Source of the DNA: a virus | Taxonomy: Duplodnaviria; Heunggongvirae; Uroviricota; Caudoviricetes | Length of the DNA: 31,705 nucleotides | Direction: 5' to 3' (one strand) | Virus record (IMG/VR): IMGVR_UViG_3300012348_000136 | Coordinates: 64,001 to 95,705 of that record | Shown: in pieces, positions 1-31,705 of the stretch | Layout: the number at the start of each line of letters is the position of its first letter | How positions within the stretch are numbered: the first letter of the stretch is position 1 | Made by a program: the position numbers and the translations under genes | The notes under the pieces: generated by a model | The model's input: only the letters and a program-made list of their open reading frames with translations | The model's database searches: none | Told to the model about the DNA's origin: nothing

Positions 1-38
1 GATTCGTGCTACCCAACAATTTTCATAACTGACCGCTA

Positions 39-134
39 CGTGTTGATACGTAGAACACGGACGACCGACGGGGATGCTGGTAGGTGTGCGTCGGCCTTAA
101 CTCGCCTAGTGTGCGAGGCAAAGGGGACCAGCAT
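39..134 (+). ncRNA. candidate structured RNA with H-type pseudoknot
   Basis: CCGACG(65-70)/CGTCGG(89-94) stem whose loop ATGCTGGT(74-81) is complementary to ACCAGCAT(127-134); extra hairpins CGTGTT/AACACG and CTCGC/GCGAG. Confidence 0.35.
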
Positions 135-157
135 AGAGTGATGTTATGAACAGCACC

Positions 158-195
158 GCGGCCTGGCTGTAAAACGGTGAAACTCCGAGGCCTGC
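158..195 (+). ncRNA. minimal tRNA-elbow-like element
   Basis: GCGGCCT/AGGCCTGC stem enclosing GGCTGTAAAA plus T-arm-like CGG-TGAAACT-CCG. Confidence 0.3.
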
Positions 196-330
196 TATTT
201 TCTTTTGTAGAAGGTCCGCTCGATTAAGTTTAGGTTGGACCATGTGCGCTGGTTGGCAACCTTGACGGCCTTGTAGCAGGTAGGCACAAGCATAGCCAAT
301 GCTTTCTTAGGGAAACCGAAGACTACAACA

Positions 331-408
331 TTGAGTGGAAAGGCGAAGTCTTCGGACATAGATCAAACCTTGTCAGTTTGAACGCTAGGGTGACTCCTCC
401 ACTCAATC
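331..408 (+). ncRNA. tRNA-like cloverleaf (non-canonical)
   Basis: 9-bp terminal stem TTGAGTGGA/TCCACTCAA, GTC-TTCG-GAC hairpin, TCAAAC-7nt loop-GTTTGA arm, degenerate T arm. Confidence 0.35.
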
Positions 409-415
409 ATTTTCT

Positions 416-491
416 GCGTTCGTAATTCAATTGGTAGAATAACTGACTTTTAATCAGTAAGTTGCGGGATCGTGACCCGCCGGACGCACCA
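416..491 (+). tRNA. tRNA-Lys(UUU)
   Basis: GCGTTCG/CGGACGC acceptor, ACTGA-CTTTTAA-TCAGT, T loop ATCGTGA, encoded CCA. Confidence 0.92.
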
Positions 492-511
492 CTTTGTGAA
501 GCATCGGTCTA

Positions 512-519
512 TATAAATA
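512..519 (+). promoter_or_regulatory. T4-type late promoter
   Basis: TATAAATA, 5 nt before ATG 525. Confidence 0.75.
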
Positions 520-524
520 GATTC

Positions 525-1130
525 ATGAACTGCTTATTTTGCAATAAAGAATGCCATAGCGTCCGAAGCTTACGCCAACATAGCATTAGATGCATTGATA
601 ATCCAAATCGTTTACCGGCAAGCCCAGGTAATTCTGGAAAGAAGGGTTCTAATCAATTTATGAATGGACGCGGCGGGATTGTTTCAGAAGAGACTAAACT
701 GAAAATTGGAAAATCAAGTTTAGGACGCGTGCATTCAGATGAGACTAAACGAAAGATCTCCGAATCGAGAAAACGTTTCTTAGACGAAAATCCTTCTAAG
801 GTTCCATACGTACTAAATCATTCTTCTAAAGTTTCATATCCTGAGGAATACTTCATTGATTGCTTTTCAGATTTACAATCAGTAATTTATCAATATCAGG
901 TTTCTCGTTTCTCTTTAGACTTTGCAAACATTCATACGATGAAATACTTCGAAGTTGATGGTGAATTTCATTACACCGATCAAGCTGTTATTTTGAAAGA
1001 TACGATTCGCGAAGAATACTTATCTGCTCGTGGATGGAACGGAATTCGTTTAAGATGGAAGGACTTCAAGAATCTTTCTACGTCTGATCAGAAACTTAAA
1101 ATTGATGAAATTAGAAAGTTCATACAATGA
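525..1130 (+). CDS. putative homing endonuclease (C2H2-like N-terminus, NUMOD3-like repeats, DUF559/Vsr-like nuclease domain)
   Basis: CLFC..HSIRC; SEETKLKIG/HSDETKRKIS repeats; FEVDGEFH and RGWNGIRLRW; start moved from 462 (inside tRNA) to ATG 525. Confidence 0.75.
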   Translation: MNCLFCNKECHSVRSLRQHSIRCIDNPNRLPASPGNSGKKGSNQFMNGRGGIVSEETKLKIGKSSLGRVHSDETKRKISESRKRFLDENPSKVPYVLNHSSKVSYPEEYFIDCFSDLQSVIYQYQVSRFSLDFANIHTMKYFEVDGEFHYTDQAVILKDTIREEYLSARGWNGIRLRWKDFKNLSTSDQKLKIDEIRKFIQ

Positions 1131-1159
1131 CCACTTTCAGTCTACGTGTATAATCATAT

Positions 1160-1262
1160 GTACACCGTGATACTATCCGGACACCGGTAAAGACGAGATA
1201 GTTGTGCGCCTAGCATAGGGCTAATAACTCTATGAACTGCCTAGGATTCGAAAGTAATGTAC
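1160..1262 (+). ncRNA. candidate structured RNA
   Basis: GTACA/TGTAC closing stem, CTATC/GATAG, CATAG/CTATG and CCTAG/CTAGG pairings; no credible ORF. Confidence 0.25.
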
Positions 1263-1284
1263 GAAAGACTGATATAATTAAACT

Positions 1285-1497
1285 ATGAAGCCAATACTCG
1301 CCACAAGCCAATATTGCGGTCCTTGCAAACTGCTTAAAGAACGCCTTGATCCGAACTCTTATGAGGTCCGTGACATGGAAGAAAACCGTGATTTTTTCGT
1401 CGAGAACGGCATTCGCGCCGTTCCGATGCTCATCATAGGTTCCGTGAAAATCACAGGAACCGAGCAAATCCTGGCATATTTCCGTGAAAATCCGTAA
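1285..1497 (+). CDS. glutaredoxin/NrdH-like redoxin
   Basis: CGPC active site, GIRAVPMLII motif, 70 aa. Confidence 0.85.
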   Translation: MKPILATSQYCGPCKLLKERLDPNSYEVRDMEENRDFFVENGIRAVPMLIIGSVKITGTEQILAYFRENP

Positions 1498-1512
1498 CTG
1501 ATTGGTTTTCAA
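1493..1512 (+). repeat. dispersed 20-bp motif CGTAAsTrATTGrwwwTCAA (copy 1)
   Basis: near-identical copies at 19483-19502, 24463-24482, 24509-24528. Confidence 0.7.
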
Positions 1513-1539
1513 CGGGATGAAAATTTGTGAATTTTTTTA

Positions 1540-1568
1540 TTTACAAGTCCGCAAAAACCTGTTAGAAT
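1540..1568 (+). promoter_or_regulatory. sigma70-like early promoter
   Basis: TTTACA-17-TAGAAT. Confidence 0.8.
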
Positions 1569-1677
1569 AATTCTGTAAGGAAACGGTAGAAACAAATTCT
1601 GCCGCCAACTTTCCCTCCGAATCTGAGGTTCGGCTGAAACTGTTCTTTCGCAAACTGAAAAATTCTGAAGATTTTGA

Positions 1678-1706
1678 TTTACAAGACGGGAACTTCCTGT
1701 TAGAAT
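1678..1706 (+). promoter_or_regulatory. sigma70-like early promoter
   Basis: TTTACA-17-TAGAAT. Confidence 0.8.
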
Positions 1707-1821
1707 AAATTCACGATCGGCAACGGTACAACCCGTCGCATGAATCGCCTTCGGAAACAGATTTTCGATTGTAACACGTTCTTTGACATTCAAACTTTGA
1801 AAGGAGTCCTTCGGTCCCTTT

Positions 1822-1957
1822 CACCATACAAGGCCGCGAGTCAAATCGCGTCTGATCAGTAACTCCCCGGATCGGGTTGAGAGAAAATCAGTATGTCAAC
1901 CGATAAATTTTCGTCGAAACTGCTAAGTGCACTTCGGCTAGGGACTAGGAGATGGTG
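1822..1957 (+). ncRNA. candidate structured RNA
   Basis: CACCAT/ATGGTG closing stem, CGCGA/TCGCG hairpin, ATCGG-GTTGA/TCAAC-CGAT stem. Confidence 0.3.
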
Positions 1958-2066
1958 TAATAATGAAAGCACGAGTCCGACATTTTGTAAAAAGAAAAGG
2001 CCGTATCTCGACAAGAGAAAGTATAAAAGACGCCGGTTGAGCCTAGCAACCAACAAATTTTCATAT

Positions 2067-2145
2067 GGGGTGTGAGTAAGGACGACTCGGTTTGGCAAAG
2101 TCAATTAAAACCCGAGGAACGGTTCGACTCCGTGACACTCCACCA
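2067..2145 (+). ncRNA. tmRNA tRNA-like-domain-only RNA (alanine-identity acceptor, no D stem, no reading frame)
   Basis: GGGGTGT/ACACTCC-A-CCA with G3.U70; 10-nt unpaired D region then GAC as in the tmRNA at 8204; CTCGG/CCGAG closes a 21-nt loop; T loop TTCGACT. Confidence 0.6.
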
Positions 2146-2162
2146 ATTTACAACTGGACTCG

Positions 2163-2243
2163 GTATGAGTGGCGATGTTCTCAGTGGGATTAAGTTCCCG
2201 CCTTCGGGTTGCTGAGGTTGTATGCCTGTTCTAAAGCTCATAC
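2163..2243 (+). ncRNA. candidate structured RNA
   Basis: GTATGAG/CTCATAC closing stem, inner CTCAG/CTGAG and GGGA/TCCC-type hairpins. Confidence 0.25.
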
Positions 2244-2255
2244 AAGATTTTCAAT

Positions 2256-2340
2256 GCTGCAGTCGACTAATGGTAGGTCCCCAGACTTTCAATCTGGTAG
2301 CGAAAGCTTCGTGCGGGTTCGACTCCCGTCTGCAGTTCCA
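2256..2340 (+). tRNA. tRNA-Glu(UUC), long variable arm
   Basis: CCAGA-CTTTCAA-TCTGG; 15-nt V region with AGC-GAAA-GCT hairpin; CCA. Confidence 0.85.
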
Positions 2341-2640
2341 CTTTTGAATGAAAACCATAACATGGTGACAACCGGATAGGTCGAGTATGTGGACCGAAGA
2401 AGCTCAGTACTCATTCGTTCAATCTTTAAGGCGAAGGTCCCAATCGTAAGTGCCTGCAGCACGAGAAGATAAAGTAATTAAACGTACAGATGGACGCGTA
2501 CCACCGTTTGTGATGATAGGAAGACCCCAGGTCGCCTCGCGCGAAGTAAGGAAACCGAACATGCCCGTGTTCATCACAATAAAGTTATTCACGGGAGATT
2601 TTCAACTGAGTCGGAGATTAGAGGTAAGTTGAGTAACAAC

Positions 2641-2753
2641 GCCCTGGTAGGTTAATAGGTAAACCGACATGCTTCATTCAATGGTACCAAACGATGAAGG
2701 CATGTGTGTACAGCATGAAAATGTAGATCTGGGTTCGATCCCCAGTCGGGGCT
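2641..2753 (+). tRNA. tRNA body with 29-nt anticodon loop (22-nt excess); apparent UCA anticodon, identity unresolved
   Basis: GCCCTGG/TCGGGGC acceptor, GGTT/AACC D stem, ACATG/CATGT anticodon stem, long V arm, CTGGG-TTCGATC-CCCAG; no encoded CCA. Confidence 0.6.
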
Positions 2754-2814
2754 GCTCTAATAAATAACGAGGCGTCGTTCCACGCCTACAAGATTCGGTA
2801 AGTTTTCAAACATT

Positions 2815-2895
2815 CATTGCAAAGCTCGTAGTCATGACCGAGCGGTGGTCCATAAGTATGCACATACAAAAGCCAGTTCGACTCTGGGTGCAATG
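2815..2895 (+). ncRNA. anticodon-less tRNA-like RNA
   Basis: CATTGCA/TGCAATG acceptor, GCTCG/CGAGC arm, CCAG-TTCGACT-CTGG T arm, no 7-nt anticodon loop. Confidence 0.45.
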
Positions 2896-2907
2896 GTAAT
2901 TTTTCAA

Positions 2908-2984
2908 CGGGATGTAGCTCAGCTTGGTAGAGCGCTGCGTTTGGGACGCAGATGTCGTCGGTTCGAATCCGGCTATCCCGACCA
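2908..2984 (+). tRNA. tRNA-Pro(UGG)
   Basis: canonical cloverleaf, CTGCG-TTTGGGA-CGCAG, CCA. Confidence 0.95.
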
Positions 2985-2996
2985 ATTTCAAAACAT

Positions 2997-3081
2997 GGGC
3001 TGGTGTGGCCGGGCTGAGCTGGCGATCATCATGATAGTTCGAAAGAACCTTAAGGAAGTTTGAATCTTCCGCTGTCCGCCA
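2997..3081 (+). ncRNA. degenerate Ser/Sec-like tRNA body with zipped UCA loop
   Basis: GGAAG-TTTGAAT-CTTCC T arm, G73-CCA, GTTC-GAAA-GAAC V arm, ATCA-TCA-TGAT. Confidence 0.4.
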
Positions 3082-3091
3082 ATTTCAATAT

Positions 3092-3176
3092 GGGTAGTTC
3101 GCATAGCGGCAATTGCAGGAGACTGTAAATCTCCCCTCTTCGGAGTACATTGGTTCGAGTCCAATACTGCCCACCA
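3092..3176 (+). tRNA. tRNA-Tyr(GUA)
   Basis: GGAGA-CTGTAAA-TCTCC, long V arm, CCA. Confidence 0.95.
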
Positions 3177-3266
3177 CTTTATAAATTCGTTCACGTGGTG
3201 GTGACGATTACAGGAGCCTAGGTCCCTACACTGTGTCTTTGCTACACAGAACCTTTAATTTTCAAT

Positions 3267-3351
3267 GCGTGTGTGGGTCAACGGCTGACCATCTGACTCT
3301 TAATCAGCGGAAGAAATTCCTATGCAGGTTCGAATCCTGTCGCACGTACCA
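3267..3351 (+). tRNA. tRNA-Lys(CUU), long variable arm
   Basis: CT-CTT-AA loop; 15-nt V region GGAA-GAAA-TTCC; CCA. Confidence 0.85.
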
Positions 3352-3363
3352 TTTTCAATAAAT

Positions 3364-3499
3364 GCCTGTTGTGCAGAATAGAAACAAAGCGTCATGTAGC
3401 AACCCTCACATGACGATGGAATGACGAAAAGCACTAGCTGAACTGATCATTCAGCGCAAAACTTAAAGCTATGAGGTTTACGCTTTGGGTCAGGCGCCA
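3364..3499 (+). ncRNA. CCA-ended multi-stem RNA
   Basis: GCCTG/CAGGC-G-CCA ends; CGTCATG/CATGACG; GCTGAA-CTGATCA-TTCAGC; AAAGC/GCTTT. Confidence 0.35.
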
Positions 3500-3508
3500 C
3501 TTTCAAAT

Positions 3509-3583
3509 GGGCTGTTAGTATAACGGATAATACGCTGCGCTACGAACGCAGACATCCAGGTTCGATTCCTGGGCGGCCTACCA
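3509..3583 (+). tRNA. tRNA-Arg(ACG)
   Basis: CTGCG-CTACGAA-CGCAG, CCA. Confidence 0.93.
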
Positions 3584-3593
3584 TTTTCAATAT

Positions 3594-3670
3594 CCGAGAG
3601 TAGCTTTAATTGGTAAAAGCCCTCCCTGTGAAGGAGCACAATGTGGGTTCGACTCCCACCTCGCGGACCA
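3594..3670 (+). tRNA. tRNA-His(GUG), A73, no genomic G-1
   Basis: CT-GTG-AA loop; CCGAGAG/CTCGCGG-A-CCA; preceding base T. Confidence 0.88.
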
Positions 3671-3705
3671 TTTTCTCGATGCGGTTTGCAGACTGTATCG
3701 GACAA

Positions 3706-3835
3706 GTAAGCGAACATAAGAACGCATGATGCTGCAACTGATTGCAAGTAAGATGAGGTAATAGCATAGTAGGAGTGCACGGGGCGAGGAGCCTCGAGGC
3801 ATTGGTGCAAATCCAATTTACTTTCTGTCGCTTAC
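3706..3835 (+). ncRNA. structured RNA with nested T-arm module
   Basis: GTAAGCGA/TCGCTTAC outer stem; AAGTAA/TTACTT stem stacked on ATTGG-TGCAAAT-CCAAT. Confidence 0.35.
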
Positions 3836-3849
3836 AAGTTTTTCAATAT

Positions 3850-3925
3850 GGGCTCGCATGTTCCTCGGGGGCGAGAAGCACTTGCAATGCATCTGTGGCC
3901 GGTTCGATTCCGGTCGGGTCCACCA
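3850..3925 (+). tRNA. tRNA-Ala(UGC)
   Basis: G3.U70, CT-TGC-AA, A73-CCA; atypical D arm. Confidence 0.85.
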
Positions 3926-3935
3926 ATTTCAAAAT

Positions 3936-4029
3936 GTGGTTCATCGGAAGCAGTCTTTAGGTGGGCTGAGGTGACTGTCGCTCAAAGCGAGAAACACCCT
4001 ATGCCAGTCCCTCCCGATGAACCACGCCA
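3936..4029 (+). ncRNA. RNA with perfect 12-bp terminal helix ending G-CCA
   Basis: GTGGTTCATCGG/CCGATGAACCAC followed by GCCA. Confidence 0.5.
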
Positions 4030-4033
4030 CTCT

Positions 4034-4120
4034 GGGCAGCGAGAACTGTGGGTAAGTAAAAGGAGATTCGACCTCTCCATTCTCTGGCTAGTCACTATCA
4101 GGATGACAACCTGACTGCCC
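4034..4120 (+). ncRNA. structured RNA with internal D/T elbow mimic
   Basis: GGGCAG/CTGCCC; GAGAA/TTCTC around GGAGA-TTCGACC-TCTCC; TCAGG/CCTGA hairpin. Confidence 0.4.
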
Positions 4121-4138
4121 GAATTTTTCATAAGTAAT

Positions 4139-4213
4139 GCTGGCATCGTCTAATGGTCAGGACGCATCCCTTTCAAGGATTAAATACGAGTTCGATTCTC
4201 GTTGTCAGTACCA
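4139..4213 (+). tRNA. tRNA-Glu(UUC)
   Basis: ATCC-CTTTCAA-GGAT, short V arm, CCA. Confidence 0.92.
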
Positions 4214-4221
4214 ATCTTTAA

Positions 4222-4296
4222 CCACGTGTAGCTCAGAGGCAGAGCAGACGCCCGATAAGCGTCAGGTCGTGATATCGTAATTCACCACGTGGACCA
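4222..4296 (+). tRNA. tRNA-Ile(GAU), atypical C33 and T loop
   Basis: CCACGTG/CACGTGG, GACGC-CCGATAA-GCGTC, T loop ATCGTAA, CCA. Confidence 0.8.
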
Positions 4297-4303
4297 CTTT
4301 TAT

Positions 4304-4393
4304 GGAGGTATGACAGAGCGGTAATGTATCTGTTTGCTAAACAGCAGTCACCCTTGACCGGGTGCGTCGGTTCGATCCCGGCTGCCTCCGCCA
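4304..4393 (+). tRNA. tRNA-Ser(GCU)
   Basis: TT-GCT-AA loop, long V arm, G73-CCA. Confidence 0.93.
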
Positions 4394-4402
4394 CTTTCAA
4401 AT

Positions 4403-4480
4403 GGGCCGTACCCTTGTGGGCATCCAAAGCAGTGAAATGCAGAGGTTAGGTAATAAGTTGGACGATACCAACACGGCACA
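4403..4480 (+). pseudogene. degenerate tRNA-like element
   Basis: GGGCCGT/ACGGCAC ends and GTTGG/CCAAC T-like arm; no canonical loops or CCA. Confidence 0.3.
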
Positions 4481-4490
4481 CGCTTTCAAT

Positions 4491-4565
4491 CGCGGGTTAC
4501 TCGAGTGGTTCAGAGGCGGGTCTCATAAGCCTGTTACGTCGGTTCGAATCCGACACCCGCAACCA
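4491..4565 (+). tRNA. tRNA-fMet(CAU), initiator type
   Basis: C1.A72 mismatch, CGCGGG start, CT-CAT-AA, CCA. Confidence 0.88.
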
Positions 4566-4567
4566 AT

Positions 4568-4643
4568 GGCTCGTTCGTTCAACGGATAGGACTGCGTTCT
4601 TCTAAAGCGACAATGATGGGTTCGATTCCCTCACGAGCTACCA
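4568..4643 (+). tRNA. tRNA-Arg(UCU)
   Basis: CT-TCT-AA loop, CCA. Confidence 0.88.
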
Positions 4644-4789
4644 CTTTTCTGCAATGAGGGCATGGGGATGATTGGTTTCCCAAGAGCATGTGCAAGGACG
4701 CAACGATGAGTCCGTTTCCATACGGACCTACCAATGACCTGAATCTAAACTCTTCTAGGTGAGCGACCTGATCAGAACTAATTTTCAAT

Positions 4790-4866
4790 GGCCGTGTAGC
4801 CGAATAGGTATAGGCAACGAACTTAAAATTCGTAATTTGTGGGTTCGAGTCCCACCACGGCTACCA
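4790..4866 (+). tRNA. tRNA-Leu(UAA), short variable region
   Basis: ACGAA-CTTAAAA-TTCGT; V region only AATTT; A73-CCA. Confidence 0.88.
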
Positions 4867-4872
4867 TTTTTA

Positions 4873-4933
4873 GATTGGTGTTCTTTATCCACTAAGAGAC
4901 CTGTATTGGCATGGTTCTTGAGGAACACCGATC
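4873..4933 (+). ncRNA. long hairpin spacer RNA
   Basis: 12-bp GATTGGTGTTCT/GGAACACCGATC plus inner stem. Confidence 0.3.
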
Positions 4934-4939
4934 TCTCAT

Positions 4940-5015
4940 GCGCTTGTAGCTCAATGGTCAGAGCTCCCGACTCATAATCGGTAGGTTACAGGTTCGAATC
5001 CTGTCGGGCGCACCA
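4940..5015 (+). tRNA. tRNA-Met/Ile2(CAU), elongator type
   Basis: paired G1-C72, CT-CAT-AA, CCA. Confidence 0.9.
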
Positions 5016-5024
5016 AACATCTTA

Positions 5025-5126
5025 GCAGTAGAGAGGAAAACTCAGCCATGATGGTTGTTGGCGGTTCCTCAGAGGAAGTCGTGTTCCTCTTAGTGTAAAT
5101 GTCGAATCACGAATCAAGCACACTGC
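5025..5126 (+). ncRNA. candidate structured RNA
   Basis: GCAGT/ACTGC closing stem; GAGGAA/TTCCTC and AGAGGAA/TTCCTCT hairpins. Confidence 0.3.
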
Positions 5127-5137
5127 AAAATTTCAAA

Positions 5138-5214
5138 TCCTGAGTAGCTCAGTGGCAGTTAGCGGTGCACTGTTAATGCATAGGTCGTTGGTTCGATCCC
5201 AACCTCAGGAGCCA
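5138..5214 (+). tRNA. tRNA-Asn(GUU)
   Basis: TCCTGAG/CTCAGGA, CT-GTT-AA, G73-CCA. Confidence 0.92.
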
Positions 5215-5343
5215 ATTTAATTGTGGGAAGCTAATTGGAGCAATAGACAATTTCTGATCGGATGTCTAAGTAAAGCATTTACTGAATGCAACATATCATA
5301 TAATGGAAACCTTTTTAAGAAATTTCTAAATCTTTATAATAAA

Positions 5344-5429
5344 GCTGAAGTCGCATAGTGGTCGATTGCACCTGCCTTGTAAGCAGGATGGTTTCCGCGC
5401 CGTGGGTTCGAATCCCACCTTCAGCTCCA
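5344..5429 (+). tRNA. tRNA-Thr(UGU), extended variable region
   Basis: CCTGC-CTTGTAA-GCAGG; 14-nt V region; CCA. Confidence 0.88.
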
Positions 5430-5453
5430 AACATTTTTCGTTGAGTAGTGATA

Positions 5454-5583
5454 TGAATTGGTTACTTCTATTGTTACAGACGGGGTGAAGGTTCGAATCC
5501 TTCGTCGAGAACAGAGTGCATTCGTAGAGTGCATTCCGTTCTCGGCTAGCTTAATGGTTAGAGCACGAAAAAATACCAAGTCA
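5454..5583 (+). ncRNA. circularly permuted tRNA mimic (YrlA-type Y RNA topology)
   Basis: order T arm (5487-5503) > 9-bp acceptor-like hairpin (5504-5546) > D arm TA-GCTT-AATGGTTA-GAGC (5547-5564); ends pair TGAATTGGT/ACCAAGTCA. Confidence 0.7.
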
Positions 5584-5602
5584 GACTGTTCTCTCGACGA
5601 AT

Positions 5603-5677
5603 GCATCCGTAGCTCAGTGGTAGAGCACAGGTTTGATAAACCTGGGGTCGTTGGATCGTTCCCAACCGGGTGTACCA
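5603..5677 (+). tRNA. tRNA-Ile(GAU)
   Basis: CAGGT-TTGATAA-ACCTG, T loop ATCGTTC, CCA. Confidence 0.92.
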
Positions 5678-5686
5678 ATTTTCAAT

Positions 5687-5771
5687 GCGTGTGTGAGATA
5701 ATGGTTGTCTAGCTGCCTTTTAAGCAGAGGAGGAAACTCCAAAGTGGGTTCGATTCCCACCGCACGTACCA
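5687..5771 (+). tRNA. tRNA-Lys(UUU), long variable arm
   Basis: CT-TTT-AA; 15-nt V region GGAG-GAAA-CTCC; acceptor identical to 3267 tRNA; CCA. Confidence 0.85.
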
Positions 5772-5776
5772 CTTTG

Positions 5777-5784
5777 TATAAATA
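5777..5784 (+). promoter_or_regulatory. T4-type late promoter
   Basis: TATAAATA, 5 nt before ATG 5790. Confidence 0.75.
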
Positions 5785-5789
5785 AAACC

Positions 5790-6056
5790 ATGACAAACGA
5801 TCTACTTAAGACAATTGAAGGAGTTCTTCGCGAAGAAGACATATTAAACGAATCCGTCAATAAATCTGAATACTCTGAAGTATCAAAGGCTATTGATACA
5901 ATCTATGGATCATTTTCTCCAACTAGTTCTTTCTCCAAAAGCTTAGTGAAATTGGATTCAGCTTATGCAGCTGACGTTAAGAAAATCCGAGAGCACATTG
6001 TTGCAATTGACAACATTTGGCAAGATCTGCGAAGCGAATTGGATAGTATGAATTAA
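5790..6056 (+). CDS. hypothetical late protein
   Basis: 88 aa ORF filling inter-tRNA gap behind late promoter. Confidence 0.75.
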   Translation: MTNDLLKTIEGVLREEDILNESVNKSEYSEVSKAIDTIYGSFSPTSSFSKSLVKLDSAYAADVKKIREHIVAIDNIWQDLRSELDSMN

Positions 6057-6057
6057 T

Positions 6058-6132
6058 GCTTGTGTAGCTCAGCGGTAGAGCAAGGAACTCTAAATTCCGT
6101 CGTCGTGGGTTCAAATCCCACCATAAGCACCA
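6058..6132 (+). tRNA. amber suppressor tRNA (CUA)
   Basis: perfect cloverleaf GCTTGTG/CATAAGC, loop CT-CTA-AA, A73-CCA. Confidence 0.88.
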
Positions 6133-6140
6133 CTCTTAAA

Positions 6141-6148
6141 CATAAATA
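6141..6148 (+). promoter_or_regulatory. late-promoter variant
   Basis: CATAAATA, 5 nt before ATG 6154. Confidence 0.55.
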
Positions 6149-6153
6149 CAAAT

Positions 6154-6774
6154 ATGAAAACAAACGCATAGGTACAAAATGTTCTTGATGACATGTCGAG
6201 AACACAACAAACGGAAACACAAACAGTATTGGATCATGGCTTAAGTGTGTGGTCTTTTTCAGAACGAATCTTGAAGAAGGATACATCTGACATGAAGATA
6301 CCAACTTGGTTTATTGATCATTATAGTTTCATCCTTGACAATTTGCATAGCGTTGAGATCATCAAAGAATACAATGTAATGCATGATTGTGGCAAGCCAT
6401 ACTGTTTAGAGATTGATGAGAATGGTAAAAGACATTTTCCCAATCATGCTGCGGTTTCCGAAAGAACTTATCGCGCTTTGCCGTATTCCAAAGATGAGGT
6501 TGCACGCCTAATTGGTCTTGATATGTTGTTGCATACCGCAACTGCCGAAGAGGTCAATGCGCTTAACTTAAGCATCGCTGATGCATTTACTTTGCTTCTA
6601 ACTGCTTTCGCTGAAGTTCATTCAAATGCAAGTATGTTTGGAGGTACTGATAGCATATCCTTTAAGTCAAAGTGGAAGAAACTTGATCGAAGAGGTAAGA
6701 TGCTAGTTTTAGATTTTTATGGAAGTCGCCCGGATGGACGAGGACACTGTCTTGAAAACAGCTGGGGCCTATAA
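6154..6774 (+). CDS. HD-domain phosphohydrolase-like protein (in-frame TAG at codon 6; alternative start 6193)
   Basis: VLDHG...MHDCGKP...HFPNHA...DMLLH; ATG 6154 is in frame with 6193 via TAG 6169-6171; last 54 nt overlap tRNA-Ser. Confidence 0.65.
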
Positions 6775-6809
6775 AGCCCTCGTGGGTTCGAATCCCACGG
6801 CTTCCGCCA
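6721..6809 (+). tRNA. tRNA-Ser(UGA)
   Basis: CT-TGA-AA, long V arm, G73-CCA. Confidence 0.92.
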
Positions 6810-6814
6810 CTTTT

Positions 6815-6893
6815 GGGTGTTGCTGATGTTGGCTCCGAAAATCGTAGTGATCTTATGAAGGTCAGCGGTTCGCGATGCCGCCTTCACTCGCCA
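6815..6893 (+). pseudogene. degenerate tRNA-like RNA, apparent AUG anticodon
   Basis: TGATC-TTATGAA-GGTCA arm, GCGG/CCGC arm with 9-nt loop, G-CCA end. Confidence 0.35.
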
Positions 6894-6901
6894 TTTCTCC
6901 T

Positions 6902-6994
6902 AAAATGCGGAAAATGCAGACTTTACGGGTAAATATCCGTTTCGGCTGCAAATTTTCCCCGAATTTCCTCTTTACAGGCATTTTTCCGCATTTT
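6902..6994. repeat. 16-17 bp inverted repeat
   Basis: AAAATGCGGAAAATGC ... GCATTTTTCCGCATTTT. Confidence 0.6.
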
Positions 6995-7026
6995 TGAAAC
7001 TTTTTTCACTTTTGTGAATTTTCTTG

Positions 7027-7055
7027 TTTACATTGGCTGAAATTTGGTGTATAAT
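7027..7055 (+). promoter_or_regulatory. sigma70-like early promoter
   Basis: TTTACA-17-TATAAT. Confidence 0.85.
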
Positions 7056-7063
7056 GGCGCTGT

Positions 7064-7396
7064 ATGGAACCGCTAAACATGAAAACGCTAGCCGCTCAGG
7101 TGGCACGTATTCAGGCGATTTTCGACACGCTTACGCCACATGCGCGTATAAGCACCGATTATGCGCCTGACGCTGACGGGTACCTGTCAATCCCTATCGT
7201 CATTGAAGGGGCTGACCCTGATTACCCAGCATATATTGAATTGGCGCCGCCTGATGGCTATGATGAAACAGCGGCGCTTGGCATTGACGCACAAAATGTA
7301 TTTGAGAAATTCAAATATTCCGCAAATGCGCTTACAGGCATCAAAGAAAAGCATGCTAAACAGCTGCTTAATTTGGCTGCCGATTATATGATGTAA
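7064..7396 (+). CDS. hypothetical early protein
   Basis: 110 aa ORF right after early promoter (alternative ATG 7079). Confidence 0.75.
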   Translation: MEPLNMKTLAAQVARIQAIFDTLTPHARISTDYAPDADGYLSIPIVIEGADPDYPAYIELAPPDGYDETAALGIDAQNVFEKFKYSANALTGIKEKHAKQLLNLAADYMM

Positions 7397-7408
7397 TTGA
7401 AAACACCC

Positions 7409-8086
7409 ATGGCAAAAAGTATCACAAAAATCATTGATGATTGCGGGAACATTCGTGTCACCCTCAATCAGGTGCATTGGCGCCGTATGCATTGCATTCA
7501 GCGTACATATGCTAGGCTGTTCGGAATTTCCGTAAAGGTCGCCGCAGGCTTAAATCAGTATTATCATTACAAAGGCGGCGGGTACCCTCGTGAAAATTCA
7601 CCGCCTCGCTATGCTGATGCTGCCGACAAGCTTGCAAATATGTTCATCGGCGCTGATTACATTGGCGAAAGCCATATCATTAACAAGTACCTTGAGCGTA
7701 ATTTCGGGCTTAAGCTAGTGCGCACAAAAGCTGCTCCGCCGCTAAAAATGCGCAAAATCACAAAGGACCTTAATAAGAACTTTGTGGCTGGCAAGCTTGA
7801 ACACCTTAAGGGAATTTCTGATCCTCAAGAAATGTTCATGGCGCTGTTGCATGAAATGGACGCTACACAAGGCACCATTTGCCAAATGTCCGATCAAATC
7901 AAGTATGCTGGCTTTGCCAATGCTTCAAGCCAAATGAAAAGCGGTAAGCTTAAGAAAAGCTCATTCTTGAAAATCGTTGGCACAAAGGCAGCCGCAATCC
8001 GCTCGCAAGTTAAAGGAACACAACGCAAACGTGATTCAATTGACGACGCGGTGCTGATGTGCGACACGCTTAAAGACTGTGTATAA
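7409..8086 (+). CDS. hypothetical basic early protein
   Basis: long ORF tandem with previous gene; ATG 7409 preferred over TTG 7397. Confidence 0.75.
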   Translation: MAKSITKIIDDCGNIRVTLNQVHWRRMHCIQRTYARLFGISVKVAAGLNQYYHYKGGGYPRENSPPRYADAADKLANMFIGADYIGESHIINKYLERNFGLKLVRTKAAPPLKMRKITKDLNKNFVAGKLEHLKGISDPQEMFMALLHEMDATQGTICQMSDQIKYAGFANASSQMKSGKLKKSSFLKIVGTKAAAIRSQVKGTQRKRDSIDDAVLMCDTLKDCV

Positions 8087-8089
8087 ATA
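8082..8089 (+). promoter_or_regulatory. T4-type late promoter for second RNA block
   Basis: TATAAATA followed by GCGGGGC-GCAA-GCCCCGC hairpin and tRNA-Ala. Confidence 0.6.
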
Positions 8090-8121
8090 AATTCACGCGG
8101 GGCGCAAGCCCCGCTTCATAT

Positions 8122-8197
8122 GGGCCTGTAGCTCAATTGGTAGAGCATCGCATTTGCATTGCGAGGGTTGAGTGTTCGAGTCACTTCAGGTCCACCA
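8122..8197 (+). tRNA. tRNA-Ala(UGC)
   Basis: G3.U70, TT-TGC-AT, CCA. Confidence 0.93.
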
Positions 8198-8203
8198 CTT
8201 TAT

Positions 8204-8539
8204 GGGGATGTTTTGGTTTCGACATAACTGGAGAAACAGCATCTGCAATCAAAGGTCTGCACGACCTCTTAAGTGCAAAAACACAAAAGGCGAAAATACC
8301 TTAGCTCTCGCTGCTTAAGCGGCGATCGTTTATCATTGACTCCTCTATTTGATAAGCGAACGACAGAGGATATCATGCATAGAGAAGATATGCTACGAAG
8401 TGTATAAGAGATGATACACTCGGGCGCTGTTCCGTTATACAGCTAGTCAGTCAGCTGACAATAAATGCTGAATATGATTGTAGGACAGATGCTGATGCAC
8501 TGGTTGTGGACACGGGTTCAACTCCCGTCATCTCCACCA
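8204..8539 (+). ncRNA. ssrA: tmRNA, inferred tag (A)GENTLALAA
   Basis: GGGGATG/CATCTCC-A-CCA with G3.U70; pk1 GGTC/GACC + TGCAC/GTGCA; GGC GAA AAT ACC TTA GCT CTC GCT GCT TAA at 8289-8318. Confidence 0.93.
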
Positions 8540-8550
8540 ATTTCTATAAC

Positions 8551-8610
8551 GCGAGTGTCGCATAGTGGTCTATTGCACTTCATTGCCAATGAAGATTTCG
8601 CAGGTTCGAG
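8551..8610 (+). pseudogene. 3'-truncated tRNA-Gly(GCC)
   Basis: intact 5' acceptor strand, D arm, CTTCA-TTGCCAA-TGAAG, GCAGG-TTCGA, then breaks off. Confidence 0.75.
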
Positions 8611-8623
8611 AAAGTTCGGTTTG

Positions 8624-8631
8624 TATAAATA
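8624..8631 (+). promoter_or_regulatory. T4-type late promoter
   Basis: TATAAATA, 5 nt before ATG 8637. Confidence 0.75.
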
Positions 8632-8636
8632 CTCGT

Positions 8637-9338
8637 ATGAACTACCAAGCTGCATACGACCATCTTATTGCATATCGTCGCGAACACCCCGCCGCCGGAT
8701 ACACCGAAAAACATCACATAGTCATGCGCTCAATGGGTGGATCCAATGTTCCCACCAACCTGGTAGTTCTAACTGGTAGAGAACATTGGATCGCCCACCT
8801 ACTCTTACATAAGATACATTGCAATTCGCAGACAATGTATGCTTGTCACATGATGGCAATGCGATGTGAAGAACGTGGTATAGCATACATTAAGAACTCG
8901 CGAATGTATGAAAAGATTCGCAAAGAGTGCGCAACATTAACATCGATGCGTATGCAATCTTCACAATCAGGTAAAGGAAATTCACAATACGGAACACGTT
9001 GGATTTGCAACATTCTATCAAAAGAGAATATGAAGATTTCTAAAGATGATATGATTCCTGATGGTTGGGTTAGTGGTCGTAATAGGTGGATTGTAAAACA
9101 TAATACTAAACCGAAAAGGGATAAGCTTGATAAGATGTTATGTATAACTGACGGTGTTCATAACAAAAGAATTTATTACACTGATCAATTACCTATTCCC
9201 GATGGATGGTTTATTGGTATCACTTATAGTAATTCTCATATGTCTAGCATAAAGAATGCTAGAAGAAAACATAATTTTTCATTAAAAGGATCTTCTGGTC
9301 AAGGAGGCTGGAAGAAACGAAATGCGGGTATGGTGTAA
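8637..9338 (+). CDS. HNH homing endonuclease
   Basis: EKHHIVMRSMGGSNVPTNLVVLTGREHWIAHLLL; repeated IPDGW..G motifs; stop lies inside next tRNA. Confidence 0.88.
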   Translation: MNYQAAYDHLIAYRREHPAAGYTEKHHIVMRSMGGSNVPTNLVVLTGREHWIAHLLLHKIHCNSQTMYACHMMAMRCEERGIAYIKNSRMYEKIRKECATLTSMRMQSSQSGKGNSQYGTRWICNILSKENMKISKDDMIPDGWVSGRNRWIVKHNTKPKRDKLDKMLCITDGVHNKRIYYTDQLPIPDGWFIGITYSNSHMSSIKNARRKHNFSLKGSSGQGGWKKRNAGMV

Positions 9339-9397
9339 TGGTAACACACGAGTCTGCCAGTCTTGTACCGAGAGTTCGATTCTCTCTACCCGTACCA
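9324..9397 (+). tRNA. tRNA-Gly(GCC)
   Basis: GCGGGTA/TACCCGT, CT-GCC-AG, CCA. Confidence 0.85.
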
Positions 9398-9404
9398 CTC
9401 TAAT

Positions 9405-9478
9405 TGCCCATTAGCCTATTGGTAAAGCGCGTGTCTCTGAAACACGAGAAGAATGTTCGATTCATTCATGGGCCGCCA
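9405..9478 (+). tRNA. tRNA-Gln(CUG)
   Basis: CGTGT-CTCTGAA-ACACG, weak 1:72 pair, G73-CCA. Confidence 0.88.
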
Positions 9479-9483
9479 ACTTA

Positions 9484-9491
9484 TATAAATA
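9484..9491 (+). promoter_or_regulatory. T4-type late promoter
   Basis: TATAAATA, 5 nt before ATG 9497. Confidence 0.75.
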
Positions 9492-9496
9492 CATAT

Positions 9497-9754
9497 ATGA
9501 ATATTCATAATCAATTACTGGAGGCGTGTTTTAATGCTCTTAATGAAAAAGCGCTCCAATTATTTTTTATATCGTCTAAAGAGGATGGCGAACAATATGT
9601 ATATGCTGCATCTAAAGAAGAAGCTGATTTAAAGTTAAAAGGAGAATCTAAACAAATTACAGCATCCGAGTTTAAGAAACGATTGGCAATTGCACATGAT
9701 AATTTAGATAAAGCACAAAGACAAGTTAATCGTATGTTAAACGTCGGTAAATGA
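9497..9754 (+). CDS. hypothetical late protein
   Basis: 85 aa; start moved out of tRNA-Gln to ATG 9497. Confidence 0.75.
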   Translation: MNIHNQLLEACFNALNEKALQLFFISSKEDGEQYVYAASKEEADLKLKGESKQITASEFKKRLAIAHDNLDKAQRQVNRMLNVGK

Positions 9755-9759
9755 TTAAT

Positions 9760-9844
9760 GCCGCAATGATGAAATGGTAGCACATGCTGGTTTCAAAAAC
9801 CAGTGCCTAACGGCGTGTGGGTTCGAGTCCCACTTGCGGTACCA
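9760..9844 (+). tRNA. tRNA-Leu(CAA)
   Basis: TT-CAA-AA, long V arm, A73-CCA. Confidence 0.93.
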
Positions 9845-9851
9845 ACTTTTG

Positions 9852-9954
9852 ATTCGAGTGGGGGAATTGGTATACCCTGGCTTAAGTTGCCTGTGAGATG
9901 AAAATCTTGCCGCCTCGACGTGGGTGTTTGTAGGTTCGAGTCCTACCTCAGAAA
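9852..9954 (+). ncRNA. tRNA-Leu-like RNA with two-hairpin expanded variable region
   Basis: Leu-type D arm GGG..TGGTATA-CCC, perfect GTAGG-TTCGAGT-CCTAC, ~37-nt V region, imperfect acceptor, no CCA. Confidence 0.5.
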
Positions 9955-9982
9955 GCACGTCGCATAATCAAAACACTTATAT

Positions 9983-10057
9983 GCTCCTATAGCTCAGAGG
10001 AAGAGCGCATCCTTGGTATGGATGAGGTCGAGATTTCAAAATTCTCTAGGAGCTCCA
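9983..10057 (+). tRNA. tRNA-Thr(GGU)
   Basis: CATCC-TTGGTAT-GGATG, CCA. Confidence 0.88.
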
Positions 10058-10061
10058 TTTT

Positions 10062-10149
10062 GCGCATGTGGTGTAATGGTAAACACGTCATCTTGAGGAG
10101 GTGATGCAGCATGTTCTGCGTGTGGGTTCGAGTCCCACCATGCGCACCA
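10062..10149 (+). tRNA. tRNA-Leu(GAG)
   Basis: TT-GAG-GA, long V arm, A73-CCA. Confidence 0.93.
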
Positions 10150-10375
10150 AAGATCTTATAGAACAACCTTATAATAGAAACGTTCTATATGAATTAAATA
10201 TGATAAACATATAAAATATAAGGGACGATCTATCTGTCGTTGACGATGTGTAGGCCACACTTTACGAGGCAGCTCTGGATATAGCACGCGTGCCGTCCCG
10301 CAATTTTCCCGTCTTAACTTATTGTCAAATATAAATATAGATATGTAGAATCTTGATTCACAGGATTCCAAATTC

Positions 10376-10383
10376 TATAAATA
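10376..10383 (+). promoter_or_regulatory. T4-type late promoter
   Basis: TATAAATA, 6 nt before ATG 10390. Confidence 0.75.
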
Positions 10384-10389
10384 ACTATC

Positions 10390-11133
10390 ATGAGCAATAA
10401 CTTCACTCACTACAACAGCGATCCTCTATTTGCTGCAGCCGCAGCAATTCTTCTTGAGGGCAAACAAATCGAAACTCCATCTGATCTTGATGAAGGTGTT
10501 GAGGAAATCAAAGCAAAGGTAAAAGACATCAAGGTTGGTGATAAGACCAACTTTGGAGTTGTTGTCGCTATTGACGGCGGCTCCATTACTTTTAAGGCCA
10601 AGGATCTTCCAAAGACAAAGATCGCATTTAATCAGCGCAAGACTGGCTCTAAGGATTTTGTTCTTGACCGCCTTGGAAAGCTTAAGGAAGATGTTGCTGA
10701 AGAAACCGAAATTGCTGAGGCTGACATCACCGTTGATTCCTCAATCACTGAAGCAGTCGGCCTTGCATCCGATACTCTCAAAGGACAGGTTGTTTCGCTT
10801 CTGCAGTTGAACACTAGCGTTAAGGTTGCACACTGGCACGCAAGCACAAGTGTTAATACACACAAGGCACTTGGCGATCTTTATGAAGCAATTGAAAGCG
10901 GTCTTGATAGCTTCATCGAAACTGAAATGGGCATCAGCCGCAATCGTCAGTTCTTGAACATGAGCTGTGAAACACGCGCTGACTATGGCGTTCCTGCTCT
11001 CATTAATGAACTACGCGCTCGCGCTGAAGCTCTTGTGAATACTTCCAAGGCACTTGGTTGTGAAGATCTTGCGAACATTGCTGCTGATCTACTCGGTGCA
11101 GTGAACAAAGCATCTTACCTTCTTGAAGTCTAA
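10390..11133 (+). CDS. late protein with C-terminal Dps/ferritin-like (DUF5856-like) domain
   Basis: VKVAHWHAST..THKALGDLYEAIESGLDSFIE. Confidence 0.7.
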   Translation: MSNNFTHYNSDPLFAAAAAILLEGKQIETPSDLDEGVEEIKAKVKDIKVGDKTNFGVVVAIDGGSITFKAKDLPKTKIAFNQRKTGSKDFVLDRLGKLKEDVAEETEIAEADITVDSSITEAVGLASDTLKGQVVSLLQLNTSVKVAHWHASTSVNTHKALGDLYEAIESGLDSFIETEMGISRNRQFLNMSCETRADYGVPALINELRARAEALVNTSKALGCEDLANIAADLLGAVNKASYLLEV

Positions 11134-11157
11134 TTCCTGTAAGTAATCTTTACTCTA

Positions 11158-11199
11158 ATACTCCGCTAGGAATCTTTTTTCTTAGCGGAGTATTTTTTT
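11158..11199 (+). terminator. intrinsic terminator
   Basis: ATACTCCGCTAGG/CTTAGCGGAGTAT stem followed by T-tract. Confidence 0.8.
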
Positions 11200-11200
11200 G

Positions 11201-11229
11201 TTTACAGACCGTGAAATTTAGGTTATAGT
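11201..11229 (+). promoter_or_regulatory. sigma70-like early promoter
   Basis: TTTACA-17-TATAGT. Confidence 0.75.
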
Positions 11230-11252
11230 AATATCATAATCAAACGGACCAT

Positions 11253-11504
11253 ATGACAGTTACCGCCACACAGCAGCTGCAAATTGAAATTAGTAAAGAG
11301 GAGCAACGTCGTATTGCGATTCGAACAATTCGAGAAGCAGCTAAGTGGGTAGAAGGAAATTACATTTCAGATGGAAAGCTAATGCTACGTGAAAGGTATT
11401 TAACTTCACATAGCTGGACTGAAGATGTTGTTGTCCGTGACGCAACTCCACTTGATCTTGCAACTGATCTACTGATTAAACATATTCTTTCTTCTCCACT
11501 ATAA
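11253..11504 (+). CDS. hypothetical protein
   Basis: 83 aa, first gene after promoter, coupled to next gene. Confidence 0.75.
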   Translation: MTVTATQQLQIEISKEEQRRIAIRTIREAAKWVEGNYISDGKLMLRERYLTSHSWTEDVVVRDATPLDLATDLLIKHILSSPL

Positions 11505-12022
11505 TGAGTGTATACTTTATCGGCGATCCACACCTAGGTCATCGCAACATCGCTAAGTTTCGCCCTTGGGTCAACAGCTGCGAACACAACACTGAACTCT
11601 TTACTTCCGAATGGCGTAGGGTGATTCGCAAGCGTGACGACATCTATATGATGGGTGATGCTGCATTTGATCAGGAATCACTTGATCTTATTGGTAACCT
11701 ACCAGGCCGCAAGATCTTGATCAAAGGTAATCATGATGACTACGTTTCAACCGCAAACCAAGCTGCGGTGTTTCATGAAATTCATGGCATGCTGAAGTAC
11801 AAAGGGATGTGGCTGACGCACTGCCCAATTCATCCTGACGAAATGCGAGCACGCAAGTGTAATGTTCATGGGCACGTTCATAACGCAACAATTATGCGTG
11901 GCTGGGGTCCTTGGCGTAAGCCTGATCCTCGTTACATCAACACATGTGTAGATGTCTTATGGCCACAACGCAACTCTTTCTTTATTTCATTGGACGAAAT
12001 TAAACAACTGACTGAAAAATAA
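11504..12022 (+). CDS. calcineurin-like metallophosphoesterase
   Basis: GDPH, GD, GNHD, HCP, HGHVH motifs. Confidence 0.9.
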   Translation: MSVYFIGDPHLGHRNIAKFRPWVNSCEHNTELFTSEWRRVIRKRDDIYMMGDAAFDQESLDLIGNLPGRKILIKGNHDDYVSTANQAAVFHEIHGMLKYKGMWLTHCPIHPDEMRARKCNVHGHVHNATIMRGWGPWRKPDPRYINTCVDVLWPQRNSFFISLDEIKQLTEK

Positions 12023-12030
12023 ACAACAAT

Positions 12031-12396
12031 ATGAGTGACGAAAATACCAACATCGCTGACGTTGAAGACACCGACCTAAAAGGTGCATTCTTCGACAATT
12101 TGAATCGCAACAACCGTAGCATTAAGCGTGATCGCGCGATTGCTATCACTGAAGATGCCAAGCTTCTTTACAAGCGTAACATCGAAGACATGGAAATGCA
12201 GATGAAGAAGCTAAATCGTGAACGGGTCAACATGCTTGACCTTTCTCCGACCAGCGCCGATTCGCTGATCCTCGCGTCTGACTTTGACGCATCCGCCTTC
12301 GTTAAGAAGGATATTGAGCTTGGCGTTAAGATCCGTAATCTGCAGATTACGCTTGACATTGCCAAGGAAAGCTACGGTAAATTGTTTGGAGAATAA
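12031..12396 (+). CDS. hypothetical coiled-coil protein
   Basis: 121 aa, operonic. Confidence 0.8.
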   Translation: MSDENTNIADVEDTDLKGAFFDNLNRNNRSIKRDRAIAITEDAKLLYKRNIEDMEMQMKKLNRERVNMLDLSPTSADSLILASDFDASAFVKKDIELGVKIRNLQITLDIAKESYGKLFGE

Positions 12397-12400
12397 TATC

Positions 12401-13309
12401 ATGGGCTGGACTTCTTATTCTACTGACGCACGTACTCTACGTGCAACGGCGGCACGTTATGACAGCGCTCCTGTTGATGTAACATTTGTTCAGCAACGCG
12501 AACGTCGTGTTCATGAACAAATGGATTCGACTAAGGTTGTGTTCCGTGAAGCACGTGATAGTGAAGCTCATCCAAACAGCTTCCCAATCATTCTTGCGCT
12601 TGACGTAACTGGTTCCATGGGCGCTATTCCTCGGATGCTTATTGCTGATGGTCTGCCGAAGATCATGGGTCGTATCATTCAAAACGGATGCCCTGATGCT
12701 GCTCTTTGCTTCCTCGCAATTGGCGACCACGAATGCGACCGTTTTCCTGTCCAAGCTGCGCAATTTGAAAGCGGAGACTCTGAACTTGACATGTGGCTTA
12801 CTCGCACTTATCTTGAAGGTGGCGGTGGTGGCAATGCAGGTGAAAGCTATCCACTTGCATGGGACTTTGCAGCAAATCGTGTTCAAACTGATGCATGGGA
12901 TAAGCGCAAGGAAAAAGGTCTGCTCTTCACAATTGGAGACGAACCGTTCCTGAAGAACTTTTCAGCAAATGCTTTTAAGGGAATCTACGGTTCCAACAGT
13001 CTGCATCAAAAGACTGTTACCGCCGAAGAATTGTTTGAAGCTGCATCTGAAAAGTTTGACATCTATCACCTCAGCTTGGAACACGGCTATCGCACGACTG
13101 ACTCTGCATGGGTACAGTTGCTTGGTCCTAACTGCGTGATTCTGAGGGATCACAATGAAGTTCCAAATACGATTGCTCAGATTGTTGAGCAGCGTATGCA
13201 AAGCAAACCAGCTAAGATTCAAACTGTCGAGATTCGTACTCGTAAGCAGGATGAAATTCCTGCCTTTGTTGAAGACGACAACGACACTGTCGTTTCTCCA
13301 ATGTTGTAA
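12401..13309 (+). CDS. VWA (MIDAS) domain protein
   Basis: LDVTGSMG MIDAS, GGGGGNAGESY, LFTIGDEP; start ATG 12401. Confidence 0.88.
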   Translation: MGWTSYSTDARTLRATAARYDSAPVDVTFVQQRERRVHEQMDSTKVVFREARDSEAHPNSFPIILALDVTGSMGAIPRMLIADGLPKIMGRIIQNGCPDAALCFLAIGDHECDRFPVQAAQFESGDSELDMWLTRTYLEGGGGGNAGESYPLAWDFAANRVQTDAWDKRKEKGLLFTIGDEPFLKNFSANAFKGIYGSNSLHQKTVTAEELFEAASEKFDIYHLSLEHGYRTTDSAWVQLLGPNCVILRDHNEVPNTIAQIVEQRMQSKPAKIQTVEIRTRKQDEIPAFVEDDNDTVVSPML

Positions 13310-13312
13310 TGC

Positions 13313-14497
13313 ATGAAAGCACAAATTGTAATTGACACTTCTTTTGGTGATGGTGGTAAAGGCCTGACGGTGGATAATCTCTGCCGTCAGGCCGTCCGTC
13401 GCGGTGAGTCTGTAGCGGTTGTTCGCTTTAGCGGCGGTCAGCAATGTGGACACACCGTGATTCGTGATGGAGTGAAGCATGTCTTTTCTACGTATGGTTC
13501 TGGAACTCTTCAATGTATTCCTACTTATTATACTGAACATGCGACGATGAGTCTGCAGGCAACAATGACAGAGTATTTTGCTCTGCGTGAAAAGGGTATA
13601 GAGCCAAAGCTGTATTTCCATCCTCAGACGCGTCTTACTACGCCATATGATGTTGCTTACAATCGTGCAAAAGAAAGTGCTGCTTACTCTGGTGGTCGAG
13701 CAGGTGATGTTCGACATGGGAGCTGTGGCATGGGAGTTGGCGCTACTCTAAAGCGTCATGACGAAACGCCATACAAGATTTATGCAAGCGATTTGCTTTA
13801 TCCTCAGCTATTAAGTCAAAAGCTCGACAGCATTAAAATGTACTATGCACGTAAAGTTCATTCTGAAGCTCTTAATGATAGTGACGGTCTTGGATACGGT
13901 CAATCATTTTACAGTGCTTTTCATTCTGAAGTAAATGAGCAACTTGAATCTTTCGAAGCAGCTCTTGAACTAAGCAAACAACATGCTGCATTTGAAATTG
14001 CTAACCTTTACCCAAACCAATTTCGCAATTTGATCTATGAAGGTTCTCAGGGAGTTCTTCTTGACATGGATCATGGTATCTTTCCAAACGTAACTTACGG
14101 TAACACAACTTGTAAGAACGCAATTGAACATGCGTCGTGCTTAGGTATTCGCGACATCGAATTGTTTTATGTGTCGCGTTGCTATCTCACACGTCATGGT
14201 CGCGGATGGATGCCAAATGAAACTCCAGTCACTCTTGTAAATACTGATGAAGAGATTAACGTCACCAATCCTTGGCAAGAGCATCTGCGAATTGGAGAAC
14301 TTGACTATGACCTAATCAACTATGCATTAAATGTTGACGCTGGATATCATCGTGATTCCTATCGTCGTAACATGGTGATTACTTGTCTTGATCAGCGTCC
14401 CGATTGGAAACTTGACACCACGCGTCTTCCATACTACATTCAAGGAGTTTACACAAATGCATCTCCGCAAGCTGACTCTTGGGTGCTTACAAAATAA
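13313..14497 (+). CDS. divergent adenylosuccinate synthetase (PurA-family) protein
   Basis: FGDGGKG, GHTV, EGSQG.LLD, YLTRHG motifs. Confidence 0.88.
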   Translation: MKAQIVIDTSFGDGGKGLTVDNLCRQAVRRGESVAVVRFSGGQQCGHTVIRDGVKHVFSTYGSGTLQCIPTYYTEHATMSLQATMTEYFALREKGIEPKLYFHPQTRLTTPYDVAYNRAKESAAYSGGRAGDVRHGSCGMGVGATLKRHDETPYKIYASDLLYPQLLSQKLDSIKMYYARKVHSEALNDSDGLGYGQSFYSAFHSEVNEQLESFEAALELSKQHAAFEIANLYPNQFRNLIYEGSQGVLLDMDHGIFPNVTYGNTTCKNAIEHASCLGIRDIELFYVSRCYLTRHGRGWMPNETPVTLVNTDEEINVTNPWQEHLRIGELDYDLINYALNVDAGYHRDSYRRNMVITCLDQRPDWKLDTTRLPYYIQGVYTNASPQADSWVLTK

Positions 14498-14503
14498 CAT
14501 ACT

Positions 14504-14866
14504 ATGAAAATCAAACTACTATCAGTTGGAACACCAACAGCTAACGGTCGCATCTATCCAAAAGAAGTGCTTGAAGCGGCAATCAAAAAAGCAGACAAAG
14601 ACAAAATGATTGCGGTCTTTAATCAGGACATGCCAACCGCTGATGTTAACATTGAGAAGGCCGCGGCAATCATCAATGAATTGGAACTAACAGACGACTC
14701 TCTTTATGGAACTGTTTCTTTTCTGCAAACTCCAATGGGATTACTCGCCCAACAGCTTGGCGACTCATATGAATGTCGTCCGTTCGGTGTAGGCAAAGTC
14801 TCTGATGATAAAGTTGTATCAGACTATGAACTCCGAGGATTCTCAATAATTCCTTCAGAATCTTAA
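14504..14866 (+). CDS. T4 gp21 prohead protease homolog, catalytic motifs degenerate
   Basis: NGRIYPKEVL and LQTPMG motifs; DMP and CRPFG where the family has DHP and SSRG. Confidence 0.6.
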   Translation: MKIKLLSVGTPTANGRIYPKEVLEAAIKKADKDKMIAVFNQDMPTADVNIEKAAAIINELELTDDSLYGTVSFLQTPMGLLAQQLGDSYECRPFGVGKVSDDKVVSDYELRGFSIIPSES

Positions 14867-14874
14867 TTTTTCTA

Positions 14875-14903
14875 TTTACATCCGTCACATTTTTGATTAT
14901 AAT
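14875..14903 (+). promoter_or_regulatory. sigma70-like early promoter (leaderless spacing)
   Basis: TTTACA-17-TATAAT, 6 nt before ATG 14910. Confidence 0.85.
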
Positions 14904-14909
14904 AAACAC

Positions 14910-16217
14910 ATGAAAACAAACATTAGGAATACTCCGAAGAACTTCACCCACGAAGGCGCGGTTGCGAAAAACATCAATGCAAAGCAAGAATTGCGTCGCA
15001 CCGTTATGTCGTGTTTGCTGTGGGAAAATAGCTTCTATGAAAGCGGTGTCGATATTGCTTCACGCATCGCAAACCTTGTGCCTCGCGTCAGCGGTAAGGA
15101 CGCAATGGAAATTGCAATTGAGTGTCGATCCTCAATGAAGCTGCGTCATACGCCTCTTTACATTGCTCGACTTATGGCACAAAACGCACATCAGCGTGAG
15201 TATGTTGCAACTACTCTGTTTGGAATTATCCAGCGTGCAGATGAACTGTCCGAATTCCTTTCTCTTTACTGGAAGGATGGTCGTGTCCCAATTGCTAAGC
15301 AGGTCAAGAAGGGTCTTGCGCAAGCATTCACTAAGTTCAACGAATATGCTCTTGCAAAGTATAATCGTGACGGTGCAATCAAGCTACGTGACGTCCTGTT
15401 CTTGGTACACGCTAAGCCAAAAGACGAAGAACAAGCTGCTCTTTGGAAGCGCCTTGTTAGTGACGAGTTGAAGACTCCAGATACGTGGGAAGTTGAATTG
15501 TCAGCTTCGTCTGATAAGAAGGCTTCTTGGACTCGATTGCTGTCCGAAAACAAGTTGGGTGCATTGGCTCTGTTGCGTAACCTTCGTAACATGAAGAACG
15601 CTGGTGTAGATGACATGTTGATTCGCGATGCATTGCGTAATATCAATCCAGAACGTGTCCTTCCATTCCGTTTCATTAGCGCTGCGCGTCATGCGCCAAG
15701 CTTTGAGGCTGAACTTGAAGACGGTATGTTTAAGTGTTTGGAAGGACACGCTAAGCTGCCAGGTAAGACCGTTCTGTTGATTGACGTCTCAGGCTCGATG
15801 GATTGGACGATCAGTGACAAGAGTGACATCAATCGTATTGACGCTGCATGTGGACTTGCTATGTTGCTGCGCGAGATTTGTGATACCGTTGAGGTTCATA
15901 CTTTCTCAAATGCAGTTCGTGAAGTTGCGCCACGTCGTGGATTCGCGCTTGCCGAAGCTATCAATCGTTCTCAGCCTCACGGTGGAACTAATCTCGGGCA
16001 AGCGGTTAAAACGATCAATGAAATTAACTGTGATCGTCTGATCGTTATCACTGATGAACAGAGCTCATCTCGCGTTCCAGATCCAGTGTGTAAGAAGTCC
16101 TATATGATCAACGTTGCTTCCTACAAGAATGGTGTTGGTTATGGTCCTTGGACACACATTGACGGTTGGAGCGAAGCTATTGTGACTTACATCCAGACGC
16201 TCGAAAATTCACATTAA
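14910..16217 (+). CDS. rsr: Ro60/TROVE RNA-binding protein
   Basis: THEG, ELRRTVMSCLLWE..FYE, TPDTWE, ALLRNLRN, PFRF..A, C-terminal DVSGSM VWA. Confidence 0.93.
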   Translation: MKTNIRNTPKNFTHEGAVAKNINAKQELRRTVMSCLLWENSFYESGVDIASRIANLVPRVSGKDAMEIAIECRSSMKLRHTPLYIARLMAQNAHQREYVATTLFGIIQRADELSEFLSLYWKDGRVPIAKQVKKGLAQAFTKFNEYALAKYNRDGAIKLRDVLFLVHAKPKDEEQAALWKRLVSDELKTPDTWEVELSASSDKKASWTRLLSENKLGALALLRNLRNMKNAGVDDMLIRDALRNINPERVLPFRFISAARHAPSFEAELEDGMFKCLEGHAKLPGKTVLLIDVSGSMDWTISDKSDINRIDAACGLAMLLREICDTVEVHTFSNAVREVAPRRGFALAEAINRSQPHGGTNLGQAVKTINEINCDRLIVITDEQSSSRVPDPVCKKSYMINVASYKNGVGYGPWTHIDGWSEAIVTYIQTLENSH

Positions 16218-16222
16218 ACACC

Positions 16223-16335
16223 ATAGGCGCCGACCATACAAGGTGCGGCACAGCGGCAACGTGTTGGAACTAAACGTATTCCCATCTGATTAGCTATCAG
16301 ATCCAACACCGATCGGAATTGAGCCCGGCGCCTAT
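16223..16335 (+). ncRNA. candidate Y RNA
   Basis: 113 nt starting 6 nt after rsr stop; 10-bp ATAGGCGCCG/CGGCGCCTAT terminal stem, large internal loop, GTGTTGG/CCAACAC and ATCTGAT/ATCAGAT stems. Confidence 0.55.
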
Positions 16336-16338
16336 AAT

Positions 16339-16425
16339 TATAGTCATCCTTCCTCGAGGCGCATGCGCCCTAGCAAATATCGAGTAACACCGCGGTTTGG
16401 TTGGCGCCGCTCATTCTAAACTATA
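16339..16425 (+). ncRNA. second candidate small RNA downstream of rsr
   Basis: TATAGT/ACTATA ends, CTCGA/TCGAG, GGCGCATGCGCC palindrome, GCGG/CCGC. Confidence 0.3.
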
Positions 16426-16431
16426 TGTACT

Positions 16432-17241
16432 TTATCCGATGAGTGCATGTGTACTAAGAGGTACACCGTATAGCCAGTGCGCAGCGTTGCTAAACGTAGA
16501 TCCCCAGCCATGAACTGAAAATTGGTGAATAGCCTTTGCATGTCGCAGTAGAAAGAAGTCAACTAAAGTATCTGCAGTACCCTTCAAATCATCGCGTGAT
16601 ACCGTATTCATATGAACCGATTTGGCTGCAGTTGGATACACGTTACAAACATTAGAGATCTCTTCCTTTGCTGCATCTGAGTCGCACATAATCAGTATCT
16701 TATTTGACGAACGCTCTGTGATCATTTTTATTTGGTCACAGAGCTTTTTCTTTACGTCGTCAACGTCATACTTTAGCGTAAAATTAATTGTAGTATCATA
16801 TGCATAAAGATCGCCTAGACGAACATGAACAACCTCATAATTTTCATCTGGCTTAGCGAGATTAATTAAGGCTGTCAGTTCATCATTAGGCTCAAAGAAA
16901 GAATGCACAACTCGTTTAGCCGATGGGTTAATTGGGAACCTAGGAAATGCATTACAGTGTAACCCTAAGTTAAATGATCTTAACCTGCGTCTTTCAGTTA
17001 AACGCAATAGTTCTATACGCAAGTCCCTAAATGATACACACTTATTGTTTAAGTTATGTATATGAACATCGGGTATATCTATAGATGTCTTGCGTATAAA
17101 GTTAGAGATTGGATGATCTTTAAAGCTAATTACATATTCAGATCGCTCTGATAGAGTTAGCTGTGATAGTGCCAATGAGCCTCGAAGAAAGTCACCAAGA
17201 CCCATCCCACCTTCAGTTTGAATATACGAATGAATTACCAC
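16432..17241 (-). CDS. glycosyltransferase-like (fucosyltransferase GT-B-like) protein
   Basis: GLGDFLRG, VVHVRLGD, TLVDFFLL, STFS motifs; GTG start 17241. Confidence 0.6.
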   Translation of the reverse strand: MVIHSYIQTEGGMGLGDFLRGSLALSQLTLSERSEYVISFKDHPISNFIRKTSIDIPDVHIHNLNNKCVSFRDLRIELLRLTERRRLRSFNLGLHCNAFPRFPINPSAKRVVHSFFEPNDELTALINLAKPDENYEVVHVRLGDLYAYDTTINFTLKYDVDDVKKKLCDQIKMITERSSNKILIMCDSDAAKEEISNVCNVYPTAAKSVHMNTVSRDDLKGTADTLVDFFLLRHAKAIHQFSVHGWGSTFSNAAHWLYGVPLSTHALIG

Positions 17242-17245
17242 TAAG

Positions 17246-17253
17246 TATATATA
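17246..17253. promoter_or_regulatory. palindromic late-promoter variant (possibly bidirectional)
   Basis: TATATATA 5 nt before ATG 17259 (+) and 4 nt before GTG 17241 (-). Confidence 0.5.
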
Positions 17254-17258
17254 CACAT

Positions 17259-17876
17259 ATGAAGATTTATACATATCACGACTATGTTCCTGAATTGCCG
17301 CATTGTGATCGGCTTATTCCTTTATGGAAAGAATCATGGTCACGTTTAGGGTGGGAACCAATTGTTCTCGATATTTCTCATGCTAAAGAGCACCCCTTAT
17401 ACAGTGAATATGTAGAAAAATTCAAACGGCTTCCGACGGTTAATCCAAAAGGATATGAACTTGCATGTTATTTACGCTGGTTAGCAATGGCGGTTGTTGG
17501 AGGAGGATGGATGAGTGATAGTGATGTTATGACATACACATTTAAGCCATATACTCCTCCAGCTGAAAGATTGACTATTTGGTCACATGGTGGTCATATA
17601 TGTCCATGTTTGGTATCAGGAACATCTGAGCAGTATACACATGCAGCTGGAGTATTTGCTGCATGGGATGGTCCAACCAATGATGAAGGTGGAAGACCAC
17701 ATGCGTCTGATCAAAACATACTTGGACGTGTAACTCATTTTTACGACAACATACCGATGTGTTCTCAATACGGTTCAGTTGCTTGGGATGCTTTTTCAGT
17801 TGTACATTATCCAAATGGAGCAATGGAAGGTAAACAACCTCGCCATGAATATATTCCAACGTTAAGATCACTATGA
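17259..17876 (+). CDS. GT-A-like nucleotide-sugar transferase
   Basis: LWKESWSRLGW, CYLRWLA, GGGWMSDSDV (DxD), SDQ. Confidence 0.6.
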   Translation: MKIYTYHDYVPELPHCDRLIPLWKESWSRLGWEPIVLDISHAKEHPLYSEYVEKFKRLPTVNPKGYELACYLRWLAMAVVGGGWMSDSDVMTYTFKPYTPPAERLTIWSHGGHICPCLVSGTSEQYTHAAGVFAAWDGPTNDEGGRPHASDQNILGRVTHFYDNIPMCSQYGSVAWDAFSVVHYPNGAMEGKQPRHEYIPTLRSL

Positions 17877-18481
17877 CTGGAATAATATTAGCACACGGGA
17901 GGGCGCAAGAAACTGTTGCTCGAAATATGTCTACATGGAGTGCATGGTGTGATTCATATGAATTTGTATGCCCATGTGATGATCCTATAAAGGATTATGA
18001 TTATGTAATATGTAGTGGGTTATCTCAACATAATGGTCTAGACACCATTGAACGAATGCGTCTTGCATTTGAAAGAGCGGCAGCCTATAAAAGTGCGGTT
18101 GTGTTAGAGTATGACACTTTGCTATTTGGATCTCCTCCTAAACCAAAGAAAAATGAAATTTTCGGCTGTGGACCATTTTTTGATGGCTCTGGTAACTTTA
18201 AAGCAAATTGGTGGTCACATAGCCCATGGTTAACGACAAAAGCCAATTTCAAGAAAATCAGTGAATGCTTTAATAAGAATCTTGAAGCTAGGTTTCCTGA
18301 TAGATGGCTCGCTGCAGTATGTGATCAATGCAATTTAGTAAATGTTTCTTATGAAAAGTGGTGGAGCCAAAACTCGATCGACACTCCTCAGTTTGAAATC
18401 GAATCTTTAGAGGCGCGCAAAGTTGGAGCAATAGCAATTCACGGTGTGAAGACTGAAAAGGTTTATGATATGCTGAAATAA
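17873..18481 (+). CDS. glycosyltransferase-like protein
   Basis: LEYDT acidic motif, PDRW, AIHGVK; coupled to upstream GT. Confidence 0.5.
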   Translation: MTGIILAHGRAQETVARNMSTWSAWCDSYEFVCPCDDPIKDYDYVICSGLSQHNGLDTIERMRLAFERAAAYKSAVVLEYDTLLFGSPPKPKKNEIFGCGPFFDGSGNFKANWWSHSPWLTTKANFKKISECFNKNLEARFPDRWLAAVCDQCNLVNVSYEKWWSQNSIDTPQFEIESLEARKVGAIAIHGVKTEKVYDMLK

Positions 18482-18523
18482 AAATCCTCTAAGGAACTAT
18501 TTCGGCATATCATAAGATTTAGA

Positions 18524-18552
18524 TTTACATTCGGTCATAGCTGTGGTATAAT
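18524..18552 (+). promoter_or_regulatory. sigma70-like early promoter (leaderless spacing)
   Basis: TTTACA-17-TATAAT, 5 nt before ATG 18558. Confidence 0.85.
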
Positions 18553-18557
18553 TTGGC

Positions 18558-19487
18558 ATGAGCAAATTACGCCTTGGTCTTGTATGCATTTCAGAAGTTC
18601 TTAAGAAGTCCCGCAAGGTTGCTTTTAAGACAATGACTCGCAAGCAGTTTCTTAGTATGCCACGCGAGCGCGCGCTGCAAGTATTAAGCTCACGTATTCT
18701 ACATAACGCTACGGTTATTCGTCAGGACATCTTGCCACATTTGCTCAGCAGTGGCATACTGCATTATCGTGTCAGCAGCTCAATGTTTCCGCTAATCACA
18801 GACAAGACTCTTGGATTGTGTTATGACGACCTTCCTGACATGCCACTTATTCGCGAAAACCTTGCGCTTGCCGGATTGTTTGCGCGCGTAAATCAAATCA
18901 GCGTTAGTTGCCATCCAGACCAATACAATGTACTTGCTTCTTACAGCGAGGACGTCGTTACCAATTCAATCAATGAGCTAAATCATCAAAGCAATGTTCT
19001 GGATATGATGGGTTTCCCACAGGACTTTTCTTCGTCAATGTGTCTGCATTTAAACGCTAGTCCCAGACATAAGATTGAGGATACCTTTGCATATCGTCAG
19101 CGGTTCATCGACAATCTTGCGCGTTGCAACGACGGTGTACGCTCACGTCTTGTTCTTGAGAACGAGGACAAAGGATTTTGGAATTGCGACAACCTTTACA
19201 GCTTCTTTCATGATGTTCGTCCGCTTGTTTTTGACAATCTGCATAACGCATGCAATCCATCCGAGTATGTTGAGGATGTGTATGCAATTACCTTTGCAGG
19301 TACATGGGGCAAACACCGACCAATCTTTCATTGGAGTGAAGGAATCGACGGTACGTCAAAGCATGCCGGTCGAGCGTCGCATATCCCGGACATTGTCAAG
19401 AATAATGCGGACATTGTGACTTGGGAGGTTGAGCTGAAGGACAAGGATTATGCAATTCTGGAGATTCTGGAGAAATTTTCGCCGTAA
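18558..19487 (+). CDS. uvsE: UV damage endonuclease
   Basis: LGLVC, YRVSSSMFP, SCHPDQY, LENED, FDNLH, FHWSE, KHA, EVELK.KD. Confidence 0.93.
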   Translation: MSKLRLGLVCISEVLKKSRKVAFKTMTRKQFLSMPRERALQVLSSRILHNATVIRQDILPHLLSSGILHYRVSSSMFPLITDKTLGLCYDDLPDMPLIRENLALAGLFARVNQISVSCHPDQYNVLASYSEDVVTNSINELNHQSNVLDMMGFPQDFSSSMCLHLNASPRHKIEDTFAYRQRFIDNLARCNDGVRSRLVLENEDKGFWNCDNLYSFFHDVRPLVFDNLHNACNPSEYVEDVYAITFAGTWGKHRPIFHWSEGIDGTSKHAGRASHIPDIVKNNADIVTWEVELKDKDYAILEILEKFSP

Positions 19488-19502
19488 GTGATTGATTTTC
19501 AA
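19483..19502 (+). repeat. dispersed 20-bp motif (copy 2)
   Basis: CGTAAGTGATTGATTTTCAA. Confidence 0.7.
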
Positions 19503-19541
19503 TAAATTGCCAAAATTTGTGAAAATTTGTGAATTTTCTTG

Positions 19542-19570
19542 TTTACATCCGTTCGTTTTCCGTTTATAAT
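19542..19570 (+). promoter_or_regulatory. sigma70-like early promoter
   Basis: TTTACA-17-TATAAT. Confidence 0.85.
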
Positions 19571-19595
19571 GATTCTGTAAGGAAACTACCACAAC

Positions 19596-19832
19596 ATGCT
19601 CGCCCCAACGCTACTTGCCTCGCCAAATGAAGCCATTGAGCTAATTCAAGAAACCAAGCCGCGAGGTAAAGCTGGCAATCCCGCCGTTTACATTCTGATT
19701 GACAATACGACGATCATGTGCACCGCTGGTAAAGCAATTAAAGTCCTTGAGAATGTAGCATCTGGCACAACTTTCAAAGCATTCACTAACGGCGCAAACA
19801 CCCTCACAATTAAAGCACACGCGCGATTCTGA
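19596..19832 (+). CDS. hypothetical early protein
   Basis: 78 aa after promoter. Confidence 0.7.
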   Translation: MLAPTLLASPNEAIELIQETKPRGKAGNPAVYILIDNTTIMCTAGKAIKVLENVASGTTFKAFTNGANTLTIKAHARF

Positions 19833-19833
19833 T

Positions 19834-20139
19834 ATGAGCCTCGACAAAGCAATCAAGCATGGCAAAGAACATCGCAAAGAATATCGCGATTCGCGCCGAT
19901 GGGACAATAGCTGCCGCCATGGTGGATCTTGCTCTTACTGCAGAGGTGGACGCACCCTCTTTGACAGGCGAGCGCGTTCTCGGACCGACGGACAGGTTGA
20001 TGAATGGTTCGGTTACTGGGGAATGCCTGATCCTTCGGACGCTGATGCCGCGGCAGCCGAAAAAACATACCGCCGTTTTGGCATCGACCCCGATGATTGG
20101 GATCTGCTTGTTGAACTTGGAGAACTTTACAAAGGCTAA
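19834..20139 (+). CDS. hypothetical protein with CRHGGSCSYC motif
   Basis: basic N-terminus, Cys/His cluster. Confidence 0.75.
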   Translation: MSLDKAIKHGKEHRKEYRDSRRWDNSCRHGGSCSYCRGGRTLFDRRARSRTDGQVDEWFGYWGMPDPSDADAAAAEKTYRRFGIDPDDWDLLVELGELYKG

Positions 20140-20147
20140 CAATCACG

Positions 20148-20363
20148 ATGAAGTGCATCATACGTGCAATGTCAGAAACCGAATATAAGCCACGCAAAAG
20201 ATGGTGGGGTTTTGTTGACACTGACGGGACACGTTACCTTATGCGTTATCATCATGTTCTTGCGGCATTTTCAGATTCAAAAATCCTCTTTGCACGATAC
20301 CAAACAATAACCGATAAGCGCGGAGTACAATTCGCAATTAAACATTTTAAGTCTTCATTATGA
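20148..20363 (+). CDS. hypothetical protein
   Basis: 71 aa, ATGA-coupled to next gene. Confidence 0.65.
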   Translation: MKCIIRAMSETEYKPRKRWWGFVDTDGTRYLMRYHHVLAAFSDSKILFARYQTITDKRGVQFAIKHFKSSL

Positions 20364-21121
20364 AAAATCATTCTATCACTACGCACCCTTCCTTTGAAAA
20401 ATGCCGCGGCAGACTCCTTTGTGAACTCATCGGCGGGTCTACTCTGTATGGTCTTGATACGCCTGACAGTGACATCGACTATCGTGGACTGTTCTTTGCG
20501 TCAGATAAGCAATATGTCGCAGGCTTTGAAAACATCGAAAGTATCGTGCAGACCGGTGAAGTTGATTCGGCTTACTATGAGCTGACTCATTACCTCAAAC
20601 TGCTGCGCAAGTCCAATACCCAAGTGCTTGAAATCCTCTTTGCACCTGAGAGTTCTTTTACTCGCAATGGGCTGTTGTTCAATCGCATCCGCGAAAACCG
20701 CTACAGCCTGATCGACAGTCATATTCTCAAAGGCAGCCTGAAAGGTTACGTCTTTAGCGAAATGCGACTTGCAACGGGTGAACGTAGTGGACGTCTTGGC
20801 GGCAAGCGTAAGGAACAAGTTACGAAGTTTGGGTTCAGTCCTAAGAATTTCGTGCAGATCATGCGCTTGTGCCGCGTCGGTCAGCGCTTCTTTACGGACG
20901 GTCATTACATCGTCAATGTGAAGTTGTCCGATCCTGAGTTCCATGCAGAACTTATGGACATCAAGACCCAACCGCAAAAGTATACGGTTGAACAGCTCAA
21001 GGCTCGTGTCGATCATGAATATGATCTTCTTGTTCAAGTTATGGACAAGAGCGATGTAACCTACAAATTCGATTCTGAACTCGCGGCTGGCCTGATCATG
21101 ACCGCTCGCTATAATTACTGA
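20360..21121 (+). CDS. Pol-beta-family nucleotidyltransferase (YcgL/RlaP-like)
   Basis: GGSTLYGLDTPDSDIDYRG, KSNTQVLEILF. Confidence 0.85.
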   Translation: MKNHSITTHPSFEKCRGRLLCELIGGSTLYGLDTPDSDIDYRGLFFASDKQYVAGFENIESIVQTGEVDSAYYELTHYLKLLRKSNTQVLEILFAPESSFTRNGLLFNRIRENRYSLIDSHILKGSLKGYVFSEMRLATGERSGRLGGKRKEQVTKFGFSPKNFVQIMRLCRVGQRFFTDGHYIVNVKLSDPEFHAELMDIKTQPQKYTVEQLKARVDHEYDLLVQVMDKSDVTYKFDSELAAGLIMTARYNY

Positions 21122-21122
21122 T

Positions 21123-21809
21123 ATGAATCTCGTTAAACCAATCTACATTCTCGGTGACGTGCACGGGCAATTTGCTCGTCTGCGCGAAAACATTGCCAAG
21201 TATGATCTTCGCGATTGTTACATCATTTGCGTAGGTGACTTGGGAATTGGTTTTCAGCATCCAGCAAAAGGAGAACTTAGCGGCTGTCGCAAGCTTAACA
21301 CGTTCTTTTTAGGTCGGAACATTCACTTCATGAGTATCCGAGGCAATCATGATGATCCTCAATACTTCAATGGACGAAATCGTATCGAGCTGAGTAACTT
21401 CCGCTTGCTTCCTGACTATCATGCCGAAACATTCAACAGAGAACGCTTTCTGTTTGTTGGAGGTGCTGTAAGTATTGACCGTCTATATCGTGTTGAAGGA
21501 CGTTCATATTGGCGAGACGAAGTCTTTGTGTATGATCCTTCAAAGGTCACTCCTTGTGATGTGTTAATCACTCACAGTGCGCCATATTGGATTGGTCCTT
21601 TTGACAAAGAAGGGCTGTCAGGCTGGTGCGAAAAAGACAAGACACTGTGGGACGAATGTTATCGTGAACGATTGCAGCACGATGAATTAGTTCAAGCTTG
21701 TGGCGCTAAGCGTCATTACTGCGGTCACTTTCATGCTTACCACTGGGTTGACTTCCGTGAATGCTACAGCACTATCCTTGACATTGACCAATTTAAAGAA
21801 CATCGCTAA
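21123..21809 (+). CDS. calcineurin-like metallophosphoesterase
   Basis: GDVHG, GDLG, RGNHD, THSAP, GHFH. Confidence 0.9.
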   Translation: MNLVKPIYILGDVHGQFARLRENIAKYDLRDCYIICVGDLGIGFQHPAKGELSGCRKLNTFFLGRNIHFMSIRGNHDDPQYFNGRNRIELSNFRLLPDYHAETFNRERFLFVGGAVSIDRLYRVEGRSYWRDEVFVYDPSKVTPCDVLITHSAPYWIGPFDKEGLSGWCEKDKTLWDECYRERLQHDELVQACGAKRHYCGHFHAYHWVDFRECYSTILDIDQFKEHR

Positions 21810-21810
21810 C

Positions 21811-22122
21811 ATGAAAACCAAGCAACCAATTTATGTAATTGATCGCAACGATTTTGATTATATTTTTCCGATCCCTCGCTCAAGCTGGGCGTATGGTCTT
21901 TATTTTGGAACTATCACGTGCGCTGAAGAATATCAGGCAATGCTCGATGAGATTATTTTTGATGAAAATGATCAAGTGTTAATCTCAAAGGTAATGGAAG
22001 CTATTAACAAAAGATTCAGTCATAAGCTTGGTCAATCTGATCGTTTCAATCGAAAAACAAACGGTCATCTGACATATATCAAACGGCAGATAAATTATCG
22101 TAGAAAACCAAAGGATGTCTAA
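21811..22122 (+). CDS. hypothetical protein
   Basis: ATG 21811 directly after upstream stop. Confidence 0.7.
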   Translation: MKTKQPIYVIDRNDFDYIFPIPRSSWAYGLYFGTITCAEEYQAMLDEIIFDENDQVLISKVMEAINKRFSHKLGQSDRFNRKTNGHLTYIKRQINYRRKPKDV

Positions 22123-22678
22123 TTACGAAACGCCAAATTGCCCGCACTGCTTTAGTCATGCCGACACATGGTTTGACCGCAGTTGCATGCACGATGAAAA
22201 CGGAAAGCCTTTGCTTTATGAGGAGTTTCCTACACGCTGCGGTGACTGCGGTCGTAATGTAGATGCACCGCGTTCTTATTATGGATTGTCAGAAATTCGG
22301 TATGTTCCATTTCCAGTGTATTTGCCGGCAACTAAAGCTGATCCAAAGACTGGACAACCTCTTGATGCGGAGTTCGTCGAGACGGTTGAGATTCCAGTCT
22401 ATGGAAATTACAATGATGACTTTCTGACTCCATACGCACATCTTATTATTGAAGGCAGCAGGCTGCGTGCATTGTTTAAGAAGATGTTTAAAGAAGAGTC
22501 TGACTATGTTTCGTTTATGGATCGCCCGCAAACTTTTCTTGATGGGCTATCTCCAAATGAGGCATTGCAAACTGGTGACGGCCAACGTGCTTGCATTTGC
22601 CTTGCTTATGATCTTGGACTCTATAAATCCTTTTCATCAATTTCTCCTAAATTCAAAAGACCTCTAAGAAAACTATGA
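22115..22678 (+). CDS. Zn-ribbon protein with possible MbcA/ParS/Xre antitoxin C-terminal motif
   Basis: CPHC..CGDC; FMDRPQTFLDGLSPNEALQTGDG. Confidence 0.6.
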   Translation: MSNYETPNCPHCFSHADTWFDRSCMHDENGKPLLYEEFPTRCGDCGRNVDAPRSYYGLSEIRYVPFPVYLPATKADPKTGQPLDAEFVETVEIPVYGNYNDDFLTPYAHLIIEGSRLRALFKKMFKEESDYVSFMDRPQTFLDGLSPNEALQTGDGQRACICLAYDLGLYKSFSSISPKFKRPLRKL

Positions 22679-22917
22679 AAGCGATAAATGCTATAGTTAC
22701 GGCAAATCCAGCGGATCCATCACTTGAGGGAAAGCGAGTCATAATCAAAATTAGCGATGATTGGTATGAAAAGATGAATGCCGAATTTCAAGCAGAAATT
22801 TCAGATATTCCAAAAGAGACTGCCCAAAAGGCTCGCCCGTATATTCAGACAAAAGGATCTCTTAAAAAACTGTCGCAAAGACAAATACGAAAAAACAAAA
22901 GGAGAGCGCAACGATGA
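22675..22917 (+). CDS. hypothetical protein
   Basis: ATGA coupling both ends. Confidence 0.7.
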   Translation: MKAINAIVTANPADPSLEGKRVIIKISDDWYEKMNAEFQAEISDIPKETAQKARPYIQTKGSLKKLSQRQIRKNKRRAQR

Positions 22918-23303
22918 AAGGACAATTTTACAAATGTGAGTGTGGACATGGTGGCCTATATGCTGACTATAACCATCACTCTGGACTTGAGCTTACTCAC
23001 ATGGTTCGAGATCCCTACACTCGTAAGTGGTCTCACCGAATTGCACAAGCATGGGCTGCACTAAGAGGCAAACCATACACTGACATGGTTTACCTCAACC
23101 GTGCACAGACGTCAGACCTAGCAGACTACCTTTTGGCTGCTCAAAAAGAAACCCAGAATGAAAGGCATGCTGAAGATCTTGAGCGCATTGAAGGATTCCT
23201 ATTTGGATGGAGCTGTGAAACAGCCGTTGATGGTATTATCAAATGGGCGAACACTTCTGACTGTAGCAAGCATGCATACGAACGATTAAAGTCTTCGCTA
23301 TGA
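22914..23303 (+). CDS. hypothetical protein
   Basis: ATGA coupling both ends. Confidence 0.75.
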   Translation: MKGQFYKCECGHGGLYADYNHHSGLELTHMVRDPYTRKWSHRIAQAWAALRGKPYTDMVYLNRAQTSDLADYLLAAQKETQNERHAEDLERIEGFLFGWSCETAVDGIIKWANTSDCSKHAYERLKSSL

Positions 23304-23455
23304 GCTTTGAAACAATTGTGATTGGAATTGCAGCGCTGCTATATGCTAGCGTCGGAACTTCATATGCACTTAAAGGTAATGTAGCGTGGGCTATCATCTG
23401 GTATAGTTATTCTACAGCCAACTTCGGTTTAATTTACGCAGCAATCAAAAAATGA
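23300..23455 (+). CDS. small membrane protein (not in ORF track)
   Basis: 51 aa MSFETIVIGIAALLYASVG..., ATGA-coupled on both sides. Confidence 0.75.
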   Translation: MSFETIVIGIAALLYASVGTSYALKGNVAWAIIWYSYSTANFGLIYAAIKK

Positions 23456-24117
23456 AAAATACAGCACAACTAATTGGACACTATGGAAGCGATGAAGTCA
23501 TCGCATGTAGCGCATGGACATCTACATCACGTGAACTGTCAGATGAAAAGCGAGAACGTATTCCTAAGCTAATCAACATGCTTTGGAGTGAAGGGCATGA
23601 GTCACCTTTTGAAAAAGGAACCGTCCACTTCCTTGTTGACACTGACATTGCAACTCACATTCACTTGCTTAAGCATCGCATCAGTAGCATGAATGCTGAA
23701 AGCGCGCGCTACAAAGAATTGAAGGAAGATAAGTATTACCTTCCGGAAGATTGGAAAGGCCTCATCCCAAGTGAATCTGTCATATCTGCAAAGGATGCTA
23801 GAGGACTCGATTGGGCAAGTCAACTCGAAATATACACGCAACTTGGTAATAGACTATATCACGCATGTCTTACAGATCTTACTCCAGTTCTTGGTCGTAA
23901 GCGAGCAAAGGAAAGTGCGCGTTTCTTCAAGACTTACAACAGTCAAATCCAGGGCGATGTAAGTTTCAACATGCGATCCTTTGCTAACTTCTTGAAGCTG
24001 CGAAACAGCGAACATGCACAAGTCGAAGTTCGTGAACTTGCGCAAGAAATGCTGCAGCTTGTAAAGGATATTCCAGGTAATCCTTTCCAACATACACTAT
24101 CTGCTTGGGGATATTAA
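23452..24117 (+). CDS. thyX: flavin-dependent thymidylate synthase
   Basis: HESPFE, KHRISSMNAESARY, NMRSFANFLKLR. Confidence 0.93.
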   Translation: MKNTAQLIGHYGSDEVIACSAWTSTSRELSDEKRERIPKLINMLWSEGHESPFEKGTVHFLVDTDIATHIHLLKHRISSMNAESARYKELKEDKYYLPEDWKGLIPSESVISAKDARGLDWASQLEIYTQLGNRLYHACLTDLTPVLGRKRAKESARFFKTYNSQIQGDVSFNMRSFANFLKLRNSEHAQVEVRELAQEMLQLVKDIPGNPFQHTLSAWGY

Positions 24118-24118
24118 C

Positions 24119-24475
24119 ATGAGAACAATCGTTGCGGGTTCGCGTGATGGAATATCATACAAAGACGTATATGAAGCAATTTTAAGTTGTCCTTGGTCAT
24201 CACAAATTTCTGAAATTGTTAGCGGTGGTGCTCGTGGTGCAGATTCTGCTGGAGAATATTTTGCAAAATATGAAAGACGTCTTCCGGTTAAAATTTTCCT
24301 AGCAGACTGGAACACTCATGGACGAGCAGCCGGACATATTCGCAATGCCCAAATGGCTGAATATGCTCATGCTCTTATTTTGGTATGGGATGGTCGTAGC
24401 GCCGGTAGCAAAAATATGCTTGTAAATGCGCGTAAAGCTAGGTTAAAAATCTATGAAAAAATCGTAACTAATTGA
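24119..24475 (+). CDS. SLOG (YspA/DUF2493-like) protein
   Basis: IVAGSRD, VSGGARGAD, RNAQMAEY, WDGRSAGS. Confidence 0.88.
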   Translation: MRTIVAGSRDGISYKDVYEAILSCPWSSQISEIVSGGARGADSAGEYFAKYERRLPVKIFLADWNTHGRAAGHIRNAQMAEYAHALILVWDGRSAGSKNMLVNARKARLKIYEKIVTN

Positions 24476-24528
24476 AAATCAACAGGTTAATTTTTACAGT
24501 GGAACTTACGTAACTGATTGATTTTCAA
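24463..24528 (+). repeat. dispersed 20-bp motif (copies 3 and 4)
   Basis: CGTAACTAATTGAAAATCAA and CGTAACTGATTGATTTTCAA. Confidence 0.7.
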
Positions 24529-24566
24529 CAATTTATGAAAAAATGTGAAATTTCTTCACTTTTTTA

Positions 24567-24595
24567 TTTACAGTCCGCGGTAAATTGGTTATGAT
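24567..24595 (+). promoter_or_regulatory. sigma70-like early promoter
   Basis: TTTACA-17-TATGAT. Confidence 0.8.
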
Positions 24596-24619
24596 AATCT
24601 CGTAAACCACCATTAAATC

Positions 24620-24955
24620 ATGACCTTCAGTTTTTCCCTATTCCGCCCGCTCCATCGCAAAGACCGTTTTCAGCCGAAAGTTGAGGTTACTCGGCGTCTC
24701 GCTATGAACATGCGGTTTGTCATCGAAGACACCACTGACGAAACTCGTGCATGTGAATACCTCTTCGACGCCACCAATGCTTCGGCCGACGCGCTCGACT
24801 CCGAGCAGCGTTGGATTGCCGAACGATTCATTTGCATGCAAGAACACTCCATTAGCGTCGGCGACGTGCTGATCATCAACAATTCGGCCTACCTTTGCAA
24901 GAACATCGGTTGGGAAAAGATCGAAAACTTTATTGCCAACTACGATGAAAATTGA
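24620..24955 (+). CDS. hypothetical early protein
   Basis: 111 aa with SISVGDV motif. Confidence 0.75.
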   Translation: MTFSFSLFRPLHRKDRFQPKVEVTRRLAMNMRFVIEDTTDETRACEYLFDATNASADALDSEQRWIAERFICMQEHSISVGDVLIINNSAYLCKNIGWEKIENFIANYDEN

Positions 24956-25112
24956 TCACGCCCTCCTGCTTATCTTGTTTGTGATACTGTCTGCGGCTGC
25001 ATATGTAGCAGCCGATCACGCCATGAATCTTCCTCCATACGAAGGACCACAACCTGCATCATCTGACGCCAATCCAGGAGCTGACTGCATGGGTGCTGGA
25101 GTTTTCAACTAA
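24945..25112 (+). CDS. small membrane/secreted protein (not in ORF track)
   Basis: 55 aa MKIDHALLLILFVILSAAAY... Confidence 0.65.
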   Translation: MKIDHALLLILFVILSAAAYVAADHAMNLPPYEGPQPASSDANPGADCMGAGVFN

Positions 25113-25119
25113 CAACTAT

Positions 25120-25338
25120 ATGCCAGACAGTCACAATCCATTAGCGGAATTCTTCGCAATTTTCATAGTGCCATTCCTCATCATTGTAGGCGCGATTTAC
25201 TTCATATGCTCTGTTACGTCGTGTGTCATCGAGAACGAACAGCCAAAGGAACGCCCGCCACTTTCATATAAAGCAGGTCAGGTCACTCGTGAGGTTGGGA
25301 CGAATTTCATCAAAGGATTTTTCTCAAATAGGCAATGA
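25120..25338 (+). CDS. small membrane protein
   Basis: hydrophobic segment FFAIFIVPFLIIVGAIYFIC; ATG 25120. Confidence 0.7.
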   Translation: MPDSHNPLAEFFAIFIVPFLIIVGAIYFICSVTSCVIENEQPKERPPLSYKAGQVTREVGTNFIKGFFSNRQ

Positions 25339-25460
25339 AATATCTCACAGAATTCTTCATCAACCTATTGTTCATATGTGCGCTTGTGTTGAGTGTGGTT
25401 ATCTCCTTTGGTGCAATCATATACTTTGGGTTTATGCTTATTCAAGAATGGCCGTCATAA
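25335..25460 (+). CDS. small membrane protein (not in ORF track)
   Basis: 41 aa MKYLTEFFINLLFICALVLSVV..., ATGA-coupled. Confidence 0.6.
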   Translation: MKYLTEFFINLLFICALVLSVVISFGAIIYFGFMLIQEWPS

Positions 25461-25735
25461 AGGTTTACACAATCCCGACCTGCTCATTGTGCGCAACGTA
25501 TCTCGTAACGTTGCGCGCTTTTTGCTGTCAGCATAACATCACCTTAGAAGTGTATGACATTGACAGCGATCCGATTGAATCGGTTAAGTACCTACGTGAA
25601 TATCGTGGATGCAGCACATCTATTCCATTCATTGGGATTTACGATGAGCATGGAACAAGAATAAATTGTATTAGCGGCATTCATTCCGCAGAACAATTAA
25701 CAAACTTGTATGAGCAGTACCGACGACCTATTTGA
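25448..25735 (+). CDS. glutaredoxin-like protein
   Basis: KVYTIPTCSLC, YDID, SIPFI; start ATG 25448. Confidence 0.75.
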   Translation: MAVIKVYTIPTCSLCATYLVTLRAFCCQHNITLEVYDIDSDPIESVKYLREYRGCSTSIPFIGIYDEHGTRINCISGIHSAEQLTNLYEQYRRPI

Positions 25736-25961
25736 CTTTGGGTTTACCGCTGTTAGTGAAGATGAGCTAGAGGCCGTTCAGACCTCACTAGCAAATCAAA
25801 CAAACTGCGCTGAACGTCTTGAAAAGATGTATAAAAGCATTCTCCCTTTGCTTGATAATCTTGAGAAAAATCCTGAAAAGGACTACATTTACTGGCCCGC
25901 GCGCACAAAGAAAATTGACGCATTTCGTAAAAGACTAAACGACATATACAATGGACAATAA
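25710..25961 (+). CDS. conserved T4-like phage hypothetical protein
   Basis: DLFDFGFTAVSEDEL, NPEKDYIYWP. Confidence 0.8.
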   Translation: MSSTDDLFDFGFTAVSEDELEAVQTSLANQTNCAERLEKMYKSILPLLDNLEKNPEKDYIYWPARTKKIDAFRKRLNDIYNGQ

Positions 25962-27087
25962 ACAAACATACACATTTCATTTACTTGGTGTTCCTCACAC
26001 CGTATCAAACACCGACTATGTAGCATGTGCATATACTCAAAAGGCCGTTAAATTTGGCAAGATGATGAAAGCACGTGGTCATCGTATCATTCATTATGGA
26101 CACGAAGATTCAAACCTAGAATGTGATGAACACGTGACAGTCACTACAAATGATGACTTACAAAAAGCATATGGTAGCTATGATTGGCGTAAAAGCTTCT
26201 TTAAGTTTGATGTGAACGATCATGCATATCAAACCTTTTATGGAAATGCAATTCGAGAAATTCAGCAACGAAAAGGCAAGAATGAATTTCTTCTTCCATT
26301 CTGGGGTTCAGGCGTAAAGCCAATTTGTGATGCACACGATGATATGATTGTGGTTGAGCCAGGTATTGGATATGCTGGCGGTCATTGGGCAAAGTGGAAA
26401 GTCTTTGAAAGCTATGCAATTTATCATGCATACTGTGGGATGAATGGCGTTGGCTACTGTAATCAAAATTGGTATGAGGTTGTAATCCCAAATTACTTTG
26501 ACCTAGCTGACTTTAAGTATGAGGAAAATAAAGATGATTACTATCTTTACTTAGGACGGGTGTATGACGGCAAAGGTGTTCATGTCGCAATTGAAGCAAC
26601 ACGTAGAGCAGGTGTTAAGCTAGTCATTGCTGGGCAAAAGGAAGAAGGGTATAAGCTTCCTAGCCACGTTGAGTATATTGGATACGCTGACTTGGAAACG
26701 AGAAAGAAGCTTATGTCAAAAGCAAAAGCGTCATTTCTTCCAAGTATGTATGTTGAACCATTTGGAGGTGTCCAAATTGAAAACCTACTTAGCGGTACGC
26801 CAACAATCACCACCGACTGGGGAGCGTTTGCTGAAAACAATTTGCATGGCGTGACTGGTTGGCGATGCCGAACTATGAGTGATTTTGTCGAAGCGATTAA
26901 ACGATCAGATGAAATAAAACCTTCGGCATGTCGTGCTTGGGGTGAAAACTTTTCGCTTGAAAAGGTTGGCGATATGTATGACAAATACTTTACTGATGTA
27001 TATAATGTTTATGAAGGTAAGGGTTGGTATGAGCATAATGCATACGGTATCGACAGTATGACTAAAAGGTATCCAAGCATTGTATGA
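25951..27087 (+). CDS. GT4 (GT-B) glycosyltransferase
   Basis: YLGRV..GKG, EPFGGVQIE.LLSGTP.ITTDWGA..E. Confidence 0.9.
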   Translation: MDNKQTYTFHLLGVPHTVSNTDYVACAYTQKAVKFGKMMKARGHRIIHYGHEDSNLECDEHVTVTTNDDLQKAYGSYDWRKSFFKFDVNDHAYQTFYGNAIREIQQRKGKNEFLLPFWGSGVKPICDAHDDMIVVEPGIGYAGGHWAKWKVFESYAIYHAYCGMNGVGYCNQNWYEVVIPNYFDLADFKYEENKDDYYLYLGRVYDGKGVHVAIEATRRAGVKLVIAGQKEEGYKLPSHVEYIGYADLETRKKLMSKAKASFLPSMYVEPFGGVQIENLLSGTPTITTDWGAFAENNLHGVTGWRCRTMSDFVEAIKRSDEIKPSACRAWGENFSLEKVGDMYDKYFTDVYNVYEGKGWYEHNAYGIDSMTKRYPSIV

Positions 27088-27470
27088 TAAAGCCATTAAA
27101 GAGTAGCTTCACTACGGTTGGTTTGGTTAGTGACGGTGGTAAACCGCTGATATGGAGCGATGATGTCATAACTGTCATTGATGATCCTTCGCCAAATGAC
27201 AGTTATGATGTTCTTGTATATCTTTCATGTTGTGGTCGTAGAGTTGACACTATCCAAAAAGCTATACGTGAAGCTACACCAATTATAGGATACAAGACAT
27301 GTCCTTTGATGGAGGATTTGATAAACCGCGAATTGGCTTTTGAGCTATTAGATAGCGATGACCATATGCAAGCCGTGTATAATACTGTTATGTACATAGG
27401 CAGTGATCCTGCGTGGCAAATTATGAATACATTTAGTCTCTTTCGATATTCCAAGGAGATTGGTCTATAG
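27084..27470 (+). CDS. hypothetical protein (only TAG-terminated gene called)
   Basis: 128 aa, ATGA-coupled; TAA 7 codons after the TAG. Confidence 0.7.
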   Translation: MIKPLKSSFTTVGLVSDGGKPLIWSDDVITVIDDPSPNDSYDVLVYLSCCGRRVDTIQKAIREATPIIGYKTCPLMEDLINRELAFELLDSDDHMQAVYNTVMYIGSDPAWQIMNTFSLFRYSKEIGL

Positions 27471-27544
27471 TCTCAGAAAGCACAGAAGTAATAAATACAG
27501 CTGATAGCTAATAATGGCTATCATAACAACACAAACACTAACAT

Positions 27545-27739
27545 ATGAATATTCTAACAGAATTCATTGCAACCCAAAGTTGGTTTGGCATCGTTACAGC
27601 TGTCATTGCTCTTGCGTCTGCAATTGCTGCAGCTACACCAACTCCTGAGCCTGGAACATTTCTTTCCAAGGTTTATGCTGTCATTGACTTTCTAGCACTG
27701 AACATCGGTAAGGCTAAAGACACTGGCGAGCCTAAGTAA
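27545..27739 (+). CDS. holin-like small membrane protein
   Basis: two hydrophobic segments around ATPTP, ALNIGKAK. Confidence 0.55.
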   Translation: MNILTEFIATQSWFGIVTAVIALASAIAAATPTPEPGTFLSKVYAVIDFLALNIGKAKDTGEPK

Positions 27740-27942
27740 TGCTAAACACATTCTTAGCTGCGATTACTGCCGCGGCTCAAGCATATGCTGCTTGGGTTCG
27801 CTGGCAGCGCGAAACAGAAATAGATCGTATCGAAGATGAGATATCTAAGCTTGCTAGCATTGGTGATCCTGCTTCAAAGTTGCGGATGGAACTTTTGGCA
27901 AAACGGAAACAACGGAAGATTGAACAAATCAGCTCTTTATGA
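27739..27942 (+). CDS. possible i-spanin (Rz-like)
   Basis: hydrophobic N-terminus then charged helix; overlapped by lipoprotein ORF. Confidence 0.45.
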   Translation: MLNTFLAAITAAAQAYAAWVRWQRETEIDRIEDEISKLASIGDPASKLRMELLAKRKQRKIEQISSL

Positions 27943-28075
27943 TCCTCCAACAGTTACACTGGTTAAAGGCCGCGATTACACCTTTACTGAAGGAACATTA
28001 GTCGGAAGAGGTCAAAAGTTTCATAGTGATTACAGCTATCAGCGAGCAGTGATAATCGGAAACAACAATAAGTAA
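27836..28075 (+). CDS. lipoprotein, possible o-spanin (Rz1-like)
   Basis: signal peptide with lipobox LQSC; starts inside previous gene in another frame. Confidence 0.6.
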   Translation: MRYLSLLALVILLQSCGWNFWQNGNNGRLNKSALYDPPTVTLVKGRDYTFTEGTLVGRGQKFHSDYSYQRAVIIGNNNK

Positions 28076-28076
28076 C

Positions 28077-28898
28077 ATGCCAACACCTAAGACAATTATA
28101 GTCACGCCTGCAGGCCGCAAAAGATATTTAGAAATACTCTTGAATAATTTGCTTAAACAGAAAAAACATTTTTCTGTTTGGCAACTTTGGCTAAATACAG
28201 AAAATCAAGAAGACATTGATTATTGCAAATCTTTAGAGAAGCAATATGATTGGATTAAATGCTATGATCTTGACATTCCATTTGCCGGAATTGTTTCAAT
28301 TCATACATTCTTTAAATATGCAACCGATAAGGATTGCGTATACATCCGATTAGATGATGATATTGTGTATATTGAAAAGGATTTTGTTCGTAAGCTATCA
28401 GCATCTAGAAGAAAAAATCCAGAACCATTCTTGATATACGCTAACATTGTTAATAATTCCATATGTGATCACATTCACCAACGTATCGGTGCATTGCCTT
28501 ACAGTGTAGGAAGAATCAACTATAATGTTTTGGATGATGTTGGATGGAGAAGTGGTATAGTTGCCGAACAAAAACATAAAGTATTTTTTGACCATATTGA
28601 AAATGGTACATTAAATGCATATAAATTTAGTCCTCAATGGATTCTTAAATCGGATCACCCTGAACATTGCTCTATAAATGCTATTTCATGGTTAGGCTCT
28701 AGATTTGCTGAATTTGAGGGAAGAGTCGGAGAAAATGAAGAAATATGGTTATCAATTGATAAACCAACGGCCGATCATACTCATAACATAATATGTGGGG
28801 ATGCATTATGTGTTCATTATGCATTTTGGCCACAGCGTGATCATGTTGATTCATGCACATACGTATTAGATAAGTACAGAGAAATTTCCAATCTTTAA
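28077..28898 (+). CDS. GT-A glycosyltransferase-like protein
   Basis: PAGRKRYL, IRLDDDIVYI, VHYAF..QR. Confidence 0.75.
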   Translation: MPTPKTIIVTPAGRKRYLEILLNNLLKQKKHFSVWQLWLNTENQEDIDYCKSLEKQYDWIKCYDLDIPFAGIVSIHTFFKYATDKDCVYIRLDDDIVYIEKDFVRKLSASRRKNPEPFLIYANIVNNSICDHIHQRIGALPYSVGRINYNVLDDVGWRSGIVAEQKHKVFFDHIENGTLNAYKFSPQWILKSDHPEHCSINAISWLGSRFAEFEGRVGENEEIWLSIDKPTADHTHNIICGDALCVHYAFWPQRDHVDSCTYVLDKYREISNL

Positions 28899-28903
28899 AG
28901 ATT

Positions 28904-29665
28904 ATGCCAATTAACCCAACACATAAAAAGACACGTAAGAAGAAAACATCTGATGGATATGCAGAAGACTCAATGGACAACATTGAGTCTTCTTTAGCAT
29001 TAAATTGGACGCTAAACTTCAAGATCAAAAAGCCTTTCCATTTTAACGAAAAGCATAAAGCGTTTTATGACTGCACTAAAGCAGACGGAACAAACATAGC
29101 TTTTGTTGATGGCAGCGCAGGAACCGCGAAATCATATATTGCTGTTCTAGGTGCACTTGAATTATTTAAGGAGCAAAAGATCAAAAATATCATTTACATC
29201 CGTAGTGTTATTGAAAGTGCATCGCGCTCAATTGGCGCATTACCAGGTGAGGTTGATGATAAGTTCCTCCCATATGCAATGCCGTTAATTGAAAAGGCGA
29301 AGGAAATTACCGATGAAAGTACTGCAATGCAACTTAAAGGAAACGGAATCCTGCAAGCTATCCCAGTGAACTTTGTTCGCGGACTAACTTTCAATGATTC
29401 GGTTGTTATTGTCGACGAAGCGCAGAACCTAACAAAAGGTGAGCTTGTAACAATTCTAACACGCTTTGGTCGCAATACGCGTTACATCGTTTGCGGTGAC
29501 CTTAAGCAAAGTGATATTGGCAAGCTTAGCGGGTATAAGGAAATCTATACACGCTTCAATAATGACGACTCAGCTGCACATGGCATTCATTTGTTCAAGT
29601 TTGGTGAAAGCGAAATTGTTCGTAGCAAGATTCTTCGCTACATCGTTAGCGTCCTTGAGGCTTAA
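28904..29665 (+). CDS. phoH: PhoH-family ATPase
   Basis: GSAGTAKS, RGLTF, DEAQN, GDLKQSD, IVRS. Confidence 0.93.
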   Translation: MPINPTHKKTRKKKTSDGYAEDSMDNIESSLALNWTLNFKIKKPFHFNEKHKAFYDCTKADGTNIAFVDGSAGTAKSYIAVLGALELFKEQKIKNIIYIRSVIESASRSIGALPGEVDDKFLPYAMPLIEKAKEITDESTAMQLKGNGILQAIPVNFVRGLTFNDSVVIVDEAQNLTKGELVTILTRFGRNTRYIVCGDLKQSDIGKLSGYKEIYTRFNNDDSAAHGIHLFKFGESEIVRSKILRYIVSVLEA

Positions 29666-31370
29666 CCAATCGGTCCATAAAGGTATCACTTAAGTATCGT
29701 CGCGAATACTTGAGGAAATCCTTAGCACGCGAATCAAGTATGTAGGTCGTACTATAATCGTCAGCATGGCGTGTAGTGCGACCTGCACTTTGTTCAAGTA
29801 CCGCCGCGGTCTCACCTAAGTAAACATCGCGCGCAAATTTAAATCGGCGGGCCCATAATGTATTTCCGACATTTGGAAATGCGAGCTTGGTGATTATGTT
29901 AAATCGACCTTTATCATCCGCAAGGTCAATACCCGTGAATAGTGACGGGCCAACAAGAACCGAATCATGCGGCTTGTTTTCGAGCTGATCAAGCAGCTCA
30001 AGCTTTTCGGCTGTATTTGAATATGTTAGCAGACGATGTGAATGACGGCTGTTAGCTTTAAGTTCTTCGGCAATTAGATGAGTTACGGTATGAATAACAC
30101 CACGCTCATTTAGATGTGAATCAAGCAATTCATCAATCTTCTTTACGGCTTTATTGACGCTATCACGCCCGCCAGCATATCCCATGTCAGCTGTATTACA
30201 CAACACAATTGGCGACTTATCGGGATCCCAATCGCTATTCACGTTAATAATGCAGCACTTTGAAGGATCAAGCTTCCAGCGGTCAATCAGCAGCTTTGGC
30301 TGCAGCGTAGCGGACATGTATACACGTGTACGCGCAAAGTTTCGGAAGTGTCGATGAAACAGCAGATGGTCAGACATATTGTGATATGCACGTTCACCAT
30401 CTTCATCGCATACAACAAGATTGCGTAGCCCATGTTGCTGGATCATTTGTGTATAGTCCTCGACCTTACAGTGATGGTCCTTAATATCGTCCGCTAGTGT
30501 AAATAGACTCTTTACTTCGCGGGGAAGGTTCTTATGCCAAGCTGTTAAGTTAGCATTGTCATATCCGCCAGGAATGTAAGAAGACGCGAGGCTCTCTTTA
30601 ATTAGATTAAGCGTGTTCTTTACGGCTGTATATTCGGCATAGACCGTTTGCAGCGCAACGTGATGATTATGTGGATTTGACTTTTCCGGAATCTTTAGCG
30701 CTTCGGTGATTGCGGTGTATAGTGGGATTGTGGGTACATCATACATATGTCCAATTTTACGGAGTGCGCCAATGACTCCGTTTATACGATCAGCCGTTTC
30801 GGGTTTTAAGCGACACGCAAAATGACTTTCCACAATGTCAGGTATCTTATGCGCTTCGTCGCAAATGATTACGTCACGCGTGCGAAATGGAGACTTATCA
30901 CCCATCTTGCGCAGGACATAATTCATTTGAATTAGCCAGTAAGAATAATTCATTAGCGAGCGTGGAGACTGAATAGCTGCGCGTCGGCGTTGAATGTAAG
31001 CGCATGTTCCAGCGCAAGGTAATTCATTTGCTTCGGAGTATGACAATCCTAGCGAGCGGCAAACTCCTAGCGAGAATTTTTCTCCGTTAATGTCGCACGT
31101 GTATGTATCGACACCGCTGATTGATTTAACGTCTGAATGGCGTGATTTGAACTTTACATTACAGTCATATTCATATTGCTGCTGTAAAGACTTTTCACTT
31201 GTTAGCAGGTATGACATATATCCACTCTCCGCTAAAATCTTAGAGAGTTCAAGAGCGATAAGGCTCTTTCCTGTTCCTGTAGGCGCTTGAATGAATATGT
31301 CTTTCTTTCCGCTTGTCATTGCCTCGCGCACATGATCGAGAACATCTTGTTGTGCTGGCCGTAATTGCAT
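29646..31370 (-). CDS. DinG/XPD-family SF2 helicase
   Basis: QAPTGTGKS, Cys cluster, CDEAH, MSAT, GRTTRHADDY. Confidence 0.9.
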   Translation of the reverse strand: MQLRPAQQDVLDHVREAMTSGKKDIFIQAPTGTGKSLIALELSKILAESGYMSYLLTSEKSLQQQYEYDCNVKFKSRHSDVKSISGVDTYTCDINGEKFSLGVCRSLGLSYSEANELPCAGTCAYIQRRRAAIQSPRSLMNYSYWLIQMNYVLRKMGDKSPFRTRDVIICDEAHKIPDIVESHFACRLKPETADRINGVIGALRKIGHMYDVPTIPLYTAITEALKIPEKSNPHNHHVALQTVYAEYTAVKNTLNLIKESLASSYIPGGYDNANLTAWHKNLPREVKSLFTLADDIKDHHCKVEDYTQMIQQHGLRNLVVCDEDGERAYHNMSDHLLFHRHFRNFARTRVYMSATLQPKLLIDRWKLDPSKCCIINVNSDWDPDKSPIVLCNTADMGYAGGRDSVNKAVKKIDELLDSHLNERGVIHTVTHLIAEELKANSRHSHRLLTYSNTAEKLELLDQLENKPHDSVLVGPSLFTGIDLADDKGRFNIITKLAFPNVGNTLWARRFKFARDVYLGETAAVLEQSAGRTTRHADDYSTTYILDSRAKDFLKYSRRYLSDTFMDRLVKPQGR

Positions 31371-31376
31371 AATGTT

Positions 31377-31405
31377 ATATTATACAGATGCAGGCATTTT
31401 GTAAA
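31377..31405 (-). promoter_or_regulatory. sigma70-like promoter for helicase
   Basis: TTTACA-17-TAATAT on minus strand, 6 nt before ATG. Confidence 0.65.
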
Positions 31406-31438
31406 TAACAAAAAATTACTAATATATGAATTTTGTTA

Positions 31439-31467
31439 TTTACATGTGCTACATAGTCTTGTATAAT
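31439..31467 (+). promoter_or_regulatory. sigma70-like early promoter (divergent partner)
   Basis: TTTACA-17-TATAAT; -35 flanks form 14-bp inverted repeat 31400-31413/31431-31444. Confidence 0.8.
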
Positions 31468-31519
31468 AATTAAAAGTTCATTCGGTAATGGCTGCATAAA
31501 GGCTGTACAAGAAACCATG

Positions 31520-31575
31520 AATACCTTATAAGGTCCGAAGGTTCCCGAAGGGATCAGCAAATACCTTAAGGTCCG
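31520..31575 (+). repeat. direct repeat of palindromic units
   Basis: AATACCTTATAAGGTCCG and AATACCTTAAGGTCCG. Confidence 0.6.
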
Positions 31576-31705
31576 TGAAAGGCGGATTAGAGTCATTTTC
31601 CAGGCTTCGACGGACGGTTGGACGGAAAATCTGCGAAATTGTGAAAAAAAAATGACGAAAAATGAAAAAATTTCACATTTTATGAAAAAAGTTATTTACA
31701 AGCGG

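What the first reader, a model, noticed from the sequence alone, without database searches (positions are those of the whole stretch)
1..21809. Candidate phage tRNA-mimic/decoy plus RNA-repair system
Seen: besides 27 tRNAs, the array holds at least a dozen units that keep tRNA recognition surfaces (acceptor helix, T loop, often CCA) but delete, zip shut, mask or permute the anticodon arm. The same genome segment encodes Ro60/TROVE, an HD protein, two metallophosphoesterases, a Pol-beta nucleotidyltransferase and tmRNA. Established: anticodon nucleases (PrrC, RloC, PARIS AriB) cut tRNA-Lys/Glu, and bacterial Ro60-Y RNA is linked to RNA repair/decay. Inference: an RNA-based counter-defence or translation-takeover kit using decoys, re-bodied tRNAs and repair enzymes.
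Basis: partly seen in the sequence, partly recalled or inferred. Interest (0 to 1): 0.85.

Follow-up and report, generated by a model that had tools for sequence, protein, structure and literature searches.

The report
Phage tRNA island with tRNA-like RNAs
The gaps between the tRNA genes of this uncultured phage hold a set of conserved tRNA-shaped small RNAs; at least one is a Y RNA matching the phage's own Ro60 protein, and nothing shows that they are decoys for anticodon-cutting defence enzymes.

Summary
Besides 26 tRNAs and a tmRNA, 4.2 kb of spacers hold 7 strict T-arm-plus-acceptor units on the + strand. None lie on the - strand, and shuffles give 0.07. Two or three looser units bring the total to about ten, not "at least a dozen".

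They are not decaying pseudogenes. Neutral (4-fold) sites are 77% identical to the nearest relative, while several units are 92-100% identical. Others keep their helices through compensatory changes.

The units are mixed:
- 5437-5602 is a permuted, YrlA-type Y RNA. A model built only from RNAs next to the closest phage Ro60 genes finds it (35 bits, E 1.6e-6).
- 2606-2798 and 3671-3847 bury a tRNA-like domain inside longer helices.
- 2067-2145 and 3850-3925 carry the alanine identity set (G3.U70, A73, CCA); 2996-3084 has G3.U70 and CCA with G73.

Ro60, RlaP, two metallophosphoesterases, a weak HD protein and the tmRNA are confirmed. No RNA ligase lies on this half-genome fragment.

The anticodon-nuclease decoy idea is unsupported, because nearly all units lack an anticodon loop. 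Phage Ro60 with Y RNAs, and phage tRNA/RlaP/TROVE repair kits, are already published, and T4 species 1 RNA is the closest analogue. This scan had already noted several of these units separately on this same window. Verdict: a new variant of known kinds.

The parts
416..10149 (+). Window part of a 13.5-kb tRNA array: 26 tRNA genes, all on the + strand. They include class-II-bodied Glu (2256), Lys (3267, 5687) and Thr (5344), and an amber suppressor tRNA(CUA) at 6058-6132.
   Evidence: ARAGORN; Rfam RF00005.
1540..1706 (+). Two repeated sigma-70-like promoters (TTTACA-N17-TAGAAT with an extended -10 TG) at 1540-1568 and 1678-1706, upstream of the unit-rich part of the array.
   Evidence: (repeat D11). 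These are consensus matches only.
2067..2145 (+). 79-nt tRNA-like RNA. It has a 7-bp acceptor with G1-C72, G2-C71, G3.U70, A73 and an encoded CCA, plus a T arm. It has no D stem, and a long irregular hairpin replaces the anticodon arm.
   Evidence: No tRNA or tmRNA model hit. Against the L005 paralogue at 6124-6205, 4 acceptor pairs covary while G3.U70 is kept.
2163..2244 (+). Conserved structured RNA that is not tRNA-like: a multi-helix fold with a UUCG hairpin and a GGAUUAAGUUCC hairpin. It sits between unit 2067 and tRNA-Glu.
   Evidence: Found in 7 distinct phage contigs. 8 of 26 pairs are compensatory, against a maximum of 4 in 200 column shuffles. No Rfam family.
2606..2798 (+). About 193-nt RNA with a tRNA-like domain at 2641-2753 (acceptor, D arm, about 15-bp hairpin in place of the anticodon arm, T arm, no CCA). 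Two flanking helices (CUGAGUC/GAUUCGG and AUUAGAG/CUCUAAU) extend its acceptor.
   Evidence: Rfam tRNA 42.5 bits with an insertion. 91% identical to L005 including the flanks. Alifold energy is -56.9 against a shuffled mean of -29.7, but there is no covariation support.
2815..2899 (+). 85-nt tRNA-like unit (7-bp acceptor, D-like hairpin, T arm) with no CCA. It is absent from the relatives and may be a decaying tRNA.
   Evidence: No homologue in L005 or L027.
2996..3084 (+). tRNA-like RNA with an imperfect acceptor (G3.U70, CCA), a D-like hairpin, a GUUC-GAAA-GAAC hairpin in place of the anticodon arm, and a T arm with loop UUUGAAU.
   Evidence: 94/99 identical to L005.
3671..3847 (+). About 177-nt RNA made of a 5' hairpin, a long-range helix (3706-3716 with 3829-3841), an inner hairpin and a tRNA-like domain at 3755-3825. 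In that domain a 6-bp stem with a 5-nt loop replaces the anticodon loop (no U33, loop sequence not conserved).
   Evidence: Rfam tRNA 42.3 bits. The three-way alignment gave 9 compensatory pairs by RNAalifold. My own count was 10, reached by 1 of 200 column shuffles.
3850..3925 (+). 76-nt aberrant tRNA-Ala(UGC)-like RNA. It has G3.U70, A73, CCA and a canonical anticodon loop CUUGCAA, but the D arm is replaced by a shifted 4-bp stem with a GGGG loop.
   Evidence: Not called by default ARAGORN or Rfam; called tRNA-Ala at -ps90. 86/86 identical to L005 while 4-fold sites are 77% identical.
4402..4483 (+). tRNA-shaped RNA with a conserved 2:71 mismatch, short hairpins in the D and anticodon positions, a T arm with loop ACGAUAC, and no CCA.
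   Evidence: 86% identical to L027, with compensatory changes in three hairpins.
5437..5602 (+). YrlA-type Y RNA candidate. The paired 5' and 3' ends form a bulged terminal helix. Then come the conserved GUUACUUCUAUUGUUA segment, a T arm, a closed and extended acceptor-like hairpin, and a D arm.
   Evidence: MFE z = -4.6. Global alignment to Rfam YrlA at 19.3 bits, below the gathering score of 69. 19 of 48 pairs are compensatory in 3 sequences, against a maximum of 9 in shuffles. Model R1, built only from Ro60-adjacent phage RNAs, scores 35.4 bits, E 1.6e-6.
6193..6774 (+). Divergent HD-domain protein inside the array; its 3' end runs into tRNA-Ser. Many homologues are fused to a PTH2 (peptidyl-tRNA hydrolase) domain.
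8204..8539 (+). tmRNA.
   Evidence: Rfam RF00023 129 bits; ARAGORN.
9847..9957 (+). Weak tRNA-like unit (6/7 acceptor, good T arm, no CCA) with no homologue in the relatives.
11504..12022 (+). Calcineurin-like metallophosphoesterase (weak Pfam match), conserved in L005 (86%) and L004 (70%).
14910..16217 (+). Ro60-like TROVE + vWA protein.
   Evidence: PF05731 E 5.9e-16 and PF25045. 50-55% identical to the Ro60-like proteins of Xanthomonas, Brevundimonas and Caulobacter phages.
20360..21809 (+). Adjacent gene pair: RlaP Pol-beta nucleotidyltransferase (20360-21121) and a metallophosphoesterase (21123-21809).
   Evidence: RlaP adds 1-2 nt to damaged RNA 3' ends (bioRxiv 10.64898/2025.12.29.696909).

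Best explanation
The window is the distal two-thirds of a polycistronic tRNA and small-RNA island of an uncultured phage (T4-like, according to earlier notes of this scan). Its spacers encode a mixed set of stable structured RNAs.

Shown:
- The units are far more frequent than chance, are strand-specific, and are more conserved than neutral sites. Several keep their helices by compensatory change.
- Each unit begins right after the same TTT(T)CAA(W) linker that precedes the true tRNAs.
- Unit 5437-5602 is homologous to the YrlA-like RNAs that lie beside the closest phage Ro60 genes.

Inferred:
- The units are co-transcribed with the tRNAs from the promoters at about 1540 and 1678. Host tRNA-processing enzymes then excise them, because they present tRNA-like ends, as T4 species 1 RNA does.
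- The Y RNA, together with three 65-nt 'mini-Y' units just upstream of the window, loads the phage Ro60 and tethers it to a host exonuclease such as PNPase. This would remodel or degrade structured RNA during infection.
- The two RNAs with a buried tRNA-like domain may be further Ro60 or tRNA-enzyme ligands.
- The free-ended units carrying G3.U70 and CCA (with A73 in 2067-2145 and 3850-3925) derive from tRNA-Ala or the tmRNA tRNA-like domain, and could be charged by alanyl-tRNA synthetase.
- RlaP with its neighbouring phosphoesterase, and the HD protein, plausibly trim and rebuild damaged RNA 3' ends.

The units with no homologue in relatives (2815, 3352, 4644, 4867, 9847) may be young or decaying.
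For: - Excess over chance: 7 strict units on the + strand, 0 on the - strand, shuffle mean 0.07.
- Conservation: 4-fold sites are 76.7% identical to L005. The units score 100% (3850), 96% (3671), 95% (2996, 2146) and 89% (5016).
- Covariation against column-shuffled alignments: 19 compensatory pairs against a maximum of 9 (5437-5602); 8 against a maximum of 4 (2163-2244); 10, reached by 1 of 200 shuffles (3671-3847).
- Shared linker: 34 hits on the + strand against 7 on the - strand in 1701-5800, abutting the 5' ends of tRNAs and units alike.
- Ro60 link: the nearest cultured Ro60 homologues are 50-55% identical. They have 2-3 YrlA-like RNAs directly upstream (Rfam 30-52 bits). Model R1, built only from those RNAs, hits window 5442-5597 (35.4 bits, E 1.6e-6), its L005 orthologue (38 bits), and two mini-Y units upstream of the window (36-37 bits). 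The mini-Y family has 9 of 16 compensatory pairs.
- Precedent: T4 rnaC folds with a T arm plus an acceptor-like closure inside the T4 tRNA cluster.
- Published biochemistry: a phage Ro60 binds two phage Y RNAs and host PNPase (PMC12135203). YrlA RNAs mimic tRNA and occur in phages (PMC4201824).
- Alanine set: non-tRNA units with G3.U70, A73 and CCA recur (3 in this genome, 3 in L005, 3-4 in L027).
Against:
- The Y RNA lies 9.3 kb from Ro60. It scores only 19.3 bits against Rfam YrlA (gathering score 69). It carries only a relaxed form (GGUGAU) of the GNCGAAN0-1G motif.
- Only 2-3 independent sequences are available per unit, so the covariation statistics are thin. RNAalifold also favours paired columns.
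- Unit 2606-2798 has no covariation support.
- Five relatives' fragments lack Ro60, though all but one are incomplete.
- Roles for most units are inferred from shape alone.
- No RNA ligase was found.
Confidence: 0.6

Rival explanations
1. The first reader's decoy idea, in the only form the anatomy allows. The CCA-ended, acceptor-plus-T-arm RNAs soak up host defence or toxin enzymes that recognise the acceptor end or elbow of tRNA. Examples are CCA-end pyrophosphokinases, nucleotidyltransferases and aminoacyl-tRNA acetyltransferases, rather than anticodon nucleases. This would spare the real tRNAs.
For: The units keep the acceptor stem, T arm and often CCA while the anticodon arm varies or is lost. 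They are conserved. They sit in a phage with duplicated, re-bodied Lys and Glu tRNAs and RNA end-repair enzymes. Host defences that attack tRNA outside the anticodon are known, for example Septu cutting the tRNA-Tyr variable loop (PMC13096335).
Against: No target enzyme is known for the unknown host. A sponge needs high abundance, which is untested. Two of the tRNA-like domains have no free 3' end. One unit is better explained as a Y RNA. Units lacking an anticodon loop cannot be decoys for PrrC, RloC or AriB.
Confidence: 0.15
2. The units are tRNA pseudogenes left by duplication and homing-endonuclease traffic in the array. They are decaying and have no function.
For: Five units (2815, 3352, 4644, 4867, 9847) have no counterpart in L005 or L027. 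The array is mosaic and carries at least two homing-endonuclease genes (462-1130 and 8565-9338). A tRNA 5' half is duplicated at 8549.
Against: The conserved units are 89-100% identical where neutral sites are 77%. Helices are kept by compensatory changes beyond the shuffled controls. G3.U70 is retained while neighbouring acceptor pairs covary.
Confidence: 0.1
3. The units are processing punctuation only. Their tRNA-like folds and hairpins exist to direct RNase P, RNase E or 3' trimming, so that neighbouring tRNAs are released correctly. The excised pieces have no role of their own.
For: A common linker precedes the units and the tRNAs. The units fill the gaps between tRNAs with similar spacing. 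Nothing is known of trans targets.
Against: Many tRNA pairs in the same array are only 2-12 nt apart and need no such spacer. Internal loops and non-helical segments are conserved across divergent phages, for example the 16-nt CUUCUAUUGUUACAGA in 5437-5602 and the loops of 2163-2244. Homology to the Ro60-adjacent Y RNAs also argues against it.
Confidence: 0.15

Closest known systems
YrlA-type bacterial and phage Y RNAs with Ro60/Rsr (Chen et al. 2014, PMC4201824; phiLo phage Ro60-Yrl1/2-PNPase, PMC12135203)
   Same: A Ro60-like TROVE+vWA protein together with an RNA whose paired ends carry a bulged helix. The RNA's body is a permuted tRNA mimic (T arm, closed acceptor hairpin, D arm). Several Y RNAs per genome, all on the same strand as the Ro60 gene. 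Motifs (GGUG..., GUUACUUC, CUGUUCC) are shared with the RNAs next to the Ro60 genes of Xanthomonas and Caulobacter phages.
   Different: Here the RNA lies inside the tRNA array, 9.3 kb from the Ro60 gene, instead of within 4 kb. It is below the Rfam gathering score. It has a much longer closed acceptor hairpin and only a relaxed GNCGAA motif. The 65-nt mini-Y units lack the tRNA-like domain.
Phage T4 species 1 and 2 RNAs (rnaC, rnaD)
   Same: Small RNAs encoded within the phage tRNA cluster on the tRNA strand. rnaC ends in a T arm plus an acceptor-like closure, with long hairpins where the D and anticodon arms would be. Their role is unknown (PMC3014915).
   Different: There is no detectable sequence similarity. 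This phage has about ten such units rather than two, several with the alanine identity set and an encoded CCA, and it also encodes a Ro60 gene, which T4 lacks.
tmRNA tRNA-like domain and alanine minihelices
   Same: G1-C72, G2-C71, G3.U70, A73, CCA and a T arm, without a decoding anticodon arm, in 2067-2145. The same acceptor set occurs in 3850-3925 and in one unit upstream of the window.
   Different: There is no mRNA-like part and no pseudoknots. No tmRNA model hit. Charging by AlaRS is untested, and no SmpB is known from this phage.
Phage RNA-repair and counter-defence kits (T4 Pnk/Rnl1 against PrrC; tRNA + RlaP + TROVE sets in jumbo phages, PMC7824862; Burroughs and Aravind 2016)
   Same: A large tRNA set, an RlaP nucleotidyltransferase next to a phosphoesterase, Ro60/TROVE with a tRNA-like RNA, and an HD protein.
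   Different: No RNA ligase, polynucleotide kinase or CCA-adding enzyme was found on the fragment. The genes are scattered among unrelated accessory genes.

Membership tests
YrlA Y RNA (Rfam RF02553; Chen 2014), for unit 5437-5602 | Paired 5'/3' ends enclosing, in order, a T arm, a closed acceptor-like hairpin and a D arm (a permuted tRNA mimic) | tested here: met
   MFE and consensus folds. Global alignment to all 114 model positions. 19 compensatory pairs.
YrlA Y RNA (Rfam RF02553; Chen 2014), for unit 5437-5602 | Score at or above the Rfam gathering threshold (69 bits) | tested here: not met
   19.3 bits, E 0.066 on a 186-nt stretch. The Ro60-adjacent RNAs of MET23-P3 and CcrColossus also stay below it, at 30-52 bits.
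YrlA Y RNA (Rfam RF02553; Chen 2014), for unit 5437-5602 | GNCGAAN0-1G motif near the 5' end | tested here: inconclusive
   AGUGAU (window) and GGUGAU (L005, L027) stand at the corresponding place. The related phage RNAs have GGUGAA or GGCGUA there. A GACGAAUG occurs at the 3' end of the window copy only.
YrlA Y RNA (Rfam RF02553; Chen 2014), for unit 5437-5602 | Encoded within 4 kb of the Ro60 gene on the same strand (the criterion of the 2014 survey) | tested here: not met
   Same strand, but 9.3 kb upstream of 14910. The 214-nt gap just downstream of the Ro60 gene is not conserved.
YrlA Y RNA (Rfam RF02553; Chen 2014), for unit 5437-5602 | Homology to RNAs that accompany orthologous Ro60 genes | tested here: met
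   Model R1, built only from 4 Ro60-adjacent phage RNAs, scores 35.4 bits, E 1.6e-6, over the full model.
YrlA Y RNA (Rfam RF02553; Chen 2014), for unit 5437-5602 | Bound by Ro60 | not testable with these tools
   Needs pull-down or EMSA.
tRNA (RF00005), for units 2641-2753 and 3755-3825 | Cloverleaf scoring above the gathering threshold | tested here: met
   42.5 and 42.3 bits against 29.
tRNA (RF00005), for units 2641-2753 and 3755-3825 | A 7-nt anticodon loop with U33 and a conserved anticodon | tested here: not met
   3755: 6-bp stem with a 5-nt loop, GAGGA in the window and L027 and AGAAA in L005. 2641: about 15-bp hairpin whose tip differs between the window and L005.
T4 species 1 RNA (rnaC)-like stable RNAs | Encoded in the phage tRNA cluster on the tRNA strand, with a T arm and an acceptor-like closure but no decoding arm | tested here: met
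   Window units; T4 rnaC fold and scan.
T4 species 1 RNA (rnaC)-like stable RNAs | Sequence homology to T4 rnaC or rnaD | tested here: not met
   blastn 'distant' of 1500-6060 against 50,697 phage records returned tRNA matches only among the 40 best places listed.
T4 species 1 RNA (rnaC)-like stable RNAs | Accumulates as a discrete processed RNA | not testable with these tools
Alanine-accepting tRNA mimic / tmRNA tRNA-like domain | G3.U70 with G1-C72, G2-C71, A73 and a 3' CCA | tested here: met
   2067-2145, 3850-3925 and genome 62692-62774. 2996-3084 has G3.U70 and CCA, but G73 in the window and A73 in L005.
Alanine-accepting tRNA mimic / tmRNA tRNA-like domain | Match to a tmRNA model | tested here: not met
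   Only a 15.4-bit tRNA-Sec hit for 2066-2142.
Alanine-accepting tRNA mimic / tmRNA tRNA-like domain | Aminoacylation by AlaRS | not testable with these tools
   Needs a charging assay.
Phage RNA repair system (healing and sealing) | An RNA ligase (RtcB, Rnl1 or Rnl2 type) | tested here: not met
   No match to PF01139, PF09511 or PF09414 in the 95.7-kb record. The record is about 50% complete, and the PF09511 control rang nowhere, so that one search is uninformative.
Phage RNA repair system (healing and sealing) | End-healing or end-rebuilding enzymes | tested here: met
   RlaP PF10127 E 1.5e-14 next to Metallophos E 2e-12; a second, weak Metallophos; a weak HD. No PF01743 CCA-adding enzyme.
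Anticodon-nuclease decoy | Presents the anticodon stem-loop that the nuclease recognises (Lys or Glu) | tested here: not met
   None of the non-tRNA units has a Lys or Glu anticodon loop. Most have no 7-nt loop at all.

The most novel reading that the evidence does not exclude
This phage group has expanded the enigmatic T4 species-1 type of RNA into a family of tRNA mimics with alanine identity (G3.U70, A73, CCA, no decoding arm). Three or four occur per array in three related phages. In this reading the mimics are charged by host AlaRS and act in trans. They could serve as message-less ribosome-rescue or EF-Tu/AlaRS-titrating effectors, or as sponges for defence enzymes aimed at the acceptor end. 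They would work beside a Ro60 particle whose Y RNAs are also made from the tRNA operon.
Probability: 0.15. Interest if true: 0.85.

Novelty: new variant of a known kind. Interest (0 to 1): 0.6.

Why it matters
The two small RNAs of the T4 tRNA cluster have had no known role for about fifty years. This phage lineage offers many conserved relatives by shape, with comparative signal, so the question becomes testable.

The window also shows phage Y RNAs made from a tRNA operon rather than beside the Ro60 gene. These include domain-less mini-Y units. Surveys limited to 4 kb around Ro60 will therefore miss such partners.

If the alanine-identity mimics are charged or bind defence enzymes, they would be a new class of RNA-based phage effectors. 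If not, they still mark which spacer sequences in phage tRNA arrays should not be annotated as junk or as tRNAs.

Tried and rejected
- Megablast and blastn against 50,697 cultured phage records: the places listed lay only on tRNAs.
- Rfam at relaxed thresholds gave no family for 2163-2244 or 2067-2145. It found nothing credible in 10.1-22.5 kb.
- I looked for a Y RNA next to the Ro60 gene. The 16218-16431 gap is poorly conserved, and its fold is not better than shuffles (z = -1.85).
- The search for RtcB, Rnl1, Rnl2 and CCA-adding enzyme in the whole record found none.
- The search for Ro60 in five relatives' records found none, but four of the five are only 31-51% complete.
- I tested whether ORF 5790-6056 is the missing PTH2 half of the HD protein. 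It is not.
- I tested whether 12401-13309 is a ligase. The Atlas points to a vWA-like fold instead, as a lead only.
- Unit 2606-2798 has no covariation above shuffles.
- Relaxed ARAGORN reads 5436-5512 as a tRNA(CUA). I rejected this because that segment is the conserved Y RNA motif region, also present as ACUUCGACUGUUA in Xanthomonas phage RNAs.
- R1 hits at window 4947-5061 and L005 7815-7935 overlap a real tRNA-Met. I treated them as the tandem-tRNA false positives that Chen et al. warn about.

Full report
**What the window is.** The window is the last 31.7 kb of a 95.7-kb linear virus record, estimated to be about 50% complete. Earlier notes of this scan call it an uncultured marine T4-like phage. 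I did not test that label beyond a weak match to the T4-type prohead protease family. ARAGORN finds 26 tRNAs and a tmRNA in the window, all on the + strand. The whole record has 42 tRNAs plus the tmRNA, in one array at 60.6-74.2 kb. Infernal adds tRNA-model hits at 2641-2753 and 3755-3825.

The protein list is confirmed:
- Ro60/TROVE+vWA at 14910-16217.
- RlaP at 20360-21121, abutting a metallophosphoesterase at 21123-21809.
- A second, weaker metallophosphoesterase at 11504-12022.
- The tmRNA.
- The "HD protein" (6193-6774), which is weak: PF01966 E 0.075, an HDxGK motif, and one homologue named an HD phosphodiesterase. Many of its homologues are fused to a PTH2 peptidyl-tRNA hydrolase domain.

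**Are the units decaying pseudogenes?** Relatives came from IMG/VR and JGI metagenomes. They are a close one (L005 and identical copies), an intermediate one (L027) and distant ones (L004 and others). Across seven shared genes, 4-fold degenerate sites are 76.7% identical between the window and L005. Against that yardstick the units score as follows:

| Unit | Identity to L005 |
|---|---|
| 3850-3925 | 86/86 |
| 3671-3755 | 82/85 |
| 2996-3092 | 94/99 |
| 2146-2244 | 92/97 |
| 5016-5138 | 109/122 |

More diverged units keep their helices through compensatory changes. I counted compensatory pairs in RNAalifold consensus folds and compared them with 200 column-shuffled alignments refolded the same way:

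| Unit | Sequences | Compensatory pairs | Column-shuffled control |
|---|---|---|---|
| 5437-5602 | 3 | 19 of 48 | maximum 9 |
| 2163-2244 | 7 | 8 of 26 | maximum 4 |
| 3671-3847 | 3 | 10 of 53 | reached by 1 of 200 |
| 2606-2798 | 2 | 2 | no support; energy and 91% identity only |

Five units (2815, 3352, 4644, 4867, 9847) have no counterpart in the relatives and may be young or decaying.

**The units are not one thing.**

(a) 5437-5602 is a Y RNA candidate. Its ends pair, and then come a T arm, a long closed acceptor-like hairpin and a near-perfect D arm. That is the YrlA layout (PMC4201824). Rfam YrlA aligns over its full length but gives only 19.3 bits.
- The closest cultured Ro60 homologues, 50-55% identical, are in Xanthomonas, Brevundimonas and Caulobacter phages.
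- In Xanthomonas phage MET23-P3 and Caulobacter phage CcrColossus, two or three YrlA-like RNAs (30-52 bits) lie directly upstream of the Ro60 gene.
- They share motifs with the window's unit: 5' GGUG..., GUUACUUC..UGUUA and 3' CUGUUCC.
- A covariance model built only from four of those RNAs finds window 5442-5597 at 35.4 bits (E 1.6e-6) and its L005 orthologue at 38 bits.
- It also finds a canonical copy in L027 (71 bits), one beside the Ro60 gene of a Microcystis phage (50 bits), and two 65-nt units just upstream of my window (36-37 bits).
- Those 65-nt units keep the terminal module but lack the tRNA-like body. The family has at least three copies in this genome and shows 9 of 16 compensatory pairs.
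- A phage Ro60 has been shown to bind two phage Y RNAs and host PNPase (PMC12135203).

(b) 2606-2798 and 3671-3847 each contain a tRNA-like domain in normal arm order. In both, flanking sequences that pair with each other prolong the acceptor stem, so there is no free 3' end. The anticodon arm is a closed hairpin without U33 or a conserved triplet.

(c) 2067-2145, 2996-3084 and 3850-3925 are free-standing, end in an encoded CCA, and carry G3.U70. Two of them have A73. In 2996-3084 position 73 is G in the window and A in L005.
- Non-tRNA units with the full set (G1-C72, G2-C71, G3.U70, A73, CCA) recur: 3 in this genome, 3 in L005 and 3-4 in L027.
- Acceptor pairs 5-7 covary around an unchanged G3.U70.
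- By established knowledge of AlaRS identity (G3.U70 minihelices), such RNAs could be alanylated. This is an inference.
- 3850-3925 keeps a canonical UGC loop and may simply be an odd tRNA-Ala.

(d) 2163-2244 is a conserved non-tRNA fold found in seven distinct contigs, with no Rfam family.

**Organisation.** Two repeated promoter-like sites (TTTACA-N17-TAGAAT) precede the unit-rich stretch. A TTT(T)CAA(W) linker abuts the 5' end of tRNAs and units alike, with 34 hits on the + strand against 7 on the - strand in 1701-5800. For the RNAs with a buried domain, the linker precedes the outer helix and not the inner tRNA-like domain. This fits co-transcription and tRNA-style excision, which remains inferred.

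**Interpretation.** The specific idea of decoys for PrrC, RloC or PARIS does not fit, because those nucleases act on the anticodon loop, which these units lack. A sponge for enzymes aimed at the acceptor end stays possible but has no direct support. The "repair system" is incomplete on this fragment: no RtcB, Rnl1, Rnl2-type ligase or CCA-adding enzyme was found. The genes are also scattered among unrelated accessory genes. The combination of phage tRNAs, TROVE with a tRNA-like RNA, RlaP and phosphoesterases has been described before (PMC7824862), and RlaP activity on damaged RNA ends has been shown.

**Comparison and novelty.** The closest analogue by shape and position is T4 species 1 RNA (rnaC). 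It also closes with a T arm and an acceptor-like helix inside the tRNA cluster, and its role is unknown. No sequence homology was found. The Y RNA part belongs to a known kind, but three things are new:
- Its placement in the tRNA operon, 9-14 kb from the Ro60 gene.
- The mini-Y units.
- The recurrent alanine-identity mimics.

I rate the finding a new variant of known kinds. It has good comparative support and no functional data.

Noticed in passing
L001:17105-17178, 17258-17330, 17926-18010 (genome 61105-62010; 2.0-2.9 kb upstream of the window start): Three paralogous units of about 65-80 nt between tRNAs. They share the terminal helix and the GUUACUUC and GUUGCCUC motifs of the phage YrlA-like RNAs but lack the tRNA-like body ('mini-Y'). 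Two are hit by model R1 at 36-37 bits, and the family shows 9 of 16 compensatory pairs.
   Followed up: partly
window 2163-2244: A conserved multi-helix RNA with a UUCG hairpin and an invariant GGAUUAAGUUCC hairpin. It occurs in seven distinct phage contigs, usually within tRNA arrays but sometimes right after a promoter-like site. No Rfam family matches it.
   Followed up: partly
window 6058-6195: An intact amber-suppressor tRNA(CUA), conserved in L005 and L009, lies just upstream of the HD-like gene. An ATG at 6154 is followed by an in-frame TAG six codons later.
   Followed up: no
window 6193-6774: Homologues of this HD-like protein are often about 280 aa and carry a PTH2 peptidyl-tRNA hydrolase domain, at either the N- or the C-terminus. 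The window copy has only the HD part, and its reading frame runs into tRNA-Ser.
   Followed up: partly
window 2256-2340, 3267-3351, 5344-5429, 5687-5771: tRNA-Glu(UUC), Lys(CUU), Thr(UGU) and Lys(UUU) are 85-86 nt long, with long variable arms, beside canonical short-arm Lys(UUU) and Glu(UUC). At the homologous sites L005 has the short forms of Glu and Lys(UUU). The long-arm Thr also occurs in the distant relative L022.
   Followed up: no
window 8549-8635 and 8565-9338: A copy of a tRNA 5' half, 82% identical to the start of tRNA-Thr at 5344, follows the tmRNA and overlaps the start of a homing-endonuclease gene. That gene has three diverged copies in L005.
   Followed up: no
window 2425-2605: A 180-nt stretch of the long spacer after tRNA-Glu is 77% identical to L025 and L030. 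Its nature (small ORF 2450-2632 or RNA) was not resolved.
   Followed up: no
window 7027-7055 and 11201-11229: Further copies of the TTTACA-N17-TATAAT/TATAGT promoter-like motif, with the same upstream TTTGTGAATTTT element as at 1524 and 1662.
   Followed up: no
L005:10805-11158: ARAGORN does not call the tmRNA in the close relative, although the region aligns at 91% to the window's tmRNA and ends in the same T arm, acceptor and CCA.
   Followed up: no

Follow-up and report, generated by a model that had tools for sequence, protein, structure and literature searches.

The stretch of DNA analysed here, referred to as the window, is 31,705 nucleotides long and corresponds to bases 64001–95705 of a 95.7 kb viral record, a fragment estimated by CheckV to be ~50% complete (G000). 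A tRNA array spans positions 60666–74149 of this record, with 42 tRNA genes called by ARAGORN. The array's tRNA genes all encode CCA, and most are preceded by a spacer of the tttcaa(t)at type and followed by (a/c)ttt. Within the array, at window positions 2067–2145 and 6 kb from a full-length phage tmRNA, lies a 79-nt unit with the following parts and surroundings.

2050–2066, plus strand: 5′ leader with the array spacer motif (..aaattttcatat) common to most array tRNA genes, abutting base 1 of the unit
2067–2073, plus strand: acceptor 5′ strand GGGGTGT, with G3 of the G3:U70 pair at 2069; 7/7 pairs with 2135–2141
2074–2085, plus strand: unpaired 12-nt linker GAGTAAGGACGA, which contains GG and replaces the D arm (sequence reading)
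2086–2116, plus strand: single long hairpin replacing the anticodon arm (constrained fold, −19.9 to −20.7 kcal/mol)
2117–2134, plus strand: GA junction and T arm, comprising ACGG (2119–2122), T loop TTCGACT (2123–2129), CCGT (2130–2133) and an extra G2134 (sequence reading, script check)
2135–2145, plus strand: acceptor 3′ strand ACACTCC (U70 equivalent at 2139), discriminator A2142 and encoded CCA at 2143–2145 (sequence reading, script check)
2146–2255, plus strand: conserved structured RNA in the spacer that separates the unit from a tRNA-Glu gene, 87–90% identical in sister contigs (context, outside the unit)
8204–8539, plus strand: full-length phage tmRNA with a canonical tRNA-like domain (ARAGORN; Rfam RF00023, 129.2 bits)

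Megablast of the array against isolated phages matched single tRNAs and nothing more. Searches for the SmpB and FemAB families in the whole 95.7 kb record (~50% complete) returned no gene. With a record only about half complete this absence is uninformative, and for SmpB the more so as the host protein would serve. Pfam and PHROG searches of ORFs lying within the array or next to it likewise revealed no tRNA- or tmRNA-related enzyme, and no candidate partner protein for the 79-nt RNA was identified within the window. Two near-identical sigma-70-like promoters (1540–1568 and 1678–1706; TTTACA-17-TAGAAT with extended TG) both lie upstream of the non-coding region leading into the unit. Further along, positions 13313–14497 encode a PurZ-like protein (phrog_1211, ‘2-aminooxy adenylosuccinate synthetase’) and positions 14910–16217 a 435-residue protein of phrog_850 (‘RNA-binding protein’).

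The 42 called genes fall well short of the number of tRNA-shaped genes in the array. CCA-ending or tRNA-like units left uncalled by ARAGORN are found at record positions 60571–60657, 61849–61923 and 63213–63287 and at window positions 3755–3825, with perfect 7-bp acceptors and T stems of 4–5 bp (5 bp in two of three). A tRNA-like gene at window 2641–2753, with a ~45-nt insertion in its anticodon loop and no encoded CCA, scores 42.5 bits with the Rfam tRNA model and is read as Ser(cga) in ARAGORN intron mode, while an amber-suppressor-type tRNA(CUA) is located at 6058–6132. As for the full-length tmRNA, the tag proposed by ARAGORN (AKTQKAKIP*) is probably in the wrong frame; another frame gives ...KGENTLALAA*, a canonical ALAA degradation tag with its stop within the loop of the following hairpin.

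The 79-nt length of the unit was established by sequence reading and a script check, and its flanks are those of 43 array tRNA genes, with ...ttttcatat before base 1 and attt after the CCA. As leader and trailer are the same as those of its tRNA neighbours, the unit is a member of the array and not a chance hairpin, and the leader presumably provides the context for RNase P processing. An earlier note on this DNA had described a 79-nt RNA with alanine identity and no D stem, and both descriptions are borne out. The acceptor, GGGGTGT/ACACTCC, forms 7 pairs with 0 mismatches, including G1-C72, G2-C71 and G3·U70, and is followed by A73 and CCA, while only a weak 3-bp D-like stem (AGT/ACT) is possible. 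The acceptor with G3:U70, discriminator A and 3′ CCA that characterises tmRNAs and their versions reduced to the tRNA-like domain (TLD only) is therefore present, whereas the D arm, 5-bp anticodon stem and 7-nt loop with U33 and R37 of a canonical tRNA are not. The layout had also been said to match that of the phage's own tmRNA position for position. This holds for the 7 + 10 spacing and the GAC, found at 2084–2086 (unit positions 18–20), but the 10-nt D-loop analogue differs (GAGTAAGGAC vs TTTTGGTTTC).

The hairpin in place of the anticodon arm had been drawn as a helix 2 capped by a 21-nt loop. Its core, CTCGG/CCGAG, does enclose 21 nt, but the helix can be extended by TTT/AAA across a bulged C to leave a 14-nt loop, such that CTCGGTTT (2086–2093) pairs with AAA-C-CCGAG (2108–2116), with C2111 bulged, around GGCAAAGTCAATTA (2094–2107). 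Read from the sequence, the hairpin loop offers no U33-NNN-R37 anticodon context, and a genome-wide search for complementarity to the 14-nt loop gave a single 11-nt match, which is the chance level. The T loop has the canonical form, TTCGACT. Its stem is built of only 4 Watson-Crick pairs (ACGG/CCGT), beside either A2118·G2134 as a fifth pair or G2134 as an extra nucleotide, and the GGAC junction of the TLD-only family is reduced to GGA. The unit is not called by ARAGORN in default, intron, mitochondrial or low-stringency tmRNA settings, nor by Rfam at the gathering score. With stringency lowered to 80%, ARAGORN offers a poor tRNA-Phe(aaa), in which the D stem is 3 bp long, the anticodon stem is mismatched and the loop, GCAAAGU, lacks U33. 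The minimum free energy structure, at −24.7 kcal/mol (z −0.97), is not the tRNA-like one (−19.9 to −20.7 kcal/mol), and thermodynamic folding does not discriminate between the readings considered below, as is often the case for tRNAs. The unit is thus an intact array gene without a decoding apparatus, lacking both an anticodon arm and any real D arm.

An exact 24-mer of the unit has no match in IMG/VR, pattern searches of 2.9 million viral and 241 million metagenome contigs recovered the unit in no record other than its own, and a relaxed unit-specific pattern found no match in metagenome contigs. Two sister contigs, with 87% identity in the neighbouring protein, align with the unit's flanks at 83–87% identity but not with its body. 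In the sisters the slot is occupied by a 77-nt unit (L129:362–438), GGGGCGC...CCGCTCCACCA, with G3·U70, A73 and CCA, which has an aberrant T loop (TTGGGTG) and neither GAC nor GGAC. This 77-nt unit fills the slot in G001, G002, L198, L202 and L203, and a search with the 3′-flank pattern added only two further copies, both in metagenome contigs. Its linker sequence TCCAA (L129:362–438) is complementary to TTGGG of its T loop, which suggests that this pairing may be a Watson-Crick replacement of the D-loop/T-loop elbow contact. A third arrangement is seen in L199, which has 90% identical flanks and no extra unit in the slot, and in which a tRNA-like unit of ~110 nt precedes the RNA of the 2146–2255 type. 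The slot is therefore variable among sisters whose flanks are 83–90% identical.

The sequences nearest to the unit are alanine-acceptor units of 82/83 nt from other members of the group, L129:1730–1811 and L199:11486–11568, which give z values of 6.7–8.3 in global alignment. By the same measure no tRNA exceeds 5.4, TLD-only members reach 4.3–4.9, and the TLD of the phage's own tmRNA gives 3.7. A further pattern search recovered only the 82/83-nt sister units and one unrelated GC-rich element, and we found no published description of these units in a literature search. They share with the unit a GGGG...CTCCACCA acceptor with G3:U70, the linker sequence GTAAGG, a long hairpin with an A/U-rich loop, the T loop GGTTNGANTCC and the array flanks, and in their T stem 4 bp are likewise supplemented by an additional nucleotide or a pair other than Watson-Crick. 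They differ in array slot, helix register and loop sequence, and in having no GAC/GGA flanks. The units share one architecture, but a MAFFT alignment of these few sequences places the long helix out of register, and the modest similarity, among five sequences in all, is what would speak for homology. The two 82/83-nt versions themselves differ by a compensatory change in the acceptor, from C5-G68 to U5-A68.

Non-canonical units with G3:U70, A73 and CCA number ~3 per genome of the group, in addition to a normal tRNA-Ala. In the source record the three are found at record positions 62692–62774, at the 79-nt unit and at window 3850–3925. The first, 1.2 kb before the window, is 83 nt long and combines G3:U70, A73 and CCA with a single mismatch in the acceptor and a long hairpin in its interior. 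The last is a 76-nt unit with G3:U70, A73 and CCA, UGC in a 7-nt loop and no normal D arm; it is missed by ARAGORN and at the Rfam gathering score, and is 100% identical in L129:1824–1899 and L198:14025–14100.

A unit found in one contig only, in a slot that is refilled or empty in close relatives, could be a by-product that serves no function, namely a tRNA-like cassette in decay or one generated by recombination between the conserved spacers and CCA ends of the array. The imperfect T stem, the fold (z −0.97) and the presence of homing endonuclease genes within the array (462–1130 and 8565–9338) are consistent with this. It is more difficult to reconcile a by-product with a unit in which all 7 acceptor pairs, G3:U70, A73, CCA, the T loop and the processing flanks are intact, with 82/83-nt relatives that keep their acceptor through a compensatory change, and with the retention of ~3 alanine-type units in each sister genome. 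This explanation, the best of the alternatives, is in our opinion doubtful.

The earlier note had interpreted the unit as a message-less mini-tmRNA and knew of no phage example of such an RNA. The latter view is outdated, as ‘Mycobacterium phage DS6A (TLD only)’ had by 2014 been listed by Hudson, Lau and Williams (PMC4131195), where a similar molecule is described as strongly inhibiting tmRNA, perhaps via SmpB titration. A 2025 tmRNA database paper restates the DS6A case, for which Mao et al. 2009 is the source it cites, and adds plastid forms of ~65 bp (PMC11915505). The search for short GGGG..GAC..TTCRA..CCACCA units that had been proposed was run on IMG/VR contigs using a degenerate pattern taken from the candidate (GGGG-N13-GAC-N20-50-GGTTCRANTCC-N7-TCCACCA). 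It matched at least 120 contigs with 88 distinct sequences, most of which belong to one clean family of genuine TLD-only RNAs in size classes of 66–68 and 77–83 nt. The family consensus reads GGGGGTG, then a 10-nt D analogue with TTC, ATC or TTA at its end, GAC and a hairpin, followed by GGAC, the 5-bp T stem and CACCTCCACCA. The hairpin, which was not used in selection, shows 95.5% pairing, both sides having changed at 5/6 pairs. Helix 2 is backed by covariation in the covariance model built from 48 sequences (R1), with which the DS6A unit (JN698994, 28478–28560) scores 56.4 bits. The longer size class and DS6A share a conserved interior, UAAAGCC...GG.A. The family members from IMG/VR (L009–L128) are either overlooked by ARAGORN or wrongly extended, yielding false tmRNAs that bear spurious tags. 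TLD-only tmRNAs are therefore known and common in phages, and some lie inside tRNA arrays.

In its general description the unit is close to this DS6A type, which is likewise phage-encoded, about 66–83 nt long and sometimes found in tRNA arrays; both have a G3:U70 acceptor, A73, (C)CA and a T arm, a single helix in the position of helix 2, and neither a D stem nor a tag frame. The jakobid mitochondrial tmRNA (TLD only) is also an alanine-accepting tRNA-like domain without a message, but is set apart by description, being organellar and derived from an alpha-proteobacterial two-piece tmRNA. When the unit is compared with the family in detail, the likeness does not extend to family membership. 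With the Rfam tmRNA model (RF00023, gathering score 47 bits) the unit aligns end to end, with the middle deleted, and scores 20.2 bits, while ordinary array units score 20.0, 19.3, 18.2, 18.0 and 16.4 bits and 20 genuine phage TLD-only units score 53.7–81.1 bits, 20/20 above 47. The small Rfam E-value of the unit thus shows that it is tRNA-clan-like, not tmRNA-like. After clan competition only RF00023 is listed for the unit, with no match to the jakobid mitochondrial family, and the Rfam tRNA model (RF00005, cut-off 29) scores less than 20.2 bits.

With R1, the unit scores 41.9 bits (E 8.5e-8), at the top of the array and 10 bits above every other unit, so that some TLD likeness beyond that of a plain tRNA does exist. 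Twenty-two held-out members score 63.5–76.9 bits with the same model and the weakest borderline cases 46–54 bits, whereas a tRNA-Ala-like non-member that fits the search pattern (L042) reaches 41.8 bits, indicating that the score of the unit is what the pattern alone yields. A test independent of the pattern was provided by a position-weight matrix of the 14 columns that the pattern leaves unfixed, ten of them in the D analogue and four just ahead of the T arm. In this matrix, scores run from +11 to +20 bits for the 48 sequences used in training and from +9 to +18 bits for most held-out members, compared to −5 to −33 bits for non-members and −21 ± 8 bits for random 14-mers. The unit scores −25 bits, or −9 in the best of five registers, and its signature columns are at the random level. 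The T stem is 5 bp long in 87 of the 88 unique pattern matches, non-member controls included, and 4 bp in the unit, and the GG and GAC are separated by 2 nt (GG-AC-GAC) instead of the 4–5 nt of the family, with no UUC before the GAC. The 82/83-nt units score ~20 bits with R1, as do ordinary tRNAs, and contain neither GAC nor GGAC; the tmRNA-like motif of the unit is therefore unconserved in its own lineage.

The unit does not belong to the TLD-only family, as the Rfam score, the R1 score, the matrix and the T stem all speak against it, and it does not appear to be a true tmRNA derivative. An origin from the phage's own tmRNA by internal deletion was rejected, as its similarity to the TLD of that RNA (8204–8539; z 3.7) is no higher than the level of ordinary tRNAs. 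The unit and this TLD both have an alanine acceptor and the 7 + 10 + GAC layout, and their T loops resemble each other, but the D-loop analogue of the unit is unrelated, its GGAC is truncated and its T stem is one pair shorter. What stands of the mini-tmRNA interpretation is a TLD-like topology beside a full tmRNA; what does not is membership of the family, given 20.2 bits with Rfam, 41.9 bits with R1 and a random signature.

SmpB binds the TLD at its elbow and D-loop (PMC3968760). With the D-loop/GGAC signature missing, by which this elbow is recognised in all genuine TLDs, the unit is judged unlikely to engage SmpB or to enter stalled ribosomes. The phage's own tmRNA has canonical versions of the elbow parts that are altered in the unit, so that the host SmpB presumably expects a canonical elbow. 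It could still be argued that the unit is a divergent but working TLD-only mini-tmRNA, which would be alanylated, bind SmpB and EF-Tu, and either compete with trans-translation or donate untagged alanine. Its topology agrees, with an acceptor, a D analogue that is unpaired and contains GG, one long helix set between GAC and GGA, and a T arm; it is the best R1 match in the array, the Rfam tmRNA model outscores the Rfam tRNA model on it, and phage precedents exist, some within tRNA arrays (PMC4131195). However, the unit fails the Rfam cut-off passed by 20/20 genuine units, has random signature columns, GG-N2-GAC for GG-N4/5-GAC, no UUC, GGA for GGAC and a 4-bp T stem, its nearest homologues lack GAC/GGAC, and no SmpB gene is found in the 95.7 kb record. 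The DS6A-type family, by comparison, combines GG-N4/5-(U/A)U(C/A)-GAC, the GGAC junction and the 5-bp T stem with scores of 54–81 bits. In addition, a full tmRNA with a canonical TLD is present here, as opposed to 0/20 of the TLD-only records tested (mostly fragments), and the idea of an SmpB competitor sits awkwardly with a phage that encodes its own full tmRNA. We consider a working mini-tmRNA quite unlikely.

The conserved RNA downstream of the slot suggests another role, in which the unit would be a cis-acting processing handle, an RNase P-competent element that sets the 5′ end of the structured RNA 2146–2255 and whose interior is free to vary. The 110-nt RNA is 87–90% conserved, while the unit upstream of it differs between relatives (79 nt here, 77 nt in sisters and the ~110-nt tRNA-like unit of L199), and all three upstream units end in CCA right before the same atttacaac. 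A handle of this kind would leave unexplained both the alanine identity of two unrelated occupants and the alanine-type units at other slots, and we regard it as quite unlikely to be the main role. That the unit might be a decoding tRNA after removal of an insert, whether a tRNA-Ala(GGC), a tRNA-Pro(UGG) or a D-armless tRNA-Phe(AAA), is scarcely credible, since the tRNA-Phe(aaa) drawn by ARAGORN at 80% stringency, the TTGGCA within the loop, from which a GGC anticodon could result if ~11–14 nt were removed and the ~45-nt anticodon-loop insertion of another array tRNA are set against 12 nt between acceptor and helix, too few for a D arm, a loop without U33-NNN-R37 context, an Rfam tRNA score below 20.2 bits with a cut-off of 29 and, to our knowledge, no splicing system for such short inserts in bacteria.

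We tentatively prefer to read the unit as a non-decoding, alanine-chargeable tRNA mimic whose acceptor end would serve as a sink or decoy, a role that we can only infer. The RNA would be transcribed with the array, cut by RNase P at G2067 in the same way as its neighbours, and have its 3′ end formed by the encoded CCA, before being charged with alanine by AlaRS. Acceptor-T minihelices are sufficient AlaRS substrates. Alanylation of the unit is a sound inference, because G3:U70 and A73 suffice and the rest of the RNA is irrelevant to the enzyme. Indeed, G3:U70 and A73 are the AlaRS recognition determinants (PMC3968760). With the enzyme indifferent to everything else, the interior has freedom to change, in agreement with how diverse the alanine-type units of the lineage are. 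The 79-nt unit would then be one of ~3 non-canonical alanine acceptors per genome with widely different interiors, gained, lost or swapped between close relatives, and the targets of the sink or decoy would be factors that read the acceptor-T arm of tRNA-Ala or tmRNA. We lean towards a lineage-specific tRNA mimic, predicted to be alanine-chargeable and processed.

The T4 tRNA cluster provides a comparison by description, as it contains small stable RNAs of unknown function (species 1 and 2, rnaC/rnaD) that are processed with the tRNAs. Like the unit, they are non-tRNA small RNAs within the tRNA cluster of a T4-type phage, although we know of no alanine identity among the features of species 1 and 2.

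For the annotation of mini-tmRNAs the unit provides a clean negative control, in which an alanine acceptor, a T arm and the GAC spacing are insufficient for a call, and the Rfam tmRNA cut-off separates genuine mini-tmRNAs from such mimics. If charged and stable, the mimics of this group of phages would represent a new phage use of the anticodon-independence of AlaRS. A broader proposal, that the lineage deliberately keeps ~3 alanine-chargeable, non-decoding mimics per genome, with cassette-like interiors, as fast-evolving aminoacylated decoys or adaptors, goes further and we regard it as unlikely. If true, such decoys or adaptors might, to name one possibility, be aimed at defences or host factors by which tRNA-Ala or tmRNA ends are recognised, and they would form a mimic family additional to the phage's own full tmRNA and distinct from the known TLD-only mini-tmRNAs. 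At the level of the group, one set of large phages carries several tRNA mimics of alanine identity, with freely varying interiors, in variable slots of their tRNA arrays.

What the first reader, a model, noticed from the sequence alone, without database searches (positions are those of the whole stretch)
2641..2753. tRNA whose anticodon is masked by a self-complementary insertion
All four arms are intact, but the loop is 29 nt and CTTCAT(2672-2677) pairs with ATGAAG(2694-2699) inside the insertion, like anticodon-intron pairing in eukaryal/archaeal pre-tRNAs. Removing 22 nt gives UCA (opal suppressor), UAA (Leu) or GAA (Phe) depending on the junction. It could be a conditionally activated (cut-and-ligated) tRNA or a decoy.
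Basis: partly seen in the sequence, partly recalled or inferred. Interest (0 to 1): 0.7.

Follow-up and report, generated by a model that had tools for sequence, protein, structure and literature searches.

The report
tRNA-shaped core of phage RNA
The "tRNA with a masked anticodon" is real, but it is most likely not a tRNA awaiting splicing: it is the tRNA-shaped middle of a ~193-base non-coding RNA, built around an almost invariant hairpin, that recurs in many unrelated phages and is absent from the RNA family catalogue.

Summary
Positions 2641-2753 fold into a cloverleaf (Rfam tRNA 42.5 bits) with an oversized anticodon region, and CTTCAT/ATGAAG pair as described.

The intron reading does not hold:
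- This is the only one of the window's 27 tRNA-like genes without an encoded CCA.
- The conserved block runs from 2606 to 2798. Leader and trailer pair with each other (P1, P2) and enclose an invariant hairpin (H2: AACGAGGCGUC-NNN-CCACGCCUA).
- Five homologues keep P1, P2, the acceptor and the T arm through 16 compensatory pairs (0 of 500 shuffles).
- The "anticodon arm" is the least conserved part. It is unrelated in sequence in three close alleles. In a distant homologue with no insertion it is a closed hairpin with a 3-5-nt loop. Elsewhere it is a tetraloop or an 80-nt branch.
- No bulge-helix-bulge motif, RtcB or RNA ligase was found. TGA ends a third of the long ORFs.

The H2 junction occurs in about 25 phage contigs and in cultured phages (Psa21, D6, pEa_SNUABM_29, Vibrio phages), in three circular permutations, with no Rfam match. 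Another agent of this scan already noted it in Psa21. Its function is unknown.

My best guess is a non-decoding structural RNA processed by RNase P. Its expansion hairpin carries lineage-specific palindromic loops that may mediate dimerisation.

The parts
2598..2605 (+). Spacer motif ATTTTCAA. In this array it precedes almost every RNA 5' end. Here it sits 35 nt upstream of the cloverleaf, just before P1.
   Evidence: motif list and flanks of all 29 RNAs
2606..2612 (+). P1 5' strand, CTGAGTC. It pairs with 2792-2798.
   Evidence: 6 of 7 pairs show changes on both sides across the 5 homologues
2613..2616 (+). Junction J1/2, GGAG. It is purine-rich in all members (GGAG, AGAG, GGAA, GAG, AG).
2617..2623 (+). 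P2 5' strand, ATTAGAG. It pairs with 2755-2761.
   Evidence: 100% of cells paired and 2 compensatory pairs. P2 has a different sequence in Psa21, L109 and L120.
2624..2640 (+). Tail GUAA followed by small hairpin H1 (GTTG-AGTAA-CAAC), which abuts the acceptor 5' end.
2641..2753 (+). tRNA-shaped domain, the finding itself. It has acceptor, D arm, T arm and discriminator U2753, but no CCA.
2667..2724 (+). Expansion that replaces the anticodon arm. It can fold two ways: an 11-bp bulged hairpin plus a weak extra arm, or a basal stem ACAT/ATGT with hairpin I (2672-2699) and hairpin II (2701-2717). It is the least conserved part of the RNA.
2682..2689 (+). 8-nt palindrome TGGTACCA at the centre of the hairpin I loop. 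The equivalents elsewhere are GCTCGAGC (L002), TTCGCGAA (L111), ATGCAT/GCATGC (L115) and TCTAGA (L114).
2754..2761 (+). Linker G, then the P2 3' strand CTCTAAT, starting 2 nt after the acceptor stem. This U/N73-G-P2 link is kept in all topologies.
2762..2791 (+). Junction AAATAACG, then hairpin H2 (AGGCGT-CGTTCC-ACGCCT, 2770-2787), then ACAA. The 27-nt core AACGAGGCGTC-NNN-CCACGCCTA is invariant.
   Evidence: 29 IMG/VR loci; cultured phages; no variation in any of the 6 pairs
2792..2798 (+). P1 3' strand, GATTCGG.

Best explanation
Positions 2641-2753 are the tRNA-shaped domain of a ~193-nt composite non-coding RNA (2606-2798). They are not a decoding tRNA and not an intron-bearing pre-tRNA.

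Architecture (shown):
- The RNA is built on a three-way junction made of P1, P2 and the invariant hairpin H2.
- The acceptor stem of the tRNA-like domain continues into P2 through a 2-nt link, where CCA would normally be.
- The former anticodon arm has become a free-evolving expansion. Its hairpin I carries a lineage-specific palindromic loop.
- The same junction occurs in many phages in three circular permutations. The domain mounted on P2 ranges from nearly canonical tRNA shapes to non-tRNA hairpins.

How it may work (inferred):
- RNase P cuts at G2641, as at any tRNA 5' end.
- The two resulting pieces stay together through P1 and P2. This gives the same architecture as the single-piece (Psa21-type) version.
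- H2 and the junction are the sequence-specific functional site, binding a conserved partner or carrying out catalysis.
- The tRNA-like domain serves as a processing and recognition handle.
- The palindromic loop allows loop-loop homodimerisation.

The confidence of 0.72 applies to the identity claim (composite, non-decoding, no intron). The mechanistic steps are each worth about 0.2-0.35.
For: - The conserved block is 2598-2809, not 2641-2753. Outside the 20-nt loop core it is about 95% identical to L002, while the neighbouring spacers do not align at all.
- A distant phage (G006; virion protein 42% identical) keeps the leader and trailer almost letter for letter. Its 'anticodon arm' is the closed hairpin CCGACA-TGATA-TGTTGG.
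- Covariation over 5 homologues with a hand-given structure: 97.7% of cells paired, 16 of 36 pairs changed on both sides, 0 of 500 shuffles as high, slid controls 36-46% paired. P1 and the acceptor covary at 6 and 5 of their 7 pairs.
- The window, L002 and L115 units are all exactly 193 nt with a 113-nt domain, yet the region between the D and T arms is unrelated in sequence.
- H2 occurs in 29 IMG/VR loci spanning AT-rich to GC-rich contigs, and in Pseudomonas phages Psa21 and D6, Erwinia phage pEa_SNUABM_29, Vibrio phages and E. coli phage Jgk1.
- The module topologies are permuted: type A (Psa21, L109, L113, L119, L125, L126), type B (window, L002, L115, G006, L111, L114, L120, L123, L139) and type C (L106).
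- No CCA is encoded here, against 26 of 26 canonical tRNAs in the window.
- No Rfam 15 family other than tRNA matches.
Against: - There is no RNA-level evidence. Ends, processing, CCA addition and charging are all untested.
- The 43-tRNA array covers 19 amino acids and lacks only Phe. GAA is one of the three anticodons that the conserved flanks CTTC...GAAG could give. G37 after GAA is also seen in the Phe tRNAs of phage G001.
- The sister phage has a normal CCA-encoding tRNA-Thr interrupted by a 46-nt insert. Short anticodon-loop inserts therefore do occur in this clade, and Lak phages have unexplained tRNA introns (PMC6784885).
- Some family members (L139, L113, Psa21) keep a 7-nt loop with U33, so decoding by some members is not excluded.
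- Only about half of the genome is held, so the absence of ligases is weak evidence.
- The palindrome statistic is post hoc. An 8-mer palindrome somewhere in the 59-nt expansion arises in about 18% of shuffles. It becomes unusual only because it recurs in the apical loop of one hairpin.
Confidence: 0.72

Rival explanations
1. It is an intron-bearing tRNA, most plausibly tRNA-Phe(GAA), otherwise Leu(UAA) or an opal suppressor (UCA). A 22-nt insert would be removed by a protein endonuclease and the halves re-joined. Leader and trailer would be only a processing scaffold.
For: - The cloverleaf is intact and under selection, with compensatory acceptor changes.
- Phe is the only amino acid with no tRNA among the 43 in the array.
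- The conserved CTTC/GAAG flanks allow CU-GAA-GG.
- The sister phage has a 46-nt insert in tRNA-Thr.
- Lak phages provide a published precedent (PMC6784885).
Against: - No CCA, unlike every other tRNA in the window.
- The discriminator is U73, not the A73 of bacterial tRNA-Phe (established knowledge) and of the G001 Phe tRNAs.
- An extra 23 nt lies before the T arm.
- L115, with the same flanks and the same 113-nt length, has no CTTC...GAAG and no recoverable GAA loop.
- The insert-free G006 homologue has a 3-5-nt loop.
- There is no BHB motif, and no RtcB or ligase was found.
- For UCA specifically: TGA ends 23 of 72 long ORFs.
Confidence: 0.1
2. It is a decaying tRNA pseudogene. Its anticodon loop was hit by an insertion or duplication and it is drifting without function.
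For: - The loop core is unrelated between alleles.
- The direct repeat ATGAAGGCATGT / ATGAAAATGT suggests a past duplication.
- The z-score of the fold is modest, -2.0.
Against: - Outside the core it is as conserved as the best tRNAs of the array, about 95%.
- 16 compensatory pairs, including in the acceptor and T arm.
- Length is kept at exactly 113/193 nt in three alleles.
- Homologues exist in distant phages.
Confidence: 0.05
3. The selected feature lies in the DNA, not the RNA. The extended dyad with a central palindrome (2667-2705) would be a binding or cleavage site for a dimeric protein, such as a homing endonuclease, a recombinase or a restriction-like enzyme. tRNA anticodon regions are often such sites.
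For: - Palindromes of 6-8 bp lie at the loop centre in five lineages.
- Homing-endonuclease genes lie in the array, at 462-1130 and 8565-9338.
- The cassette-like replacement of the core suggests recombination.
Against: - The palindromes differ completely between close relatives, so no single protein site is conserved.
- The surrounding helices covary as RNA helices do, with G.U pairs accepted.
- No second copy or target of the core exists in the genome.
Confidence: 0.06
4. The junction module is a self-cleaving or otherwise catalytic RNA that trims the 3' side of a CCA-less tRNA(-like) domain. It would be functionally analogous to the theta (HDV-like) ribozymes of gut phages.
For: - The module starts 2 nt after the acceptor stem of a CCA-less tRNA-like domain in all topologies.
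- The 27-nt core is extremely conserved.
- It tolerates circular permutation, as small ribozymes do.
- Theta ribozymes provide the precedent (PMC10879173).
Against: - The helices are nested, with no HDV-type double pseudoknot.
- The junction strands do not match the hammerhead core (by inspection).
- No ribozyme family in Rfam matches at E <= 10.
- An invariant base-paired stem is more typical of protein recognition.
- Many of the attached domains cannot decode, so 3' maturation would serve no translational purpose.
Confidence: 0.07

Closest known systems
YrlA / bacterial Y RNAs (Rfam RF02553; Chen et al. 2014, PMC4201824)
   Same: Both are non-coding RNAs of bacteria and phages in which a tRNA-like module (acceptor, D and T arms; RNase P substrate) is fused to a second, protein-binding module. 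Both are often encoded in or near phage tRNA clusters.
   Different: - YrlA has the arm order T, acceptor hairpin, D, with the free ends at the anticodon position. Here the order is the normal one and the acceptor end is joined to the junction.
- RF02553 does not match.
- A TROVE/Ro60 gene is present in only 2 of 23 module-bearing records and in 0 of 7 complete ones.
'Enigmatic' short tRNA introns of Lak megaphages (Devoto et al. 2019, PMC6784885)
   Same: Phage tRNA-model hits that are too long, with an insert in the anticodon loop far too short for a group I intron.
   Different: Lak inserts interrupt otherwise normal tRNAs and are identical wherever present. Uninterrupted alleles restore a normal tRNA. 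Here no allele restores a 7-nt loop, the insert is the most variable part, CCA is missing, and leader and trailer form a conserved junction.
Theta (minimal HDV-like) ribozymes next to phage tRNAs (Kienbeck et al. 2024, PMC10879173)
   Same: A conserved structured RNA lies immediately 3' of CCA-less phage tRNA(-like) genes.
   Different: Different fold: a nested three-way junction rather than a double pseudoknot. No sequence or CM similarity. Catalysis is untested here.
Two-piece (circularly permuted) tmRNA and TLD-only tmRNAs of phages
   Same: A tRNA-like domain combined with a second domain. Circularly permuted gene forms would yield a two-piece RNA held together by base pairing after processing.
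   Different: No alanine identity (no G3.U70) and no tag reading frame. The window has its own full tmRNA at 8204-8539. The tmRNA models match only there.
Retroviral dimerisation initiation site (HIV-1 DIS) and phi29 pRNA loop-loop contacts
   Same: A hairpin whose apical loop carries a 6-8-nt palindrome flanked by purines. The palindrome differs between lineages while the design is kept. pRNA is likewise a three-way-junction RNA that tolerates circular permutation.
   Different: This is analogy only. There is no homology and no match to Rfam pRNA, and dimerisation is untested.

Membership tests
Canonical decoding (elongator) tRNA | Cloverleaf with a 7-bp acceptor, D arm with G18 G19, and T arm with a TTCRA loop | tested here: met
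   helices covary
Canonical decoding (elongator) tRNA | A 7-nt anticodon loop with U33, and an anticodon conserved among orthologues | tested here: not met
   The loop is 29 nt, or is replaced by two hairpins. L002, L115, G006 and L111 share no loop.
Canonical decoding (elongator) tRNA | A 3' CCA, encoded as in the rest of this array or added after 3' trimming | tested here: not met
   The sequence reads GGGGC-T-GCTCTAAT. 26 of 26 other tRNAs in the window encode CCA. No CCA-adding enzyme gene is present in the 95.7 kb held. Post-transcriptional addition is not testable here.
Protein-spliced tRNA intron (archaeal/eukaryal type) | Bulge-helix-bulge motif (two 3-nt bulges separated by 4 bp) or a 37/38 junction with anticodon-intron pairing | tested here: not met
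   The structure is 5 bp, a 1-nt bulge, 6 bp and a 16-nt loop. The junction is ambiguous between GAA, TAA and TCA.
Protein-spliced tRNA intron (archaeal/eukaryal type) | An insert-free allele restores a normal tRNA | tested here: not met
   The G006 homologue without the insert has the closed hairpin CCGACA-TGATA-TGTTGG.
Protein-spliced tRNA intron (archaeal/eukaryal type) | A splicing endonuclease and ligase (EndA, RtcB, Rnl) are available | tested here: inconclusive
   No match to PF01139, PF09511 or PF09414 in G000. The record is only about 50% complete, the PF09511 control rang nowhere, EndA was not searched and the host is unknown.
Group I intron in a tRNA anticodon loop | A self-splicing core (P1-P9, 200 nt or more) | tested here: not met
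   The insert is 20-22 nt, and no intron family hit was found.
YrlA / Y RNA | Permuted arm order with the ends at the anticodon position, a match to RF02553, and Ro60 as partner | tested here: not met
   The arm order is normal. There is no Rfam hit. TROVE is present in 2 of 23 records.
HDV-like / theta ribozyme | Nested double pseudoknot (P1, P1.1, P2, P3, P4) starting at the tRNA 3' end | tested here: not met
   The helices are strictly nested. No Rfam HDV family matches. Cleavage itself is not testable here.
Undescribed phage 'H2 three-way-junction' RNA (provisional family defined here) | The core AACGAGGCGUC-NNN-CCACGCCUA flanked by covarying P1 and P2, with the attached domain joined to P2 by a 2-nt link | tested here: met

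The most novel reading that the evidence does not exclude
The H2 three-way junction is a new functional RNA class of phages. It would be either a new self-processing ribozyme or a high-affinity ligand for a universal bacterial factor. In the window's lineage its tRNA-shaped arm would have evolved a hypervariable palindromic loop for lineage-specific RNA-RNA dimerisation, a self/non-self tag between co-infecting relatives.
Probability: 0.12. Interest if true: 0.85.

Novelty: new variant of a known kind. Interest (0 to 1): 0.6.

Why it matters
Phage tRNA clusters are usually read as codon-supply or anti-defence kits, and any over-long tRNA hit tends to be labelled 'intron'. This case shows that at least some such hits are domains of larger, conserved RNAs.

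The RNA has several properties that make it worth study:
- A 27-nt core is identical in phages of Pseudomonas, Erwinia, Gram-positive bacteria, Alphaproteobacteria and uncultured freshwater hosts.
- It tolerates three circular permutations.
- It is absent from Rfam.

Such conservation points to a partner common to many bacteria, or to catalysis.

Several carriers are cultured (Psa21, D6, pEa_SNUABM_29, Vibrio 1.106.O), so the question can be tested directly. There is also an annotation consequence: tRNA finders run with intron options will assign meaningless anticodons to these genes. They gave Ser(cga) for this gene and Gln(ctg) for its orthologue.

Tried and rejected
- Exact-pattern scans for the tRNA body and for the CTTC-N20-GAAG scaffold found only the L002-type allele again.
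- Ro60/Y-RNA link: the window encodes a TROVE protein, but the module does not co-occur with TROVE. Rejected.
- Guide- or antisense-RNA idea: no complement of either 20-nt core exists anywhere in G000 or L002 at up to 5 mismatches, and no shared 11-mers.
- Conserved neighbouring gene: the genes flanking the module in six contigs are unrelated, ranging from HNH nuclease and Cas4-like nuclease to methyltransferase and head proteins.
- Host-RNA mimicry: there is no blastn match to the H2 region in 5,426 E. coli genomes.
- Bacterial genomes: 12 pattern hits. At least three (two Methylobacterium, one Corallococcus) are coincidences inside high-GC coding sequence (DEAS.HAY). Three are clear module copies: L138 repeats the IMG/VR provirus L120, and L135 and L139 lie in MAG contigs.
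- RF00005 scan of 15 related viral records: no other over-long tRNA hits. G001 has two, but its element at L010:17433-17541 lacks H2.
- HDV-like and hammerhead readings of the junction were checked by hand and rejected.
- The automatic helix finder and the automatic register for L114 were unreliable. L114 was parsed by eye and left out of the covariation count.
It was redone from references.

Full report
**Setting.** The window is bases 64001-95705 of a 95.7-kb IMG/VR viral contig, estimated about 50% complete.
- Positions 416-10149 hold 26 canonical tRNA genes, a tmRNA and an amber-suppressor tRNA.
- The array starts 3.3 kb upstream of the window. With ARAGORN's intron option it holds 43 tRNA calls, this element included, plus the tmRNA.
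- The phage also encodes PurZ, a Ro60/TROVE protein, NAMPT, RNR and DnaB.

**The observation.**
- With permissive filters the Rfam tRNA model scores 42.5 bits on 2641-2753. The default scan missed it.
- ARAGORN finds it only with the intron option and labels it Ser(cga). It labels the orthologue Gln(ctg). This shows the junction is arbitrary.
There are 23 extra nt before the T arm. No CCA is encoded, while all 26 canonical tRNAs of the window end in CCA. A second fold lies within about 2 kcal/mol: a basal stem ACAT/ATGT carrying two hairpins, with a normal 4-nt variable loop.

**Close relatives.** A protein inside the array led to contigs L002/L003. They carry a syntenic 113-nt orthologue between tRNA-Glu and tRNA-Pro.
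- Outside a 20-nt core the two are about 95% identical, and the acceptor shows a G.U to C-G double change.
- The 20 nt between CTTC and GAAG share only 6 positions.
- Each core has a central 8-nt palindrome: TGGTACCA in the window and GCTCGAGC in L002.
- BLAST shows that the conserved block begins exactly at the spacer motif at 2598 and ends near 2809. The 257 nt before it do not align at all.
- In this array the motif (A/T)TTTCAA(T) directly precedes almost every RNA 5' end. Here it lies 35 nt upstream of the cloverleaf.
- Folding 2606-2802 keeps the cloverleaf and adds two outer helices formed by leader and trailer.

**The decisive homologue.** nhmmer with the 197-nt unit hit a distant phage, G006, whose virion protein is 42% identical, at E = 2e-10.
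- Leader (AGATTAGAGGTAAGTTGA...ACAAC) and trailer (TGCTCTAATAAACAACGAGGCGTC...CCACGCCTACAA) are almost unchanged.
- Acceptor, D arm and T arm are kept through compensatory changes.
- The 'anticodon arm' is a closed 6-7-bp hairpin with a 3-5-nt loop, and there is no extra arm.
- So removing the insertion does not restore a tRNA.

**The family.** Scanning IMG/VR for the trailer hairpin gave 17 and then 29 loci. The hairpin is also present in cultured phages:
- Pseudomonas phages Psa21 and D6.
- Erwinia phage pEa_SNUABM_29 and E. coli phage Jgk1, with a one-base variant.
- Several 47-kb Vibrio phages, with a more diverged hairpin.

In all clear cases the hairpin H2 (AACGAGGCGUC-NNN-CCACGCCUA) is one arm of a three-way junction with helices P1 and P2. 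P1 and P2 differ in sequence from phage to phage but stay complementary.

The gene occurs in three circular permutations:
- Type A: [domain]-N73-G-P2a-H2-P1 hairpin-J-P2b-G(G/U)NA. Members are Psa21, L109, L113, L119, L125 and L126.
- Type B: P1b-GGAG-P2b-GUAA-[domain]-N73-G-P2a-H2-ACAA-P1a. Members are the window, L002, L115, G006, L111, L114, L120, L123 and L139.
- Type C: L106, open at the P1/P2 junction.

The domain on P2 is tRNA-like in most members. Its anticodon arm varies widely:
- 5 bp with an ACGG tetraloop (L108, L116, L112).
- 8 bp with a 7-nt loop (Psa21).
- Near-canonical (L139).
- Branched, 50-90 nt (L111, L109, L113, L114).
- In some GC-rich contigs it is not tRNA-like at all.

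L115 shares the window's upstream flank and the downstream tRNA-Pro. Its unit is exactly 193 nt and its domain 113 nt. Yet its D-to-T region is unrelated in sequence and fits only the two-hairpin fold.

**Statistics.** I used an alignment of five type-B units and a structure I specified (P1, P2, H1, acceptor, T arm, H2).
- 97.7% of cells pair.
- 16 of 36 pairs change on both sides.
- No shuffle in 500 reaches any of the five measures.
- Sliding the partners by 1-3 columns drops pairing to 36-46%.
- H2 never varies.

**Tests of the intron and suppressor readings.**
- No BHB motif is present.
- No RtcB, T4 Rnl1-type ligase, Rnl2-type ligase or CCA-adding enzyme is found in the held 95.7 kb. This is weak evidence because half the genome is missing.
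- Among ORFs of 150 aa or more, stops are TAA 47, TGA 23 and TAG 2. An opal suppressor is therefore implausible. The rarity of TAG fits the CUA tRNA at 6058.
- In favour of the intron reading: Phe is the only amino acid with no tRNA in the array; GAA is recoverable from the conserved flanks in the window and L002; and L002's tRNA-Thr orthologue carries a 46-nt insert that the window's Thr(GGU) lacks.
- I keep this rival at about 0.1. L115 and G006 cannot yield GAA. The discriminator is U, and there is no CCA.

**Other ideas tested.**
- Y RNA: TROVE is present in 2 of 23 module-bearing records and in 0 of 7 complete ones.
- Antisense guide: no complement of the cores exists in either genome.
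- Conserved neighbouring gene: none.
- Host-RNA mimic: no blastn match to the H2 region in E. coli genomes.
- Rfam: nothing but tRNA.
- Bacterial genomes: 12 pattern hits. At least three are coding coincidences in high-GC genes. Three are clear module copies, one of them a known provirus.

**Palindromic loops.** Hairpin I of the expansion has a 5-6-bp stem and a 15-18-nt loop with a central palindrome in the window, L002, L111 (TTCGCGAA) and L115 (ATGCAT/GCATGC). L114 has TCTAGA in a 9-nt loop.
- Taken over the whole 59-nt expansion, an 8-mer palindrome is not rare (about 18% of shuffles).
- The case rests on its recurrence in the same apical loop with unrelated sequences.
- A palindrome there adds only 2 intramolecular pairs but 6-8 intermolecular ones (duplexfold). 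Loop-loop dimerisation is therefore my inference. It is not shown.

**How it most likely works.**
- Shown: a composite RNA with a covarying junction, an invariant hairpin and a tRNA-shaped domain whose anticodon arm evolves freely.
- Inferred: RNase P cuts at G2641, and P1 and P2 keep the two pieces together. This would make type B equivalent to type A, much as permuted tmRNA genes give two-piece tmRNA.
- Inferred: H2 and the A-rich junction strands form the functional site, either as a ligand for a widely conserved factor or as a catalytic core.
- Inferred: the tRNA-like domain is a handle for processing or for elbow/acceptor-binding proteins.
- Function remains unknown.
- In Vibrio phage 1.106.O the module ends in an intrinsic terminator inside the divergent regulatory intergenic region. 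It therefore behaves as a discrete small-RNA gene there.

**Relation to earlier notes.** Another agent of this scan had already reported undescribed tRNA-adjacent RNAs in the Psa21 cluster, including a multibranch RNA that starts 2 nt after a tRNA-like acceptor. My analysis links this window's element to that family. It adds the permutations, the covariation and the variability of the anticodon arm.

**Verdict.** The 'masked anticodon / spliced tRNA' reading is largely refuted, and the 'non-decoding look-alike' reading is retained and extended. The element is a new variant of a known kind (phage tRNA-mimic ncRNAs), belonging to an uncatalogued, widespread family.

Noticed in passing
L002:12536-12656, compared with window 9983-10057: The sister phage's orthologue of tRNA-Thr(GGU) encodes CCA and is otherwise about 97% identical. 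It carries a 46-nt AT-rich insert in the anticodon loop that the window's gene lacks. This is a clean presence/absence polymorphism of a short tRNA insert.
   Followed up: partly
L010:17433-17541 (G001, 359-kb phage): A CCA-less tRNA-like gene (Rfam 54 bits) in an array where the 25 typed canonical tRNAs all encode CCA. It has a ~35-nt anticodon-loop insert containing the palindrome AAAGCTTT. Deleting 35 nt would give a CU-UUU-AA (Lys) loop. It lacks the H2 module.
   Followed up: partly
window 400-10150: The motif (A/T)TTT(T)CAA(T) sits immediately before nearly every RNA 5' end and right after the preceding CCA. It is probably a shared processing context.
   Followed up: partly
window 2256-2340, 3267-3351, 5687-5771, 5344-5429: tRNAs with Glu, Lys, Lys and Thr anticodons are 85-86 nt long because a hairpin sits in the variable region. 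It is GAAA-capped in Glu and both Lys. The L002 orthologues of two of them are 75 nt.
   Followed up: no
window 4790-4866: A 77-nt type-I (short variable loop) tRNA carries the Leu anticodon UAA. The other Leu tRNAs of the array are 85-88 nt.
   Followed up: no
window 3755-3825: A second CCA-less tRNA-model hit (42.3 bits) that ARAGORN does not call. Its anticodon loop CGAGGAG has G at position 33.
   Followed up: no
window 2060-2146, 2815-2895, 3000-3081, 3849-3925, 3937-4032: Further non-canonical structured RNAs lie between the tRNAs. Most have a 7-12-bp terminal helix ending in NCCA. The one at 2815-2895 ends in G-TAA instead, like the P1 end of the unit studied here.
   Followed up: no
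G000 60666-74149 (window 1-10149 plus upstream): The 43-tRNA array covers 19 amino acids and has no tRNA-Phe. The same holds for the L002 array.
   Followed up: partly
whole G000: Stop codons of ORFs of 150 aa or more are TAA 47, TGA 23 and TAG 2. TAG is nearly avoided in a genome that carries a CUA suppressor tRNA (window 6058-6132).
   Followed up: partly
window 11504-12022, 13313-14497, 14910-16217: A phosphoesterase, a PurZ-like adenylosuccinate synthetase homologue (possibly a 2-aminoadenine genome) and a Ro60/TROVE-vWA protein lie just downstream of the array.
   Followed up: no
L144:1900-2300 and 2330-2640 (Vibrio phage 1.106.O): The module-bearing RNA lies in a ~900-bp divergent intergenic region. 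That region is full of TTACACGGAA/ATGACACGG repeats (iteron- or operator-like), and the RNA ends in an intrinsic terminator.
   Followed up: no
L132, L136, L143 (Corallococcus, Methylobacterium): The 19-base H2 pattern also occurs by coincidence inside high-GC protein-coding sequence, encoding D-E-A-S-x-H-A-Y. Pattern hits in GC-rich DNA therefore need the P1/P2 check.
   Followed up: partly
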